Assembly (NCBI GenBank): GCA_963805085.1
Contig: CAWDTA010000002.1
Location: 1,312,001-1,376,000, forward strand
Reading direction: 5' to 3'
Origin: an uncultured Veillonellaceae bacterium
GTDB taxonomy: Bacteria; Bacillota; Negativicutes; JARBTT01
Length of the DNA: 64,000 nt
Shown piece by piece: positions 1 through 64,000 of the stretch. Both the position numbers and the translations under genes were made by a program. Position 1 is the stretch's first letter. Each line of letters opens with the position of its first letter. The notes beneath the pieces are model-generated. The model was not told the origin of the DNA. It saw nothing but the letters and a program-made list of their open reading frames with translations, and searched no databases.

Positions 1-1288
1 AGAAATTGAGTATATGGCGTATCACGACTCACTGACCCAATTGCCAAACCGCTATTTTTTTCAAGAACATCTGCGGCAAGCACTCGCCGCAAATGAGCGA
101 CTGGCAGTAATGCTTCTGGATTTAGACGATTTCAAATTGATCAATGATACTTTAGGACATGCATCTGGAGATGAACTTCTGCAGGAAATCAGCAGACGAC
201 TGTTATCCATTCTACAAACGGAAGATATTGTATCACGCTTGGGCGGAGATGAGTTTATTGTCCTGATTACAAATCCTCAAAGCTTGGAGAAACTTGACGA
301 CCTCGCCCAAGAACTAAGTCGGGTCATCTATGAACCTTGGTATTACAATGAAGTGGCTTATCAAGTATCGTGTAAAATTGGCGTTGCTCAATTTCCAACC
401 GACAGCTGCGATGCCGATACGCTAATTAAACAGGCAGATATGGCAATGTATCAAGCCAAAGAACAAGACATGGGGAATCACTTATTTTACCAGTCTTCTA
501 TGGAAGTAAAGGTAGCCGAGCGAATGGAAATTGAACGTGAGTTGCAGCTCGCCATAGCTCGCGAGGAATTCGTCCTTCATTACCAGCCACAGGTTGACTA
601 TACTGGTAAAATACTAGGAGTGGAGGCCCTTGTTCGTTGGCAGCATCCGACAAAGGGGCTTATTCCCCCAATGAAATTTATTCCCATCGCCGAAGAAAGT
701 GGCTTGATCCTTCCTATGGGTGAATGGATTTTGAAAACCGCCTGCAGGCAAGTCGACGAATGGAAAAAAGCGGGGCTTTCTCCCATCGCTATGTCGATAA
801 ATCTCTCTGCTCGGCAATTCCTCCAGCAAGATATACTAGACAAAATTTTAAAAATTATCAATGAATCCAGAGTAAATCCTCAGCAGATCGTACTTGAGAT
901 CACTGAAACAGCTGCAATGAAAAATGCTGAAAAAACTGTGCAAATTCTGCAGAAATTAAAATCACTAGGCATTAGAATTTCTCTCGACGATTTTGGAACA
1001 GGGTATTCTTCACTGCTTTATTTAAAAAGATTCCCGGTAGATTCAATCAAGATTGATCGTTCATTTATCGTCGATTTCAGCACTGATTTAGAGGGGGCCA
1101 GTATCACAAAAACCATAGTGTCTTTGGCCAAAAATCTAAAATGCAAAGTTGTCGCCGAAGGTGTTGAAACAATTGAACAATTGAATTTTTTAAAGGAGCT
1201 AGAATGCGAAGTAATGCAAGGGTACTTGTTCAGCAAACCGTTGCCGGCGCAAGAAATAACTGCACTGTTAGAGGAAACTATGAAATAA
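1..1288 (+). CDS. GGDEF-EAL c-di-GMP cyclase/phosphodiesterase (5' end lies before the window)
   Basis: AYHDSLTQLPNR, RLGGDEF, EALVRW and DDFGTGYSSL motifs; the frame is open back to the window start. Confidence 0.95.
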   Translation, partial: EIEYMAYHDSLTQLPNRYFFQEHLRQALAANERLAVMLLDLDDFKLINDTLGHASGDELLQEISRRLLSILQTEDIVSRLGGDEFIVLITNPQSLEKLDDLAQELSRVIYEPWYYNEVAYQVSCKIGVAQFPTDSCDADTLIKQADMAMYQAKEQDMGNHLFYQSSMEVKVAERMEIERELQLAIAREEFVLHYQPQVDYTGKILGVEALVRWQHPTKGLIPPMKFIPIAEESGLILPMGEWILKTACRQVDEWKKAGLSPIAMSINLSARQFLQQDILDKILKIINESRVNPQQIVLEITETAAMKNAEKTVQILQKLKSLGIRISLDDFGTGYSSLLYLKRFPVDSIKIDRSFIVDFSTDLEGASITKTIVSLAKNLKCKVVAEGVETIEQLNFLKELECEVMQGYLFSKPLPAQEITALLEETMK

Positions 1289-1403
1289 TAGTTTCCTCTA
1301 ACAGTGATAAACCTGCTAAGTAAAACGCACCAAAGAAAAAAACCACCTACTATGCAGGTGATTGATAAAAGTTAGTGGTGACCATGATATGCGGATGAAT
1401 TTT

Positions 1404-1643
1404 CTAAAAACCACGAATGTTCGAGAATCCTAGACGTTCTTTCTCAATATCAATTTTAATTATATCATCAATGTATATAAATTCTACCCGTCCTGTATCA
1501 TCTTCGCGCAGCTTATAAAGGCTCTTTTTCCCAAAGTAATCAAAAACCATACACTCGTTACCATTAGAGTCAATTAACGTACATTTAATATACTTAACCT
1601 CTGCTAATTCAATTGTACTATTAGAAGTATAGACAGTTATCAT
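1404..1643 (-). CDS. small hypothetical protein (~79 aa)
   Basis: GAAAGGGGG RBS upstream of ATG at 1643 (MITVYTSN...); hairpin downstream at ~1343-1362. Confidence 0.6.
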   Translation of the reverse strand: MITVYTSNSTIELAEVKYIKCTLIDSNGNECMVFDYFGKKSLYKLREDDTGRVEFIYIDDIIKIDIEKERLGFSNIRGF

Positions 1644-1703
1644 ACAGTTACTCGTATTCCCCCTTTCCAATAGAAAACTCTTCTATTATAACAACAATAG
1701 AAT

Positions 1704-1892
1704 TTATCTCTCTGTTTCTTCACTACCAAGTATCTCGAATATGCTAGATTGCACAACAGTAATTGCGGTACGATAGGAGTTGGCTGCTCCTGCAAAATAT
1801 ACATCACCGCGAACAGCTTCCATTTCCTTTGCCATCACCTGTAACCATTCAATGAGCTGTTGAGCATCGATCACTCGGGTTGCCTTTGTCAT
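1704..1892 (-). CDS. small hypothetical protein (~62 aa)
   Basis: GAAAGGGG RBS before ATG at 1892 (MTKATRVIDAQQLIEWL...). Confidence 0.6.
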   Translation of the reverse strand: MTKATRVIDAQQLIEWLQVMAKEMEAVRGDVYFAGAANSYRTAITVVQSSIFEILGSEETER

Positions 1893-2098
1893 AGTTATGT
1901 CCCCTTTCACCCTAATAATCGGGTCAATAACTATAAATTATTGAAATTCATAAACCGATTATTAATTGAAGAATTTTATTTCTACTATATTTTACACTTT
2001 TCCCCATTTGGAATAAACCGGAAGAAACAGTTATTTTTACCTAAAAAAACGTAAAATTACAGCAGTCTGCGTGACCAAATAGTCAACAGACTGCTATT

Positions 2099-3184
2099 TT
2101 ATATATTCATTTTTCTGAATTCAATCGGTGTATGCCCTGTGTAACCTTTAAATAGGCGACAAAAGTAATCCGAGCTGCTATAACCAAGCTTTTCACTTAT
2201 TTCATAGTTCTTATATTCACTTGTTACTAGCAGATATTTCGCATGTTCCATTTTTACTTTAGTGACATAATCATTATAATTATATCCTGTTTTCTGCTTA
2301 AACAACTTGCCAATATAATCTTTGCTTATCAGTACTTCTCTAGAAATATCATCCAATTTTATGGTTTCTTCTACATGCTCCATTATATAGAAGCAGGTTT
2401 TTCCAACCATGCTGTCAGGACGATGCAGTTCGTATTTTCTTATAATTTCCAGCATAGTATTTATACAGCTCAAAAACTTTGCCTCAAGATCATCAATGGA
2501 TTCTACATCAGTCAAAGTCTCGTTAAAGACTATTTCCTCAAGGGTTACCAACCAGGGGAAATTTTTATTAAATTCCTCTCTGAATTTCAAGAGCATTTTT
2601 CCTAGCAGTATACCTGTCTTAACGAGGTCTTGATTTGTCAAATTAAATAGTTCTAAACAAGTGCTTGATGCTTCATCAATAGCCTTATAGTCACCGACCA
2701 TCATTAAATCAATAAGTTTTCTTTCCTGATCCGTCGGGTAGAAGAATCTAAGGTTATCTTCAAATAGCATTTGCTTTTCTTCGTCTCGTCTTTCTTGCAG
2801 GTATTTTTTTTCATCCAAATGCATTTTTACCCGTGTTAATGCTTTACTAAGCACATTATCGTCTATTGGTTTCATTATGTAGTCAAATATTCCAATTCGT
2901 ATGCCTTGTTGGGCATATTCAAAATCATTATATGTACTCATGATCATTAAACAAATATCTAAGTTTCTAGCTTTAAGCTTACTTAAAAATTTGAGTCCGT
3001 TCATACCAGGCATTCTGATATCGGTAATCGCTAAGTCAAAATCTTTTTCGGTTAGTTTTTCTAACGCGCCTATGCCGTCGTGCGCTTCAGCTTCAATAGT
3101 AAATCCACACGATTCCCAATCTTCAAATTGTCTAAGCCCAAATAGAGTGGACTCATCATCATCAACAAGTAATACTTTATACAA
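2099..3184 (-). CDS. YesN-type response regulator (REC + AraC HTH)
   Basis: VLLVDDD, DIRMPGMNG, DYIMKP; C-terminal LGYSSSDYFCRLFK...TPIEFRK. Confidence 0.92.
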   Translation of the reverse strand: MYKVLLVDDDESTLFGLRQFEDWESCGFTIEAEAHDGIGALEKLTEKDFDLAITDIRMPGMNGLKFLSKLKARNLDICLMIMSTYNDFEYAQQGIRIGIFDYIMKPIDDNVLSKALTRVKMHLDEKKYLQERRDEEKQMLFEDNLRFFYPTDQERKLIDLMMVGDYKAIDEASSTCLELFNLTNQDLVKTGILLGKMLLKFREEFNKNFPWLVTLEEIVFNETLTDVESIDDLEAKFLSCINTMLEIIRKYELHRPDSMVGKTCFYIMEHVEETIKLDDISREVLISKDYIGKLFKQKTGYNYNDYVTKVKMEHAKYLLVTSEYKNYEISEKLGYSSSDYFCRLFKGYTGHTPIEFRKMNI

Positions 3185-3405
3185 AGAATATCCCTCCAGT
3201 CCAACATACTGGTTTAATTATAGCAAATTCTTACAATAATTTGCTATAATTAAAAAAAATATATTGAAATACACCTACGGTATTAAATGATTTCTTACAA
3301 ATTCATTTAATACCAATACTACCTTAAACTAGCACAAGGACGTTAATGTCTCTATAGATAGTATCTAAAAAGGGTAATTGATTGACTGAAAAGGATTATT
3401 TTTAC

Positions 3406-3442
3406 AAAGATAGATAAAGCCTACCAACTTTATCTATCTTTC
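3406..3442. terminator. intrinsic terminator-like hairpin
   Basis: aaagatagataaag-N8-ctttatctatcttt inverted repeat with T-rich flanks. Confidence 0.7.
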
Positions 3443-3499
3443 TTTTTGCCCAAAAAGCAACTAACAAACATTTAATCTAATTCTAGGCTAAATTTTTCA

Positions 3500-3602
3500 C
3501 ATAGTTAGCGCTTCTCCTCGGCGAACTAGATCTCACGACGCTCAATGTGTTCGCTTGGTGGCACAGTGACCTTCTATAGCTGGTTTGTCTCCTGTCTTAT
3601 AT
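3500..3602. other. unidentified GC-rich structured intergenic element (candidate ncRNA)
   Basis: GC-rich patch in an AT-rich spacer; GCGAAC/GTTCGC stem; no ORF; family not recognised. Confidence 0.35.
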
Positions 3603-3691
3603 CTAATAACTTTACAAGTCCCTATCGTTACGTCGATATTAGATAGGAATAAAAAGATTCTTGTCTTTTTATATCAAAAGGAGGCGTTTTT

Positions 3692-4816
3692 ATGAAAAAC
3701 ATTAACCAAGCAACATCTGTATCCACAAAAGAAGAACCTATAAGAATAGGTGTCGCAACAACACCCGAGGAAAAAAGGGAAGTCTATCGATTTCGCTACA
3801 GCATTTACGCCGAAGAAATCGCTTATGAGCTTCCGTACGCAGACCATGAAAACAAACTTTTATATGAAGAGTTAGATGGTTGGGCTATACTGCTCACGGC
3901 TCATGTCGGGTCGATACTTGTTGGGACAACTAGAGTAAATATTGGAAAAATATCAGATTTCCCCCCCGATATAGTACAGGTCTATTGCATGAAAAAATTT
4001 AGAAAGTTTTATAATGAAGAGGACAATCCTTATTTTACAGTAATTTCAAGGGGAATGGTATCTCCACAATATCGTAGTTCAGCGATAGCGTACTTATTTA
4101 TGGTAAAAATGTATGAGTTATGTTGTGATTATCAAGTACAGTTTTCCTTTTTAGAATGCAATTTTCATTTGATCCAGTTTTATGAGCGCACTGGACAGAT
4201 TCGTATTGATAAAAATACTCTAGATTCTAATGACGGAAGTCCATTAGCCAGTTTGGTTATGCTAATAGACGATGTCGATCATTTGAGAACAGTGGGATCG
4301 CCCTTATTCCGTACTGCGCGCAAAAAAATTGCATTAAATAGGAAAGCAGTTGATTGGTTTTATTCAGAATTTTCTCATGAAATTAAAACAACTATTAATA
4401 GTCGGCTTGTTACCGAAGAAAAACTATGGACTATTATTCATCAATATCTTGGAAACCTGCCTAATTACAGTATATCCATACTGAATGGGTTGTCTGTTTT
4501 AGAAGCAAAGCTCTTTTTGCATTCCTGTGGCAGTATTGTTCATTGTTACGCTGGTGAATATATTGCATCGTGTGGCACTATAAGTCAAGAACTAATTATC
4601 TTATTATCAGGAACAGCATACGCTTCGCAAAAAGGCACTATCAAGCCAGGACAATACTGTGGCGATAATGGGTTGGCATACATAACAAAACATGCTTCAA
4701 CTGTTATAGCTTTAGGCGACTTAGATATTTTAGTCTTATCTAATTACAATTTTAGCAATTTCAGGAAACGCAATTCTGCTATTTCACACAAGATACTTAG
4801 TAATTTACAGAAATAA
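3692..4816 (+). CDS. GNAT-fold N-acyl amino acid synthase (FeeM/LuxI-like) fused to C-terminal cNMP-binding-like domain
   Basis: A-T-T-x-EE...YRFRYSIYAEE, EELD, VGTTR, SR.MV.PQYR, FYER; C-terminal GEYI...G...IILLSG...PGQYCG..GL; paralog at 50404. Confidence 0.75.
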   Translation: MKNINQATSVSTKEEPIRIGVATTPEEKREVYRFRYSIYAEEIAYELPYADHENKLLYEELDGWAILLTAHVGSILVGTTRVNIGKISDFPPDIVQVYCMKKFRKFYNEEDNPYFTVISRGMVSPQYRSSAIAYLFMVKMYELCCDYQVQFSFLECNFHLIQFYERTGQIRIDKNTLDSNDGSPLASLVMLIDDVDHLRTVGSPLFRTARKKIALNRKAVDWFYSEFSHEIKTTINSRLVTEEKLWTIIHQYLGNLPNYSISILNGLSVLEAKLFLHSCGSIVHCYAGEYIASCGTISQELIILLSGTAYASQKGTIKPGQYCGDNGLAYITKHASTVIALGDLDILVLSNYNFSNFRKRNSAISHKILSNLQK

Positions 4817-4822
4817 AAATTG

Positions 4823-4979
4823 AGGCTCAATGCTAAAAGTGTGCTTGACAGTGCTTGTCATTCTGAGAAGATGTTAGCCGACGTGGCAATCTCTATTTGT
4901 TGTCTACTGACCTGCTACTTGAGATTACCGGGTTTTGCTCAGAGTGACAGAAATTCAAGTACACTTTTTGGTAAGAGCC
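4823..4979. repeat. long palindromic REP/MITE-like element
   Basis: nested inverted repeats: aaaagtgtgcttga/tcaagtacactttt, tgtcattctgag/ctcagagtgaca, ggcaatctc/gagattacc. Confidence 0.6.
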
Positions 4980-5113
4980 AAGATTAAATTCTATTATTTT
5001 TCAAAAATTTTAAACTAATTATGCGGGAATAGATAATTTGTTGAAGCTTATGTAAAATTTTGTTATAATTTATAAATATGTAAGTATGTTACTTTCCACA
5101 AGGAGATATTAAT

Positions 5114-6469
5114 ATGAGCTATTTTGAAATGTCTAATATTGCAGTAGTCGCAGCAACTATTTTTACAGCGCCTATGTACGTTTATTTATATATCATTTAT
5201 CGCGAACGTTTTATGGGGATATGGATGATATGTTGGCTGTTACTTTTTATCAGATTCTTTCTCTTTGACTATGGAGTAATAAATTGGGAGAATTCAGCTA
5301 TTGGATCATTCTATTACCAAGCGTTTTATATAGTCCCTGCCTATCTTCTTATTTATGGTATACATAATTTTATCAATCAGCCAATCAAAAAACACTGGCT
5401 ATACGGCTTTGTCATTATAATGACTTTGAGTATTGTGTTTACAGTATATCAAATTCCATTAGTATATCAACTGATTCCTTCTACTTCGTTTGGTTCTGCC
5501 ACACTTATCTATACTGGGTATATTTTATTAAATATTAAAACACGATGTTTGGGGAAATATGTTACCGGATGTTCTTTAATTCTATGGGGTATCCTCACTT
5601 TAACAATTTTTTGTTTATATACATATATTCAGGATACGGTGCTCTATTCAATATTCATTTGCATCTGTGGAATATTACGTCTATTTATTACATGCGGTAT
5701 TCTATTAGTATACTTTGAAAAAACAAGAGCAGATTTGATTAGTAATCAAGAAACTCTCCAACAAGTTAATCTTGAACTTCAGCAGGCTAATCAAGAACTC
5801 AACCATTTCTGTCATTGTGTAGCGCATGATTTTAAAGCGCCATTGCAGTCAATCAATAAACTTTCTAAATATTTTATGCGTGATTATGCTGATAAGGTTG
5901 ACAGTAATGGAAAAGAGTTAATTACACACATTCAAAACAAGTCAGCGGAAGTTGTTAATATTACGGATCATTTGCTGGAACTCTCTAGAATGTCTCAAAA
6001 ACAGATAGCAATGAAAGATATTAAATTGGAGATTTTATTTCGTGAGGTATATGATGAACTAATAGAACTCCAGCCAGAAAGACAAGTCGTTTTTAAGATA
6101 AAACAGCTCCCTATGATTCATGGCGACCCCATTATGATAAAAATACTGGTGGCCAATATCCTTTCTAATGCGCTTAAATATACCCGCAATTGCAAGCAGG
6201 CGATCATTGAAGTCACTTCGGTGGAGAATGAAAACGATTATATTATTTCAGTTAAGGATAATGGTGCAGGCTTTGATATGAGTGAGTCTTCTCGGCTTTT
6301 TAAAATTTTCGAGAGACTTCATTCTGTTGATCAGTTTGAAGGAACAGGTGTCGGGCTTGTGGTATGTCAGAAGATTTTGAAACGGCATAATGGAAGTGCG
6401 TGGCTTACTGGCAAGGTAAATGAAGGGGCAATTTTCTCCTTTAGTTTTCCGAAGAATTTATTGCTTTAA
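5114..6469 (+). CDS. membrane sensor histidine kinase (multi-TM sensor + phytochrome-type HisKA/HATPase)
   Basis: hydrophobic N-terminal ~200 aa; AHDFKAPL H-box, NILSNALKY, DNGAGF, FERLH, GTGVGL. Confidence 0.93.
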   Translation: MSYFEMSNIAVVAATIFTAPMYVYLYIIYRERFMGIWMICWLLLFIRFFLFDYGVINWENSAIGSFYYQAFYIVPAYLLIYGIHNFINQPIKKHWLYGFVIIMTLSIVFTVYQIPLVYQLIPSTSFGSATLIYTGYILLNIKTRCLGKYVTGCSLILWGILTLTIFCLYTYIQDTVLYSIFICICGILRLFITCGILLVYFEKTRADLISNQETLQQVNLELQQANQELNHFCHCVAHDFKAPLQSINKLSKYFMRDYADKVDSNGKELITHIQNKSAEVVNITDHLLELSRMSQKQIAMKDIKLEILFREVYDELIELQPERQVVFKIKQLPMIHGDPIMIKILVANILSNALKYTRNCKQAIIEVTSVENENDYIISVKDNGAGFDMSESSRLFKIFERLHSVDQFEGTGVGLVVCQKILKRHNGSAWLTGKVNEGAIFSFSFPKNLLL

Positions 6470-6635
6470 CAATTTCAGAAAAAACCATCCTGATATGCTG
6501 ATAATAAATAACTTACGATAATACTATAGTTATTATATATAGAAAAATTGTTATGATGTATTTTGCTACTGTAAAGAATTATTTCTCTTTTTTACAATTA
6601 CAGTTTTGATATTAATGAAGGAGATACAAATAATT

Positions 6636-7967
6636 ATGGAATACTTGCAAATGTCGCAAATTGGTACTATAATTACGACTCTTGTAATAATGTTTATATA
6701 TTTATATCTATGCTTTGTTTATTGTGAGCGCAATATGGGGTGGTGGATTGTAGCATGGCTACTCTTTATTGTCCGACTTATCTTTTTTGATACGGACTTT
6801 ATTACCTGGAATAATTCAGTATTAGGATTTATCGTTTATCAACTGCTTTATATTGTTCCGTCGTTTCTGACCATGTACGCTTTTCATCTCTTTACAAATA
6901 AAGAACTAAAGAATTACTGGTTATATGGTATTGCAATCGCTGTTATTTTTGGTATAGTAGTTATTTTGACGAAGTTACCACATGATTACAAATTAGCTCC
7001 GCCTTTATGGTGTTCTGGCATTATACTCATATATACAGGTAAAATGCTGTTAGATATAAAGACGCAAGGTATAGGCAAATATATTACTGGAGTTGCATTT
7101 ATTCTTTGGGGTGCTCTGACCGTGCTATATCCGTTTTTTCATTATGATAAAATTGCTTTGCTAGCTGGACCGATAAGTGGTGTATTACGACTCATCATTA
7201 TGTCTGGTATACTAATGGTCTCTTTTGAAAAAACCAGAGCAGATTTGATTACGAAAGAAGAACATTTTGAAAGCCTACAGCAAGCTAACCAGGAACTCAA
7301 CTATTTTTGCCATTCTGTAGCGCATGATTTTAAAGCACCATTACAGTCAATCAATAAACTTTCTAAATATTTTATGCGTGATTATGCCGACAAGGTTGAC
7401 AGTAATGGACAAGAGTTAATTACACATATTCAAAACAAATCAGCGGAAGTCGTTGGTATTACCGATCATTTGCTGGAACTCTCTAGAATGTCTCAAAAAC
7501 AGATAGCAATGGAAGATATTAAATTGGAGATTTTATTTCGTGAGGTATATGATGAACTAATAGACCTCCAGCCAGAAAGACAAGTGCTTTTTAAGATAAA
7601 GCAACTCCCAATGATTCATGGCGACCCCATCATGATAAAAATACTGGTGGCCAATATCCTTTCCAATGCGCTTAAATATTCCCGCAATTGCAAGCAAGCG
7701 ATCATTGAAGTGACCTCTGTGGAGAATGAAAACGATTATATTATTTCAGTTAAGGATAATGGTGCAGGTTTTGATATGAGTGAATCTTCTAGGCTTTTTA
7801 AAATTTTCGAGAGACTTCATTCTGTTGATCAGTTTGAAGGAACAGGTGTCGGTCTTGTGGTATGTCAGAAGATTTTAAAACGGCATAATGGAAGTGCGTG
7901 GCTTACTGGCAAGGTAAATGAAGGGGCAAATTTCTCCTTTAGCTTTCCGAAGAACGTAATGCCTTAA
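6636..7967 (+). CDS. membrane sensor histidine kinase, tandem paralog of 5114
   Basis: same motifs; kinase core nearly identical to 5114; ATG at 6636 after AAGGAG. Confidence 0.93.
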   Translation: MEYLQMSQIGTIITTLVIMFIYLYLCFVYCERNMGWWIVAWLLFIVRLIFFDTDFITWNNSVLGFIVYQLLYIVPSFLTMYAFHLFTNKELKNYWLYGIAIAVIFGIVVILTKLPHDYKLAPPLWCSGIILIYTGKMLLDIKTQGIGKYITGVAFILWGALTVLYPFFHYDKIALLAGPISGVLRLIIMSGILMVSFEKTRADLITKEEHFESLQQANQELNYFCHSVAHDFKAPLQSINKLSKYFMRDYADKVDSNGQELITHIQNKSAEVVGITDHLLELSRMSQKQIAMEDIKLEILFREVYDELIDLQPERQVLFKIKQLPMIHGDPIMIKILVANILSNALKYSRNCKQAIIEVTSVENENDYIISVKDNGAGFDMSESSRLFKIFERLHSVDQFEGTGVGLVVCQKILKRHNGSAWLTGKVNEGANFSFSFPKNVMP

Positions 7968-8273
7968 TGTCAGACATAGAACAGTCATGTAAAGCGGTTG
8001 TAGGGACAAGAAAGTAATATAGAATTTCTATAGGGGCAGTATCCGTATAATACTTGATATTTATAACTCTGTTCACCATCTATCGATGATTTCGTGACTT
8101 TGGAATTTTTCCAAAGTCTTTTTTTTCTGAAAATTTATTACTGATCATAATTAATTTGATTGCAAAAATTTGTAAAAGTGATAAAATGAATTTATATAGA
8201 AATAGATAATTGAAGTTTATTAATAATAATTATAAATAAGTTTTCGTTTATAGAAAAAGGAGTGAGCTGGTAT

Positions 8274-9788
8274 ATGAATAAAAATATTAATCAGGAACCA
8301 GTAGTTATTGTTTTATTTGGTGCTTCTGGTGATTTATCAGCACGAAAAGTGATTCCAGCTTTATATAATTTACATATAGGTGGATTTTTACCGGAGCAGT
8401 ATTCCATTGTTGGGGTGGCACGTAGTGAGCTGAGCGATGTATTATTGCGCCAGCACTTGCATGATGGAGTGAATAAATTTTCGAGAAGAGGCATAGCGGG
8501 CGAGCAGGAGTGGGATTCTTTTGCTGAGCATGTCCATTATATTCAAGCGGATTATGATGATCGGGAACTTTATGAGCGTTTGATTAACCTAGGGGATCCT
8601 TCTTGGGAAAAGCCGCCAAATATTATTTTTTATTTGGCGACACCACCGAATTTATTTACAGTAGTAATTGAGCAGTTGGGGAAAATACCTGCGCTGCGTG
8701 GCGATATGCGGTATCGGATGGTAATCGAAAAACCTTTTGGTCATGATCTGGAATCGGCACGCGCTTTAAATCAAAATTTACTGCAGGTCTTTGAAGAACA
8801 GCAAATTTATCGTATTGACCATTATCTGGGTAAAGAAACCGTACAAAATATATTAGCATTTCGTTTTGGAAATGCGATTTGGGAACCGATTTGGAATCGT
8901 AACTTTATTGACCATGTGCAAATTACGGTTGCTGAGAAAATTGGGATCGGTCAGCGTGGTCGTTACTATGATTCGGCAGGGGCACTTAGAGATATGATTC
9001 AGAATCATCTGATGCAGCTCTTATGCCTGATAGCGATGGAAGCGCCGTCGGCGTTTACTGCTGATGAAATTCGCAATAAAAAAGTCGATGTGATGAATGC
9101 GATACGCTTAATTACTAAAGCGGAAGTTCCCGCTTATGCGGTGCGTGGACAATATGGACAAGGCTCAGTCGTTGGTAAGCAGGTGCAGGGCTATCGTGAG
9201 GAAAAAGATGTGGGGAAAGCGTCAAATACAGAAACCTTTGCGGCTTTAAAACTATTCGTTGACAATTGGCGTTGGCAAGGCGTTCCGTTTTACTTACGTA
9301 CTGGCAAGTGTATGCCAGGGCGTGTTTCGGAAATTTCGCTGCAATTTCGTCCAGTGCCACATCATCCATTTTCACATTTAAATACACAAGTGTTTCAGCC
9401 TAATCGTTTAGTGATTCAAATTGAACCAAATGAAGGCGTAGTACTTCGGACGCAGGCAAAAGAGCCTGGACTAGGCATGCAGTTAAAACCGGTGGATATG
9501 ATGTATTGTTATCAAGACGTGTTTCATCAACCGTCACCAGATGCGTATGAAACATTGTTGGTCGATATTATGAGAAATGATCCGAGTTTGTTTATGCGAG
9601 CAGATCAGGTGGAAGCGGCTTGGACCGTGATTCAACCGATTCTTGATGTTTGGAGTGAAACGAAAGAGTTGAACTTCCCGAACTATCAAGCTGGGCAATG
9701 GGGACCGTCAGAAGCGGAAAATTTAGTAGCACGTGATCGGAAAACTTGGCTTTTACCAATTTCTTTTGAACCAAAACGAGGGAGTTGA
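8274..9788 (+). CDS. zwf: glucose-6-phosphate 1-dehydrogenase
   Basis: GASGDL, EKPFG, YRIDHYLGKE. Confidence 0.98.
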   Translation: MNKNINQEPVVIVLFGASGDLSARKVIPALYNLHIGGFLPEQYSIVGVARSELSDVLLRQHLHDGVNKFSRRGIAGEQEWDSFAEHVHYIQADYDDRELYERLINLGDPSWEKPPNIIFYLATPPNLFTVVIEQLGKIPALRGDMRYRMVIEKPFGHDLESARALNQNLLQVFEEQQIYRIDHYLGKETVQNILAFRFGNAIWEPIWNRNFIDHVQITVAEKIGIGQRGRYYDSAGALRDMIQNHLMQLLCLIAMEAPSAFTADEIRNKKVDVMNAIRLITKAEVPAYAVRGQYGQGSVVGKQVQGYREEKDVGKASNTETFAALKLFVDNWRWQGVPFYLRTGKCMPGRVSEISLQFRPVPHHPFSHLNTQVFQPNRLVIQIEPNEGVVLRTQAKEPGLGMQLKPVDMMYCYQDVFHQPSPDAYETLLVDIMRNDPSLFMRADQVEAAWTVIQPILDVWSETKELNFPNYQAGQWGPSEAENLVARDRKTWLLPISFEPKRGS

Positions 9789-9794
9789 AATAGA

Positions 9795-10514
9795 ATGAAA
9801 AAAATTTATCAAGATATGAATGAAGTATGCGTAAAGACTGCAGAGTGGTTTGTTGCTGAAGCGAACAAGGCGATGGCAAAACATGGTAAATTTACAGTCG
9901 CCCTTTCGGGTGGCTCAACACCACGTCAACTGTTTGCGGAGCTGGCCAAACCAGAGTGGCAAAAGCAAATGGATTGGTCAAAAGTTATTGTCTTTTGGGG
10001 TGATGAACGATTTGTGGCACCGACTGATGCGCAAAGTAATCAAAAAATGGCACGTGAAACTTTGTTAAATCATGTGCCTATTGCTCCCAAAAATATCATT
10101 CCCGTTCCATTTTTAGCAACTGCAGAGCTATCAGCAAAGCAATACGAGTTTGAGCTTAAACAAATATTTGCTGATTTACCGAAATTTGATCTCATTTTAT
10201 TGGGCTTAGGTGCCGATGGACATACGGCTTCCCTTTTCCCGGGCTCGTTGGCATTGACGGAGGAAACCCGTTGGGTTTGCCCGTCGCAGCCCAAAGCAGG
10301 GGGACCAGAAAGAATTACGTTGACGTATCCAGTGATCAACAATGGAGCTTTGGTTTGCTTCTTAGTTACAGGGGCTGAAAAAGCGGCGATGATAAAAGAG
10401 ATATTAGAAGCTACACCCGGTAGCGAAGTTTATCCGGCACAGCGAATTCAGCCAACTTCAGGAAGAATTTTGTGGCTGTTAGACCAAGCGGCAGCAAGTG
10501 CATTAAAAAAATAG
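9795..10514 (+). CDS. pgl: 6-phosphogluconolactonase
   Basis: ALSGGSTP, WGDER, GLGADGHTASLFP; lies between zwf and gnd. Confidence 0.97.
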   Translation: MKKIYQDMNEVCVKTAEWFVAEANKAMAKHGKFTVALSGGSTPRQLFAELAKPEWQKQMDWSKVIVFWGDERFVAPTDAQSNQKMARETLLNHVPIAPKNIIPVPFLATAELSAKQYEFELKQIFADLPKFDLILLGLGADGHTASLFPGSLALTEETRWVCPSQPKAGGPERITLTYPVINNGALVCFLVTGAEKAAMIKEILEATPGSEVYPAQRIQPTSGRILWLLDQAAASALKK

Positions 10515-10552
10515 CAAACAGATTAGCGTGAAAACGGCAGAGGAGGAATAGT

Positions 10553-11983
10553 ATGGCTAAGTTATATGATATTGGGCTAATAGGTCTGGCTGTTATGGGA
10601 CAAAATATTGTTTTAAATATGAGCAATCATGGTTTTCGTGTCGCGGTTTATAATCGGACAAGCAGTAAAACGGAGGAATTTAAAAAAACAATCGGAAATA
10701 ATGTGAACATCGGTGCTGCGCATACGATTTCTGAATTTGTGCAGATGATTGAGAAACCACGGAAGATTATGCTGATGGTAAAGGCAGGCGACCCGGTGGA
10801 TAAGATGATATCTGAACTTCTACCGTATTTGGATGAGGAAGATATTATTATTGATGGAGGGAATTCATTCTTTCTTGATACAAAGCGGCGTTTTAAGGAA
10901 CTAGCTGATAAAAATATTCGTTTTATCGGTATGGGCGTATCTGGTGGTGAGGAAGGTGCTCTACATGGTCCAAGCCTTATGCCAGGTGGTGATTTCTCCG
11001 CCTATCAAGAAGTGGCACCGATTTATCAAAAGATTGCGGCTAAGGTGCCCGGGGGCGTTTGTTGCACGTATGTCGGAAAAGATGGTGCTGGGCATTATGT
11101 GAAAATGGTGCATAATGGCATCGAATATGGTGATATGCAACTGATTAGTGAGGCCTATTATATTATGAAAATGGTCTTGGGCTTAAAAGCGGTAGAGATG
11201 CATGATATTTTTGATGAATGGAATAAAGGCGAGCTGAATTCTTATTTAGTTGAAATTACGCGGGATATTTTATTGAAATACGATGAGGAAACAGGAGTGC
11301 CATTGGTTGAAGTGATTCTCGACAAAGCGGGACAAAAAGGTACCGGGAAATGGACCTCACAAAGTGCTTTAGACCTAGGTGTACCAGTGCCTACGATTAC
11401 TGAGGCAGTGTTTGCTCGTTGTATGTCTGGCTATAAGGTTGAAAGATTGGCCGCTGCAGAAATTCTTTATGGACCTAAACCTATATATGAGGGTGATCGT
11501 GAATCTTTAATCCAAGCAATTCATGATGCCTTATATGCTTCGAAAATTTGTTCCTATGCACAGGGTTTTACACTTTTAAAAGCGGCAAGTGATGAATATA
11601 AATGGAATCTGAATTATGGTGATATGGCACTTTTATGGCGGGGCGGTTGCATTATTCGGGCGCAATTTTTAGATCGTATCAAAGATGCGTTTTCTGCCAA
11701 TGTAGATTTGCCAAATCTCATGCTTGATCCATTTTTTAGAAATCTATTGGCGAAGACGCAAGAGAATTGGCGGCTCGTTGTCAGCTTATGTAAGCAACAA
11801 GGAATCCCAACGCCTGCGTTTTGTGCTTCGTTGGATTATTATGATAGCTATCGGCAGGCTGTGCTTTCTGCCAATATGATACAAGCGCAACGTGATTATT
11901 TTGGCGCGCATACCTATGAACGTGTTGATAAACCGGGCGTTTTTCATAGCCAATGGTTGGTTGAGGGCGCAGAAAAGGGATAA
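10553..11983 (+). CDS. gndA: NADP-dependent 6-phosphogluconate dehydrogenase (decarboxylating)
   Basis: GLAVMG, IIDGGN, VKMVHNGIEYGDMQ, QAQRDYFGAH. Confidence 0.98.
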   Translation: MAKLYDIGLIGLAVMGQNIVLNMSNHGFRVAVYNRTSSKTEEFKKTIGNNVNIGAAHTISEFVQMIEKPRKIMLMVKAGDPVDKMISELLPYLDEEDIIIDGGNSFFLDTKRRFKELADKNIRFIGMGVSGGEEGALHGPSLMPGGDFSAYQEVAPIYQKIAAKVPGGVCCTYVGKDGAGHYVKMVHNGIEYGDMQLISEAYYIMKMVLGLKAVEMHDIFDEWNKGELNSYLVEITRDILLKYDEETGVPLVEVILDKAGQKGTGKWTSQSALDLGVPVPTITEAVFARCMSGYKVERLAAAEILYGPKPIYEGDRESLIQAIHDALYASKICSYAQGFTLLKAASDEYKWNLNYGDMALLWRGGCIIRAQFLDRIKDAFSANVDLPNLMLDPFFRNLLAKTQENWRLVVSLCKQQGIPTPAFCASLDYYDSYRQAVLSANMIQAQRDYFGAHTYERVDKPGVFHSQWLVEGAEKG

Positions 11984-12054
11984 AGATCGTCAAGTATCAG
12001 GGGAGCATGAATAAAAAATAGTTGTACTTGTAGCGATAAAAAGGAAAATTACTT

Positions 12055-12083
12055 TTGACAAATGACTGAAAAATCGCTATACT
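12055..12083 (+). promoter_or_regulatory. sigma-A promoter of tRNA-Cys
   Basis: TTGACA-N17-TATACT. Confidence 0.8.
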
Positions 12084-12132
12084 ATATCTACTGACTCTTT
12101 GGAAGCAAAGATAGGAAAGCTAAATAGAGTTT

Positions 12133-12207
<75 letters not shown>

Positions 12208-12375
12208 AATTGTACTGATAGCTCATAATCGAAAGATTATGGGCTTTATTGTTTTATATGTACAAAGTGAAGCAAACGAACCTGAATGTGAAGTATAAAT
12301 AATAGGGCATACTAGAAGAGCTATTGCAAAATAAAAATGCAATAGCTCGTTTTGTTTTCTAAAGCTAAATATAAC

Positions 12376-12404
12376 TTTACAAAATAGAACATATATTCTA
12401 TTAT
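12376..12404 (+). promoter_or_regulatory. dinB promoter with LexA (Cheo-type) box between -35 and -10
   Basis: TTTACA-N17-TATTAT enclosing AGAACATATATTCT (GAAC-N4-ATTC, one mismatch to GAAC-N4-GTTC). Confidence 0.75.
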
Positions 12405-12437
12405 GGGAGTAATGAAAAATCTTAGGGGGTGATAGGT

Positions 12438-13589
12438 ATGGAGAAACGAATTATGCATGTGGATATGGATGCTTTCTTTGCAGCCATAGAGCAAAGAGAC
12501 CATGCAGAATATAGAAATAAGCCAGTTATCGTTGGTGGGCTTAGCAACCGTGGCGTGGTATCGACAGCTTCTTATGAGGCGCGAAAATTTGGTGTTTTTT
12601 CGGCAATGTCGATGGCGGAAGCGAGAAAACGTTGCCCAGATGGAATTTTTGTTTCGACGAATCATCACAATTATAGTGAAGTATCACGGCAGATTTTTGC
12701 CATCTTTGCAGATTTTGCTCCTAGTATTGAGCCGCTATCTTTAGATGAAGCGTTTATGGATGTCAGTGGTATGGAAAAGTTGGTACAAGATTGGCGCGAG
12801 TACGCGTTAAAACTTAAAAAACGTGTCGAGAATGAAATTGGTTTAGTGGCTTCTGTAGGGGTAGCTCCGAATAAATTTTTAGCAAAACTGGCCTCCGATT
12901 TAGAAAAGCCAAACGGATTGGTAATCATTCAAAAAGAAAATGCCAGAGATCTAATCAAGGATTTGCCGATTCGTTCATTATGGGGTGTGGGCAAGAAGAC
13001 AGCAGTGCAGCTCAACGCGCTGGGTTTTTACACAGTAGGGCAAATTGCTACCGCGGAGCTTGGTTTTTTAGTGCAGCACTTTGGCAATTTGGCGTATCGC
13101 TTACTCGAACTTGCCAATGGTCGTGATGATCGAGAGGTCGAAACGGATCGTTTGACACAATCCATAGGTAATGAGATTACATTTGATCAAGATTTACTAA
13201 GTCGAGCGCAAGTAGAAAAAGAGCTCCTTGCCTTAGCGGAAAAGGTGGGCTGGCGCTTACGAACAGAAGGGTATGCGGCAAGGACGATTACGATTAAAAT
13301 CAGATTTGCTTCTTTTGCAACGATCACCCGTAGCCAAACTTTGCTGGAAGCGACTAATTTTGATGAGGATATCTATAGAACAGCCGTTGATTTATATAAA
13401 AAATGTGCGATCCCCGAGAAAATTCGCTTGCTTGGGATTACTGGCAATCAGCTATCGCTGAATGAACAGTTTAATTTATTTGAAGAAGATACCAAGAAAA
13501 AAACGCTTTACGGAACGTTGGATCAACTGAAAGGACGCTTTGGTGAAAAAATTATTACGAAAGCAAAATTGTTAAATCCCAAGGATTAG
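12438..13589 (+). CDS. dinB: DNA polymerase IV
   Basis: HVDMDAFFA, ASYEARKFG, LSLDEA, SDLEKPNG, WGVGKK. Confidence 0.97.
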   Translation: MEKRIMHVDMDAFFAAIEQRDHAEYRNKPVIVGGLSNRGVVSTASYEARKFGVFSAMSMAEARKRCPDGIFVSTNHHNYSEVSRQIFAIFADFAPSIEPLSLDEAFMDVSGMEKLVQDWREYALKLKKRVENEIGLVASVGVAPNKFLAKLASDLEKPNGLVIIQKENARDLIKDLPIRSLWGVGKKTAVQLNALGFYTVGQIATAELGFLVQHFGNLAYRLLELANGRDDREVETDRLTQSIGNEITFDQDLLSRAQVEKELLALAEKVGWRLRTEGYAARTITIKIRFASFATITRSQTLLEATNFDEDIYRTAVDLYKKCAIPEKIRLLGITGNQLSLNEQFNLFEEDTKKKTLYGTLDQLKGRFGEKIITKAKLLNPKD

Positions 13590-13600
13590 TTTACATAACG

Positions 13601-13628
13601 AAAAAAGACCTTACAGTTGTAAGGTCTT
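13601..13628. terminator. terminator between dinB and 6S RNA
   Basis: aagaccttaca-g-tgtaaggtctt hairpin preceded by an A-tract. Confidence 0.75.
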
Positions 13629-13631
13629 ACT

Positions 13632-13817
13632 AAAGGTTTAGCCCGTAATGTCGCTCCTCGTTATGTCTAAACCTGCAACCTAGCAGGTGGGCATCATAGT
13701 TGTGATTTTGCTATCCACTCAAGGTGGTTCAGCAGCTGCAAAACATCCGATTCCCTAATGAAAAAAGTAGGTTAGACATAATTAAGGTTGGCGTGCACCG
13801 CAGGCGTCATCTCTATG
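13632..13817 (-). ncRNA. ssrS: 6S RNA
   Basis: minus strand GCCTGCGGTG...CATTAGGGA...GCCCACCTGC...GCAGGTTTAGAC...CATTACGGGC forms a rod-like fold with Bacillota 6S motifs; promoter TTGCAT-N17-TATTAT at 13852-13824. Confidence 0.85.
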
Positions 13818-14041
13818 GTTGTAATAATACCATAAATGAAAGCGGTATGCAAGTAGAGAGGGCGAGGTTTTTATCTTAAAATTTTGGCAAATGAAAAAGT
13901 TTACATAATATAACGTAAACTTAAATTATTTATAGTTCAAAGGGGATTATAGTAAAAAAGGTTTTTTTTAGTGTTTGGCGAATTTAAATTAGTTGATAAT
14001 TACGGGGCTTATATATAATATGCACGAATAAGGAGAAAGTT

Positions 14042-14653
14042 ATGACAGATGAAGAAAAAAAAATAATTCATGCGATTTTAGTAAAACCTGGAGAAGAACC
14101 AGAGATTTGTCAATTACCACTCAATGTGGATGAACAGATAGAAGTGATTTCAGATATTTTAGAAGGAAACATTGGCAGTACGGAGTTTTTTGATATTGGC
14201 AATGGTGCATCCCTTTGGATTTTAGTAAATGATTTTGCGGTACCATTGGGCTTAAACCCAAATCGCCATCTACCGGGCAAAGATAAAGATGAGATTCTTT
14301 TTGGCAATGTGATTTTTATCGCGATTTACAATGAAAAGAGTGAATTTGAAGGCCCTGTCAATATGCCAGAAAATATTTGTAATATGTTTATTGAGCAGAT
14401 TAAAGCAAATTTTGAACAATGTAAAGGCGATGAGAAACCTCGTTCTCAAGATGAAGTTTATGTAGAATTTCCTGATAGCGAAAACGAACGCAGTTTTAAA
14501 TGGCGTGAAATCGAAAAACCAGAACATGTTGATAAGTTTGTTCAAGCAGGTCGGGCAAAGCTAATTAAACATGATGAATATGAAGTGATCGAACTTAACG
14601 GTCGTTATTTTAAACAAGTAACCATTGCAACAAAAAAGACACCATTGAATTAA
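14042..14653 (+). CDS. hypothetical protein, DUF3846-like N-terminal domain
   Basis: LVKPGEEP...LVND...LNPNR...LFGNVIF pattern; AAGGAG RBS. Confidence 0.65.
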   Translation: MTDEEKKIIHAILVKPGEEPEICQLPLNVDEQIEVISDILEGNIGSTEFFDIGNGASLWILVNDFAVPLGLNPNRHLPGKDKDEILFGNVIFIAIYNEKSEFEGPVNMPENICNMFIEQIKANFEQCKGDEKPRSQDEVYVEFPDSENERSFKWREIEKPEHVDKFVQAGRAKLIKHDEYEVIELNGRYFKQVTIATKKTPLN

Positions 14654-14696
14654 CTTCATAGAGTGTGTTTCAAAAAACACACAACCATAAAATTCA

Positions 14697-14794
14697 AGAG
14701 ACTGTTATAAGATGTCCAAATGCTAGGCTGGGCGAGAACTCGAGTGAGGGCTCGCAGGTTGAGCAACGCAGATGGGTATTTTGTAACAGTCTCT
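14697..14794. repeat. REP-like palindromic element between convergent genes
   Basis: agagactgttataagatgtcca...tgggtattttgtaacagtctct terminal inverted repeat around a GC-rich core. Confidence 0.6.
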
Positions 14795-15861
14795 CATAGT
14801 GTCTTGTTAAAGCGCAGTAGTTTACAAAGTGCATATAACATTTGCGTAAAAACTCCAGCTTGATGTAGTAAATCTTTTCGGATTGCTTTTTCAGTTGGAG
14901 TTTTAATTTTTTGATCAGATAAATAAAGGGCGAGCAGACCACGGACAATTGTTTTAGTAAAAAAATTATGCGGGGTAAGTTCAGCTTTCCTGTAAGCTTC
15001 ACGATAAAACAGTTGCAACCGAGTAACTGTTTCTACCTCATCTTTATAGTAAAAGACAAAATTAAGGTCGCCATTATGAAGGTCTTCGGCTTGATCAATA
15101 AAATAATCCAGTTGTATATGTAATCCGCAAATCCACGGGAAGTAGGCAGTTTCAACCGCGGTAACTTCCGCTGGGGATAATTCGGGATTGTAGGCAATTG
15201 CCGTTAGCATAAACATACCAAGGGTGGAACCAGTTGCTGCGGCAAATTCCCAATCAGTTAAGTATTCGGTGGTGTTACATTCTTTTAACCAGGCGAGCAT
15301 TGCTGATTCTCGCACGGCAGGATCAATATGCTTATAGGTTTGCAGCTGACTATAAAGAGCTGCTAGTTTTAATATCACGGGTTTCACCAAGCCATAGCTA
15401 GGAATTTTTTTTACAATGGTCTGGCAAGTTGTAACGAGGTTGGCTAAGTAGGAACCGTCATCGCGAAACGGGTACTGCGCGTAATAATCTTTTTGTATTG
15501 CCTCTGGATCAAGCGCATCGGTCATCGCAAAGTGCAATTGACGAAAGGCTGCTTCGTCAGTAACCGCTGCCCGGTCGCAAAGATTATCAAGATAATCGCT
15601 GATCGTTTGCAGGGCAACGATAAATTTTATAAAATCCTCGGCGTCCACACCAGGATAAATGCTATAAAAGTTACCACCCTGACAATGAAACCGCTTGCCT
15701 GAGATACTTGCCAAAGCTTGTTTTTGTAGTTCACCATGCATGTTAACTTGGGCATAGGATTGCCAGGCATTTACCTCTTGATTTACTAGAGGTAAAACCT
15801 TATTTAAAAATTGTCGAATCATTTTTATGCTTGCAGTGGTAGTATAAAAAATTGTTTTCAT
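14794..15861 (-). CDS. ytpB: tetraprenyl-beta-curcumene synthase family (YtpB/DUF2600) terpene cyclase
   Basis: QALASI..K.FHCQGG, QTISDYLDNLCDR, EFAAATGSTLG, YFPWICGLHI.LDYFIDQ.ED. Confidence 0.88.
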   Translation of the reverse strand: MKTIFYTTTASIKMIRQFLNKVLPLVNQEVNAWQSYAQVNMHGELQKQALASISGKRFHCQGGNFYSIYPGVDAEDFIKFIVALQTISDYLDNLCDRAAVTDEAAFRQLHFAMTDALDPEAIQKDYYAQYPFRDDGSYLANLVTTCQTIVKKIPSYGLVKPVILKLAALYSQLQTYKHIDPAVRESAMLAWLKECNTTEYLTDWEFAAATGSTLGMFMLTAIAYNPELSPAEVTAVETAYFPWICGLHIQLDYFIDQAEDLHNGDLNFVFYYKDEVETVTRLQLFYREAYRKAELTPHNFFTKTIVRGLLALYLSDQKIKTPTEKAIRKDLLHQAGVFTQMLYALCKLLRFNKTL

Positions 15862-15928
15862 CTGAGAACCTCCGCAGTGTAAAAAAATACAATATATAAT
15901 AAGATATTCAAAGTTTTATATATTTATG

Positions 15929-16384
15929 CTATAAAAATAACTTTCCAAACGATAAGACCATATAAACAATACCGGCGGCAATTAATGGGCCAACAGTGAT
16001 TCCCTTGAAGAAGAAAACACCGATCATGGTTCCGATAATTAAAGAGCTAACAACCTCGGGGGAACTTTTTAATAATTGAATGCCAATGCCACCAGAAAAA
16101 GCAGCGAAAACACCAGCTAGTATAGCAATGATACCAATCGGCGTTTTAAAAGATTCTAACATAATCGGCAGTGTGATACGCCCAGTCGCAAGGGGGACGA
16201 GAAGTGCTAAGGTAAGTAACGTAATGCCTAGATTTAACCCGTGGGCTTCAATCGTAGGAAACCAAGTATCTAAACCTAATAGTTTCATTACTAATAAAGC
16301 TCCTGTTGCATAAGCTACGGACATATTATGTCCGAGAAAACTAATTGCGAAAATCGCAAGTAAGGTGATATAAATACTATTCAT
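15929..16384 (-). CDS. DUF441 family membrane protein
   Basis: hydrophobic ~151 aa; G.N..V, G+TLLTLA+LVPLATG, FFKGI.VGPLIAAG. Confidence 0.85.
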   Translation of the reverse strand: MNSIYITLLAIFAISFLGHNMSVAYATGALLVMKLLGLDTWFPTIEAHGLNLGITLLTLALLVPLATGRITLPIMLESFKTPIGIIAILAGVFAAFSGGIGIQLLKSSPEVVSSLIIGTMIGVFFFKGITVGPLIAAGIVYMVLSFGKLFL

Positions 16385-16812
16385 TTTGTCGCGTCCTTCC
16401 AAGTGTTGTCATAAGAGGAACTAACTCAGTGGTAAAAAATGTCATCCTAATGAAAACAGTTAAGAAGTAAATTTACCATAAAATAGTTACCTAGAGATAT
16501 TCACTATAAATAATACACAGTTTACACTAAATAAGCCAAAAAATAAATACTTAACAAACATAGAAGATCGCTTGTTATTGGTAAATGAAGTATAAAAAGT
16601 AGTCACACATTTAACAATACTAATTATAAACGTGATTTGCTTACATATAAAATACGTTGATATACTTATCTTTATATGTAGAAGCCCAAGAAAACGGAAT
16701 AAAAAATTTACAAGACAAATTCTTTTTCAAAGATTATAATATTATTGTGATGATTGTTGTAAGTATAATAATACTTACGAAGACTTTATTAGAATTTAAA
16801 GGAGTATATTAC

Positions 16813-17106
16813 ATGGAAAATGTTTATCGTATAGCGATCCATTATAATGAGAATAACGGTTATATTGAATATGCAATTGATGCAAAGACTGCTAAGGTTG
16901 TACTAGACTCAGAAGAGAAAAAGGCAACAGTAGAAGCATATTTAGCGGAGGATCATGAAATAAATGTGCCACACGAAACCTTGATGGATTTTTCCAACCA
17001 ACTTGTAAAACCATTAAGTAGTCTAGAAGACTTAAAATTATCTCTTACAAGATTATGGGGGATTACTGGGGTATATGTTGATTGGAGTAGACCAGTTAAT
17101 GTATAA
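16813..17106 (+). CDS. hypothetical protein (~97 aa)
   Basis: AAAGGAG RBS then ATG at 16813; ends ...TGVYVDWSRPV; terminator at 17109-17143. Confidence 0.75.
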   Translation: MENVYRIAIHYNENNGYIEYAIDAKTAKVVLDSEEKKATVEAYLAEDHEINVPHETLMDFSNQLVKPLSSLEDLKLSLTRLWGITGVYVDWSRPVNV

Positions 17107-17166
17107 GTTAAAAAGATCTGTTCATAGGAACGGATCTTTTTTAGTTATATAGGAAAATAGGGCAAG

Positions 17167-17534
17167 TTGTTCACATAGATATTAACTTATCCACATTTTT
17201 ATCCACAAAACCCATGTTCTTGTGGATAAAAATGTGCAAATCCAAAGAAATCATAGGGGGAAAACAAACAGACTGTGCATAAATATGGGGATAGGTGTGG
17301 AAAAATAGAAATATAGTTTACAATTTACTGAATTTTAAAGTTGTTAGTTGCTATAATAAAAATATATTGAAAGCGAACGATCTCATATGACTATTTATCT
17401 AGTTACATAATAATAACTTATCCACATTTTTATCCACAAATTTGATAAATGTGTTGATAAGTAGGTGGAAAAGTCATATTTATGTTAGTAAAATAAATAA
17501 AAATGTGAATAAACCAGTAAATCCTTGTGGAAAA
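17167..17534. promoter_or_regulatory. DnaA-box cluster (two 230-231 bp repeat units)
   Basis: 9 perfect TTWTNCACA boxes (17187, 17199, 17221, 17274, 17296, 17418, 17430, 17504, 17526) plus 1-mismatch boxes at 17167, 17233, 17452 and 17464. Confidence 0.85.
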
Positions 17535-17628
17535 GTAGAATTTTTTATTATTTATGGTTTTGATTATTGTTCACTTGGTAACGGTAATCAGGCCTGATAA
17601 GAAGAAAAAATAACCATCAAAATATTTA

Positions 17629-17657
17629 TTGACAATATATTAAGATAGTGGTATTAT
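17629..17657 (+). promoter_or_regulatory. sigma-A promoter of tRNA-Arg
   Basis: TTGACA-N17-TATTAT with extended TG. Confidence 0.8.
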
Positions 17658-17693
17658 AATATTTGTTGGTTGTGCGAAACGATTAATAAACAT

Positions 17694-17770
17694 GACTCTG
17701 TAGCTCAGCTGGATAGAGTGTTTGACTACGAATCAAAAGGTCGCAGGTTCGACTCCTGCCAGGGTCACCA
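17694..17770 (+). tRNA. tRNA-Arg(ACG)
   Basis: GACTCTG...CAGGGTC-A-CCA, anticodon loop CTACGAA, GGTTCGACTCC; terminator at 17782-17812. Confidence 0.97.
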
Positions 17771-17895
17771 TTTTGAAATTTAAGGCTTTACGGCTTATCG
17801 TAAAGCTTTTTTTGTCTTTTAATCACTAGAATATTCTAGCGAATCATGAATAGTATAATATGCAATTTAGTTGATCACAGGGAGGGTTTTTAATC

Positions 17896-18273
17896 ATGGC
17901 TTCAAGACCGATAGATATTATAGTGATTAATGATACCAATTCAACTTTAAAGTTTGGATATGCAATTGCGCTACGTGGTAAAGTACCGTATGTGAGCTTG
18001 GGAGATGATACTTTAGTAGCGAACGGAGGCCGATGTACAGTTCATGCAGAAGAAAAGGATTCCGTAGATGGCTTCGGAATACAAGGTTCATTTTCATTTT
18101 TATTTCAAGACTATTCAGAACGTGTATTTAATTTTGCCTATAATTACCCAATGGAAATTTGTCAAACCTATGCACGTGTATCTGGCCCAACAGGCTATAA
18201 TTACAACACGAAGATCAATCATTTATCAGCAAATAGCGCAGTTTACACAATTATTTTGCAAAAACTTGAATAA
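17896..18273 (+). CDS. aegerolysin/Cry34(Gpp34)-like small beta-sandwich protein
   Basis: 125 aa; R.I.I.V.N.T..TL, G.QG.F.F, F.YNYP and terminal beta-strand pattern resemble Cry34/aegerolysins; GGAGG RBS; own terminator at 18288-18328. Confidence 0.55.
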   Translation: MASRPIDIIVINDTNSTLKFGYAIALRGKVPYVSLGDDTLVANGGRCTVHAEEKDSVDGFGIQGSFSFLFQDYSERVFNFAYNYPMEICQTYARVSGPTGYNYNTKINHLSANSAVYTIILQKLE

Positions 18274-18436
18274 GTATGATTTAAATTTAAAATCCAGCTA
18301 TATCAATCTGACATAGCTGGATTTTTTTATTGGAAAAATAGGACTATAGGAATATAATTATGGTGAAATTGGTTATTTGTTCATGGAACATACTATTTTT
18401 GAAACTTTCGAAAAAATGAGTGGAGAGGTGTTTGTT

Positions 18437-18826
18437 TTGAGAATCGAACATGTTGCTTTATACACGAACAATTTAGAGAAAATGAAAAATTTTTATACGA
18501 AATATTTTAATGGCAATGCAAATAAAAAGTACAAAAATACGAAGAAAGGTTTTGAATCCTATTTTATTTTCTTCGAAACTGGTTCTAGACTAGAGCTTAT
18601 GCACCAGAAGGGAATCTGTGATACTAAAACTGAGTGTGATAACCTAGGGACTGGCTTTGTACACATGGCTTTTTCCGTTGGCAGTAAGGAAAAGGTAGAT
18701 GAACTCACCGCGACCTTAGTAGCCGTCGGCTGCCTAAAAGCCAGCGATCCTCGTACAACCGGCGATGGATACTACGAAAGCTCCATTTTCGATCCAGATG
18801 GGAATTTGATTGAGATAACGGTGTAG
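18437..18826 (+). CDS. VOC/glyoxalase family protein
   Basis: IEHVALYT, RLELM, HMAFSVGS, PRTTGDGYYES.I.DPDGN.IE. Confidence 0.92.
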   Translation: MRIEHVALYTNNLEKMKNFYTKYFNGNANKKYKNTKKGFESYFIFFETGSRLELMHQKGICDTKTECDNLGTGFVHMAFSVGSKEKVDELTATLVAVGCLKASDPRTTGDGYYESSIFDPDGNLIEITV

Positions 18827-18945
18827 GGGGAAAGCACTTCTATGCTAAAATATGTTATAATTTGAAAAATAAATACTAAAGCATAGCAAGGGGAATTTTT
18901 CAGATTATTTCGTGTTTTGAGTTTACAAAAGGAGTTGTGATAAGA

Positions 18946-19643
18946 ATGAAATCTTGGCAACGGTAAGTGCAGAGGAACGTAAGGATGAATGGAAGCAATC
19001 TGCTTATTCGTTTGAATCGATGAAAATGGTGTTTGTAGATATAATATTTGATCAGAATGCGCAGGTGGACGAGTTAAATCGGCTTGTTCTAAGTGATAAA
19101 GTCCAAGGTGTGTTTTCGCGGAATTTGGATTTTGCACAGGCTGGACTTTCGTTTTTAGGTCAAGATGAATTGGTGAAAAGATTGAGTGCGACTAGTGGCG
19201 AGGATGTGGCTGCGCTGGCGCAGAGTGATCCAGAGCGATATGCAAAGATTGTAAAGGATGGAGCTGTTTTCTATTGTCAGGGTATTTTAGAGGTGCGTTT
19301 CAAGCGCTATCAAGATACGGTTCGCTATATTCCCGAACTTATTGAAACGTATCAGACAGAGAAAAAAGTGCGTATCAATAAAACAGTGACCTCTTCCAAT
19401 GGACAAAATGTGACGGTCGATCAATGGGTAAGCGTGCCTGTGATCGAATCTAGAGTTGTGCCAGCAAATGATGAAATCACGGCACATACAGCCGTGGAAC
19501 TGACATTAATCGATACCAAGACTAATAAGACAGTATGGAAAATGGTGGACAGCCGTGATGCTGTGGACAAAGATAAGGATGGCATGATAAATCGTATTTT
19601 AAAACGTGTTTCCGATCGTTTGCTAGCAGTTAAAAGGTTTTGA
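18946..19643 (+). pseudogene. exported hypothetical protein, probably frameshifted by a signal-peptide deletion
   Basis: the RBS-linked ATG at 18946 reads MKSWQR*; the long frame from 18954 begins LATVSA-EE, like the end of a signal peptide. Confidence 0.55.
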
Positions 19644-20102
19644 TATCTATAATGGATGTATGAGACATGGGCTCACGTCGTTGTTTATTTTGCTTGCATT
19701 GTTTGCATTTTTTAGATGATTTTATGCGGGAGTTATATAGTATTCATTCTGAAGTATAGAAGAAAATAATCTGTGAATATTATAAAAGCATTGAAATATT
19801 ATACAGTTATAAAGGTAGAGAAATTTTTTGAAAAAAATAGTTGAATTATGATAAAATACAGCTTGTGGGTAGAATATAGTATTTAAATTTTTTATTAAAA
19901 AAAACTCCTCAAGTGTACGAAAATCATAAATTTATTGATAAAAATTTAGTGCGATAGAAAAATGTAATTTAAGTATAGATACAATTTTTCGGCAACTATA
20001 GCCTGAGATTGCAAGTAATATTCTCAGAAATATTAAGATTTTATTACTGTTTCTAGTTACGTAAGTTGATATATTATTAATTTGATAAGAGGTTAGTTAT
20101 TA

Positions 20103-20735
20103 ATGGAGAAAGAAATAAAAATTGTTAGTCCAGTATATCAGCAAATAGCAGCTGATATTGCTTCTAAAATTGCAAATGGCTATTATGAACTCGGTTCTAA
20201 GATATATGCACGATCAGTACTTGCTAGCCAATATAGTGTTTCACCAGAAACTGCGAGAAGGGCCATTGCAATCTTGTCAGATATGGAAATTGTCGATGTC
20301 ACTAAAGGGAGTGGGGTAATCATTCGTTCTTGTGAAAACGCCATCAAATTTGTGAAGCAATATGATGATATTAAAACGGTCAATGATTTAAAACAAGATA
20401 TATTACATAGCCTTGAACGTCAAAAAAAAGAAAACGATTATTTAAAAAATCAGTTGATTGAGTTAATTGATAAAACAGATCGTTTTAAGTCAATAAATCC
20501 ATTTATTCCTTTTGAAATACTGATCAAGGGAAAAACTCCTTATCTTGAGAAAACAGTAGCTGAAATCAACTTTTGGCACAATACTTCAGCAACTATTATT
20601 TGTATAAAAAGAAATCATTGCCTTGAGATGTCGCCAGGTCCTTATGCAATTTTAAAAGAAGACGATATTTTTTATTTTATTGGTGATAAAAATTGTTATG
20701 AAAGAGTGAACAAATTTCTTTATCCATATAGCTAA
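20103..20735 (+). CDS. busR: GntR-HTH + TrkA-C (RCK_C) regulator, BusR-like
   Basis: YQQIAADIA...VSPETARRA...GSG HTH; C-terminal NFWHNT.ATII.I.R...SPGPYA; directly upstream of an osmoprotectant ABC operon. Confidence 0.85.
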   Translation: MEKEIKIVSPVYQQIAADIASKIANGYYELGSKIYARSVLASQYSVSPETARRAIAILSDMEIVDVTKGSGVIIRSCENAIKFVKQYDDIKTVNDLKQDILHSLERQKKENDYLKNQLIELIDKTDRFKSINPFIPFEILIKGKTPYLEKTVAEINFWHNTSATIICIKRNHCLEMSPGPYAILKEDDIFYFIGDKNCYERVNKFLYPYS

Positions 20736-20781
20736 AAAGGGTTGAAAATTAATGAAAGGTTAATTTTCAACCCTTTTTTTT
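20733..20781 (+). terminator. intrinsic terminator after busR-like gene
   Basis: aaaaagggttgaaaattaa...ttaattttcaaccc + T-run. Confidence 0.85.
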
Positions 20782-20789
20782 GAGCATTT

Positions 20790-20881
20790 TTTGTAAACAC
20801 TAACAACTTCATGGTAGATTGAAAGTTGTTAGTGTTTACAAAGAAACAACTTTATAATATAATTAAGTTGTTTCTTTGTAA
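20790..20881 (+). promoter_or_regulatory. promoter with two overlapping inverted repeats (candidate BusR operators)
   Basis: 20-bp arms at 20790-20809/20823-20842 and 17-bp arms at 20836-20852/20865-20881, sharing AACAACTT-N12/13-AAGTTGTT; TTTACA-N17-TATAAT at 20835-20863. Confidence 0.7.
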
Positions 20882-20938
20882 CCGTAATAAAAAATAAATT
20901 TACGGTGTGATAAAGTCGTTAAATGAGGAGGAGATTTT

Positions 20939-22066
20939 ATGATAGAGTTTAAAAATGTAAGTAAATTTTTTAATGACAAGCAAATTTTGCGTGATATTTC
21001 TTTTATGATAAATCAGGGAGAACTAGTTGCAATTATTGGAGCAAGCGGGTGTGGAAAGACGACAATATTAAAAATGATTAACCGCCTAATTGATTCGTTT
21101 TCGGGAAAGATTTTTATCAATGGAGAAGATATTGTCAAGCAAGATATTATAAAATTACGGCGTAATATCGGTTATGTTATTCAACAAACAGGTTTATTTC
21201 CACATATGACGGTTAAAGAAAATATAGAAATTATTCCGAAAATTGAAAAAATGCATGAAGAAAAAATAATAAAAAGAACCTATGAAGTTATGGAGATGGT
21301 TGGTTTAAATAGTGATGAATATTTAAATCGTTATCCAAGTGAACTTAGTGGTGGACAGCAGCAAAGAGTGGGGATTGCGAGAGCTTTTGCTACAAATCCT
21401 AAAATTATCTTAATGGATGAACCATTTAGTGCACTTGATCCAATCACACGTTTACAACTTCAAGATGAGCTAATTAATTTACAGGCAAAAATAAAGAAGA
21501 CCATTGTTTTTGTAACACACGATATGAATGAAGCCATAAAAATAGCAGATAAAATTTGTATTCTCAATCAAGGCGAGATTATACAATATGATACTCCAGA
21601 AAATATTTTAAAAAATCCTGTTAATGATTTTGTTAGTACATTTGTTGGTAAGAATAGAATATGGTCTTCACCTGAATTTATTCGGGCGAAAGATATTATG
21701 ATTGATCAACCTCTTACCTGTTCTAAAAATTTATCTTTGTTAGAATGTGTAGAAAAGATGAAATTTACAAATGCAGATAGCCTGTTGATAGTTGACCCAT
21801 GTGATTATCTTTTGGGTATTGTTACGGCAAAGCAAACCCAAAATAGATCAGATAGACATGTGCTTGTAGAAAGTATTATGAAAAATGATTTTATCAAAAT
21901 TAATTCAGATGAGCCAATTATAAATATCCTTGAAATATTCAAGCAACATAAAATAGTTCAAGCACCAGTTGTTGATGAAAAAGGCTTATTAAAAGGGCTT
22001 ATTACCCAAAGTAGTTTATTGATAGCTCTTAGTCAGCAATTTTTAGATACTGAGGAGGTTGGATAG
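20939..22066 (+). CDS. opuCA: glycine betaine/carnitine/choline ABC transporter ATPase with CBS domains
   Basis: GASGCGKTT, IGYVIQQTGLFPH, LSGGQQQRVG, MDEPFSALD; CBS pair. Confidence 0.92.
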   Translation: MIEFKNVSKFFNDKQILRDISFMINQGELVAIIGASGCGKTTILKMINRLIDSFSGKIFINGEDIVKQDIIKLRRNIGYVIQQTGLFPHMTVKENIEIIPKIEKMHEEKIIKRTYEVMEMVGLNSDEYLNRYPSELSGGQQQRVGIARAFATNPKIILMDEPFSALDPITRLQLQDELINLQAKIKKTIVFVTHDMNEAIKIADKICILNQGEIIQYDTPENILKNPVNDFVSTFVGKNRIWSSPEFIRAKDIMIDQPLTCSKNLSLLECVEKMKFTNADSLLIVDPCDYLLGIVTAKQTQNRSDRHVLVESIMKNDFIKINSDEPIINILEIFKQHKIVQAPVVDEKGLLKGLITQSSLLIALSQQFLDTEEVG

Positions 22067-22067
22067 C

Positions 22068-23642
22068 ATGAACGAATGGTTTAGTTATTTATTTGAATTT
22101 AAAAATGAAATATTTTCTTTATCTGTTGAACATATAGAACTTACTTCGCTCGCTGTAGTGATAGCAATTTTATTAGGGATACCTTTAGGAATATTAATTA
22201 GCTATGTAAAAAGATTAAACAAGCCAGTTTTAGGTGTAGTTGGTGTTATACAAGCAATACCAAGCATGGCATTACTAGGTTTTTCTATTCCTTTATTGGG
22301 TATAGGAACAATGCCGGCCGTCGTGATGGTTATTTTGTATTCTCTTTTACCGATTATTAAAAACACAACCACCGGAATTAATAATATCAATTTGCAGACA
22401 TTAGAAGCAGCTAAAGGTATAGGTCTTACAAAATTACAAATTTTGTTTAAAATACAGCTTCCTTTAGCCATGCCAATGATTATGTCTGGAATTAGAATTG
22501 CAGCGGTTACTGCGGTGGGGTTAATGACAATGGCAGCCTTTATTGGTGGTGGTGGTCTAGGTTATTTGGTTTTCTCAGGAATAAGAACAGTGAATACAGA
22601 TCAAATTTTAGCTGGTGCCATTTCTGCTTGTATATTAGCAGTAGTTGTAGATGGAGTATTTGGAATTATTGAAAGCCTAGTCACGCCAACTAATTTACAA
22701 AAAAACAATAATAAAAAGAAATTAATGAAAATGGAAAGAAATACGCTAAAAAAAGGTGTATTAGTGAGTGTCGCTTGTGTTTTAGTGGGCTTATTTTTTG
22801 CTACTGGAATTTCGCAAGGATATACAGAAAATAAAGTAATCGTTATAGGAAGCAAAGACTTTACTGAACAAGAAATTATTGGAAATATGCTTGCGGAAGC
22901 TATTGAAAGGAAAACTGATATTTCTGTAGAACGTAAATTAGCTCTTGGCGGTACGCAAATTTGTTTTGAAGCGCTTAAGGCAGATGACATTGATATATAT
23001 GTTGATTATAGTGGCACCTGTTATGGTGATACGTTAAAATATTCGCCAATAACTAATGTTAAAACAGTATACAATACAGTGAAAAAAGATTTTAAAGCAA
23101 AGTTTAATATTGATGTGTTGAAACAAATGTCTTTTAATAATACGTATACTTTAGCAGTAAAAAAAGAAACGGCAGATAAGTATCATCTTAAAACAATTAG
23201 TGATTTAGCTAAGGTTGGCAATCAACTGACTGCAGCTACGTCATTAGAATTTCTTAATAGAGAAGATGGTATTATTGGGTTAAAGAAAAAATATAATTTT
23301 CATTTTAAAGATCAAATCGGTATTGATGGCAGTCCTAAATATTTAGCTTTAATGAATAATGAAAGTGATGTTACAGATGCATTTTCAACGGACGGACTAT
23401 TAAAAAAATATGATTTAACAATTTTACAAGATGATCAGCATTTTTTTCCGCCTTATTATGCAATTCCACTTGTACGCGCTGAAGTGACCGCAAAGTATCC
23501 AGAGATTGTTCCGATTATTGAAGAAGTAGGAGAATTGCTCAATGATAATGTAATGATTGCATTAAATTATCAAGTGGATGAATTAAAAAAAGATCCGAGG
23601 AAGGTTGCTATTGAATTTTTAAGAGAAAACAAAGTTATTTAA
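22068..23642 (+). CDS. osmoprotectant ABC transporter fused permease + substrate-binding protein
   Basis: IPSMALLG, EAA.GIG loop, GGGGLG; GSKDFTEQ, NNTY.LAV, FFPPYYA. Confidence 0.92.
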   Translation: MNEWFSYLFEFKNEIFSLSVEHIELTSLAVVIAILLGIPLGILISYVKRLNKPVLGVVGVIQAIPSMALLGFSIPLLGIGTMPAVVMVILYSLLPIIKNTTTGINNINLQTLEAAKGIGLTKLQILFKIQLPLAMPMIMSGIRIAAVTAVGLMTMAAFIGGGGLGYLVFSGIRTVNTDQILAGAISACILAVVVDGVFGIIESLVTPTNLQKNNNKKKLMKMERNTLKKGVLVSVACVLVGLFFATGISQGYTENKVIVIGSKDFTEQEIIGNMLAEAIERKTDISVERKLALGGTQICFEALKADDIDIYVDYSGTCYGDTLKYSPITNVKTVYNTVKKDFKAKFNIDVLKQMSFNNTYTLAVKKETADKYHLKTISDLAKVGNQLTAATSLEFLNREDGIIGLKKKYNFHFKDQIGIDGSPKYLALMNNESDVTDAFSTDGLLKKYDLTILQDDQHFFPPYYAIPLVRAEVTAKYPEIVPIIEEVGELLNDNVMIALNYQVDELKKDPRKVAIEFLRENKVI

Positions 23643-24030
23643 AATAATACTATTCTTCTATAATTTTTTTTATATCTTAATAAAACTCATTGCTTGTGTA
23701 GGAAAAAGATAGCATAATCGACAGAATTTCAAAACATACTTCTAGGCGGTTAAAAGCAGTGAAAGAATACTTTGAAATTTATCTTTCAAGTGTGAGTTAC
23801 TTTAACGGTGAAGAAACTCTCTATTGTATTCTTAAAAATCAATAATTAAAAAAATAATTGGTGAAAAAGCGACTACGTTTTCTTGGACTAAACAGTAAAG
23901 TAAACTGTATACTGCATAGGAAACGGGTGGAGTCGGCACAATGGGCTTTATCCGTTCTTTTTAGAATGAAAACTATGAAAAAAGTGAAGTGCAAGATTTT
24001 ATCATTATTATTGGAAGAAGGAGAAGGTTT

Positions 24031-25839
24031 ATGGGGAAAGTCATTGTCAGGCGGGTTGATATCATTAATTGGATAGTTTTATCAGTTTTTATCGTACTTA
24101 TTGGCCGTTTAGGTTATTTACAAGTAGTACAAGGTCAGCATTACGCAAGGCTTGCAGATGGTAATCGTATTCGCATCATACCTATTAAGGCACCACGCGG
24201 GAATTTTTATGACCGCAATGGTGTGATGTTAGTCACTGACCGCCCAAGCTTTGTAGTGACGGCAGCAATTATTCCAAAGTCTAAGCAAGCGCGTGTGATT
24301 GAGAATTTGAGTAAAGTATTAAATATGAAGGCAGAAGATATCCGAAGTAAATTCAATCGAAATACAGGTTTTTCTTTTGAACCAATTCAAATCAAGTCAG
24401 ATGTTAATCAACAGGTAATAACCAAAATTGAAGGGAATCGAAGTGAGTTCCCCGGTGTAGTTATTAAGGCCCAACCAGTACGTCAATATATTTATGGTGG
24501 CGTTGCGGCGCACGTTTTTGGATATGTCGGAGAGATTAGTGAGGAAGAGATAAAAAAGAACAAAGAACATGGCTATAAAACTTGGGATATTGTAGGAAAG
24601 TTTGGTTTAGAAAAGGTGTATGACAAATATATTCGTGGAATAACTGGCGCCGAAAGAGTAGAAGTGGATGCTGATGGGCAGTTTATAAAAGTATTGGATG
24701 ATAAGCTCCCAATCTTAGGAAATAATTTAATGCTGACGATTGACAATTCTATTCAGCAGGCTGCAGAAAAGGCGATTGATGAAAGATTACTTTATTTGCA
24801 GTCAAAGGAACATAGAGCTAAAGCAAAAGCGGCGGCGGTTGTAGTTATGAATCCGAAAACTGGCGAAATTTTAGCAATGGCAAGCCGTCCAACCTTTAAT
24901 CCGAACTTATTTAATGACGGTATATCTAAAAAAAATTGGGATTTACTGATTGATAATCCGTTTAATCCTATGGAAAATCGAGCAGTTTCCGGTGAATATC
25001 CGCCAGGATCTGTTTTTAAAATTGTTACGGGAACAGCGGCATTGGAACTGAAAAAAGTTACCATAGAGGAAAAGATATTAGATACTGGCAAGCATTGGCT
25101 AATTGATAAAGGAAATGCCGGGGGAGAAGCCTTGGGCTGGATTGATTTTCAAGAAGCGTTAACAAAATCGGATAACGTATATTTTTATGAAATGGGTAAT
25201 CGGGTTGGAATTGATAATCTAGAAAAATATGCACGGATGTATGGATTAGGAAATGTTACTGGTATCGAATTACAGGGCGAATCTAAGGGGTTGGTAGCAA
25301 ATCGGCGATATAAGGAAGAAATGTACAAGGATAGATGGTATCTATCGGAAACTTTTGATGCTGCAATTGGTCAGGGATTTCAATTGGTGACACCGCTTCA
25401 AATGGCTATGCTTATGGGAGAAATCGCTAACGGCGGCTACCGCTATAAGCCGTTTTTAGTCAGTAAAATTATTTCGCCTAAGGGTAAAACGATAAAGACA
25501 TTTTCGCCAAAACAGACAGGTAGGATAAAAATATCAGAGCCTACGCTTGAAGTCATCCGCAATGCTTTAAAAGGAGTATCATTGCCAGGAGGTACGGCTG
25601 CGCAAGCTTTTCAAGGATTTCCTATTTCGGTTGCTGGTAAGACTGGAACGGCGGAAAACTCACATGGGGATGATCATGGTTGGTTTGTCGCTTATGCACC
25701 GGCCGATGACCCGCAGGTTGTGGTTTCAGTGATTGTCGAAAATGGTGGGTATGGATCACAAGCGGCGGCTCCTATTGCCAAAGATATTTTGGCGGCATTT
25801 TTTCATGTACAAGGGTCTGTAAATGTCATAACAAATTAA
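24031..25839 (+). CDS. mrdA: class B penicillin-binding protein 2
   Basis: N-terminal TM, APRG.FYDRNG, PGSVFK (SxxK), SDN (SxN), KTGTAE; ATG at 24031 after AGGAG. Confidence 0.93.
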   Translation: MGKVIVRRVDIINWIVLSVFIVLIGRLGYLQVVQGQHYARLADGNRIRIIPIKAPRGNFYDRNGVMLVTDRPSFVVTAAIIPKSKQARVIENLSKVLNMKAEDIRSKFNRNTGFSFEPIQIKSDVNQQVITKIEGNRSEFPGVVIKAQPVRQYIYGGVAAHVFGYVGEISEEEIKKNKEHGYKTWDIVGKFGLEKVYDKYIRGITGAERVEVDADGQFIKVLDDKLPILGNNLMLTIDNSIQQAAEKAIDERLLYLQSKEHRAKAKAAAVVVMNPKTGEILAMASRPTFNPNLFNDGISKKNWDLLIDNPFNPMENRAVSGEYPPGSVFKIVTGTAALELKKVTIEEKILDTGKHWLIDKGNAGGEALGWIDFQEALTKSDNVYFYEMGNRVGIDNLEKYARMYGLGNVTGIELQGESKGLVANRRYKEEMYKDRWYLSETFDAAIGQGFQLVTPLQMAMLMGEIANGGYRYKPFLVSKIISPKGKTIKTFSPKQTGRIKISEPTLEVIRNALKGVSLPGGTAAQAFQGFPISVAGKTGTAENSHGDDHGWFVAYAPADDPQVVVSVIVENGGYGSQAAAPIAKDILAAFFHVQGSVNVITN

Positions 25840-25958
25840 GAATAAGTGGCATAGTTGCTATACATATTCATACAAAAACAGTACTTATAATAGGAATTAT
25901 AATAAGTTGATATAATAAATAAAAAAAGAAAAAATACGGTGATGAAGGAGGAAAAATA

Positions 25959-27050
25959 ATGATCAAAGGGTGTCCTGTTCTTGAAATAGATTTAGATAAA
26001 ATTACTGAAAATACATATAGAATAGTAAACAGATGTAATGAAAGGGGGATTAAGGTTATTGGTGTTACCAAAGGGTTTTGTGCAATGCATCAAATTGTTG
26101 ATGCATTGATTGCAGGAGGTATTGAAGAGCTAGCTGACTCTAGGATGGAGAATATCATTGAGCTGAGAGAAAGACAGCTTTATACTCCAATTACTTTATT
26201 GAGGATTCCTCGTCTGAGCAATGTAAAGAATGTAATACAGTATGTCAATACTAGTGTCAATTCGGAAATTTCAGTTATAAGGGCCTTAGCTAACGCAGCT
26301 ATCGATGTTAATAAAGTACATAGAATCATTCTGATGGTGGATTTAGGTGATTTACGTGAAGGGATTATGCAGGAAAATGTGTTAGATACCGTATCACAGA
26401 TTAGTAAGTTATCTGGGGTAACTCTTGTTGGACTAGGAACTAATATGGGATGTTTTGGTGGGGTACTGCCAAGCGTAAATAACTTAGGTCTTTTAGCTGA
26501 AATAGGATTAGCTGTGGAAAATCAGATAGGGAGAAAACTTGAGCTTGTTTCTGGTGGTGGTACGTCTACATTATTGCTAGTAGAAAACGGTAGTATACCT
26601 GAAGCAATCAATCAACTGAGAATTGGTGAAGGAATTTTACTTGGAACAGACACAACAAATAATCGAATAATTCCTTGGCTATATCAAGACACATTTACTA
26701 TTAGTGCTGAAGTAATTGAGGTAAAAGATAAACCTTCTGTTCCAATAGGAAAAATCGGAAAGGATGCTTTTGGCAATGTTCCTAAGTTTAATGATGTGGG
26801 AATACGAAAGAGAGCCATTTTGGCATTAGGAAGGCAAGATGTATATATTGAAGGGATTTTTCCATTGGATAAAAATTTGAGTATACTGGGTGCTAGTAGC
26901 GATCATACGATTGTAGATATCACAGAGACAAGCAAAGATATTGCAGTTGGTGATAGAATGGTTTTTGGCTTAACGTATCCGGGGTTACTTTCAGCAACTG
27001 ATTCAAAATATGTCAAAAGCCACTTCAAAGGAGGTATGTATATATCATGA
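25959..27050 (+). CDS. PLP-dependent alanine/ornithine racemase family (Orr/YhfX-like)
   Basis: GVTKG.C, ADSR, D.GDLREG, GTN.GCFGG, SGGG, LRIGE, GASSDH. Confidence 0.88.
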   Translation: MIKGCPVLEIDLDKITENTYRIVNRCNERGIKVIGVTKGFCAMHQIVDALIAGGIEELADSRMENIIELRERQLYTPITLLRIPRLSNVKNVIQYVNTSVNSEISVIRALANAAIDVNKVHRIILMVDLGDLREGIMQENVLDTVSQISKLSGVTLVGLGTNMGCFGGVLPSVNNLGLLAEIGLAVENQIGRKLELVSGGGTSTLLLVENGSIPEAINQLRIGEGILLGTDTTNNRIIPWLYQDTFTISAEVIEVKDKPSVPIGKIGKDAFGNVPKFNDVGIRKRAILALGRQDVYIEGIFPLDKNLSILGASSDHTIVDITETSKDIAVGDRMVFGLTYPGLLSATDSKYVKSHFKGGMYIS

Positions 27051-27496
27051 AGGTTGATTTATTACAGACGGTAGATTTATCTTCAATTACTCGTTTGGTG
27101 CAATTAGAACGAGAAGCTTTTGGTATAGGGGGACTAAATGAATGGCATCTTGTGCCTTTTATTAGGCATGGTAAGGTATATATTATTCGGCAGAAGGAGG
27201 AAATTGTGGGATTAATTCAATATATGCGAGATTGGGATACCCCACGTAAAGCATACTTGATGGGAGTGTCAATCGCAAAAGAAATGAGAGGTAAAGGGCT
27301 CGGAACAACATTAATACGTGCCAGTTTGCAAGAGATAAAAAAAGAAGATATAGTAGAAGTTGAATTGACTGTAGACCCTGAAAATCAAAATGCAATCAAA
27401 GTTTATAATGAAAAGTTAGGATTTGTAATGAAAGAAACAAGAATCGATGAATATGGTGCAGGTGAAAAACGCCTGGTGATGCACTTATCGTTATAG
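27047..27496 (+). CDS. GNAT N-acetyltransferase
   Basis: RGKGLG, LTVDPEN..AI.VY..LGF; ATGA overlap with the racemase gene. Confidence 0.9.
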   Translation: MKVDLLQTVDLSSITRLVQLEREAFGIGGLNEWHLVPFIRHGKVYIIRQKEEIVGLIQYMRDWDTPRKAYLMGVSIAKEMRGKGLGTTLIRASLQEIKKEDIVEVELTVDPENQNAIKVYNEKLGFVMKETRIDEYGAGEKRLVMHLSL

Positions 27497-27744
27497 ATAA
27501 AATAGTGGTTTGTTAGAGTATAAGATCAGTATCAACCATACGTATTTGAAAAATCTGAGATGCCAGTGAGGACATTATCTATGGGGAATTTGTACGTTAA
27601 AATATGGCTATAAAAGATAAAACAATTAATGAAATCATAGCAACGGTGTGGATGATTGATGTTACTTCTTACGAACTGGATATTTCTAATAGGGATAAGT
27701 GTTGAGAAGCTTAAAAACCAGTAGAAACAGAATGGTTATTGAAA

Positions 27745-27960
27745 CCTATAAAACGACAAAACAAGTACGTGTATAAGATGATGTGGAAAATGGCGATAGT
27801 CGTGATGCTGTGGAAAAGGATAAGGATGGCATGATAGACTGCAGTTTAAAACGTGTCTCCGAACATTTGGTCGCAGTAAAAAATCTTGATATATTAAAGC
27901 AAAAAATAAATGTGTAAGTTCTTTTCGTTTTTTATACGAATGTAGAACTTACACATTTTT
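27745..27960 (+). pseudogene. degenerate second copy of the 3' part of the 18954 gene plus hairpin
   Basis: IETYKTTKQVRV and DSRDAVEKDKDGMID.SLKRVSE.LVAVK match the 18954 ORF; followed by the tgtgtaagttct...agaacttacaca hairpin. Confidence 0.8.
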
Positions 27961-28028
27961 ATAAAACATACTATTGGTAATTCTGCTTGGTATCATTATC
28001 GACTAAGGAATGTTAAGTATTGGTACTA

Positions 28029-31000
28029 TTATAAATGAGGGGAAAATGAATTGTCTGGTGGTTCATTTTGCTTTGACGGAATGATTTGCGGTGGATTGCT
28101 TGCCTGCACTTTAAACCATGTCGCATACATAGTCGGTAAAACAAGCAACGTCAATAATGTAGCACCAAATAATCCACCAGCAATGGCTACTGCCATCGGA
28201 CCCCAGAAAGTACTCGCTATTAGAGGAATCATTCCTAATATGGCGGCCGCAGCAGTAAGCATAATAGGACGAAATCTTAGTATAGTCGAATCAATAATAG
28301 CATTCCACGGCGACTCACCGGCTTTTATATGCTGCTCAATTTGATCAATCAAGATAACCGAGTTTCGTATAATCATACCACTAAGAGCCAAAATACCCAG
28401 TTCGGAAACGAATCCCATAGGTCGCTGCGTCAACAGCATTGCTATACTGACACCAATTATACCAAGTGGTGCAGTTAGTACTGTCAAAAACATTAGAGAC
28501 ATCTTCTGAAGTTGAAACATTAAGAGTGTAATAATAATTATGATCATGGCTGGCACTGGTTGTAATAAATATCCGATGGATTTTTGACTATTTTCGAGTG
28601 AGCCAGCGATTGTGATACTATAGCCTGGCGGCAAATTATTACGCAAATCTTTGAGGTTTTCGTATACCTGTTTGGCCGCATCGTTTCCAGTTACCCCCTG
28701 AGTTACGTCAGCCTGTACTGTAATTGCAGGTTTAAGATCACGTCGCCAAATCAAACCATCCTCGGCCTCATAGCTTATTTTGGCAATCTGCTCCAAAGGA
28801 ACAAATTTGCCATTGCCAATATGGATATTAAGATCTTTTATATGAGATAAATCGTTTCGATTTTGGGGATCAATACGAAAGACAACATCAACGGTTTTAT
28901 CTTTCTCACGGAACTCAGATATATCTGCACCTGATAGCTGCGTTTGCAAACTAGTTGCTAACGATTGACTATCAATTCCTAACATTCTAGCTTTGTCTTG
29001 ATCAACAGACAAATGCATGGTTTTGATCTTTTCATTCCAGTCAAAATTAATACCAGTAATGTTAGGATTAGCTGCCATTGCTTCACTCACCTGTTGGGAA
29101 ATCTCCCTTACCTTGTCGTGGTCATATCCTGCGACACGCAGCATGACAGGATAGGGTGATGGTGGTCCAGTCTGGATTAATTTGGTATGTCCACGTACAT
29201 TTGCGAAGTCCTCAATAAATAAATTATTTATTTTTTTATTTAATACTTCACGTGCTTCTGTATTTTTAGCTACAATAACAAACTGAGCATAATTGTTCGC
29301 TGGAAGTTTAGGATCACTAGTTAACACAAACCGGGGAGCACCTTTTCCCACATAATAGCTGTAATTTTCAATGTTAGCATCATTAGCAAGGCACTGAGCA
29401 AACCTTTGGGCTTCCTGTTCGGTCGCCTGGAGAGAAGCTCCTTCCGGCAAAGTCATTTCTACAATAAGCTCAGGACGTATGGATGGTGGAAAAAATTCTT
29501 GCTTTACAAACTTCAAAAGAAAAATAGAACAAACAAAGCATAGCATTGTTATACCAAGCACCAGCTTACGACGATCTAAACACCAGATTAGTACCCGCCG
29601 AAACAACCGGTAAAACTTTGTATCATATATATCATGACCAGTGTTGGCTGTAGGTTTAACCTTTATCAATCTAGATCCTAAAAGTGGCGTTACCAAGACT
29701 GATACCAGCCAAGATATCAGTAAAGCTATGGTTATTACTTTGAAAATAGAATTGGTAAACTCCGCGGCACTCCCTTTGGCAAAACCTATGGGTATAAAAC
29801 CTGCACACGTGATCAAAGTTCCCGTCAGCATGGGAAAAGCAGTAGCAGTGTAGGCAAAGCAAGCTGCCTTAAACATATCCCAACCTTGTTCCAGTTTCAC
29901 GCTCATCATTTCTACAGCAATAATTGCATCATCTACCAACAATCCCAATGCAATTATGAGTGCACCTAATGAAATTTTGTGCAAATCAATCCCCATGATT
30001 TGCATACAAGCAAATACACCGGCTATTACCAGTGGAATACATAGAGCAACTACTACACCAGAACGTACGCCAAGACTTATAAAGCAGACAATCAACACAA
30101 TGATGATTGCCTCGCGCAATGATTTTACAAATTCACCAATAGATTCCTCAACTACTTTGGGCTGGTTTGATACTTGATTGATTTCAAAGCCAAGGGGTAA
30201 ATCATGCTTAATTTGATCAATAGTTTTACTTAACTCTGTACCTAGTGTAAGAATATTTCCACCCTTATCCATCGATATGGAGATTCCGATGGCAGGTTGA
30301 CCATTATAATACATTTTAGGCTCAATTGGATCAGTATAACTACGCTGAACTTTAGCAATATCACCCAATCGAAAGGTGCGGTCATTAGCACGAATTGGCA
30401 GATTACGAATACTATCTATATCATCAAACATGCCGCTGACGCGTAAGTAAACATTGTCAGACGAGGTTTCGATCATTCCTGATGAGGTCATTGCATCTTG
30501 TGTTTTCACAGAGTTGATAATTAGATTGGGATCAATACCAAGTTGAGCTAACTTGCTGCTCTCCATTTCAATATAAATTTTCTCATCCTGCACACCAAGC
30601 AGTTCTACTTTTTTTATGTTGGAAATTCCCAGTAAAGTCCTGCGTATTTTCTCTGCTCTATCGCGCATTTCTTCATAGGTAAATCCATCAGTTGTAAGTG
30701 CATAAATTGAGCCAAAAACATCATCAAATCTGTCATTAAAAGAGGGGCCAACTACTCCCTGAGGTAACGTACTTTTTATATCATTGACCATGTTACGTAT
30801 TTCCACCCAGGTTGGTCTAATATCTTTTTCACTTACCTCACTTTTTAAGTTTACATAGATCACTGCCTGCCCTGGCTGTGAATAACTTTTCAAGTAATCC
30901 ATTCCAGGTGTATCTTGAAGCTTTTTTTCTATTTTGTCGGTTACCTGTTCTTCCACCTGGCGAGCACTGGCACCTGGCCAAGACACTGAGACAATCATTT

Positions 31001-31139
31001 GGCGAATGACAAAATCGGGATCTTCCATTCTTCCTAAACGAGTATACGAAAATATTCCCATTACAAAAGTTGCAATGATGAAATAATAGATAAGCTGTTT
31101 ATGATTAAGCGCCCATGCTGTCAAATTGATCTGTTTCAT
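28029..31139 (-). CDS. RND efflux transporter permease (AcrB family)
   Basis: 1036 aa; GLLVDDAII, RFRPIMLT, two periplasmic loops. Confidence 0.96.
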   Translation of the reverse strand: MKQINLTAWALNHKQLIYYFIIATFVMGIFSYTRLGRMEDPDFVIRQMIVSVSWPGASARQVEEQVTDKIEKKLQDTPGMDYLKSYSQPGQAVIYVNLKSEVSEKDIRPTWVEIRNMVNDIKSTLPQGVVGPSFNDRFDDVFGSIYALTTDGFTYEEMRDRAEKIRRTLLGISNIKKVELLGVQDEKIYIEMESSKLAQLGIDPNLIINSVKTQDAMTSSGMIETSSDNVYLRVSGMFDDIDSIRNLPIRANDRTFRLGDIAKVQRSYTDPIEPKMYYNGQPAIGISISMDKGGNILTLGTELSKTIDQIKHDLPLGFEINQVSNQPKVVEESIGEFVKSLREAIIIVLIVCFISLGVRSGVVVALCIPLVIAGVFACMQIMGIDLHKISLGALIIALGLLVDDAIIAVEMMSVKLEQGWDMFKAACFAYTATAFPMLTGTLITCAGFIPIGFAKGSAAEFTNSIFKVITIALLISWLVSVLVTPLLGSRLIKVKPTANTGHDIYDTKFYRLFRRVLIWCLDRRKLVLGITMLCFVCSIFLLKFVKQEFFPPSIRPELIVEMTLPEGASLQATEQEAQRFAQCLANDANIENYSYYVGKGAPRFVLTSDPKLPANNYAQFVIVAKNTEAREVLNKKINNLFIEDFANVRGHTKLIQTGPPSPYPVMLRVAGYDHDKVREISQQVSEAMAANPNITGINFDWNEKIKTMHLSVDQDKARMLGIDSQSLATSLQTQLSGADISEFREKDKTVDVVFRIDPQNRNDLSHIKDLNIHIGNGKFVPLEQIAKISYEAEDGLIWRRDLKPAITVQADVTQGVTGNDAAKQVYENLKDLRNNLPPGYSITIAGSLENSQKSIGYLLQPVPAMIIIIITLLMFQLQKMSLMFLTVLTAPLGIIGVSIAMLLTQRPMGFVSELGILALSGMIIRNSVILIDQIEQHIKAGESPWNAIIDSTILRFRPIMLTAAAAILGMIPLIASTFWGPMAVAIAGGLFGATLLTLLVLPTMYATWFKVQASNPPQIIPSKQNEPPDNSFSPHL

Positions 31140-32254
31140 TGGTCAGCACCTGCAGTTCGTACCTTTTGTCCTTCCTGCAACTTGTGTACACCAGCGATTA
31201 CAATCATATCCCCATCATTGAGCCCTTCCAGAACCTTAACTTTGTTGTCACCAAAAACGTCGATTTTGATCGGTTTTAAATTTACTATATCGTTATGAAC
31301 AACCCAGACACTCGGTGTATCTCCGGTCTGGTATAAAGCAGATAGGGGAATATAGGTTGCTCTTTGACTATCTGCACTATTAACCGTCACAGTAGCCGTC
31401 ATGCCCAAGTTTATTTCCTGTGGCGGATTTACTAAACTAATTCGTACTTTATATGTACGGGATACTTTATCCGCCATGGGCGAAATTTCTCGTACTTTGC
31501 CAGTGATAGCAATCTCTGGCAAAGCCCAAAATGTAACTTTGAGTTGTTGCGCTTTGCGCAGTTCTTCAATCCGATTTTCAGGGACATTGATTTCTATTTC
31601 CCGTTCGCCATCCTGCACAATGGTCAGCACCGTTTGTCCAGCACTGACCACTTGCCCTATCTCAGCGACAATGTCGGAAACGATACCTGGTTTATCGGCA
31701 CATAGGAGGCTATAATCGAGCTTGTTGGCACCTTGAGTATACTGAGCCGAAGCCTGTTGTAGCGTTGCTACGGCGACATCATAGGCACTGGCATATTGAT
31801 CATATGTCATGCGCCCGACAGCACCTTGTTCATAGAGTTGCCGATAGCGGTCCAAATTGCTTTCAGCCAGACGGAGCTGTGATTCAGCGGAGGATACTTG
31901 GGCAGATGTGCTGTTAACGGTTTGTTGAATATCTTTGGGATCAATCTGCATCAGTACATCGCCAGCGTTTATTATACTGCCCAGCTCGATATTTCTCTTA
32001 ATAATTTTCCCGTCTACCTGAAACGCCAACTGACTTTCATATCGTCCGCGCACTTCGCCGGAATATGTATATCCTTGCGAGGATTCTGCAACTTTGACTA
32101 CGGTTGTTTGGACTAAAGGCATATCGGTTACAACCGCTTTTGTCTGATTCTGTGCTTTCCATACCATACCTCCCGCGATACATATTCCTAATACCGTTGT
32201 TGCTAAAATGTAATATAATTGCTTTTTGGATATTAGATCGTTTAACTGTTTCAT
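31136..32254 (-). CDS. RND membrane fusion (periplasmic adaptor) protein
   Basis: TM anchor, lipoyl/hairpin pattern, SRTYKVR, GL..GD.IV.AG; GAGGAG RBS before ATG at 32254. Confidence 0.93.
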   Translation of the reverse strand: MKQLNDLISKKQLYYILATTVLGICIAGGMVWKAQNQTKAVVTDMPLVQTTVVKVAESSQGYTYSGEVRGRYESQLAFQVDGKIIKRNIELGSIINAGDVLMQIDPKDIQQTVNSTSAQVSSAESQLRLAESNLDRYRQLYEQGAVGRMTYDQYASAYDVAVATLQQASAQYTQGANKLDYSLLCADKPGIVSDIVAEIGQVVSAGQTVLTIVQDGEREIEINVPENRIEELRKAQQLKVTFWALPEIAITGKVREISPMADKVSRTYKVRISLVNPPQEINLGMTATVTVNSADSQRATYIPLSALYQTGDTPSVWVVHNDIVNLKPIKIDVFGDNKVKVLEGLNDGDMIVIAGVHKLQEGQKVRTAGADQ

Positions 32255-32258
32255 TCTT

Positions 32259-32480
32259 TCACTCCTCATTTGTGTCATTTCTTAAAGGGACAAACTTGAT
32301 CGAAGGTTTTTCATAAGAGTAGACATGAATCATTTTGCCATCGTTGATTAACTCGACTTTTCCTAGCTGCCTGCCTTCCCATTCCCATGTTTGGACAAGG
32401 TCGGAAACAAGTTTATTGATTTTTTCTCGAGGCAATGTCGAATCTGCCAAGACGGGTATGCCATGAATGATATTACACAT
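32259..32480 (-). CDS. small hypothetical protein leading the RND operon
   Basis: AGGAGG RBS; 73 aa; its stop abuts the adaptor RBS. Confidence 0.7.
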   Translation of the reverse strand: MCNIIHGIPVLADSTLPREKINKLVSDLVQTWEWEGRQLGKVELINDGKMIHVYSYEKPSIKFVPLRNDTNEE

Positions 32481-32708
32481 TTGAATTGTTCCTCCTAATC
32501 AAAAAGTTAAGTGAATAACCGACTTAGTAAATTTTTTTATTATGAATAAATTAAGATAATAAAAAATTTTATTGGACAAAGATAGATGAATAGTTTCAAT
32601 AAATAACTTATTTTTGTACCATGAATTACAATTTCGGTATTTCGGGTACAAAAATGCATTTTTAAATCGCACAAAAGTGCGATTTAAAAAATAACAAAAG
32701 GGAAAAAT

Positions 32709-33272
32709 TTATTTTTTATGAGGGAGTAAACCGAAGACGATAATATCAGTCATTGCAGATAATGCATCTGCAGATGTCATGTTACTTTCCTCGAGAAATT
32801 GGTGGCTTAATAGATCATTCATAGTACTGGTTACGATTTGCTTAAATACGGATACATTGATTGGCCGTATTGAGTTACTTTCGATGGCTTCGTCGATAAG
32901 GTATTTCAAATGCTTTAGATGCTTTTGACGAGCCTCTGATACCAATTGCCATTCATCAGGATAATAGTGGCCAAGATCATCATAGATGCGAGGACTGTTA
33001 ATTGGACCAAATACTTTTGGCGAGATTTTAAGTAAGCCTTGAATTTTTTCCACAATCGATAGATTGGAGTTGTTACAAATTTCTTGTTCTTGAGTTTGAA
33101 CATCCTTGATGGCTGTAATTAAAATGTCATGCACAAGTTCATTTTTGGAGGCAAAATGATCATATAAAGAAGTTTTGCTTATACTAAGACGCCTTGCTAG
33201 GTCGCTCATGGTAAATTTTACGCCGCGGATTTTCATCTCGTCGGCAGCGGCCATGAGAATTTGATTACGCAA
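32709..33272 (-). CDS. TetR/AcrR family regulator
   Basis: FTMSDLARRLSISKTSLYDHFASKNEL; GAGGTG RBS. Confidence 0.93.
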   Translation of the reverse strand: MRNQILMAAADEMKIRGVKFTMSDLARRLSISKTSLYDHFASKNELVHDILITAIKDVQTQEQEICNNSNLSIVEKIQGLLKISPKVFGPINSPRIYDDLGHYYPDEWQLVSEARQKHLKHLKYLIDEAIESNSIRPINVSVFKQIVTSTMNDLLSHQFLEESNMTSADALSAMTDIIVFGLLPHKK

Positions 33273-33399
33273 AATTATATCACCTCAATCAGTTTGTACC
33301 CAAAAGACAAAATTGGTACTGTAAGTTCCAGAATATACTACTTTTTAACATCTGTCAATAATCATTGGTTATGGAAAGGGACACGAGGAGAGTTTCGTC

Positions 33400-33540
33400 A
33401 GGGGATGATAGACCGCATTTTAAAGCGTGCCTCTGATCGATTAGTAGCAGTTAAGAAATCTTGATATATTAAAATAAAAAATAAATATGTAAGCTCTTTT
33501 CGTTTTATATACGAATGTAGAACTTACACATTTATTTTTT
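33400..33540 (+). repeat. third copy of the 18954-gene 3' end plus hairpin
   Basis: GMIDRILKRASDRLVAVKKS* and near-identical hairpin to 27900-27960. Confidence 0.85.
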
Positions 33541-33618
33541 CACGCGTTTGTGGTGGAGAAAATTTGCTTGTTTAAAAAAGCAGTTTACACAAAATTATCT
33601 GGGAGGCCATTAGCATTT

Positions 33619-34524
33619 TTAATCAACGGTGTTTTCTTCATTTTGAACATTATCATTTGTTACTTTGATGCTAGATTCATCTTCGGATTTCTTCTGGCTG
33701 TTATGTACCTTTTTGCCATCAGAGTTTATTTGCTGACTGCTATCTGTATCGACCTTAGTATCACTATTGTCCTTGCCTTTATTTATTGCATCATCTACAT
33801 AAGACCGATTGTATGCATCGGTCAGCATTTTACTTACTACTGCTACAGTCGAAGTGGCAGCAGAGTTCGTTTCTTTTCTTGCTTCTACCTCATCAGTTGC
33901 TTCCGTCGCCTTCATGTCGCTTGCCATCTGATCAGCCTTTTCTTGCCGCGATTGCGTTTCTAATTTAGCTCGATAATCGCTTGCCGCTTTTTGATCTATT
34001 TTTATTGCCCGAATATCTTGTTTATAGCCGCCTACTCTAGTGCTCACCATCATCTGCTCATCTGGCGACATAGTATCTATATTCTTTGTCAAGGCTGATA
34101 TTTTATCGTTGATTTCGTTGATTTTATCATCAGGCGTTTTAGTTTCATTTGTAAGTTTGTTGATTTCATCTTGGATGGTTTGTTTGTCATCGTCAGTAAG
34201 CTTGCCATCGTCCTCGTCAAGCAGTTTCTGCAAATCATCTTTAACCTGCAACTTGTCCTTTCGTTCCTGTTCCTTTGCATCCAGCTCGTTGAGTTTATCC
34301 GTAGCCTCACCGGTACTTTCTTTCTGTACTACATCATGTTTTAGCTGTTCACTTTTCGTTTGGGCTTCTTTTCCTTTATCGCTGATGGTAACATTGAACG
34401 CTGTCGCAATCTGTGATGTCCCTAGAAGAGTCTGGGCTGCTCCAGCAGAAGTTTTATTAACAGTCAGCGCATTATTGCTATTAGTAGTTAAAGAGTGTAA
34501 GGCACTTTGTTTCTGAATCTGCAT
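33619..34524 (-). CDS. acidic coiled-coil hypothetical protein
   Basis: AAGGAGG RBS before ATG at 34524; S/T/N-rich N-terminus, VTISDKGK motif, heptad-rich middle. Confidence 0.75.
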   Translation of the reverse strand: MQIQKQSALHSLTTNSNNALTVNKTSAGAAQTLLGTSQIATAFNVTISDKGKEAQTKSEQLKHDVVQKESTGEATDKLNELDAKEQERKDKLQVKDDLQKLLDEDDGKLTDDDKQTIQDEINKLTNETKTPDDKINEINDKISALTKNIDTMSPDEQMMVSTRVGGYKQDIRAIKIDQKAASDYRAKLETQSRQEKADQMASDMKATEATDEVEARKETNSAATSTVAVVSKMLTDAYNRSYVDDAINKGKDNSDTKVDTDSSQQINSDGKKVHNSQKKSEDESSIKVTNDNVQNEENTVD

Positions 34525-34889
34525 CGTATAACCTCCTTGTATTTCAGATACAGCTATTTTCATCCTTAAAAACTTATTCTTTTGCTAGTATCTACATGTA
34601 TAATATATCACAATTAAGTTAATTTGTAAAATTAAGGAATATATGAGCCTTTTTTCTAGAAATATGGGAACAGAGAATCAAAAGTGCCCGAGTAACGGTG
34701 TATTGCTTTTGTTTTATAAAGTAACGCATGATATTTTTAGCTAAAGAAATAATCGCTTATATTGCGTATGTATCGGACAAATATTTTTGTTCAACTATGA
34801 ATTAAATTCATTTTTTATTGAAATATTCACTAGATGAAGTATAATTAAAAGAGTTATACTTTTTATGAATTTTAGAGGAGGCAATTTAA

Positions 34890-35489
34890 GTGGTTGATTC
34901 AATAAATCGTCGGGAAAGAAAAAAGATTAATTCGAAAAAAGCTATTGTTGATGCTGCTGTAAAATTGTTTAGCCAAAAGGGGTATCAGGAAACGGCAGTT
35001 GCGGATATTATGAATGAGGCTGATTTGGGGATTGGGACGTTCTATAATTATTTTCAGTCCAAAGAAGAAATTTTGAAAAGTTTACTTTCAGAAATTGTGG
35101 AAGAGATCAATGCATTTTATGAGACTTTGTTAAAAGAGCCAAAGCCAGTTGCGGAAATATTGACGGAAATGTTTTTACTTACGGCTAAAATTTTAGATGA
35201 AAATAGATTCGTTTTGCCATTGTTTCTAAGTGCTGCTCATAAAAGAGCAATGCCAAAAGAGCATATGCCTGCGACAAATGGTTTAACCTTTAAGAGTATT
35301 TTTGATATTATCATCAAAAATGGTCAGAAAAAAGGCGAGTTTCGGCAGGATATTCCAGCTGAATTGATTGCGGAGATGTTCCATTCTGTGTTTCAAGCGG
35401 CTTCCTTTAGTAGCTTAGAAATGAGCTTTATGACGAATATTAAATATAAATTAATGCTTATACTAGATGGAATCGTTTTGAAAAAATAA
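34890..35489 (+). CDS. TetR/AcrR family regulator
   Basis: RRERKK...KGY.ET.V.DI...ADLGIGTFYNYF.SKEE. Confidence 0.93.
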   Translation: MVDSINRRERKKINSKKAIVDAAVKLFSQKGYQETAVADIMNEADLGIGTFYNYFQSKEEILKSLLSEIVEEINAFYETLLKEPKPVAEILTEMFLLTAKILDENRFVLPLFLSAAHKRAMPKEHMPATNGLTFKSIFDIIIKNGQKKGEFRQDIPAELIAEMFHSVFQAASFSSLEMSFMTNIKYKLMLILDGIVLKK

Positions 35490-35729
35490 TATTTACAATG
35501 TTTTTTTCCACAAAATGTCGCTAAGATATTTTGTACATATTTTAAAAATGATTGATTGACCAAAAGAAGAAATACTGATAAGATAAAAATAAATGAATGC
35601 TATTCACTTATGAGTAGTATTCTATTTTTTGCAGTGGTATAATTGAAATATATTATATTTGGAATTTTTATAAATTTTGTGTACTTAAGTAGTATATTAA
35701 AGAGAGATATTTGTAGGTGAAATGAAAAG

Positions 35730-36908
35730 ATGATAAGTGTTACTAAACTATTATTTGCAACGGAATACTTTGGAGACTCTTTGCGTTATACAAAAGGAGC
35801 AAAAGCTGCTCGTCATGGGGTAAGAGAAGGAGCAGGCCCGGTTGTTGTTTGGAATTCTACCCGTACTTGTAACTTGACATGTCGTCATTGTTACATGAGT
35901 TCTGATGCGAAAAAATATCAAAATGAATTGACTACAGTGGAAGCAAAACAGTTCATTGATGATTTAGCAGAGTTTAATGTACCTGTACTGTTATTTTCCG
36001 GTGGCGAACCTTTAATCAGACCAGATTTTTTTGAGCTTGCAACCTATGCGGCTGAAAAAGGAGTAAGACCGACACTTTCTACAAATGGTACTTTGATTAC
36101 GCGGGAAGTTGCGCAAAAAATCAAAGATATCGGTGTGGGCTATGTGGGGATTTCTTTAGATGGTTTACGTGAAGTAAATGATAAGTTCCGTGGTAAAGAA
36201 GGCGCGTTTGAAGCTGCAATGCAAGGAATCAAAAACTGTGTTGCTGTTGGACAACGAGTAGGTTTACGTTTCACGATCAATCATCACAACATACAAGAAC
36301 TTGATCAGATTTTTGACTTTATTGAAGAAGAAAATATCGACCGTGTTTGTTTCTATCATTTGGTGTATTCCGGTCGTGGCAATGCAATGATGGCGGAAGA
36401 TGTAACGCCAGAGGAATCACGCAAAGCAATGGATACGATTATTCGTCGTACCAAGGACTTTGAAGCACGTGGTTTGAAAAAAGAAATCTTAACAGTAGAC
36501 AACCATTGTGATGGAGTTTACATGTATATAAAAGCGCTTGCTGAAGGCGACGAAGCATTAGCAGCTCAGATCAAAGAGTATATTTCGATGAATGGTGGAA
36601 ATCGTTCAGGAATTGCCTTTGGTGAAGTTGACCCTATGGGGTATGTACATCCAGACCAATTTACACAACACCATACATTCGGTAATGTTCGCGAACGTAA
36701 ATTCAGTGAAATTTGGCAAGATGAATCCCACGAACTTTTAGCTGGTTTAAAGGATCGTAAGCATTTATTAAAAGGTCGTTGCAGTAAGTGTCAGTACCTA
36801 GATAATTGTAATGGTAACTTTAGAACACGTGCCGAAGCAACTACAGGCGATTTCTGGGAATCAGATCCTGCTTGTTACTTAACAGATGAAGAAATCGGCT
36901 TAAAATAA
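35730..36908 (+). CDS. ahbC: radical SAM/SPASM protein, alternative heme pathway AhbC (NirJ1)-like
   Basis: PVVVWNSTRTCNLTCRHCY, FSGGEP, VHPDQF, CxxCx5C, DPACYL. Confidence 0.85.
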   Translation: MISVTKLLFATEYFGDSLRYTKGAKAARHGVREGAGPVVVWNSTRTCNLTCRHCYMSSDAKKYQNELTTVEAKQFIDDLAEFNVPVLLFSGGEPLIRPDFFELATYAAEKGVRPTLSTNGTLITREVAQKIKDIGVGYVGISLDGLREVNDKFRGKEGAFEAAMQGIKNCVAVGQRVGLRFTINHHNIQELDQIFDFIEEENIDRVCFYHLVYSGRGNAMMAEDVTPEESRKAMDTIIRRTKDFEARGLKKEILTVDNHCDGVYMYIKALAEGDEALAAQIKEYISMNGGNRSGIAFGEVDPMGYVHPDQFTQHHTFGNVRERKFSEIWQDESHELLAGLKDRKHLLKGRCSKCQYLDNCNGNFRTRAEATTGDFWESDPACYLTDEEIGLK

Positions 36909-36936
36909 AACTTGATAGTTTGAGGAGAGACGAACG

Positions 36937-37929
36937 ATGATTATTTCTTGGAATACAACAAATGCATGTAATATGTACTGCGATCATTGTTATAGAGACG
37001 CTGGCTGTAAGGCTGAAGAGGAGCTCAATACTGAGGAAGCAAAAACGCTTTTGGATCAAATAGCAAAAGCTGGTTTTAAAATCATGATTTTCAGTGGTGG
37101 TGAACCACTGATGCGTACTGATATCATTGAGTTGGTAAAACATGCGACCGCTTTGGGCTTGCGTTCGGTATTTGGTACCAATGGTACGCTGATTACGGAA
37201 GAAATGGCGCAAAAATTAAAAGATGCTGGTGCGATGGGAATGGGAATTTCCTTGGATTCACTGGATAAAGCAAAACATAATCAATTCCGTAAGTTTCCAG
37301 ATGCTTGGGAAGGTGCAGTGCGTGGTATGCGCAATTGCCGTAAGGTTGGTCTGCCTTTCCAAATTCATACGACAGTTATGGATTGGAACTCTCATGAGAT
37401 CGAAGCAATCACTGATTTTGCTGTAGAAGAAGGCGCGGTTGCGCATCATTTCTTTTTCTTAGTGCCAACTGGTCGGGCGACTTCTATTGAAACAGAATCA
37501 CTACGCGCAGAGGCTTATGAAGATACTTTAACGCGGATTATGAATAAGCAAAAGGAAGTAAGCATTGAGTTAAAACCAACTTGTGCACCGCAATTTATGC
37601 GGATTGCAAAACAAATGGGCATGAAACTACGTTTTGGTCGTGGCTGTTTGGCAGGAACTTCTTATTGTATTATCAGCCCACGTGGACAAGTACAGCCATG
37701 TGCGTATTTAAATCTTCCACTTGGTGATGTTCGCGAAACACCATTTGATGAAATTTGGAAGAACAACGAAGTGTTAAATGAACTTCGCACTTTGAAATAC
37801 AAGGGCGGCTGTGGTAGCTGCGAATACAAACAAGCGTGTGGCGGTTGTCGTGCGCGGGCGGCTTACTATCACGAAGGCGACTACATGGCAGAAGAACCAT
37901 GGTGTTTATACCATGGGCGCAAAGGATAA
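36937..37929 (+). CDS. ahbD: radical SAM/SPASM protein, AhbD (NirJ2)-like heme synthase
   Basis: WNTTNACNMYCDHCY, FFLVPTGR, KPTCAPQF, GCLAG, CGGCRARA. Confidence 0.85.
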   Translation: MIISWNTTNACNMYCDHCYRDAGCKAEEELNTEEAKTLLDQIAKAGFKIMIFSGGEPLMRTDIIELVKHATALGLRSVFGTNGTLITEEMAQKLKDAGAMGMGISLDSLDKAKHNQFRKFPDAWEGAVRGMRNCRKVGLPFQIHTTVMDWNSHEIEAITDFAVEEGAVAHHFFFLVPTGRATSIETESLRAEAYEDTLTRIMNKQKEVSIELKPTCAPQFMRIAKQMGMKLRFGRGCLAGTSYCIISPRGQVQPCAYLNLPLGDVRETPFDEIWKNNEVLNELRTLKYKGGCGSCEYKQACGGCRARAAYYHEGDYMAEEPWCLYHGRKG

Positions 37930-38010
37930 ATCATTATAAAACTTAAGGGCAGAGCATCTATAGAACATTTTGTTCAATCAATAGGTGCGCTGCCCTTTCT
38001 TTATTATTGC

Positions 38011-38196
38011 AAAACAGATAATTTGCAATGAAAAGCAACAAGTCGGCAAAAGACGAATCTCAAGTTAGACTATATTCAAAGACCGCAATGAAGGCTAAAC
38101 TCCCTATGGTCAAACAAAAAGCCTTCAAAGCTATGAGTAGTAAGATTCGTCTATGTTGCCTTGGTTGAAAAGTTTTCATTGTAAACTATCTGTTGC
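38011..38196. repeat. palindromic REP/MITE-like repeat, copy 1
   Basis: long IR (acagataatttgcaatgaaaa...ttttcattgtaaactatctgt) with aaactccct.tggtcaaaca core; homologous to 45046-45200. Confidence 0.75.
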
Positions 38197-38395
38197 TGAT
38201 TATAATGAGTTACAATAAAAAGCAAAAAGTGCCAAGAGACGATTTTTAGATTAGCTTTAATTCAAAAATTATTTGTTTGTGTTTACAATTTTCGTTTATT
38301 TTAGGGAAAGAATAAAAAATAATTACAACTCATGGTATACTTATAAGGTGTTATTTTTATGATTTTTCGCACTGAATGATAAAAGGGGAAATGAT

Positions 38396-39193
38396 ATGAT
38401 AAAGCTGATTATGACGGATATGGATGGTACTTTACTGGACGAAAAAGGTGAATTGCCAATTGAGTTAGGTGAGATTGTACCACAACTGAGGGATAAGGGA
38501 ATTTTGTTTGCTGCGGCGAGTGGGCGGCAATATTATAAATTATTGGACACGTTTGATGAGTATAAAGATGAAATGCTTTTTTTAGCGGAAAATGGAACTT
38601 ATGTTGTCTATAAAGGACAAGAATTATTTTCTAATGGCATGTCAAAAGAAACGGTAGAGGGTATTTTAAAAATCGCGAGAAATATTCCTGATACGCATAT
38701 TTTGGTTTCTGGTAAAAAGAAAGGCTATTGTGAGGCTCCAACTACAAAATTTATCGATGAGCTTGAACTCTATTATGCACGTTATGAAGTGGTGGAAGAT
38801 TTCTTGTCAGTCGATGATGATTTCTTAAAAATCGCTATTTTTGATGATAAAGGTGCTGAGCATAATAGTAGCCATTACTTTAATGCGTATCGTGATCAAT
38901 TACAGGTAAGTGTGAGTGCCAAGCATTGGCTGGATATTATGAATCGAGGTGCAAATAAAGGGGTAGCGGTGAAACAAATTCAAGAGCATTTTGGTTTTAC
39001 CGGAGAAGAAACCATGGTATTTGGCGATTACCTCAATGATTTGGAAATGATGTCGGCTGCATACTATAGCTATGCGATGGAAAATGCGCATCCCGATGTG
39101 AAAAAAGCGGCCCGCTTTATGGCTAAAACGAATCGCGAGCATGGTGTAATTCAGGTGATACAGGGAAAAGTTTTAGACCAATTGAAAAAGTAG
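38396..39193 (+). CDS. Cof-type HAD-IIB hydrolase
   Basis: DMDGTLL, ASGR, ENG, NKG, FGDYLND. Confidence 0.95.
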   Translation: MIKLIMTDMDGTLLDEKGELPIELGEIVPQLRDKGILFAAASGRQYYKLLDTFDEYKDEMLFLAENGTYVVYKGQELFSNGMSKETVEGILKIARNIPDTHILVSGKKKGYCEAPTTKFIDELELYYARYEVVEDFLSVDDDFLKIAIFDDKGAEHNSSHYFNAYRDQLQVSVSAKHWLDIMNRGANKGVAVKQIQEHFGFTGEETMVFGDYLNDLEMMSAAYYSYAMENAHPDVKKAARFMAKTNREHGVIQVIQGKVLDQLKK

Positions 39194-39228
39194 TTGTGAT
39201 AAGTTGAAGTGAAGGGATTTGTTAATTG

Positions 39229-40083
39229 ATGAAGTTTGATTATCATATGCATTTTGAATATGGCAGTTATGATTTAGAGTGGGTAAAGGGCTTTTTTGAT
39301 AGCGCTCAAACGCGTGGTATTGCAGAAATCGGCATTTCTGAGCATAGCCATGGCTTTGTAGAGTTTAAGGATTTGTATTATGATGAGCTCATTTTAGATG
39401 ATAGTATCGTTGGTGAATATCAAAAGAAATGGCTAACAAAAAATAAATTTAAATATAGCTTGGATGACTATTTTCATTTTATGAATATGCTCAAAGGGAA
39501 AGGCTATCCAGTCAAGACAGGCATCGAAATTTGTAATTTTAGGAATCAAGCACGTGTCAAAGAAATCATTGCAAACTACAATTTTGATTATGTAATTGGA
39601 TCGGTACATTTTCTCAAAGGTTGGGGCTATGATTTCGCTGATATTAAGTCGGAATGGAATAACCATTCTTTAGCAGATATTTATACTTGGTATGCTGAGG
39701 AAATTGAAAATCTCTGTAATGGCGCGCTTTATGATGTACTTGGGCATCCTTTCAATATTAGATTGTTTAAAAATATCCCTGATTTCGATGTTACACCAGT
39801 GCTGGAGCGAGTTGCAAGTGCATTAAGTAAGGCGAATATGGCGATTGATATTAACACGGGGACACTTTATCGTTATCCAATTGCTGAAATTTCTCCTTAT
39901 CCGGATTTCTTAAAAATAGCAAAGAAACACAACTTGCCAATCATCACTTCTTCCGATGCGCATCAACCAGAAGATTGTGGACGCTATATTGATAAAGCGG
40001 TAGAGTACGCAGAAGCCTATGGTTATGATAGCGTATTGACATTTAGCAATAGAAAAGCGATTGCGAGAAAATTTGCTGAGTAA
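39229..40083 (+). CDS. PHP-family phosphatase (histidinol-phosphatase-like)
   Basis: DYHMH, SEH, DYVIGSVH, GH, SSDAH. Confidence 0.88.
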   Translation: MKFDYHMHFEYGSYDLEWVKGFFDSAQTRGIAEIGISEHSHGFVEFKDLYYDELILDDSIVGEYQKKWLTKNKFKYSLDDYFHFMNMLKGKGYPVKTGIEICNFRNQARVKEIIANYNFDYVIGSVHFLKGWGYDFADIKSEWNNHSLADIYTWYAEEIENLCNGALYDVLGHPFNIRLFKNIPDFDVTPVLERVASALSKANMAIDINTGTLYRYPIAEISPYPDFLKIAKKHNLPIITSSDAHQPEDCGRYIDKAVEYAEAYGYDSVLTFSNRKAIARKFAE

Positions 40084-40131
40084 AGAATTTGGCGAAGGAA
40101 GTTTGTGGCCTGACCACGTGGAGGGGTTACA

Positions 40132-40605
40132 ATGGTAAAAGAAATTTTATTATTGGGTAATGAAAAACTATATGAAACAAGTGTAAAAATTGATCAAGAA
40201 GAACTTAGCAATCTCAAAGTAGTTGTCGATGATCTGCATGATACATTGCTAGAGTTTCGAAAAACCTATGGCGCTGGTCGGGCGATTGCTGCACCGCAAA
40301 TCGGTGTTCAAAAAAGATTGCTGTATATGTTTATTGATAAACCCGTTGTTTTTATCAATCCGATCTTAGAATTTACTGATGGAGAAATGATGGACGTTAT
40401 GGATGATTGTATGTCGTTTCCGCATTTGTTGGTAAAAGTAAAGCGGTATAAACATTGCAAAATAAAATACCAAGATATGAATTGGCAAGATTGTGAAATG
40501 GAATTAGACGGCGATTTGGCGGAGTTGTTGCAGCATGAGTATGATCATTTGGATGGTATTTTGGCAACGATGCGAGCAATCGACAAAGAATCATTTTTAT
40601 TATAA
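40132..40605 (+). CDS. def: peptide deformylase family, non-canonical motifs
   Basis: AIAAPQIG, DDCMS, QHEYDHLDG. Confidence 0.85.
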   Translation: MVKEILLLGNEKLYETSVKIDQEELSNLKVVVDDLHDTLLEFRKTYGAGRAIAAPQIGVQKRLLYMFIDKPVVFINPILEFTDGEMMDVMDDCMSFPHLLVKVKRYKHCKIKYQDMNWQDCEMELDGDLAELLQHEYDHLDGILATMRAIDKESFLL

Positions 40606-40626
40606 TTAGCCATAGAGGTGTGAGCT

Positions 40627-42342
40627 ATGAAAGAGACTCTGTTGTTTCAAATGGTGGAGCGGATGAGTATGGCAGCGACATTGGCATTTATTTTATCGCA
40701 GACGAATCTTTTTCGTAGAATAAATTACCAATCCGTGTCTACTGTCGACAGAATAAAATTGGCGATTATTTTTGGTTTGATTGGAATCGCAGGAACTTAT
40801 GCTGGCATTCCCATCAATGATGCTTTAGCCAACTCTAGGGTAGTCGGTGTGATGGCGGCTGGTTTAATTGGTGGCCCTGCTATGGGCGTGATGGCAGGCG
40901 TAGTTGCGGGTGGACATCGCTATTTCATGGGCGGATTTACCGCAGTTTCCTGTTCGCTCGCAAATATTTGTGAAGGCTTGCTGGCGGGCTTGGTTAGAAA
41001 ATATTATCCCTATCATCCAGTTCCTTGGTGGGTTGCTTTGCTTAGTGGTACCGTTGGTGAGATTATGCAAATGTTGATTATTTTGCTGACGGCTAGACCG
41101 TTTGACATGGCGTTTGAACTGGTCGAGAGTATCGCAGTGCCAATGATCGTTGCAAATTCGATTGGACTGGCTATTTTTATGTTAATTATCAAAACAACGA
41201 TGGATGTAGAGCTGCGAGCGGGAGCGATTCAGGCTCAAAAAGTGCTAGGGATTGCGGCGAAGACCTTACCGTATTTTAGACGTGGACTAAACATCGAGTC
41301 AGCGAAAGCTGCTGCCGAAATCGTCTATGAAAAAGGTGGTTATCATGCTGTTGCGGTGACCAATACTGAACAAATTTTGGCGTTTATCGGAGCAGAAGCA
41401 AAACATCATCTAGCGGAGAATAAGGGGTTTACAAAGGCCACAAATCAAGTCTTGCAGAGTGGTAATATTTACATCGCTCGGACACCTGAAGCGATTGGTT
41501 GCAATTGTGAAAAATGTTCTTTGGCGAGTGCGATTATCGTCCCCTTAAAATGTGGCTGCCAGGTCATTGGCACATTTAAGCTGTATTATACGGCGAGCAA
41601 TTTACTCAATCAATCCGATATCGTATTTGCCAATGGCGTGGCAGATTTATTTTCTATTCAACTTGAATTAGCGGAAATTGACCGTCAAGCAAAACAAGCT
41701 GCGCATGCAGAATTAAAAGCTTTACAAGCGCAGATAAATCCGCATTTTTTATTTAATACCCTCAATACGATTATATCTTTGGTGAGAACAAAACCGGAAT
41801 TAGCGAGAGAGTTGTTAATAAAACTTAGTTCTGTATTTCGTTTTACTCTACATAAAACAGGAAGGAATATAACCATAGACGAAGAGTTGACGCAAGTAAG
41901 AGCCTATTTAGCAATTGAGAAAGCGCGTTATGGCGAGAAACTTCAGATTAAAGAAAAGATAGAGGTAAATACCGAAATTTATTTGATACCGTCACTTATC
42001 ATTCAACCGCTTGTTGAAAATGCAGTAGGGCATGGGTTAAAGCCCAAACTAAACGGTGGCATCATCTTCCTTCGAATAGAAAAAGGGGAAAACTCGATTA
42101 AGATAAAAATTAGTGATGATGGGATTGGAATGGATTTGGCTAAGTTTAACCCATTGCAAGCGACTTCGGAAGGACATATTGGTCTAAAAAATGTGGATGA
42201 ACGTCTGCATAGTCAATATGGTGCCGAGTATGGAGTAACGTTAGAAAGTATCGTCAATCAAGGGACAACTGTTACCATTACGATACCTAAATTACTGAAT
42301 TCTTTGGAGGGCAATACCGGTGTTGAAAATTTTAATTATTGA
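40627..42342 (+). CDS. LytS/BtsS-type sensor kinase (5TM-5TMR_LYT, GAF, His_kinase)
   Basis: ANSRVVGV..AGL.GGP, LQAQINPHFLFNTLN, QPLVENA. Confidence 0.95.
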   Translation: MKETLLFQMVERMSMAATLAFILSQTNLFRRINYQSVSTVDRIKLAIIFGLIGIAGTYAGIPINDALANSRVVGVMAAGLIGGPAMGVMAGVVAGGHRYFMGGFTAVSCSLANICEGLLAGLVRKYYPYHPVPWWVALLSGTVGEIMQMLIILLTARPFDMAFELVESIAVPMIVANSIGLAIFMLIIKTTMDVELRAGAIQAQKVLGIAAKTLPYFRRGLNIESAKAAAEIVYEKGGYHAVAVTNTEQILAFIGAEAKHHLAENKGFTKATNQVLQSGNIYIARTPEAIGCNCEKCSLASAIIVPLKCGCQVIGTFKLYYTASNLLNQSDIVFANGVADLFSIQLELAEIDRQAKQAAHAELKALQAQINPHFLFNTLNTIISLVRTKPELARELLIKLSSVFRFTLHKTGRNITIDEELTQVRAYLAIEKARYGEKLQIKEKIEVNTEIYLIPSLIIQPLVENAVGHGLKPKLNGGIIFLRIEKGENSIKIKISDDGIGMDLAKFNPLQATSEGHIGLKNVDERLHSQYGAEYGVTLESIVNQGTTVTITIPKLLNSLEGNTGVENFNY

Positions 42343-43078
42343 TGATGAACTGCCGGCACGTGATGAACTGAGATATTTAGTATCGCAGGAAGTTGATACT
42401 GAAGTTGTCGGGGATGCCGACAATGTTGCGGAAGCGGTAGGAATGGCAGCTAACTTACAACCAGATGTGATTTTTCTAGATATCAATATGCGTGAGATGA
42501 GTGGCTTGGAAGCAGCGGCGATCTTAAGAAAAGTGGCAAAAGAGGCTATGATAGTATTTGCTACGGCCTACGATGAATTTGCCTTAAAAGCCTTTGATAT
42601 TGGTGCGGTTGATTATATTTTGAAACCTTTTGAGCAAGAGCGAATCAGCAAAACAATTGCTAGATTGAGAAATTATCAGCCGGATGAATGGGACATGACA
42701 TCAAGGCAAGTTGATACAGCACTTGGTGGAAGTAAGATTTTATTGAGAAAGTTGCCGGTAGAAAAAGCCGGCAAGATTGTTTTGTTAAATTATAATGAAA
42801 TCATCTATGCCTATGCGAATAATGGAGCGGTTAGTGTTGTAACTGAAAATGGAGAATTGAATTATGGTGGAACTTTAGCAGAATTGCAAGAGCGGGTTGA
42901 AAATACAACGATGATTCGGGTTCATAAGAGTTATATTGTAAATTTAGATCAGGTGAAAGAAGTAGTACCATGGTTTAAGGGAACTTACTGGCTGAAAATG
43001 AATTGCAATTGTAAGAATGAAATACCTGTAAGTAAGAGTCAGATTAAAGAGATCAAAACTATTTTTGGACTGAAATAA
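42320..43078 (+). CDS. LytTR family response regulator
   Basis: DDE..AR, FLDINM, ATAYD, DYILKP, RVHKSYIVNL, IPVS. Confidence 0.95.
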   Translation: MLKILIIDDELPARDELRYLVSQEVDTEVVGDADNVAEAVGMAANLQPDVIFLDINMREMSGLEAAAILRKVAKEAMIVFATAYDEFALKAFDIGAVDYILKPFEQERISKTIARLRNYQPDEWDMTSRQVDTALGGSKILLRKLPVEKAGKIVLLNYNEIIYAYANNGAVSVVTENGELNYGGTLAELQERVENTTMIRVHKSYIVNLDQVKEVVPWFKGTYWLKMNCNCKNEIPVSKSQIKEIKTIFGLK

Positions 43079-43104
43079 TAGTTTCTAATTATTTATGTAT
43101 AATT

Positions 43105-43133
43105 TCCATTCATGGCTTACTTTCATCCATTCA
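43105..43133 (+). promoter_or_regulatory. candidate LytTR direct-repeat operator for cstA
   Basis: TCCATTCA repeated at 43105 and 43126 (21-bp period). Confidence 0.65.
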
Positions 43134-43224
43134 GAAAATTTTTATTTCTTAATAGATGAAATTAAGCTAACATTAAGCTTGCAATTAATTCAGAAAATTT
43201 AATTAATTCTAGCAAGGAGGAAGT

Positions 43225-45021
43225 ATGATGAATGGTTTTGTAATGAATGGTCTTTATTTAGTTATTATTTCTGCTTTAATCTTAACGATTTGCTACCGCT
43301 ATTATGGAGCTTTTATGGCAGCAAAGGTTTTAGCACTTGATCCAAGCCGTCCTACACCGGCGGTTGTAAATGAGGATGGGCATGATTATGTGCCGACGAA
43401 TAAATGGGTAACATTTGGTCACCATTTTGCAGCAATTGCTGGGGCAGGTCCACTGGTTGGCCCGGTGCTTGCAGCACAATTTGGGTATTTGCCAGGAACT
43501 ATTTGGCTCTTAGTGGGTGCTTGTATCGGTGGAGCAGTCCACGATATGATTATCTTATTTGCATCAATAAGGCATAATGGGTTATCTATTGCTGAAATTG
43601 CGAAAGAGGAAATCGGTAAATCTACTGGTCTTGCTGCCGCAGTTGCAGTGATCTTTATTTTAGTTATTACCATGGCAGGGATGGCAATCGCTGTTGCCAA
43701 TGCTTTATTTAACAGCCCTTGGGGTACATTTACCGTTGGCGCAACGATTCCAATCGCTTTATTTATTGGTGTTTATATGCGTTATTTACGCCCTGGTCAT
43801 ATAGGCGAGGCTTCTTTTATCGGCGTTGTAATGGTACTCGCAGCTGTATTTGCTGGCCCTTGGGTCCAACAATCCGCTTTGGCACCATTCTTTACGCTAA
43901 GTCGTTTTCAATTGGATATTATCTTACCGCTTTATGGTTTCGTTGCCGCAGCATTACCGGTGTGGTTACTGCTAGCACCGCGCGATTATTTAAGCACTTA
44001 TATGAAAATTGGTACAATTGGTGCTCTGGCACTTGGTATTGTGTTTGTGCAGCCAGAAATTCATATGCCAGCAGTCACAGAATTTATTCATGGTGGTGGT
44101 CCTGTTATTCCAGGTCCAGTTTGGCCATTTGTTTGTATCACGATTGCTTGTGGAGCAATTTCGGGTTTTCATACTATTATTGCTACAGGTACGACACCTA
44201 AAATGGTAAGCAATGAAAGAGAAATTTTGCCGATTGGTTTTGGGGCAATGCTCGCAGAATCTTTCGTTGGGATTATGGCATTAATTGCTGCAACTAGCTT
44301 GATCCCAGCTGATTATTTTGCCATTAACAGTGCGCCGGAAGTATTTCAAAAGCTAGGCATGACGATAAAAGAATTGCCAATGTTATCACAAATGGTTGGT
44401 GAAGATGTTGCTGGTCGTCCAGGTGGAGCAGTATCACTAGCTGTAGGGATGGCACATATTTTTTCGAAAATTCCAGGACTAGAAAGCTTTATGTCATTTT
44501 TATATCACTTCGCAATTATGTTTGAAGCCTTGTTCATTTTAACGATCATTGATGCAGGGACTCGTGTTGGTCGTTATTTACTACAAGAAATTGGTGGAAT
44601 GATTTATAAACCACTAGGTGATGTGCATTGGACTCCGGGAATTATTTTCACTAGTGCGCTAATCTCAGGGGCTTGGGGGTATCTCGTATTTGGTGGCTCC
44701 ATTGCATCGATTTGGCCACTATTTGGTTTATCCAATCAATTACTAGCAAGTATGACGTTAGCAGTCGGTACGACGGTCCTCTTAAGAATGGGGAAAGCGA
44801 GATATGCATGGACGACACTTGTTCCACTATCCTTTATGATTGTGACAGCATTAACTGCGGGATTCTATAATATTTTTGAACTTTATTTGCCAAAAGGACA
44901 ACTTTTACTTGCTGGTGCGAGCATAGTCATGATAGTCCTTATCGTTTTCGTCATTACAAACTCTGTTAGAGTTTGGTTTCAGATTATGAAAGAAGAAAAA
45001 CAAGTTAAAGCTTCCGCTTAA
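43225..45021 (+). CDS. cstA: CstA/BtsT-family pyruvate/peptide transporter
   Basis: FGHHFAAIAGAGPLVGP, LLAPRDYLS, ITIACGAISGFH, IWPLFG..NQLLA. Confidence 0.95.
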   Translation: MMNGFVMNGLYLVIISALILTICYRYYGAFMAAKVLALDPSRPTPAVVNEDGHDYVPTNKWVTFGHHFAAIAGAGPLVGPVLAAQFGYLPGTIWLLVGACIGGAVHDMIILFASIRHNGLSIAEIAKEEIGKSTGLAAAVAVIFILVITMAGMAIAVANALFNSPWGTFTVGATIPIALFIGVYMRYLRPGHIGEASFIGVVMVLAAVFAGPWVQQSALAPFFTLSRFQLDIILPLYGFVAAALPVWLLLAPRDYLSTYMKIGTIGALALGIVFVQPEIHMPAVTEFIHGGGPVIPGPVWPFVCITIACGAISGFHTIIATGTTPKMVSNEREILPIGFGAMLAESFVGIMALIAATSLIPADYFAINSAPEVFQKLGMTIKELPMLSQMVGEDVAGRPGGAVSLAVGMAHIFSKIPGLESFMSFLYHFAIMFEALFILTIIDAGTRVGRYLLQEIGGMIYKPLGDVHWTPGIIFTSALISGAWGYLVFGGSIASIWPLFGLSNQLLASMTLAVGTTVLLRMGKARYAWTTLVPLSFMIVTALTAGFYNIFELYLPKGQLLLAGASIVMIVLIVFVITNSVRVWFQIMKEEKQVKASA

Positions 45022-45045
45022 ATTTAGGAAACAGTTAAAAAACTA

Positions 45046-45200
45046 AAAGCAGATGAGTTGCAACGAAAACAACAAGTCGGCAAAAGATGAATCTCTCAAA
45101 CTCCCTGCGGTCAAACAAAAGGCCTTCAAAGCCGAGTGCTAGTAAGATTCATCTATATTGCCTTTATTGAACGTTTTCTTATGCAAATCATCTGTTTTTT
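45046..45200. repeat. palindromic REP/MITE-like repeat, copy 2
   Basis: shares aacaagtcggcaaaaga.gaatct, aaactccct..ggtcaaacaaaa.gccttcaaagc and tagtaagattc.tctat.ttgcctt with 38011-38196. Confidence 0.75.
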
Positions 45201-45241
45201 TTCATATTATGGTATTCTGGGCAGGTATACTATAGTTGCTG

Positions 45242-45802
45242 TTATTGTATTGGTGTCTTAACTGCAATTTCAATTGTTGTTTCATGTTTAGCAGCGGCAT
45301 GTTCAAACATTGCATCGGAAGTATAGTTACTCCACACAGCTTGAACATTGGCAATGTAGGTATCTTTATTGAATGGGTTTGCCAATTGATTTTTTGTGCT
45401 TTCTATGAGTTTATCAAAGAAAGCATCGGGTAAAGTAATCGTACGCATTGCGAGCAAGATATCTAAGTGACTGTCAACAAGATATAAACTGATTGTTTTT
45501 TCTTTTACATCGATCAGTTTTGGTTGTTGATCCTCAGTATGAAAGTGAGCGGAATATGGGCTGTCTCCCCAACCGTTAATGATACCGTCAATTTTATATA
45601 ATAAGAAAATAATATCATTTTCTACAAATAGCCCTAACTCAATTTTTCCTGTGCGGAAGGCCTCAATCGCTATTAAATCAACTCTGCTCAATTTTAAAAT
45701 AAACATCGCTCCATTGATATCGTATTGAAAAATACCGCCGTCACCTTGCGCTTTTATTGGAAGAGGAAATTTTTCTCCTACCTGAAAACTTGTATATGAC
45801 AT
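45242..45802 (-). CDS. hypothetical protein
   Basis: 186-aa ORF with GGAGG RBS. Confidence 0.8.
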   Translation of the reverse strand: MSYTSFQVGEKFPLPIKAQGDGGIFQYDINGAMFILKLSRVDLIAIEAFRTGKIELGLFVENDIIFLLYKIDGIINGWGDSPYSAHFHTEDQQPKLIDVKEKTISLYLVDSHLDILLAMRTITLPDAFFDKLIESTKNQLANPFNKDTYIANVQAVWSNYTSDAMFEHAAAKHETTIEIAVKTPIQ

Positions 45803-45995
45803 AAAAACCTCCGACTATTAAAACTTATTCATAATTATTTATCTACTATATCACATATTGCCATAAATAAAAAAGATGGTATGAACGTTTCGTGTATTTC
45901 ATAATAAAAAATAAGTTTATCTTACTTTCGAAAAGGGGAATGTGATTTTTAGGCGAAGTAAGCAAGGATAGATCAAATGGTAAGGGAGTGTTTTT

Positions 45996-46832
45996 ATGGC
46001 TGAATCCGTATTACTAAATGCATTAGCGCAAGTTGCTGGTTATATCCCAAAACTTTTAACAAGTAAAATTGGGATGGTAGTTTGTGATAGAGAGAAATGG
46101 ATAGCTTCTAGTGCTATTGATGAAATAAAACATCAAATTGTGATTGGCGAACCAATCAAAGCAGGCTCAGCGGCGTATGATGCGATGCAAAAGAATCATC
46201 GTGTCGTTGTAGAGGTTGCAAAAGAAGTTTATGGGATTCCTTATATTGCGGTTAGTATACCGATTGTTGAAAATGGTGTAGTGGTGGGCGCTGCTGCGAT
46301 TCATGAATCTTTAGAACGTAAACAAGTATTGCAAGAGACTGCAAATAATCTTTCCGATGCGGCGAACATGATGTCGGAGGCAATGCAGGCGATTTCATCG
46401 CAAGCGAAGCAGTTGTCGATAGCGAGTCATAGTCTCAAGGATTTAATAAGCATTGCGCATCAAGAAGTAAGTGAGACGGATTCGGTTATTAGCTTCATCA
46501 AAAATGTTGCCAGCGAAACTAATTTATTAGGATTAAATGCGGCGATTGAAGCGGCACGTGTTGGGGAACAAGGTCGTGGCTTTGGTGTTGTGGCAACGGA
46601 AGTTCGCAAATTGGCTGTAAATAGTGCAAACTCCGCAACAGAAATTACCCAGACATTACTGCAAATTAGTGCATCCATTGGCCGCATCAATAATGAGATT
46701 GAGATTGTTGATTCTGTCAATCATAAGCAGTCAGATACGATTGAAAATATTGCAGGGAAAAGTAAGGAATTACAAGATATTGCGAAAAGATTGGCGGAAA
46801 TTGCAGCTAGTTTAAATAAAGAACATGATTAA
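45996..46832 (+). CDS. soluble methyl-accepting chemotaxis protein
   Basis: [33 protein letters not shown]; no TM segments. Confidence 0.93.
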
Positions 46833-46842
46833 ATAATAAAAA

Positions 46843-46900
46843 TTTATAGTTAATAGAAAAAGTGCTAGTAAAAACTAGCACTTTTTCTATTAACTATAAA
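46843..46900. terminator. long perfect hairpin terminator
   Basis: tttatagttaatagaaaaagtgctagt-aaaa-actagcactttttctattaactataaa. Confidence 0.8.
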
Positions 46901-47105
46901 ATGACAGCGAGGCAGCCTATAATGCCTAAATATAGATTTTTATATTAATATGAAAACAATAAAAATTATGATACAATAGTCCTGATATCGCTAAAAAAAA
47001 TAAATGATATTGATTATCAATATAACAATGGTGATCATGAGGAAAAGTTAGTAAATATAAGCAAACAGTCGTAATCATACGTTAAGATTGTTAGGAGAGT
47101 TCATT

Positions 47106-48185
47106 ATGCTACAAGAAAAGTTATCAATTTTCTTTGGAAGTAATGTTCCTTTAAGAGAAAGATTATATTATGCAATATCTGCGGCAGGCATGGTAAGTGC
47201 GATAGTTGGTCTGATTAGTACATTTATGGCAGAACTCTCTCTTGGCGGAATTTTAGCGGCAGCATCTTGCATTATGACGTTAATTGCAATATCAATTTAT
47301 GTGATCAAAACTAAAAATTTTGACCGAGCATCTATCTTGATTAGTACTATTTTTAATCTTTTGATATTTCCGATTAACTTTATTTATGCGGGTGGCATTG
47401 AGGGTGGAATGCCGATGTATTTTATTATGGGGATATTCGCCACTTTTTTATTGGTAACGGGTAAAATTAGAAATATTTTAATTTTACTTTTTTTTATTGT
47501 TTATATAGCACTTCTTCTATATGGTTATTACAATCCCGATATGATAGTTCCGTTTCCTAGCACAGAAGCCCGTATCGTAGATTTAATTTTTGCTATGGTT
47601 ATCGTCTCTGGATTTACTGGTATTGTTATCAGCATTATTGTATATGAATATTCTACAGAACATGAAAAGGTGGAGCTGTTAAATCATCGGTTGCATCAGG
47701 TTGCAATCAAAGATCCTCTTACCAATTTATTTAACCGCAGATATTTAATGAATCAATTAAACTATCAGATAGAGAAAGCAAACCAAGAAGAGTATGATCT
47801 GGCATTAATTATTTTTGATATTGATTTTTTTAAGAATATCAATGATACCTATGGACATCTGATTGGTGATGAAGTATTAAAAGAATTTTCAAAATTACTT
47901 TCCAGTCAAATTCGGGGTGATGATATCGTCGGTCGTTATGGGGGAGAAGAATTTTTCCTTATTCTAGTTGAGACGGATAGTGAAGATGCAATTCATTTAG
48001 CAGAAAGAATAAGAAAAAAAGTATCTAATAGTATACTGTCGAAAAAAATAACCAATTTAATTACGATTAGTGGAGGAATTGGTATTTATCAGCCTGACAT
48101 GAGTGTTGAACAATTAATAGTGGCAGCGGATAAGAATCTTTATAAAGCAAAATCTGAAGGTCGCAATAAAATTATTAGCATATAG
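47106..48185 (+). CDS. membrane diguanylate cyclase
   Basis: multiple TMs; DPLTNLFNRR, DIDFFK.INDTYGH, RGDD I-site, RYGGEEF. Confidence 0.95.
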   Translation: MLQEKLSIFFGSNVPLRERLYYAISAAGMVSAIVGLISTFMAELSLGGILAAASCIMTLIAISIYVIKTKNFDRASILISTIFNLLIFPINFIYAGGIEGGMPMYFIMGIFATFLLVTGKIRNILILLFFIVYIALLLYGYYNPDMIVPFPSTEARIVDLIFAMVIVSGFTGIVISIIVYEYSTEHEKVELLNHRLHQVAIKDPLTNLFNRRYLMNQLNYQIEKANQEEYDLALIIFDIDFFKNINDTYGHLIGDEVLKEFSKLLSSQIRGDDIVGRYGGEEFFLILVETDSEDAIHLAERIRKKVSNSILSKKITNLITISGGIGIYQPDMSVEQLIVAADKNLYKAKSEGRNKIISI

Positions 48186-48487
48186 ATTTAACTATTATCA
48201 ATGAATTATATATAAAATCAGTCCTATAACAACATCGTGATAATTTACAATGTTGTTATAGGACTGATTTTATTATTTTGTAAATATTTAAAGTAAAATG
48301 CGCATTGTCCATGTGTGCAAGCCAATGCGTATAGTTAAGGAAGCAACATTATTTTTTAATAGGTGAAATAAATGTATTAATTTGGAAGGATATGTCTTGT
48401 TTATACAGAATAAAGAAATAGTATATAAAAATTAATGGGGTATTTATTATATTTTACATACTAATATTCTAAGTTGTAGGAGATATT

Positions 48488-50158
48488 ATGGAAAGTTTAT
48501 CTTTAGCATTTCTTAGCTCATTAGGCTCTATGGTTGCGATTATTGGGATCTACAGTTATATTTATGCCATATACAGAGAACGATATATGGGAATATGTGC
48601 AATCAGCTGGAGTTTATTTTTATCGCGTTATGTTATCTTTGATTCAGGAATTTTTGAGTGGAAACAATCAGTATTGGGATTGTTTATATTTCAGATGATC
48701 ATTATCTGGAGTGTACTATTATTTTTGTATGGTACATATGGTTTTTTTAATAAGTCGTATAATAAGAAGTTAGCATGTTATAGTGGTATAGGGATAATGA
48801 TAGCTTTGGTTATTATGGATTGTTTTGTTTCTGATTTAACGTATAAATTGATAATTCCTGTCTGTTTAGGTGTATATGCAGGTATGTCAATTGGATGGAT
48901 TTATATTAAAAACGAAAAAGTCCAAGGATTTGGAGCTTTATGTGTTGGCTATGCTTACATTGGATGGAGTCTTCTTAGTATTTTCATGCCGTTTGCTATT
49001 AATATTAAGTGGTGTTCTCCTTTGGGGTATGTTTTAGGAGGTTTATTTCGTTTAATTATAGCTTTAGGAACATTAATTGTTTATTTTGAAAAAAATCGCA
49101 GGGAGTATATCAAAAAAGAATCAGAGTATCGTTTATTAGCCGAAAATGCCGTTGATGTCATTTACTCTTATCAACTATTACCGGAGCGAAAACTTAAATA
49201 TATCAGTCCGGCAACCTTACATACTACAGGCTATACACCTGAGGAATATTATGCGAATAATAACTTGCTTTTTGAGATCGTCCATAGCGAGGATAGCCCG
49301 ATGCTAAAGAACTTTTATCGTGATTTAGCTAATTTAAATGGTAAACTCTTAACCTTGCGCTTGATTACGAAGCAAGGTAATGTTATCTGGGTAGAGCAAA
49401 AGAGTGTACCGGTCTATGATGAGAACGGTGAAATTGCCGAGATACAAGGAATCATCCGTGATATTACGGACAGAAAAGATCTGGAAAATATTGCAGCGCA
49501 GGTTGACCGGATGAATATGATAGGAAATATGGCGGCAACGGTAGCGCATGAGATCAGGAATCCGATGACAACTGTATTAGGATATATACAATTTTTATCA
49601 TTAAAAAGAAAATATAAAAGCGAAAAAGATATCTTTGAATTGATGATCGATGAACTCAATCGAACCAATGATATTATTCGTGAATATTTGTCTTTATCCA
49701 ACCAAAAGCTAGTTGATTTGAAAAAAGCGTCTTTGAATAAAATTTTGCAGGCCCTATATCCATTGCTTGAGGTTGATGGTTGCTCTAAAAAAGTAAAGGT
49801 AAAACTGGAGCTTGAGGATATTCCTGAGTTGTTATTGGATAGGAATGAGATTCGGCAGTTGGTGCTGAATATGGTGCGTAATGGCATTGAGGCGATGTCA
49901 AAGGGTGGCGAATTAACGCTGGGGACAAAATTAGAAAATAATGAAGTCATTTTATTTATTTGTGATCAAGGTACTGGAATCGATGAAGCAGTCCTTGAAA
50001 AGTTGGGAACCCCGTTTTTTACGACGAAAGCCAATGGTACAGGCTTAGGGCTTTCTATTTGTTATCGGATCGCGAATCGGCATAATGCAACGATCAAAAT
50101 CAATTCCAGTAAAGCTGGCACTACATTTAGAATTTGTTTTAATCGTGATTTAGCGTAA
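48488..50158 (+). CDS. membrane sensor histidine kinase (multi-TM + PAS + NtrB/sporulation-kinase-like core)
   Basis: YRERYMG sensor; PAS ending GIIRDITDRK; AHEIRNPM, NMVRNG, PFFTTK..GTGLGL. Confidence 0.93.
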   Translation: MESLSLAFLSSLGSMVAIIGIYSYIYAIYRERYMGICAISWSLFLSRYVIFDSGIFEWKQSVLGLFIFQMIIIWSVLLFLYGTYGFFNKSYNKKLACYSGIGIMIALVIMDCFVSDLTYKLIIPVCLGVYAGMSIGWIYIKNEKVQGFGALCVGYAYIGWSLLSIFMPFAINIKWCSPLGYVLGGLFRLIIALGTLIVYFEKNRREYIKKESEYRLLAENAVDVIYSYQLLPERKLKYISPATLHTTGYTPEEYYANNNLLFEIVHSEDSPMLKNFYRDLANLNGKLLTLRLITKQGNVIWVEQKSVPVYDENGEIAEIQGIIRDITDRKDLENIAAQVDRMNMIGNMAATVAHEIRNPMTTVLGYIQFLSLKRKYKSEKDIFELMIDELNRTNDIIREYLSLSNQKLVDLKKASLNKILQALYPLLEVDGCSKKVKVKLELEDIPELLLDRNEIRQLVLNMVRNGIEAMSKGGELTLGTKLENNEVILFICDQGTGIDEAVLEKLGTPFFTTKANGTGLGLSICYRIANRHNATIKINSSKAGTTFRICFNRDLA

Positions 50159-50190
50159 GAAGAAATCACAAATGTAATAATTACAATATG

Positions 50191-50241
50191 AAAAAGCCTA
50201 TTAAGGTTGTAAAATTTTGCAACTTTAATAGGCTTTTTTTT
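50191..50241 (+). terminator. intrinsic terminator after 48488 kinase
   Basis: aaaaagcctattaaggttg...caactttaataggc + T-run. Confidence 0.85.
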
Positions 50242-50403
50242 GTTTTTTCTCTTTTTTGTGCAATCTTTGGCTATTTTTGCAAGGATACTATAAGGTAGCT
50301 ACCGTATCCCTTAAGTCAAGGGGGTGATAGTTATGAAAGTGTAATTTTTAGTTAAATCGCAGGGGATTTACACAAATAACTATGATGAAAAGGAGCTTAA
50401 AAA

Positions 50404-51573
50404 ATGAACAATAACAATCTAGGACAAGTTACAATGAAAGAAAAAAATATGGGGGAAGGATTTAAAGTTTGTGTTGCTAATACTTTAGCAGAAAAAAAAG
50501 CAATATATCAATTTCGATATAAAGTTTACGTTGAGGAAATGGCAAAGTATAAACTAATGAATCGTAATAAAGAATTATCAGATGAGATGGATGAATGGGG
50601 GCTATTGATCTATGTCAAAGATGGCGAAGAAGTAGTTGGTACAGCAAGAATGAATATTGGCAAAATGCTAGATTTTCCTGAAGAAATTATTAAAGAGTTA
50701 GCTATGAAGGAATTTCATGAATATTATGTTAGTACAAATAGTGATTATCAAGTGGCTTTGCTTAGTAAATTAATGGTTGCCGTAGAATATAGAAGTTCTT
50801 CGGTTCTTTATTTAATGCTGGTTAAACTTTATGAATTTCATTCTAAAACAGGCGTTCAATTTTCTTTTACAGGATGTAGTTTACATTTATTACGCTTTTA
50901 TGAAAAAATGGGCTTTCATCGCTATAGTAAAAATTTTACTGATTTTGGTTATGGATTATTAAGTCCAGTTGTGGTACTAGTTGATGATGCTAAACATTTT
51001 GCTTCAATACGGTCACCACTTTTTCGTATAGTCAGAAAAAAAGCAACTATAAATTCAAAAGATGTTGAATGGCTTCATGAAAAGTTGACGAAAAAATTAA
51101 ATAATGTGAATAGTCAATTGGTTACGGCAGATGAATTATGGTCAATTTTATGTGAGCGTTTACATGCTTTACCTACGGAAGTCATCGAAATATTGCAGGA
51201 TTTATCGATAGAAGAGGCAAAACTCTTTCTTCATGCCTGCAGTAGTATTGTTCAATGCGCAGCTGGAGAAGCCATTACGGTACAAGGCGATGTCAGTTAT
51301 TCGCATAATATATTACTATCGGGGCGTTTAAAATCGTTAACTTTTATAAATCCAATAAAGGAATATAAGATACCTGGTCAATATTTTGGTGCCAATGGGT
51401 TAACCGAGCATCATAAACATTTAGAAGAGATTGTGACGGCGACGCAATCAGAAATATTGGTGCTAACCGGTTTTACTTTCCCGAATTTTAGTAAAGCTAA
51501 TTTAGACATTGCCCATAAGATAATGAAAAAGATGATCACGATGACAAGAAACCCTGTATTTCATTTAAAATAA
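50404..51573 (+). CDS. GNAT-fold N-acyl amino acid synthase (FeeM/LuxI-like) + cNMP-binding-like domain
   Basis: YQFRYKVYVEE, DEMD, VGTAR, SKLMV..EYR, FYEKMGF; GEAITVQGD...ILLSG...PGQYFG; colinear with 3692. Confidence 0.75.
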   Translation: MNNNNLGQVTMKEKNMGEGFKVCVANTLAEKKAIYQFRYKVYVEEMAKYKLMNRNKELSDEMDEWGLLIYVKDGEEVVGTARMNIGKMLDFPEEIIKELAMKEFHEYYVSTNSDYQVALLSKLMVAVEYRSSSVLYLMLVKLYEFHSKTGVQFSFTGCSLHLLRFYEKMGFHRYSKNFTDFGYGLLSPVVVLVDDAKHFASIRSPLFRIVRKKATINSKDVEWLHEKLTKKLNNVNSQLVTADELWSILCERLHALPTEVIEILQDLSIEEAKLFLHACSSIVQCAAGEAITVQGDVSYSHNILLSGRLKSLTFINPIKEYKIPGQYFGANGLTEHHKHLEEIVTATQSEILVLTGFTFPNFSKANLDIAHKIMKKMITMTRNPVFHLK

Positions 51574-51622
51574 CGATAACAAATACACCTCCTCCATTAT
51601 CATTTAGATTTTGGAGGAGGTG

Positions 51623-52963
51623 CTAACAAATGAAAGCAAATAAAAAAGTAGTTCCTTTGTCACTGGTACTAATTTTAATCGTAGCGTGGTGCCTGTTTGC
51701 TATTTGATAGCAGATAGGAATACCGAGACCCGCCCCCGCTTTTTTTGTAGTAATGAAGGGGGTGCCTAATTTATCTAATACCTCGGGAGCAATTCCAAAG
51801 CCTTGATCATTGATTGACAGGATAACACGATGATCTTCTACGAAGGTTCGAATAGTTATTTTTCCACCCTTTGGCATGGCATCAACACTGTTGCTTATAA
51901 GGTTCAATAGTAGTTGACGTATTTCATTTTCATCTAGCGATAAATCAGGAATGTCTTGGAGATCAAGGATTACCTGTATTTTTAAGGAATTGATATGTTC
52001 ATGGATGAATGGCAGTAAGTCTTGAATCATTGTGTTTAGAGAACAAATTTTTAGATTAGCTACTTTTTGTTTAGATAAAGAAATGTATTTTTGAATGATG
52101 GTATTAACGATGTCGATTTCTTCGATCATTAGTTTGAATTCATCTGTATTAACATTGGCTTTATCTTTTTTTTCGAGAACTTGCAAGTAACCGCGGATTG
52201 TAGTAATCGGGTTTCTAATTTCATGGGCGACGGTAATTGCCATATTTCCAACCATAGTAATTCGATCAGGCAAAAGCTGTTGGTAATAAAAAGCATCGAG
52301 TTCAGTTCCTTTCATTAACTGATACTGCATTTTTTTGCCTAGTAAATCCATTCTGGTTTTCTCAAAATAGACCATTAAAGTACCAATAGCGATAACGAAG
52401 CGTAATATGCCGCCCAGTAAGTAGCACCAAGGAAGAAGATAAATTAATACTTCTGGTATCAAAAATCCAGAGATGTTTAGTAAACTCCACGAGATATAGG
52501 AATAGCCAGTAATAAAGCGTCCAATTCCTTTTAATTTTAAATGGCGAATAAAAAGTAGACCAACCCATATTAAAGCGGAGCAACCAAAAAATAGAGGAAG
52601 TAGTAGTTTATAAACCAAAGATGACAATATAGTGTTTAAAACAACATTTAGGGTAAATGTTGTGATAGCTATGTATAGCCAGCCTTTATTGATAGGTTTG
52701 TTGATAAAGCTATGATTTGCCAACAAAAACGTCAAACTATTCATATAAATAAGTAGTTGATATGTTAACAAGCACCAATTTGATTGTTGCCAATCTAGTA
52801 AATTTGCATCGAAAAACAGATATCGAGAAAGAAGAATGAGCCAACTTAAAGACCATAGCCCCATATACCGTTCACGATATAGTGCAAAAAGATATATATA
52901 GATAATCATCATTGAAATAGTACCGAGTGATGATATAATTATTGATAAAGAAAGATAATCCAT
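51623..52963 (-). CDS. membrane sensor histidine kinase (multi-TM, PAS deleted)
   Basis: YRERYMG sensor; AHEIRNPI, NLISNS, PFITTK..GAGLG. Confidence 0.92.
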   Translation of the reverse strand: MDYLSLSIIISSLGTISMMIIYIYLFALYRERYMGLWSLSWLILLSRYLFFDANLLDWQQSNWCLLTYQLLIYMNSLTFLLANHSFINKPINKGWLYIAITTFTLNVVLNTILSSLVYKLLLPLFFGCSALIWVGLLFIRHLKLKGIGRFITGYSYISWSLLNISGFLIPEVLIYLLPWCYLLGGILRFVIAIGTLMVYFEKTRMDLLGKKMQYQLMKGTELDAFYYQQLLPDRITMVGNMAITVAHEIRNPITTIRGYLQVLEKKDKANVNTDEFKLMIEEIDIVNTIIQKYISLSKQKVANLKICSLNTMIQDLLPFIHEHINSLKIQVILDLQDIPDLSLDENEIRQLLLNLISNSVDAMPKGGKITIRTFVEDHRVILSINDQGFGIAPEVLDKLGTPFITTKKAGAGLGIPICYQIANRHHATIKISTSDKGTTFLFAFIC

Positions 52964-53203
52964 AATTACTCCTAATGAAACTTTATTTTACAATTATTAC
53001 ATATACTGTGGATGTTCTACGGATTTTGTGATTTTCCTTCCCAATTATTGTAATAAATTGATTGATTTAGAAATAATTATGCTAAAATAAATAATAAATT
53101 TAGAATGAAAAATTATTTATGGTGAGGTGGTAGTAATAAAAAGGTGCATTGTATTTTCTGGAATAGTAAGAGAATAAAAATTTGAAAGTTAAAGGGGATT
53201 TTT

Positions 53204-53842
53204 ATGGCTATTCCAGATTTAAAAAAAATATATCCTAGAAGCAATGATGTTGAAACAATTTATTTAAAAAATGTTATTAAGAAGAAAAACATTCAGATAG
53301 GAGATTTTACAATTTATAATGATTTTTGTAATGATCCTAGAGAATTTGAAAAAAATAATGTTTTATATCATTATCCAGTAAATGAGGATAGACTGAGTAT
53401 TGGGAAGTTTTGTTCGATAGCCTGTGGGGCAAAATTTATGATGAATAGTGCTAACCATACGCTGTCTTCACTATCAACTTATACATTTCCGATTTTTGGT
53501 GAAGAATGGGAAGAAACCTTACGACTGAAAGATGCTTGGGATAATAAAGGTGATATTGTAATTGGCAATGATGTTTGGATAGGCTATGAGGCTGTGATTA
53601 TGAGTGGTGTTCATATTGGCGATGGTGCTATCATTGCAACCAGAGCAGTTGTTACCAAGGATGTTCCAGCCTATACAATTGCCGGTGGAATTCCGGCAAA
53701 ACCGATAAAAAAGAGATTTAGTGATGAAATTATTGCAGAGCTGCTTTCTTTGCAGTGGTGGGATTGGTCATATGAAAGAATTCTTGCGAATTTAAAACTG
53801 ATTCAAGCTGGCAATATTGAAGCATTAAAAAATGAAATGTAA
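53204..53842 (+). CDS. CatB/Vat-related hexapeptide-repeat O-acetyltransferase
   Basis: IGKFCSIA, STYTF, IGNDVWIG, VVTKDVP, LQWWDW. Confidence 0.9.
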   Translation: MAIPDLKKIYPRSNDVETIYLKNVIKKKNIQIGDFTIYNDFCNDPREFEKNNVLYHYPVNEDRLSIGKFCSIACGAKFMMNSANHTLSSLSTYTFPIFGEEWEETLRLKDAWDNKGDIVIGNDVWIGYEAVIMSGVHIGDGAIIATRAVVTKDVPAYTIAGGIPAKPIKKRFSDEIIAELLSLQWWDWSYERILANLKLIQAGNIEALKNEM

Positions 53843-54015
53843 GTTCTTAAACCTATCAAATGATGTATTAAGCAATGCAAAAAATCCGTTAGAGATATAA
53901 AATCTAACGGATTTTTGCTCGTGTTTTAGTGTGAAACTATTTCTATAGATTGAAAAAACAGACGATAAGCAATTATGCATCGTCTGTTTTTATTGGAATC
54001 GTTTAAAGATTAAAC

Positions 54016-55833
54016 TTAAGCTACCGGTAATTTTCCTGCGTCTTCAGTATTTAATCCTAGTGGTTTTTCAATTTTTAAGAGGTTCAGCCAGCTGCGAGTA
54101 GAATCGCCTAGGATGATACCGACAAGGATGAGTAATAAAATCGTAATGACTCCATTGATATTACCTAATAAGTCACCACGGTTAAAAAATGTTGAAATAC
54201 TGTAGAAACCAGCAGTGAATACGGTTACTGTTAAGAATATCAGCGGAAGAAAAGTGATGAGTCCATAGACTTTTTTCTTTGCCACTTTTAAAATAATCGT
54301 GGTTCCTATAGCAAGGGATGCCACGGCTAAAAGTTGATTTGCGATACCAAACATCGGCCAGATGGAGGCAACATCACCGCTATAGAGTAAGTAACCCCAA
54401 GCAAACGATATCAGCGTACTGGTAAGAAGAATGCCTGGCCACCAATGAATTTGTTTTAATGGCTTGTAAGTGTAGGTGCCTAAAACATCTTGAAGGACAT
54501 AACGACCAACACGGGTAAAGGCATCAATTGTCGTCAAGATAAAGAGCGCCTCAAACATGATCGCAAATTGGTACCAATAATTCATCAAATGTTTCATCTC
54601 ACCGATACTAGAAAAAATATGAGCCATGCCAACAGCTAGAGATACTGCACCACCTGGGCGATGCGCAACGTCAATGCCAACCAATTGTGTGAGTTGGTCT
54701 AGATCGACTGTCTGTAGATTCAAGGTCCTAAAGACTTCGGCAGAGGTATTGATCGCAAAATAATCACCAGGCGCCAATACTGCAGCAGCAATTAAAGCCA
54801 TAACAGATACGATCCCTTCAACAAGCATTCCTCCGTAAGCGATGCCGCGGGCTTGGGTTTCTAGTTCCATCATTTTTGGTGTAGTACCAGAGCTAATGAG
54901 AACGTGTGCGCCAGAGATAGCACCACAAGCAATCGTAATACAGACATAAGGCCATACTGGCCCAGGGATGATTGGCCCGCCACCACTGATAAATTGCGTA
55001 GTGAATGGCAAGGCAATGCTAGGATGAACAATTAAAATACCAAGTGCCAAGGCCCCGATGGTGCCTATCTTCATGTAAGAACTTAAATAGTCACGGGGAG
55101 CTAACAGTAACCAAACCGGTAATACCGCCGCAGCGAATCCGTAGATCGGCAATGCAATTGATAATTGTTGTTTAGTTAGTGTGAACCAACTAGCAAAAGG
55201 AGAATTGGCAACGTAACTGCCGGAAAATACTGCAAATAAAACGAGTAAAAATCCAACGAGGGAGCCAGAAAAAATCGAACCAGGAGAAATTTTAAACATA
55301 TAGATACCGACTACCATGGCAATAGGAATTGTCATAAATAAGGTATAAACACCCCAAGGATTTTGATAGAGCGCATTTACAACGACGATACCAAGTCCAG
55401 CTAGAGCTACTACGACAACAAAGACCACGGCAATCGAGGTAGCTGCACCAGTAATTGGCCCGATTTCTCTTTTGGCAATGACCACGAGAGAATCACCTTT
55501 ATGGCGAATCGATGCAAATAAAATAATCAGATCTTGTACAGCACCAGCAAAGACAGAAGCAAGTAAGATCCAAATAAATGGAGGCCCCCAACCAAATTGT
55601 GCTGCTAGAATAGGACCAACCAATGGGCCAGGCCCCGCAATAGCGGCAAAATGATGACCAAATACAATCCATTTATTTGTTTTTACGTATTCGCGACCAT
55701 CCTCATATTGAACAGCCGGCGTAATGTTCTGATCATTCAATGAAAGCACTTTCGCGCAGATAAAAGCGGAATAATAGCGATAAGCAAGAAGAAAGAAACA
55801 GACGGAAACGATAATTAGCGTAATTGAATTCAT
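54016..55833 (-). CDS. cstA: second CstA-family transporter
   Basis: FGHHFAAIAGPGPLVGP, LLAPRDYLS, ITIACGAISG. Confidence 0.93.
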   Translation of the reverse strand: MNSITLIIVSVCFFLLAYRYYSAFICAKVLSLNDQNITPAVQYEDGREYVKTNKWIVFGHHFAAIAGPGPLVGPILAAQFGWGPPFIWILLASVFAGAVQDLIILFASIRHKGDSLVVIAKREIGPITGAATSIAVVFVVVVALAGLGIVVVNALYQNPWGVYTLFMTIPIAMVVGIYMFKISPGSIFSGSLVGFLLVLFAVFSGSYVANSPFASWFTLTKQQLSIALPIYGFAAAVLPVWLLLAPRDYLSSYMKIGTIGALALGILIVHPSIALPFTTQFISGGGPIIPGPVWPYVCITIACGAISGAHVLISSGTTPKMMELETQARGIAYGGMLVEGIVSVMALIAAAVLAPGDYFAINTSAEVFRTLNLQTVDLDQLTQLVGIDVAHRPGGAVSLAVGMAHIFSSIGEMKHLMNYWYQFAIMFEALFILTTIDAFTRVGRYVLQDVLGTYTYKPLKQIHWWPGILLTSTLISFAWGYLLYSGDVASIWPMFGIANQLLAVASLAIGTTIILKVAKKKVYGLITFLPLIFLTVTVFTAGFYSISTFFNRGDLLGNINGVITILLLILVGIILGDSTRSWLNLLKIEKPLGLNTEDAGKLPVA

Positions 55834-56218
55834 AGAAAAGCTCCTTTATATAATAAATAAAAAATACATGATTTCTATAATAAATCAATTTACGCAATAT
55901 AACAAATAATAAGTACTATAGTATTTTGGAGAAAAACAAAGAAAAGTAGACTAAATGTAAACTTTACACTTTAATTTTGTATACACATATTTTTTTTGCT
56001 GTAAAAATACAGAGTTTAAAGCTAAAGGTTTTTATAAAGTATTGAAAAGCAAGTGTAGAAGCCCTGAAAACAGGTGGATTTTTTGTAGGTTATAATAAAT
56101 ATGCTGATTTTTGTTCTAATATCGTAAGTATGGTATATTAAAATTTGATATAATAGTGTTGAGTGAAACGCTAATTTAACTATCTAATTTTTATAAAATA
56201 GTCTAGTGAGGTTTACTT

Positions 56219-56818
56219 ATGCTGACTTATAATAACAACGCAGATACAATGATTATTGTTCTTCATGAAATTTATGGTGTGAATAAACATATCATCAATG
56301 TGTGCGAAACATTGTCAAAATATCAATATGATAGTATTGCCCCCAATTTATTGAAAGAAAATGTTGTATTTGACTATGATCAAGCAGATCTTGCCTATCA
56401 TAATTTTATGGACAATGTCGGTTTTGAAAATGCCATGAAGCAGATAACGCAAATTCTTTGTAATGTAAGACCACATTATAAAAGAATTTATGTATGGGGG
56501 TATAGTATCGGGGCCACTCTTGCTTGGTTGTGTAGTCAAACAAATTTATGTGATTTCGTTGTTGGTTTTTATGGCTCAAGAATCAGAGATAATCTTGCGG
56601 TAATACCAAACTGCCCAACGCTATTGTTTTTTCCAACAGATGAAGAATCTTTCAATGTAGATGAATTGATTGTGAAGTTAAGTTGTTTAGATAATGTTAA
56701 GGTTGAAAAAATGCATGGCAGGCATGGCTTCGCTGATAAGTTTTCGAAAAATTATAATAGAGAGTCAGCTCTTAGAACAATTAGAGAGGTTTCACTATTC
56801 GCTAAAGCAGCATTTTAA
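56219..56818 (+). CDS. dienelactone hydrolase family protein
   Basis: HEIYGVN, GYSIG nucleophile elbow, FYGSRIR, HGF. Confidence 0.88.
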   Translation: MLTYNNNADTMIIVLHEIYGVNKHIINVCETLSKYQYDSIAPNLLKENVVFDYDQADLAYHNFMDNVGFENAMKQITQILCNVRPHYKRIYVWGYSIGATLAWLCSQTNLCDFVVGFYGSRIRDNLAVIPNCPTLLFFPTDEESFNVDELIVKLSCLDNVKVEKMHGRHGFADKFSKNYNRESALRTIREVSLFAKAAF

Positions 56819-56931
56819 AAAAATCTATACAGTGAATAAAATTCAATCCTAAATTTTCCACTTATAAAACAGGATAAATTGCCAATAATAATTACTGCGT
56901 TTCAAGTACAGTAATTAAGGGAGGTTACTAT

Positions 56932-57141
56932 ATGACTGTTAAAAAAGATTTGGAAGAAGCTGTTGCTGCTGCGCAATCCGCCCAAGGTACGTATGCGACA
57001 TTTGCGACAGCAACCGATGATCCAAGTGCACAAACCATGTTTGAGCAAATGGCCAACGATATGGATCGTCACATTTCTCAAATTAAATTTCGCTTAAATA
57101 ATACAGCAGAAAATAAGATGAATAATCAATCAAATAAGTAG
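56932..57141 (+). CDS. small DUF1657-like helical protein
   Basis: MTV...L..A.A...FA..T.D..A..MF pattern; GGGAGG RBS. Confidence 0.7.
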   Translation: MTVKKDLEEAVAAAQSAQGTYATFATATDDPSAQTMFEQMANDMDRHISQIKFRLNNTAENKMNNQSNK

Positions 57142-57307
57142 TGGCGATAGTGGAATATTACATGTTTATTTGTTAGGCAGTTTTTACTAGCAGAAAATGA
57201 ACTAGAAACAAAAAGAAACGCCTGTTGCAATCCGATATAGATTGTAACAGGCGTTTTGTAATTATTGCTGTAAAAATGCAGACTTTCTATGTCAACGATG
57301 CAAAAAA

Positions 57308-57601
57308 CTACCTTCGGACAGAATCCCAAGTTAACGATTGTATGATCAATTTTATACCATCAGAAAATCCTTGGTTGTAAAAGATTTCGCCAGTGATTGC
57401 TTTTTGCGCTGAAAAGCAGTCGTATAATTTATTTAAATCTTTTACGTTCTCTTTCGGCAAAGCTTGGGAAAGTTCTTTTTCCAATTTATTAATTTGTTGA
57501 TCGGCACAATAGTAATCATTGGATAGTTTTTCTAAATGCATCAGATCGCTTTCATCATGCATAAACCGTAATTCTTTGGTTGTAGTTTCAAAAATGTTCA
57601 T
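57308..57601 (-). CDS. small hypothetical protein (DUF6809-like FY.QGF.DG motif)
   Basis: AAGGAG RBS; FYNQGFSDGIKLI; divergent from the HTH gene. Confidence 0.7.
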   Translation of the reverse strand: MNIFETTTKELRFMHDESDLMHLEKLSNDYYCADQQINKLEKELSQALPKENVKDLNKLYDCFSAQKAITGEIFYNQGFSDGIKLIIQSLTWDSVRR

Positions 57602-57768
57602 CGTGTCAACTCCTTAAAAAAATATTAAATATGCGTTCGAAAATATTATTTTGCTATTACAAATATAATACTACGATTGTAAATAAAATTCAATAGTATA
57701 AGCAAAAAGAATTTTGTTTTTGCAAATATTATTATGCTATAATAAATTATTCGAGGAGGATTGATCGT

Positions 57769-58002
57769 ATGGAAGAGATGAAATATGGGATACGTCATTA
57801 TAAATTATTTGATTTGTTAAATAGAAAAGGTATAAGCAAAGGTCAATTTGCAGAGATGGTAGGCTTATCATCTGCTACTACAGCAAAACTTTCTAGTGGA
57901 AAACCCATAAATACAACAATAATTAATAAAATTTGTGCGGCTCTCGATTGTCAGCCTGGAGATATTATGGAGTATGTATCTGAACGGAAAGAAAAAATTT
58001 AA
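57769..58002 (+). CDS. Cro/C1-type (HTH_26) regulator
   Basis: YKLFDLL...GLSSAT.AKL...IC.ALDCQPGDIMEY. Confidence 0.9.
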   Translation: MEEMKYGIRHYKLFDLLNRKGISKGQFAEMVGLSSATTAKLSSGKPINTTIINKICAALDCQPGDIMEYVSERKEKI

Positions 58003-58035
58003 ACATAAAGAAAATGTTTGAAGGATGGCGATGAA

Positions 58036-59139
58036 ATGGAAGGTTTGGATAGGAATCAACTTAGTGCAATACGACTAAGAGGATACAAATCTATTAAAGC
58101 TTGCAATTTAGAGTTGAAAAAAATCAATGTGCTTATTGGCAGTAATGGAGCTGGTAAATCAAATTTTATTTCTGCTTTTGCATTATTACAAAATATATTG
58201 GCAAAAAATTTACAAGTAGCGGTTGCTCAAAGTGGAATAAATTCATTATTTTTTAATGGAAAAAAAGTTACCGAAGAAATTGAGTTTGAAGTTTTTTTCG
58301 GTAAGAATTCTTATGGTTTTAATTTAATACCAACAGATGATAATAGACTGATTTTCAGCAAAGAATATTTTGGCTATTATGGAGATTATCAAAACGAAAG
58401 TAATGTAAATCGTGGGCATAGTGAGTCAATGTGGCAAACTGGAACAGGTAACAGGATTGGTGATTATGTGAAACCTATTCTTGAAAAACAAAATTGGCGT
58501 GTGTATCATTTTCATGATACAGGTAGAAATGCAAAGGTGAAAACAGAACATAATATATCAAATAATAAAGCTTTACAATATGATGCAGCCAATTTAGTAG
58601 CATTTTTATTTAGATTAAAAAATAAATTCTCAGATAGCTATCATGAAATTGTGCAGACGATTCGCTTGATTGCTCCATATTTTGATGATTTTGACTTAGA
58701 ACCATTAGAAAATAATCAAGAACAAATAATTTTAAGATGGAAACAAAAAGGTTGTGAAGATATTTTTAATGTTTCGCAATTATCCGATGGTACGCTTAGA
58801 TTTATTTGTCTTGCAACCTTGCTTTTACAACCGCATGAACTCCAACCAGCAACTATTATTGTCGATGAACCGGAATTAGGTTTGCACCCGTATGCGATAA
58901 CAATATTTGCTGAAATGGTAAAGCAGCTTTCTGATGAAAAGCAAATTATTATTTCTACCCAATCGGTAGAACTTCTTAATGAATTTGATGTAGATGATGT
59001 GGTGGTAGTGGATAGGGATACAGATGGCTCGGTATTTAAGAGATTAGAAGAGGAAGAATTAAAAGACTGGATAGAAAACGATTATGCACTTGGTGAGCTA
59101 TGGATTAAAAATGTTTTGGGGGGCAGGCTCTCAAAATGA
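58036..59139 (+). CDS. ABC/AAA_21-type ATPase
   Basis: GYKSI, GSNGAGKSNF, LSDGTLRF, VDEPELGLHP, ISTQS. Confidence 0.92.
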   Translation: MEGLDRNQLSAIRLRGYKSIKACNLELKKINVLIGSNGAGKSNFISAFALLQNILAKNLQVAVAQSGINSLFFNGKKVTEEIEFEVFFGKNSYGFNLIPTDDNRLIFSKEYFGYYGDYQNESNVNRGHSESMWQTGTGNRIGDYVKPILEKQNWRVYHFHDTGRNAKVKTEHNISNNKALQYDAANLVAFLFRLKNKFSDSYHEIVQTIRLIAPYFDDFDLEPLENNQEQIILRWKQKGCEDIFNVSQLSDGTLRFICLATLLLQPHELQPATIIVDEPELGLHPYAITIFAEMVKQLSDEKQIIISTQSVELLNEFDVDDVVVVDRDTDGSVFKRLEEEELKDWIENDYALGELWIKNVLGGRLSK

Positions 59140-59783
59140 AAAATGTATATATTTATTGTGAAGGACAAACTGAAGAATCCTTTATCAATGGAGTGTTATA
59201 TCCATACTTTATGAATATGGACATTTATGTGCGACCAATCATTTGTACTACCAAGAAGACAAAAAAACAAACCTTTAAAGGTGGCGCTAGTACTTATAAT
59301 AAAATAAAAAAAGAGTTAGCCATAATTTGTAATAAACATAAAAACGAAGTCGTTACAACAATGTTTGATTATTATGCAATGCCTGATGACACGCCTAATA
59401 TCAATAATAACGAAGTGGACATTTATAAACGAATTGAGCAAATTGAAGATTCTATTAACGCTGATATTGACATGGGTAATTTATTTTTCGGATTTTCTTT
59501 ACATGAGTTTGAAGCGTTGTTGTTTTCGGAGCCTCATGCATTCAAAGCAATTACAACTGATGACATTATAATTGAGATACAAGCGATGAGAGATGAAGCT
59601 TCAACTCCAGAGCATATTAATAATTCTCCAGAAACAGCACCGTCCAAGCGATTGAAGAAACTTATCAATAATTATTCGAAAATAAGATATGGAACAATTG
59701 TTGCAAAAGAAATCGGAATTGATAAAATCATGAGAGAATGTAAACATTTTGCAAAATGGATAGAAAAAATTAAAGCTTGCTAA
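59136..59783 (+). CDS. DUF4276-like (Toprim-like) protein
   Basis: CEGQTEE, MFDYY, HEFEALLF, PEHIN...APSKRL, C.HF..W; ATGA overlap with the ATPase. Confidence 0.85.
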   Translation: MKNVYIYCEGQTEESFINGVLYPYFMNMDIYVRPIICTTKKTKKQTFKGGASTYNKIKKELAIICNKHKNEVVTTMFDYYAMPDDTPNINNNEVDIYKRIEQIEDSINADIDMGNLFFGFSLHEFEALLFSEPHAFKAITTDDIIIEIQAMRDEASTPEHINNSPETAPSKRLKKLINNYSKIRYGTIVAKEIGIDKIMRECKHFAKWIEKIKAC

Positions 59784-59859
59784 GAAATTGTAAATTTATA
59801 ATAAGCAAAGAAACGCCTGTTGCAATCCGATATAGATTGTAACAGGCGTTTCGCATATT

Positions 59860-61704
59860 TTATTTCTTCAAGTGATAAGGAATCGTGGAAACGATAACAT
59901 TTTTCTTTAAGATGAGTAGCGTACGTAAGATCAAACCTGTTTGATTGTGTAGAAGCCTGTGCCACCATTTTTTCGTTTCAAATTCAGGAATGAGAATCGT
60001 AATATAATCATTAGGTCCTTTTTCTTGTGAAAGCTCTTCGATGAAATCAATCAAAGGCTGTACGACAAGACGATAAGGGGAATATAAAGTTACAAGTTCA
60101 ATGCCAGGATTCCAACAATTCCATTTTTCACGTACTTTATGACCGACTTCTTCATCAATCGCAACGTGTACTGCCAAGACATTATCACCAATTGATTTGG
60201 CATATTTTAAAGTTTGGGCAATAACGCTGGTTGGACTAGAAATTGGAACGACTACGATATTTTTACCAGCATGAATTTCGGTGGTCAAGGCAGGATCCAT
60301 CTGTTCGCTTGGGAGATGAAGTTGTTCCGCCATATCGTTGTAATGCTCTTTGATTTTTCTAAAGATGAAAATCATGATAGGAATGAAGATAAGTACGAGC
60401 CAAGCACCGTAGAAAAATTTGCTGATACCGATAATTAATACGACGATACCAGTTACTATCGCTCCCACTGTATTGACTGTGGCACGGAGAATCCAATAAG
60501 GACCCTTAACGCGGCGCCAGTGGACAATCATACCTGTTTGAGCAATGGTAAAAGATAAAAATACACCGATCGCATAAAGTGAGATGAGATGGTCAGTATT
60601 GCCTTGATAAAGGAAGATTAACATTCCAGCAGCAATACTTAAGAGAATAATACCATTAGAAAAACTGAGACGTTCACCACGGGCACCAAGGTAACGTGGC
60701 ATATAGCCGTCGCGGGCTAGAATAGATAGAAGGGGTGGTAATCCATTAAAGGAAGTGTTCGCTGCCAAATAGAGTACCAGCATTGTGGTGATTTGGATAT
60801 AGTAATAAAACCAGTTACGCCCAAAGGTCAATTCCGCTATTTTAGACAAAGACGTAGCATCTTCGAGTGGTAATATATGAAAATGCATAATTAAAAATGA
60901 TATTCCAATAAACATAAAGCCAAGGATACCAGACATCCAAAAAGTTGTTGTACTCGCATTTTTTACTGAAGGCTCCTTAAACATTGGCACTCCATTGGAA
61001 ATGGCCTCGATACCAGTCATAGAACTACAACCATTTGCGAAGGCCCGCAGTAATAATACACCAACAGTCCAATCAAATTGCCGTTCCAAGGATTCGGTGG
61101 GAATGATAGGAGTTTGTTGTGTGAATGCTTGATAGATTCCAGTGAAAATTAGAACCAATATGCCAAAAATAAAGGCATAAGTAGGGAATACAAAGGTAGT
61201 TGAAGATTCTCTGATGCCTCGTAAATTGACTAACATAAGGATAAAAAATAATACGAATAAGTCAATTGATACTTCATATTGCAATAAATCAGGAAATGCT
61301 GAAATGATAGCGGATGTACCTGCCGAAACACTAACAGCTACGGTTAATGTATAGTCAGCCAATAAGGAAGCTGCTGCCGTTAGGGCGGGAAGTTCACCTA
61401 AATTTTTAATGGCTACGGAATAAGAACCGCCACCACCAGGATTGGCTTTACCAACTTGAACATAGGAAATGGTTACAATCGCCAACAATAGTAAGATGGC
61501 TATGGCAACATGACTTAAATATCCATAAGCTAAAAGCCCAGGCACAGCAAGAATAATCATAATCTGTTCCGGTCCATAAGCAACCGAAGACAGTGCATCA
61601 GAAGAAAAAATAGCAAGAGCTTTAAACTTGGTTAGTTTTTCATGTGAAATTTCTTGATTGTGTAGCGGCCTGCCGATTAATAATCGCCTAAGCAAACGCA
61701 TCAT
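59860..61704 (-). CDS. kimA: APC-family K+/H+ symporter KimA (YdaO)-like
   Basis: FSSDALSSVAYGPE, GGGSY, TGIEAISNG, YAIGVF, HNQT; preceded by a ydaO riboswitch. Confidence 0.9.
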   Translation of the reverse strand: MMRLLRRLLIGRPLHNQEISHEKLTKFKALAIFSSDALSSVAYGPEQIMIILAVPGLLAYGYLSHVAIAILLLLAIVTISYVQVGKANPGGGGSYSVAIKNLGELPALTAAASLLADYTLTVAVSVSAGTSAIISAFPDLLQYEVSIDLFVLFFILMLVNLRGIRESSTTFVFPTYAFIFGILVLIFTGIYQAFTQQTPIIPTESLERQFDWTVGVLLLRAFANGCSSMTGIEAISNGVPMFKEPSVKNASTTTFWMSGILGFMFIGISFLIMHFHILPLEDATSLSKIAELTFGRNWFYYYIQITTMLVLYLAANTSFNGLPPLLSILARDGYMPRYLGARGERLSFSNGIILLSIAAGMLIFLYQGNTDHLISLYAIGVFLSFTIAQTGMIVHWRRVKGPYWILRATVNTVGAIVTGIVVLIIGISKFFYGAWLVLIFIPIMIFIFRKIKEHYNDMAEQLHLPSEQMDPALTTEIHAGKNIVVVPISSPTSVIAQTLKYAKSIGDNVLAVHVAIDEEVGHKVREKWNCWNPGIELVTLYSPYRLVVQPLIDFIEELSQEKGPNDYITILIPEFETKKWWHRLLHNQTGLILRTLLILKKNVIVSTIPYHLKK

Positions 61705-61810
61705 AGTGTGTATTCAACCTCCAGTTAATAGTGTCTCCATTTTTAATAACATTTATTTAAAAAAATGCATCGCATTTTGAATTGTTCTGTAAGTCATTAA
61801 AAAAGCGCAC

Positions 61811-61835
61811 AAAAAAAGACCCGTGGGCGGTCTTA
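61811..61835 (-). terminator. riboswitch expression-platform terminator
   Basis: minus strand aagaccgcccacgggtc + T-run. Confidence 0.8.
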
Positions 61836-61847
61836 TGCCCCTCATTT

Positions 61848-61968
61848 TGGCCTACGAAGTTAGCTGACGGGTAGAATGACAAGAGAAAACATCCCTTCTA
61901 TCCAATGATAGAATTAACCCCAAAAAATTGGTTCCTCCGCTTCTTAATTTAAGAATTAAGCCGCTATT
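61848..61968 (-). promoter_or_regulatory. c-di-AMP (ydaO/yuaA) riboswitch
   Basis: minus strand GCTTAAT...GGAGGAACCA...TGGGGTTAAT...AGGG...ACCCGTCAGCTAACTTCGTAGGC. Confidence 0.93.
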
Positions 61969-62197
61969 TACATGTGAATTATATTATACACCTTTGGCCA
62001 TATAAACAAAAGACAATGAACAACGATAAATATGCAATAATAGGAGTTATAAAGCTATAATTTGTATTTATCATTGGCTTCCGTGAATTTCAACGAATTT
62101 CCTTTCATTTACTCTTATTATCTATTGATTTTTGATCGGGAAATTTAAAAAGCTGGCATGTCGCTCTGGACTGGCCAGCTTTTCAAAATATAGTTTG

Positions 62198-63583
62198 TTA
62201 TAATCTTCTTGCAGCTTCAGAAGCTAAAGGCGATCGTTCACATTCTTCTGGCAACATCGTTACTTGGAAGCATAATTTAGAGCCCATCATTTTTTCACTG
62301 GCATAGCTTAATCCGTTAGATCTGCTATCGAGTAAAGGGTGGTCAATTTGTGCAGGATCGCCAAGTAAGATTATTTTGGTGCCGATGCCGGGGCGGGTTA
62401 ATACAGCTTTTGCTTGGCGGGGCGTAGAATTTTGCATTTCATCGAAGATCGTCCAATATTTTTGGAGTGACCGACCACGTTGGTAAGCCAAGGCTTCCGT
62501 TTGGATGATACGTCTTTCAAAAAGCATATTTACGGTATCTTCTGTTTGTAAGAAGTCTTTGTCTTCTAGTGAAGAATTCCCTGACATCAGGGTAAATAGA
62601 TTGTCTTTAATCGCTCGCATATAGGGTTCTATTTTTTCCGCCTCAGTTCCAGGTAAAAAACCGATTCCCTCATCAAGCATCGCATTTGGACGACAGATCA
62701 GGATATGTTGATATTGTTTTGGTTGGCAATCCATATAATGATAGAGTCCAACGGCCAAGGAATAAAAGGTTTTAGCAGTTCCTGAAATTCCTTTTAAGAT
62801 AACCAGTGGTGCTTGTTCTGCACTCATCATGAGACATTCTTGCATGAAAATTTGACCTACATTTTTAGGCGTGACTCCGAACGGGGTGCGGCTTTGATAT
62901 TTTAAGTGGATTACCTTTTCGCCATCAAAACGGCCCAGTGCAGTATGCCTATCATTATCTGTTGATTTGATCAACAAAAATTGGTTAGTGACGAAAGTAG
63001 CGGGTATTAATATATCTGTTAAATCATCGAAAATATATAATTTATTTGGGTCGATAAATTGCTTATCATCGGAATGGAAAGCATTTATTACTTCACTGGA
63101 GGTATAAGCAATGATGCGACCGGTATATTGCTCTTCGATGCTAGCGACTTTATCATTGCGAAAATCTTCAGCTTGAATTTTTAAGATAGATGCTTTGACG
63201 CGCATATTGGTATCGCGGCTCACTAAAATAGTTTGCTCTCCACTTTCGACAAACCCTTTGCAAACTTGGAGAATCCGATTATCAGATTTCTCTTTGTCCC
63301 AATATATAGGCATGGAAGTGGCGGTATGATTTGCTTCTAAAATGAGAGTTCCGCCGTTGTTATTTAAAGAAACTCCCTCTAGCAGATTACCTTGAATGCG
63401 CATAGTATCAATAATACGACTAACATGGCGACTGTTGGCACCGCGTTCTGTTGATTCTTTTTTAAATCGGTCCAACTCTTCAATAACAACTTCGGGAATT
63501 ACCACTGTGTGTTCGTTGAAAGCATATAAAGCATTGGGTGAGTGCAGCAAAACATTAGTGTCTAAGACATAATATTTTTTCAA
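62198..63583 (-). CDS. PIN-PhoH (PhoH2) family protein
   Basis: VLDTNVLLH PIN, DNRIL, SRDTNMR; GISGTAKT, RGRS, DEMQN, GDPAQID. Confidence 0.93.
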   Translation of the reverse strand: MKKYYVLDTNVLLHSPNALYAFNEHTVVIPEVVIEELDRFKKESTERGANSRHVSRIIDTMRIQGNLLEGVSLNNNGGTLILEANHTATSMPIYWDKEKSDNRILQVCKGFVESGEQTILVSRDTNMRVKASILKIQAEDFRNDKVASIEEQYTGRIIAYTSSEVINAFHSDDKQFIDPNKLYIFDDLTDILIPATFVTNQFLLIKSTDNDRHTALGRFDGEKVIHLKYQSRTPFGVTPKNVGQIFMQECLMMSAEQAPLVILKGISGTAKTFYSLAVGLYHYMDCQPKQYQHILICRPNAMLDEGIGFLPGTEAEKIEPYMRAIKDNLFTLMSGNSSLEDKDFLQTEDTVNMLFERRIIQTEALAYQRGRSLQKYWTIFDEMQNSTPRQAKAVLTRPGIGTKIILLGDPAQIDHPLLDSRSNGLSYASEKMMGSKLCFQVTMLPEECERSPLASEAARRL

Positions 63584-63922
63584 CGGTAGCCCCCCTTAAT
63601 ATCTTCTCTCTTTTAGTATAGGCTATCTGAATGATTGCTGAGTTAGGAATTTATTAATATTATGTTAATATTTTGCCCGATAAAATAATAAGAATCCGTC
63701 TAAGCAAGCCTCCTTAGATTAATCAAAGTAGTAAACTATATTGCTGATAGCTATGGAGCTATATAGTATATGCCATTTTTATAAGAGTCAATTACAGTAA
63801 TCATAAAATATGGTTTAAATATTATATGATTGAAAAAGTAAAAGGAATCTTATTTTCCGATAGATTTAGTTAAAGGAGGCTGCCGTTATTTTTATGTTTG
63901 ACAAAATTCAATATGTATTCTA

Positions 63923-63946
63923 TAGTTAGTTGTATAAAACTAACTA
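63923..63946 (+). promoter_or_regulatory. palindromic operator downstream of a sigma-A-like promoter
   Basis: tagttagtt-gtataa-aactaacta; TTGACA at 63898. Confidence 0.55.
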
Positions 63947-63961
63947 ATAAAGAGGAATGTC

Positions 63962-64000
63962 ATGATGGCGACTGAAGATGTAATCGTCAAAGCGATTAAT
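63962..64000 (+). CDS. start of a CDS running off the window (function unknown)
   Basis: GAGGA RBS, MMATEDVIVKAIN... Confidence 0.5.
   Translation, partial: MMATEDVIVKAIN

Follow-up and report, generated by a model that had tools for sequence, protein, structure and literature searches.

The 64,000-nucleotide stretch of DNA analysed here, the window to which all coordinates refer, contains two genes for fused acyltransferases, each accompanied by two sensor kinase genes. The first acyltransferase (3692..4816, + strand) consists of a FeeM/PF13444-type GNAT domain (about residues 18-190), a helical linker and a cNMP-binding-like domain (about residues 284-361). It is followed by two short sensor kinases in tandem (5114..6469 and 6636..7967, both +) and by a terminator-like hairpin (8096..8118, +) that closes the acyltransferase-kinase-kinase unit, and a gene for a REC-AraC response regulator (2099..3184, -; Response_reg 3e-24 and HTH_18 1.6e-16 in Pfam) is oriented divergently from it. 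The second copy (50404..51573, +), again a FeeM/PF13444 GNAT domain joined to a cNMP-binding-like domain, here with the phosphate-binding cassette FGANGL...KHLEE, lies downstream of a canonical sensor kinase (48488..50158, +) that has no response regulator gene nearby, and is convergent with a fourth kinase gene (51623..52963, -). These open reading frames are confirmed as the first-pass annotation had delimited them. For the second short kinase, the ATG at 6636 chosen there is most likely the true start; the TTG at 6606, which opens the longest reading frame, is less likely.

The two acyltransferases are paralogues (41% identity over the full length, E 1e-95), and the motifs RFRY..Y.EE, D..D.W, VGT.R and FYE are visible in both. 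Kinship with FeeM and the N-acyl amino acid synthases, as had been proposed, is supported by the PF13444 (Acetyltransf_5) model, which both copies exceed (22.9 bits for the first and 35.1 bits for the second, cut-off 22.4), and by the nearest named clusters of the ESM Atlas, all of which are FeeM-type. The FeeM model itself, PF21926, lies around its cut-off of 27: it gives 26.0 bits for the second copy only, and 30.1 bits for the paralogue on L006. The match to TIGR03694 (exosortase-associated acyltransferase) is weak (26-31 bits, cut-off 112). The AlphaFold2 model of the second copy (pLDDT 88.3) retrieves GNATs in Foldseek, among them the AHL synthase TofI (3p2h, TM 0.69 on target). Thus, the fold is related to that of the LuxI-type AHL synthases, and the N-terminal motifs resemble the R...Y/F...E/D pattern of LuxI. 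However, the enzyme is not a member of the LuxI family, since no match to PF00765 was found at E<=0.01 and a profile of the GNAT half reached the AHL synthases in the PDB only at E 0.18-1.1. Enzymes of the PF13444 type produce N-acyl amino acids or aminolipids, and acyl-ACP is used by both N-acyl amino acid synthases and AHL synthases (PMC11631085). The C-terminal domain, the paired kinase and, often, a B12/radical-SAM partner distinguish the proteins studied here from the FeeM synthases. That the C-terminal domain is indeed of the cNMP-binding kind is indicated by the match of the family profile to solved cNMP-binding domains (E 2e-24), with PF00027 slightly below its cut-off of 27.5 in the two fusions (26.5 and 22.2 bits). 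Gating by a cyclic nucleotide, which had been considered as well, is doubtful: the Glu and Arg of the phosphate-binding site are replaced in 36/37 family members. The family comprises 116 matches and is, as judged from the named matches, restricted to the Negativicutes.

All four kinases have HATPase_c/HisKA cores according to Pfam, preceded by a common N-terminal region of about 205 amino acids. The single hydrophobic sensor of about 200 residues described in the first-pass annotation is thus present on each of them, and the invariant positions, which include Y29, E31, R32, M34, G35, W41, R47, F51, D52, W58, G147, G152, R189 and F201-E-K-x-R205, agree with the motifs noted there. In the AlphaFold2 model of the canonical kinase this domain forms seven helices (residues 4-29, 32-52, 62-86, 93-113, 122-141, 148-170 and 176-219) connected by loops of about 2-10 residues, with no extracytoplasmic domain, in agreement with a sensor embedded in the membrane. 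The kinases are of different classes, as had been stated: the two short ones, in the first of which the seven-helix sensor spans residues 1 to about 205, have HDFKAPL as the H-box of their DHp/CA core and are devoid of a PAS domain, the canonical kinase combines the sensor with PAS, HisKA (HEIRNP H-box) and HATPase domains, and the fourth has the sensor and a HEIRNP-type core without PAS. The second short kinase is a mosaic gene, because its DNA is 93-97% identical to that of the first in the kinase core and only 51-69% in the sensor. The sensor finds no match among the Pfam and NCBIfam models, even with the threshold relaxed to E<=10. By its domain architecture it resembles the MASE-type sensors, especially MASE11, with a membrane domain of about seven helices at the N-terminus and PAS, kinase, GGDEF-EAL or HD-GYP outputs. 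For MASE-type domains, ligand binding inside the membrane has been proposed (10.1101/2021.11.05.467447). The sensor family is large: its 874 cluster representatives are fused to many output domains, including PAS domains together with histidine kinase, GGDEF-EAL or HD-GYP outputs, and the acyltransferase was found near the sensor in 0/79 loci of other phyla. Contrary to what had been assumed, the sensor is therefore not dedicated to this enzyme, and since its family is much larger than that of the acyltransferase (874 versus 116) and occurs in other phyla without it, the sensor fold alone does not imply this ligand.

Within the Negativicutes, the two genes are tightly linked. A tblastn search of the genome for sensor kinases and acyltransferase loci revealed eight of the former and five of the latter, one truncated to 130 amino acids, and 7/8 sensor kinases adjoin an acyltransferase gene. 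Among 401 genomes of the class, 62 contain both genes, one has only the enzyme and five have only the sensor. Outside this genome, the sensor lies no more than 3 kb from 115 of the 118 acyltransferase copies, and in 100 of these 115 cases the kinase gene precedes the enzyme gene in the same orientation; conversely, 25/143 listed sensor copies elsewhere, and 1/8 here, have no listed acyltransferase gene within 3 kb. The pairing is more than chance, and a lack of enrichment of the sensor beside the enzyme, which had been set beforehand as the refuting outcome, is clearly not what is seen. Moreover, this sensor is found on kinases with two unrelated DHp/CA cores, and kinases of both kinds adjoin the acyltransferase. 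Judging from these sequences, it is the sensor rather than the kinase core to which the enzyme is linked, as the earlier argument for functional coupling across kinase classes had it. This bears on the idea that the enzyme merely serves as an output of the kinase or interacts with it as a protein, and that the membrane domain senses something unrelated: the kinase might regulate the enzyme, the fusion protein might dock on the kinase, or a ligand of the cNMP-like domain might trigger protein acylation. Fusions of cNMP-binding-type domains to GNATs that acetylate proteins are known, such as the mycobacterial cAMP-regulated protein acetyltransferase Rv0998 with its allosteric switch, and the sensor fold also occurs without the acyltransferase. 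In addition, CqsA inhibits CqsS and binds to the cytoplasmic portion of that kinase (PMC13729885). However, a linkage that stays with the sensor even where the entire cytoplasmic kinase core is exchanged is unexpected for contact with DHp/CA, the GNAT is of the FeeM/PF13444 rather than the protein-acetylating type, the domain order is the opposite of that in Rv0998, and the cNMP pocket is degenerate, with the contacting Glu/Arg absent in nearly all members. Together with the lack of a kinase-enzyme fusion among the longer proteins, which is weak evidence, this makes such a role unlikely.

The spacer between the canonical kinase and the second acyltransferase has a distinct anatomy. An intrinsic-terminator-like hairpin with a 20-bp stem and a T run (50191..50238, +) directly follows the kinase stop codon, and comparable hairpins can be read in other kinase-to-acyltransferase spacers. 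It is followed by a conserved leader (50280..50403, +) with an AGGA box (50282-50285), a CGTAT element (50303-50307), and a hairpin that buries the GGGGG Shine-Dalgarno sequence of a conserved three-codon mini-ORF, ATG AAA GTG TAA (50333-50344); then come a 59-nt spacer and the Shine-Dalgarno sequence of the acyltransferase itself, which is predicted to be sequestered. No Rfam family matches this leader. Since the kinase has its own terminator and the enzyme its own leader, the canonical arrangement is not one of simple co-transcription. The leader recalls uORF(MIN) of B. subtilis vmlR, an attenuator in which a three-codon uORF likewise has its own Shine-Dalgarno sequence in a stem-loop while that of the main gene is sequestered (PMC9226507). 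Here, however, no intrinsic terminator is evident between mini-ORF and main gene, and this gene encodes an acyltransferase and not an ABCF protein. The likeness, one of architecture and not of sequence, would suit a stress- or antibiotic-inducible determinant, formed by the acyltransferase with or without a radical-SAM protein and controlled by ribosome stalling at the mini-ORF, with the kinase regulated separately. We consider this very improbable: no such leader precedes the enzyme where it lies upstream of the short kinases in this window, and the 115/118 adjacencies to one sensor subfamily would be left unexplained. Finally, FeeM-type enzymes are not known to modify drugs.

The neighbouring genes give hints at the chemistry. 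A B12/radical-SAM gene lies 3' of 40/122 acyltransferase copies, and 40/41 homologues of this protein in the class are encoded within 500 bp downstream of an acyltransferase on the same strand; none of this kind was found in the genome studied here. Such a private partner points to small-molecule chemistry, which also speaks against the enzyme being a protein partner of the kinase. Alternatively, the locus might serve membrane-lipid homeostasis in a loop comparable to DesK/Des, in which the sensor monitors a physical property of the membrane, signalling through the kinase turns on the acyltransferase, and the enzyme, with or without the radical-SAM protein, makes or modifies an amino-acid-containing envelope lipid with no cell-to-cell signal. 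The best NCBIfam model for the radical-SAM protein, TIGR04072 ("lipid biosynthesis B12-binding/radical SAM protein"), would fit, although at 53 bits it stays far below its cut-off of 360, as would the wide occurrence of the sensor family without the enzyme, expected of a general membrane-state sensor, and the position of the enzyme gene behind a terminator with its own regulated promoter and leader, like a regulated target gene. PF13444 also includes the aminolipid N-acyltransferases OlsB and GlsB, and mature aminolipids are made by a two-step route (PMC11631085). However, the genes conserved around the enzyme in 24 loci include no OlsA/PlsC-type O-acyltransferase, which makes a mono-acyl product more likely than a mature membrane aminolipid. 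Moreover, the nearest Pfam and Atlas relatives are FeeM-type, no OlsB-type NCBIfam model matches at E<=0.01, and up to five enzymes and eight strongly diverged sensor paralogues per genome are hard to reconcile with a single loop. Lipid homeostasis thus seems improbable. A point against a signalling role, on the other hand, is that no exporter gene is conserved nearby in the 24 loci. Among these clustered loci, a homologous REC-AraC gene flanks 5/5 loci with short sensor kinases, and the two short kinases probably have the regulator encoded at 2099..3184 as their cognate partner.

The analysis shows directly how the genes are linked, which domains they encode, how leader and terminators are built and, as a model, the membrane topology of the sensor; the chemistry, the relation of ligand to receptor and the outputs we infer. 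Our preferred reading, which we put forward tentatively and at slightly less than even confidence, is that the neighbouring kinase reads an N-acyl amide which the enzyme produces and which partitions into the membrane. The cytoplasmic FeeM-type N-acyltransferase would use acyl-ACP and an amino acid or amine to form a lipophilic N-acyl amide, which in many relatives, though not in this genome, may be tailored by the co-operonic B12/radical-SAM enzyme. The product would partition into the membrane and be sensed there by the almost wholly membrane-embedded seven-helix domain. The long PAS-type kinases, with no regulator gene nearby, presumably feed a shared regulator encoded elsewhere in the genome, and the short kinases may signal to the divergent REC-AraC protein, through which the acyltransferase-kinase operon would come under feedback control. 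The supply of the enzyme might be controlled by the mini-ORF leader, in the manner of known ribosome-stalling attenuators, and by a ligand of the degenerate cNMP-like domain. Among known systems, the CqsA/CqsS pair of Vibrio, to which the Vibrio quorum-sensing pair LuxM/LuxN is akin, is among the closest. As here, the synthase gene lies beside that of a membrane kinase with a multi-helix sensor and no large periplasmic domain; the ligand of CqsS binds in the transmembrane domain, and a lipophilic signal and several parallel receptor channels per cell, both presumed in our case, complete the likeness in organisation (PMC13729885). However, CqsA is a PLP enzyme whereas the acyltransferase is a GNAT, and CqsS has six helices and ends in a receiver domain that signals to LuxU, whereas the kinases described here have seven helices and no receiver domain.

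A lipid signal in the Bacillota had been regarded as unusual, peptides being the norm. The host does belong to this phylum, but, as judged from the names of its homologues, it is a Negativicute and thus a diderm, and a lipophilic signal is therefore less out of place than implied. In the genome assembly (completeness 83%), no Spo0A was found above the family cut-off. The carriers of the module are a small group of spore-forming, double-membraned bacteria in which the pairing of enzyme and kinase is almost always kept. The presence of several diverged pairs per genome, with five enzyme and eight kinase genes here, fits parallel signal channels. What these bacteria possess looks like an undescribed chemical signalling module, and it may well, although we hold this with a little less than even confidence too, be a lineage-specific two-gene system of the Spo0A-encoding Negativicutes.

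The acyltransferase and the 7-helix sensor kinase are encoded as a conserved pair, since a sensor gene neighbours nearly every listed copy of the enzyme gene. The genome of the window encodes eight sensor kinases and has five acyltransferase loci, one of them with an enzyme truncated to 130 aa. An acyltransferase gene lies immediately beside seven of the eight kinases, and the one kinase that has no such neighbour is located on contig 2:965,9xx. In a survey of 401 genomes of the same class, which the names of the homologues (Anaerosinus, Sporomusa, Pelosinus) identify as the Negativicutes, the acyltransferase was present in 63 and the sensor in 67 genomes: 62 have both genes, one has only the enzyme and five have only the sensor. 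Neither gene was found in the three families with the most genomes in the sample (99, 93, and 61). Outside the window's genome, a sensor match is found within 3 kb of 115 of the 118 listed enzyme copies, and the other three are on a contig without a listed sensor. Among the 115 pairs, the kinase is encoded upstream on the same strand in 100 cases, downstream on the same strand in nine, and on the opposite strand in six. Seen from the sensor, 118 of the 143 listed copies have a listed enzyme copy within 3 kb. Because at most four enzyme and seven sensor candidates were scored per genome, all copy numbers are lower bounds, and at least five more sensor matches exist. The first-pass annotation had named a lack of enrichment of the sensor next to the GNAT-cNMP fusion as the result that would speak against its proposal; the sensor is enriched there.

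The sensor family extends far beyond this class. With a narrower sensor alignment (the broad one is insufficiently conserved for genome scans), 79 distant loci were found in Nitrospirota, Thermodesulfobacteriota, Chloroflexota, Spirochaetota, Planctomycetota, other Bacillota, and further groups. The acyltransferase was detected within about 6 kb of the sensor in none of these 79 loci (E<=0.01), and the same search missed none of the 21 enzyme genes of 20 control loci. The tie to the enzyme is thus limited to a single branch of a sensor family that is widespread, and the sensor as such is not dedicated to the enzyme. The only recurrent neighbour cluster in the distant loci was dismissed, as it corresponded to an ORF antisense within the sensor gene in the one example that was checked.

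The two enzyme genes of the window (3692-4816 and 50404-51573, both on the + strand) were proposed to be colinear paralogs that fuse a GNAT to a cNMP-binding-like domain, and this is borne out: the proteins are 41% identical end to end (E 1e-95), and each has an N-terminal PF13444-type GNAT and a C-terminal cNMP-binding-type domain. By sequence, both can be assigned to PF13444, since they exceed the curated cut-off of 22.4 bits in the Pfam scan (22.9 bits for copy 1 and 35.1 for copy 2). Membership in the FeeM family PF21926 is borderline: at a cut-off of 27 bits, copy 2 reaches 26.0 and a paralogue at a further locus of the same genome (L006) 30.1, and copy 1 gives no match at E<=0.01. The AlphaFold2 model of copy 2 (pLDDT 88.3, pTM 0.87) shows a GNAT domain with the typical alpha/beta fold that a helical linker joins to a beta-barrel domain. 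In Foldseek comparisons, the GNAT half of the model resembles several GNATs (TM 0.63-0.83 on the target), among them the acyl-homoserine lactone (AHL) synthase TofI (0.69), and the other half resembles the cNMP-binding domains of CNG/HCN/KCNH channels and MloK1 as well as those of kinases. The nearest named ESM Atlas clusters to the GNAT half are all of the FeeM type. An assignment to the LuxI-type AHL synthases was rejected: PF00765 matches neither copy at E<=0.01, and the profile of the GNAT half matches solved AHL synthases only at E 0.18 (5w8c) and 1.1 (3p2f), which is not significant. The top match of this profile to known structures, a C3 ADP-ribosyltransferase, is local (44 residues, E about 0.01) and was regarded as a chance match.

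Cyclic nucleotide-binding domains contain a phosphate-binding cassette, in which a conserved Glu (FGE) and a conserved Arg (R-S/T-A) contact the cyclic phosphate and the ribose. Single sequences of the C-terminal enzyme domain score just below the PF00027 cut-off of 27.5 bits (26.5 and 22.2 bits). The profile of the 37-member family settles the identity of the domain, since it matches solved PKG and PKA domains with E values of 2e-24 to 1e-16; the domain is thus predicted to adopt a PF00027-type fold. The canonical cassette is a different matter, and we rejected it for this family: the five commonest residues in the Glu column are Ala (24 members), Thr (4), Arg (3), Asp (1), and Val (1), and in the Arg column, 22 members have His and seven have Gln, followed by Tyr in five, Asn in two, and Arg in one. 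Both residues (FGE...PRT) are kept only in P0117, the most divergent of the 37 members. Since the canonical residues are replaced in nearly all members, the domain is unlikely to bind cAMP or cGMP in the canonical way, and the earlier suggestion that the synthase is gated by a cyclic nucleotide-type ligand loses ground.

The four kinases recognized in the first-pass annotation (5114-6469, 6636-7967, and 48488-50158 on the + strand and 51623-52963 on the - strand) all have HisKA/HATPase cores and share about 205 N-terminal residues with the invariant positions noted then. They do fall into two classes: the two short kinases encoded at 5114-6469 and 6636-7967 have the H-box HDFKAPL and no PAS domain, and those at 48488-50158 and 51623-52963 have the H-box HEIRNP, with an additional PAS domain in the former. 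According to the Pfam scan, none of the four contains a Response_reg domain. In the AlphaFold2 model of the PAS kinase (pLDDT 82.5), the sensor forms seven helices (4-29, 32-52, 62-86, 93-113, 122-141, 148-170, and 176-219), the last of which continues into the cytoplasmic linker. Since the helices are joined by loops of only about 2-10 residues, the sensor is predicted to lie almost wholly within the membrane, and, given a cytoplasmic C-terminus, the conserved R-E-R past helix 1 and the Lys-rich loop past helix 3 would face the cytoplasm. The tandem short kinases are mosaics at the DNA level: the sensor parts are 51-69% and the kinase cores 93-97% identical, and the change from one level to the other is sharp, at about nucleotide 700. 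As the sensors have diverged while the cores are nearly identical, 5114-7967 appears to encode two different inputs to one output module, and the pattern points either to a gene conversion that affected the core or to an exchange of the sensor.

Scanned singly against Pfam and NCBIfam, the eight sensor copies of the window's genome gave no match at E<=10. A PDB fold search with the kinase model gave matches confined to the PAS, DHp, and CA domains and thus left the membrane domain uninformed. HisKA_7TM, 7TMR-DISM, and MASE3 were rejected as the identity of the sensor, as their ESM Atlas scores (0.82-0.83) are under the usable level; the clusters scoring 0.90-0.94 to the sensor part are all unnamed. 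Searching 1.84 billion cluster representatives with the sensor profile yielded 874 proteins at E<=1e-3 and 46 at E<=1e-30. In each of ten distant members scanned, a PAS domain follows the sensor, and the output is a histidine kinase, a hybrid kinase, GGDEF-EAL, or GAF-HD-GYP. With this range of outputs, the sensor shows the promiscuity of a MASE-type membrane sensor. A preprint on MASE9-12 describes MASE11 as a 7-helix domain with similar partners and names SO1387 and BAS0914/BA5029 as founding members of MASE11 and MASE12 (10.1101/2021.11.05.467447). Judged by helix number and partner domains, our sensor is similar to MASE11, and it may correspond to a MASE domain that is so far described only in the preprint.

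The comparison of 24 loci revealed a canonical unit, in which the gene for the 7-helix-PAS kinase is followed by the acyltransferase gene. In seven of 20 fetched loci, the enzyme gene is in turn followed by a gene for a B12-binding/radical-SAM protein of about 575 aa, e.g. L012:9459-11177(+) and L018:4685-6445(-). Class-wide, there are 41 homologues of this protein (E<=1e-30) in 34 genomes, and 40 of them are encoded on the strand of the enzyme gene and no more than 500 bp downstream of it, so that 40 of 122 enzyme copies have such a partner. Its top NCBIfam match is a B12/radical-SAM model for lipid biosynthesis, at 53 bits against a cut-off of 360, and all matches are far below their cut-offs. 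In the window's genome, an 83% complete assembly, the partner was not detected by tblastn at E<=1e-5. Fused forms of the enzyme were not found among proteins longer than 681 aa, which is weak evidence, and a single metagenomic protein of 656 aa, in which the enzyme is directly continued by residues 1-258 of the radical-SAM protein, is possibly an artefact of assembly or a frameshift. A different partner accompanies the short PAS-less kinases: a divergent receiver-AraC regulator is encoded at all five such loci (2099-3184 in the window, two on the L007 stretch of the same genome, and one each on L021 and L023). The acyltransferase gene is upstream of the short kinase gene in four of these loci, and downstream of it in L021. 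One of the modules is decaying (L007:7010-10273, about 1,719,000-1,722,300 of contig 2): it encodes the 130-aa acyltransferase and an intact sensor kinase, and its AraC gene lacks the receiver domain, a remnant of which is present just upstream.

The modules of the window are embedded in a region rich in signalling genes, with a GGDEF-EAL protein (14-1288), a protein with an MCP signalling domain (45996-46832), and a GGDEF protein (47088-48185), whose gene immediately precedes that of the PAS kinase. This gene order recurs in L009, from the closest relative in the sample, where the MCP and GGDEF genes adjoin the module as well. The first module is followed by an oxidative pentose-phosphate operon (8262-11983) for glucose-6-phosphate dehydrogenase, 6-phosphogluconolactonase, and 6-phosphogluconate dehydrogenase. 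RNA features of the window include two tRNA genes (12133-12204 and 17694-17767), a 6S RNA gene (RF00013, 69.2 bits, 13636-13809, - strand), and a c-di-AMP riboswitch (RF00379, 84.8 bits, 61834-61972, - strand) upstream of a 614-aa ORF (59860-61704, - strand).

Six lines of evidence make a synthase-sensor pair the best-supported reading: the FeeM-type enzyme would make an N-acyl amide of lipophilic character, which the membrane-embedded kinase encoded beside it would read. (i) The enzyme and the sensor are near-obligately adjacent. (ii) This adjacency tracks the sensor through the swap of the kinase core. (iii) A biosynthetic radical-SAM partner accompanies a share of the enzyme copies. (iv) Genomes carry several diverged pairs. 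(v) CqsA/CqsS offers a precedent (PMC13729885). (vi) Mature aminolipids require a second acyltransferase (PMC11631085), and no OlsA/PlsC-like acyltransferase is conserved in the neighbourhood of the 24 loci. An exporter is not conserved there either, which speaks against the pair. The sixth point bears on one of the main rival explanations, a DesK-like loop in which enzyme and kinase would serve the homeostasis of membrane lipids. Another main rival is that the enzyme is merely an output of the kinase or its direct protein partner. A complex prediction for the PAS kinase and enzyme copy 2, both provided as alignments and run without controls, is counted neither for nor against this rival (scores of 0.01 and 0.21, with the mark at 0.32). 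The proposed synthase-sensor pair is similar to CqsS and LuxN in that a multi-helix sensor without a periplasmic domain, here with seven predicted helices, is encoded beside the predicted synthase (115 of 118 listed copies). It differs in its output: CqsS and LuxN are hybrid kinases that feed an HPt protein, whereas the four kinases of the window have no C-terminal receiver.

The spacers between the kinase and acyltransferase genes contain a leader that could be a new ribosome-dependent attenuator. In 21 such spacers (159-328 bp), a terminator hairpin follows the kinase stop codon (50191-50238 in the window). The leader itself, located at 50280-50403 in the window, at L006:3555-3660(-), and in 19 spacers of the 20 module loci fetched from the class, consists, in this order, of an AGGA box, CGTAT 16-17 nt on, a hairpin with a buried Shine-Dalgarno sequence (GGGGG/GGAGG), a mini-ORF (50333-50344 in the window), and, after about 51-59 nt in most spacers, the Shine-Dalgarno sequence of the enzyme. 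The mini-ORF has exactly three codons in 15 of the 21 spacers (six times MKT, twice MKV, and once each MNI, MIV, MVT, MTT, MNA, MQT, and (TTG)KH); it is a mere start-stop in two, has five codons in two, is ambiguous in one, and is absent from one (L019). Its length is kept although the stop codons (TAA, TAG, and TGA) and synonymous codons vary, which argues that it is translated. The first hairpin has six consensus pairs in 13 leaders, three of them with compensatory changes, and it alone was recovered by consensus folding of these leaders, the 3' halves of which align poorly. In folds of single sequences, an upstream CUCUCC-like stretch is predicted to pair with the Shine-Dalgarno sequence of the enzyme. 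When the leader was searched for as a motif pattern, 12 distinct spacers between kinase and acyltransferase genes matched, as against none of the 79 loci with distant sensors; within the window's genome, the true motif is confined to the two canonical loci. The other locus of the window, with the acyltransferase gene in front of the short kinase genes, lacks the leader and has no terminator-like site before the end of the second kinase gene. Rfam models found nothing in the spacers at gathering score, and a permissive scan gave only sub-threshold matches, mostly on the terminator hairpin. By comparison with the sigma-H consensus, the AGGA...CGTAT boxes could be read as a sigma-H-like promoter, as a lead only. 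The closest precedent that we found for the leader is that of B. subtilis vmlR, where ribosome stalling on a three-codon upstream ORF (Met-Ile-Asn) controls the downstream gene (PMC9226507). The leader also suggests the third main rival, according to which the acyltransferase is simply a stress-inducible enzyme; the near-obligate adjacency to the sensor is among the findings that lead us to favour the synthase-sensor pair.

The output of the pair is less clear. None of the 20 loci has a response regulator gene beside the PAS-type kinase, and the HEIRNP cores resemble the models of AtoS, ZraS, and KinD, all far below the cut-offs; the match to KinD is weak, at 164 bits where the cut-off is 775, and is surpassed by that to AtoS. 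The fold search with the kinase model also retrieved KinB (3d36, 31% identity). Spo0A exceeds the TIGR02875 cut-off in 78 of the 401 genomes, and the module is present in 60 of these 78 but in only three of the 323 others; since the clades are not independent, this describes a distribution and does not test a link. The three exceptions are the window's genome, a genome in which Spo0A is split, and a genome of 85% completeness. In the window's 83% complete assembly no Spo0A was found above the TIGR02875 cut-off, and a genome of the same genus (G001) does encode Spo0A (E 3e-120). Given the non-independent distribution, the result for the window's genome, and the weak likeness to KinD and KinB, it is only possible that the HEIRNP kinases are linked to the sporulation phosphorelay.

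It is tempting to speculate, even if we consider this rather unlikely, that the module represents the first acyl-amide autoinducer-type system in the Bacillota. Spore-forming diderm Firmicutes would then make N-acyl amide signals, tailored in many species by the B12/radical-SAM protein. The supply of synthase would be gated by the state of the ribosome via the three-codon leader ORF, and also by a non-nucleotide ligand of the degenerate cNMP domain. Each signal would be perceived within the membrane by 7-helix kinases dedicated to it, whose outputs would meet in a developmental decision, for instance that to sporulate, and the many diverged enzyme-sensor pairs of a genome would constitute separate signal channels.

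Pairs of a lipophilic signal synthase and a membrane kinase are textbook knowledge in Vibrio, and Firmicutes are thought to rely on peptides. Thus, a synthase gene beside a membrane kinase gene follows a known logic, and the novelty lies in the parts and the lineage. Among the titles and abstracts listed by full-text searches of the literature, none described the module, the fusion, or the leader. To our knowledge, the native role of N-acyl amino acid synthases is still unsettled. If the proposed pairing is true, these synthases would gain a native receptor, and acyl-amide signalling would reach a new phylum, in diderm, spore-forming Firmicutes. The module offers four parts that can be tested: the unnamed family of 7-helix sensors, which extends widely into other phyla, the cNMP-like domain and its non-canonical pocket, the private partner of B12/radical-SAM type, and the new leader that carries a three-codon mini-ORF.
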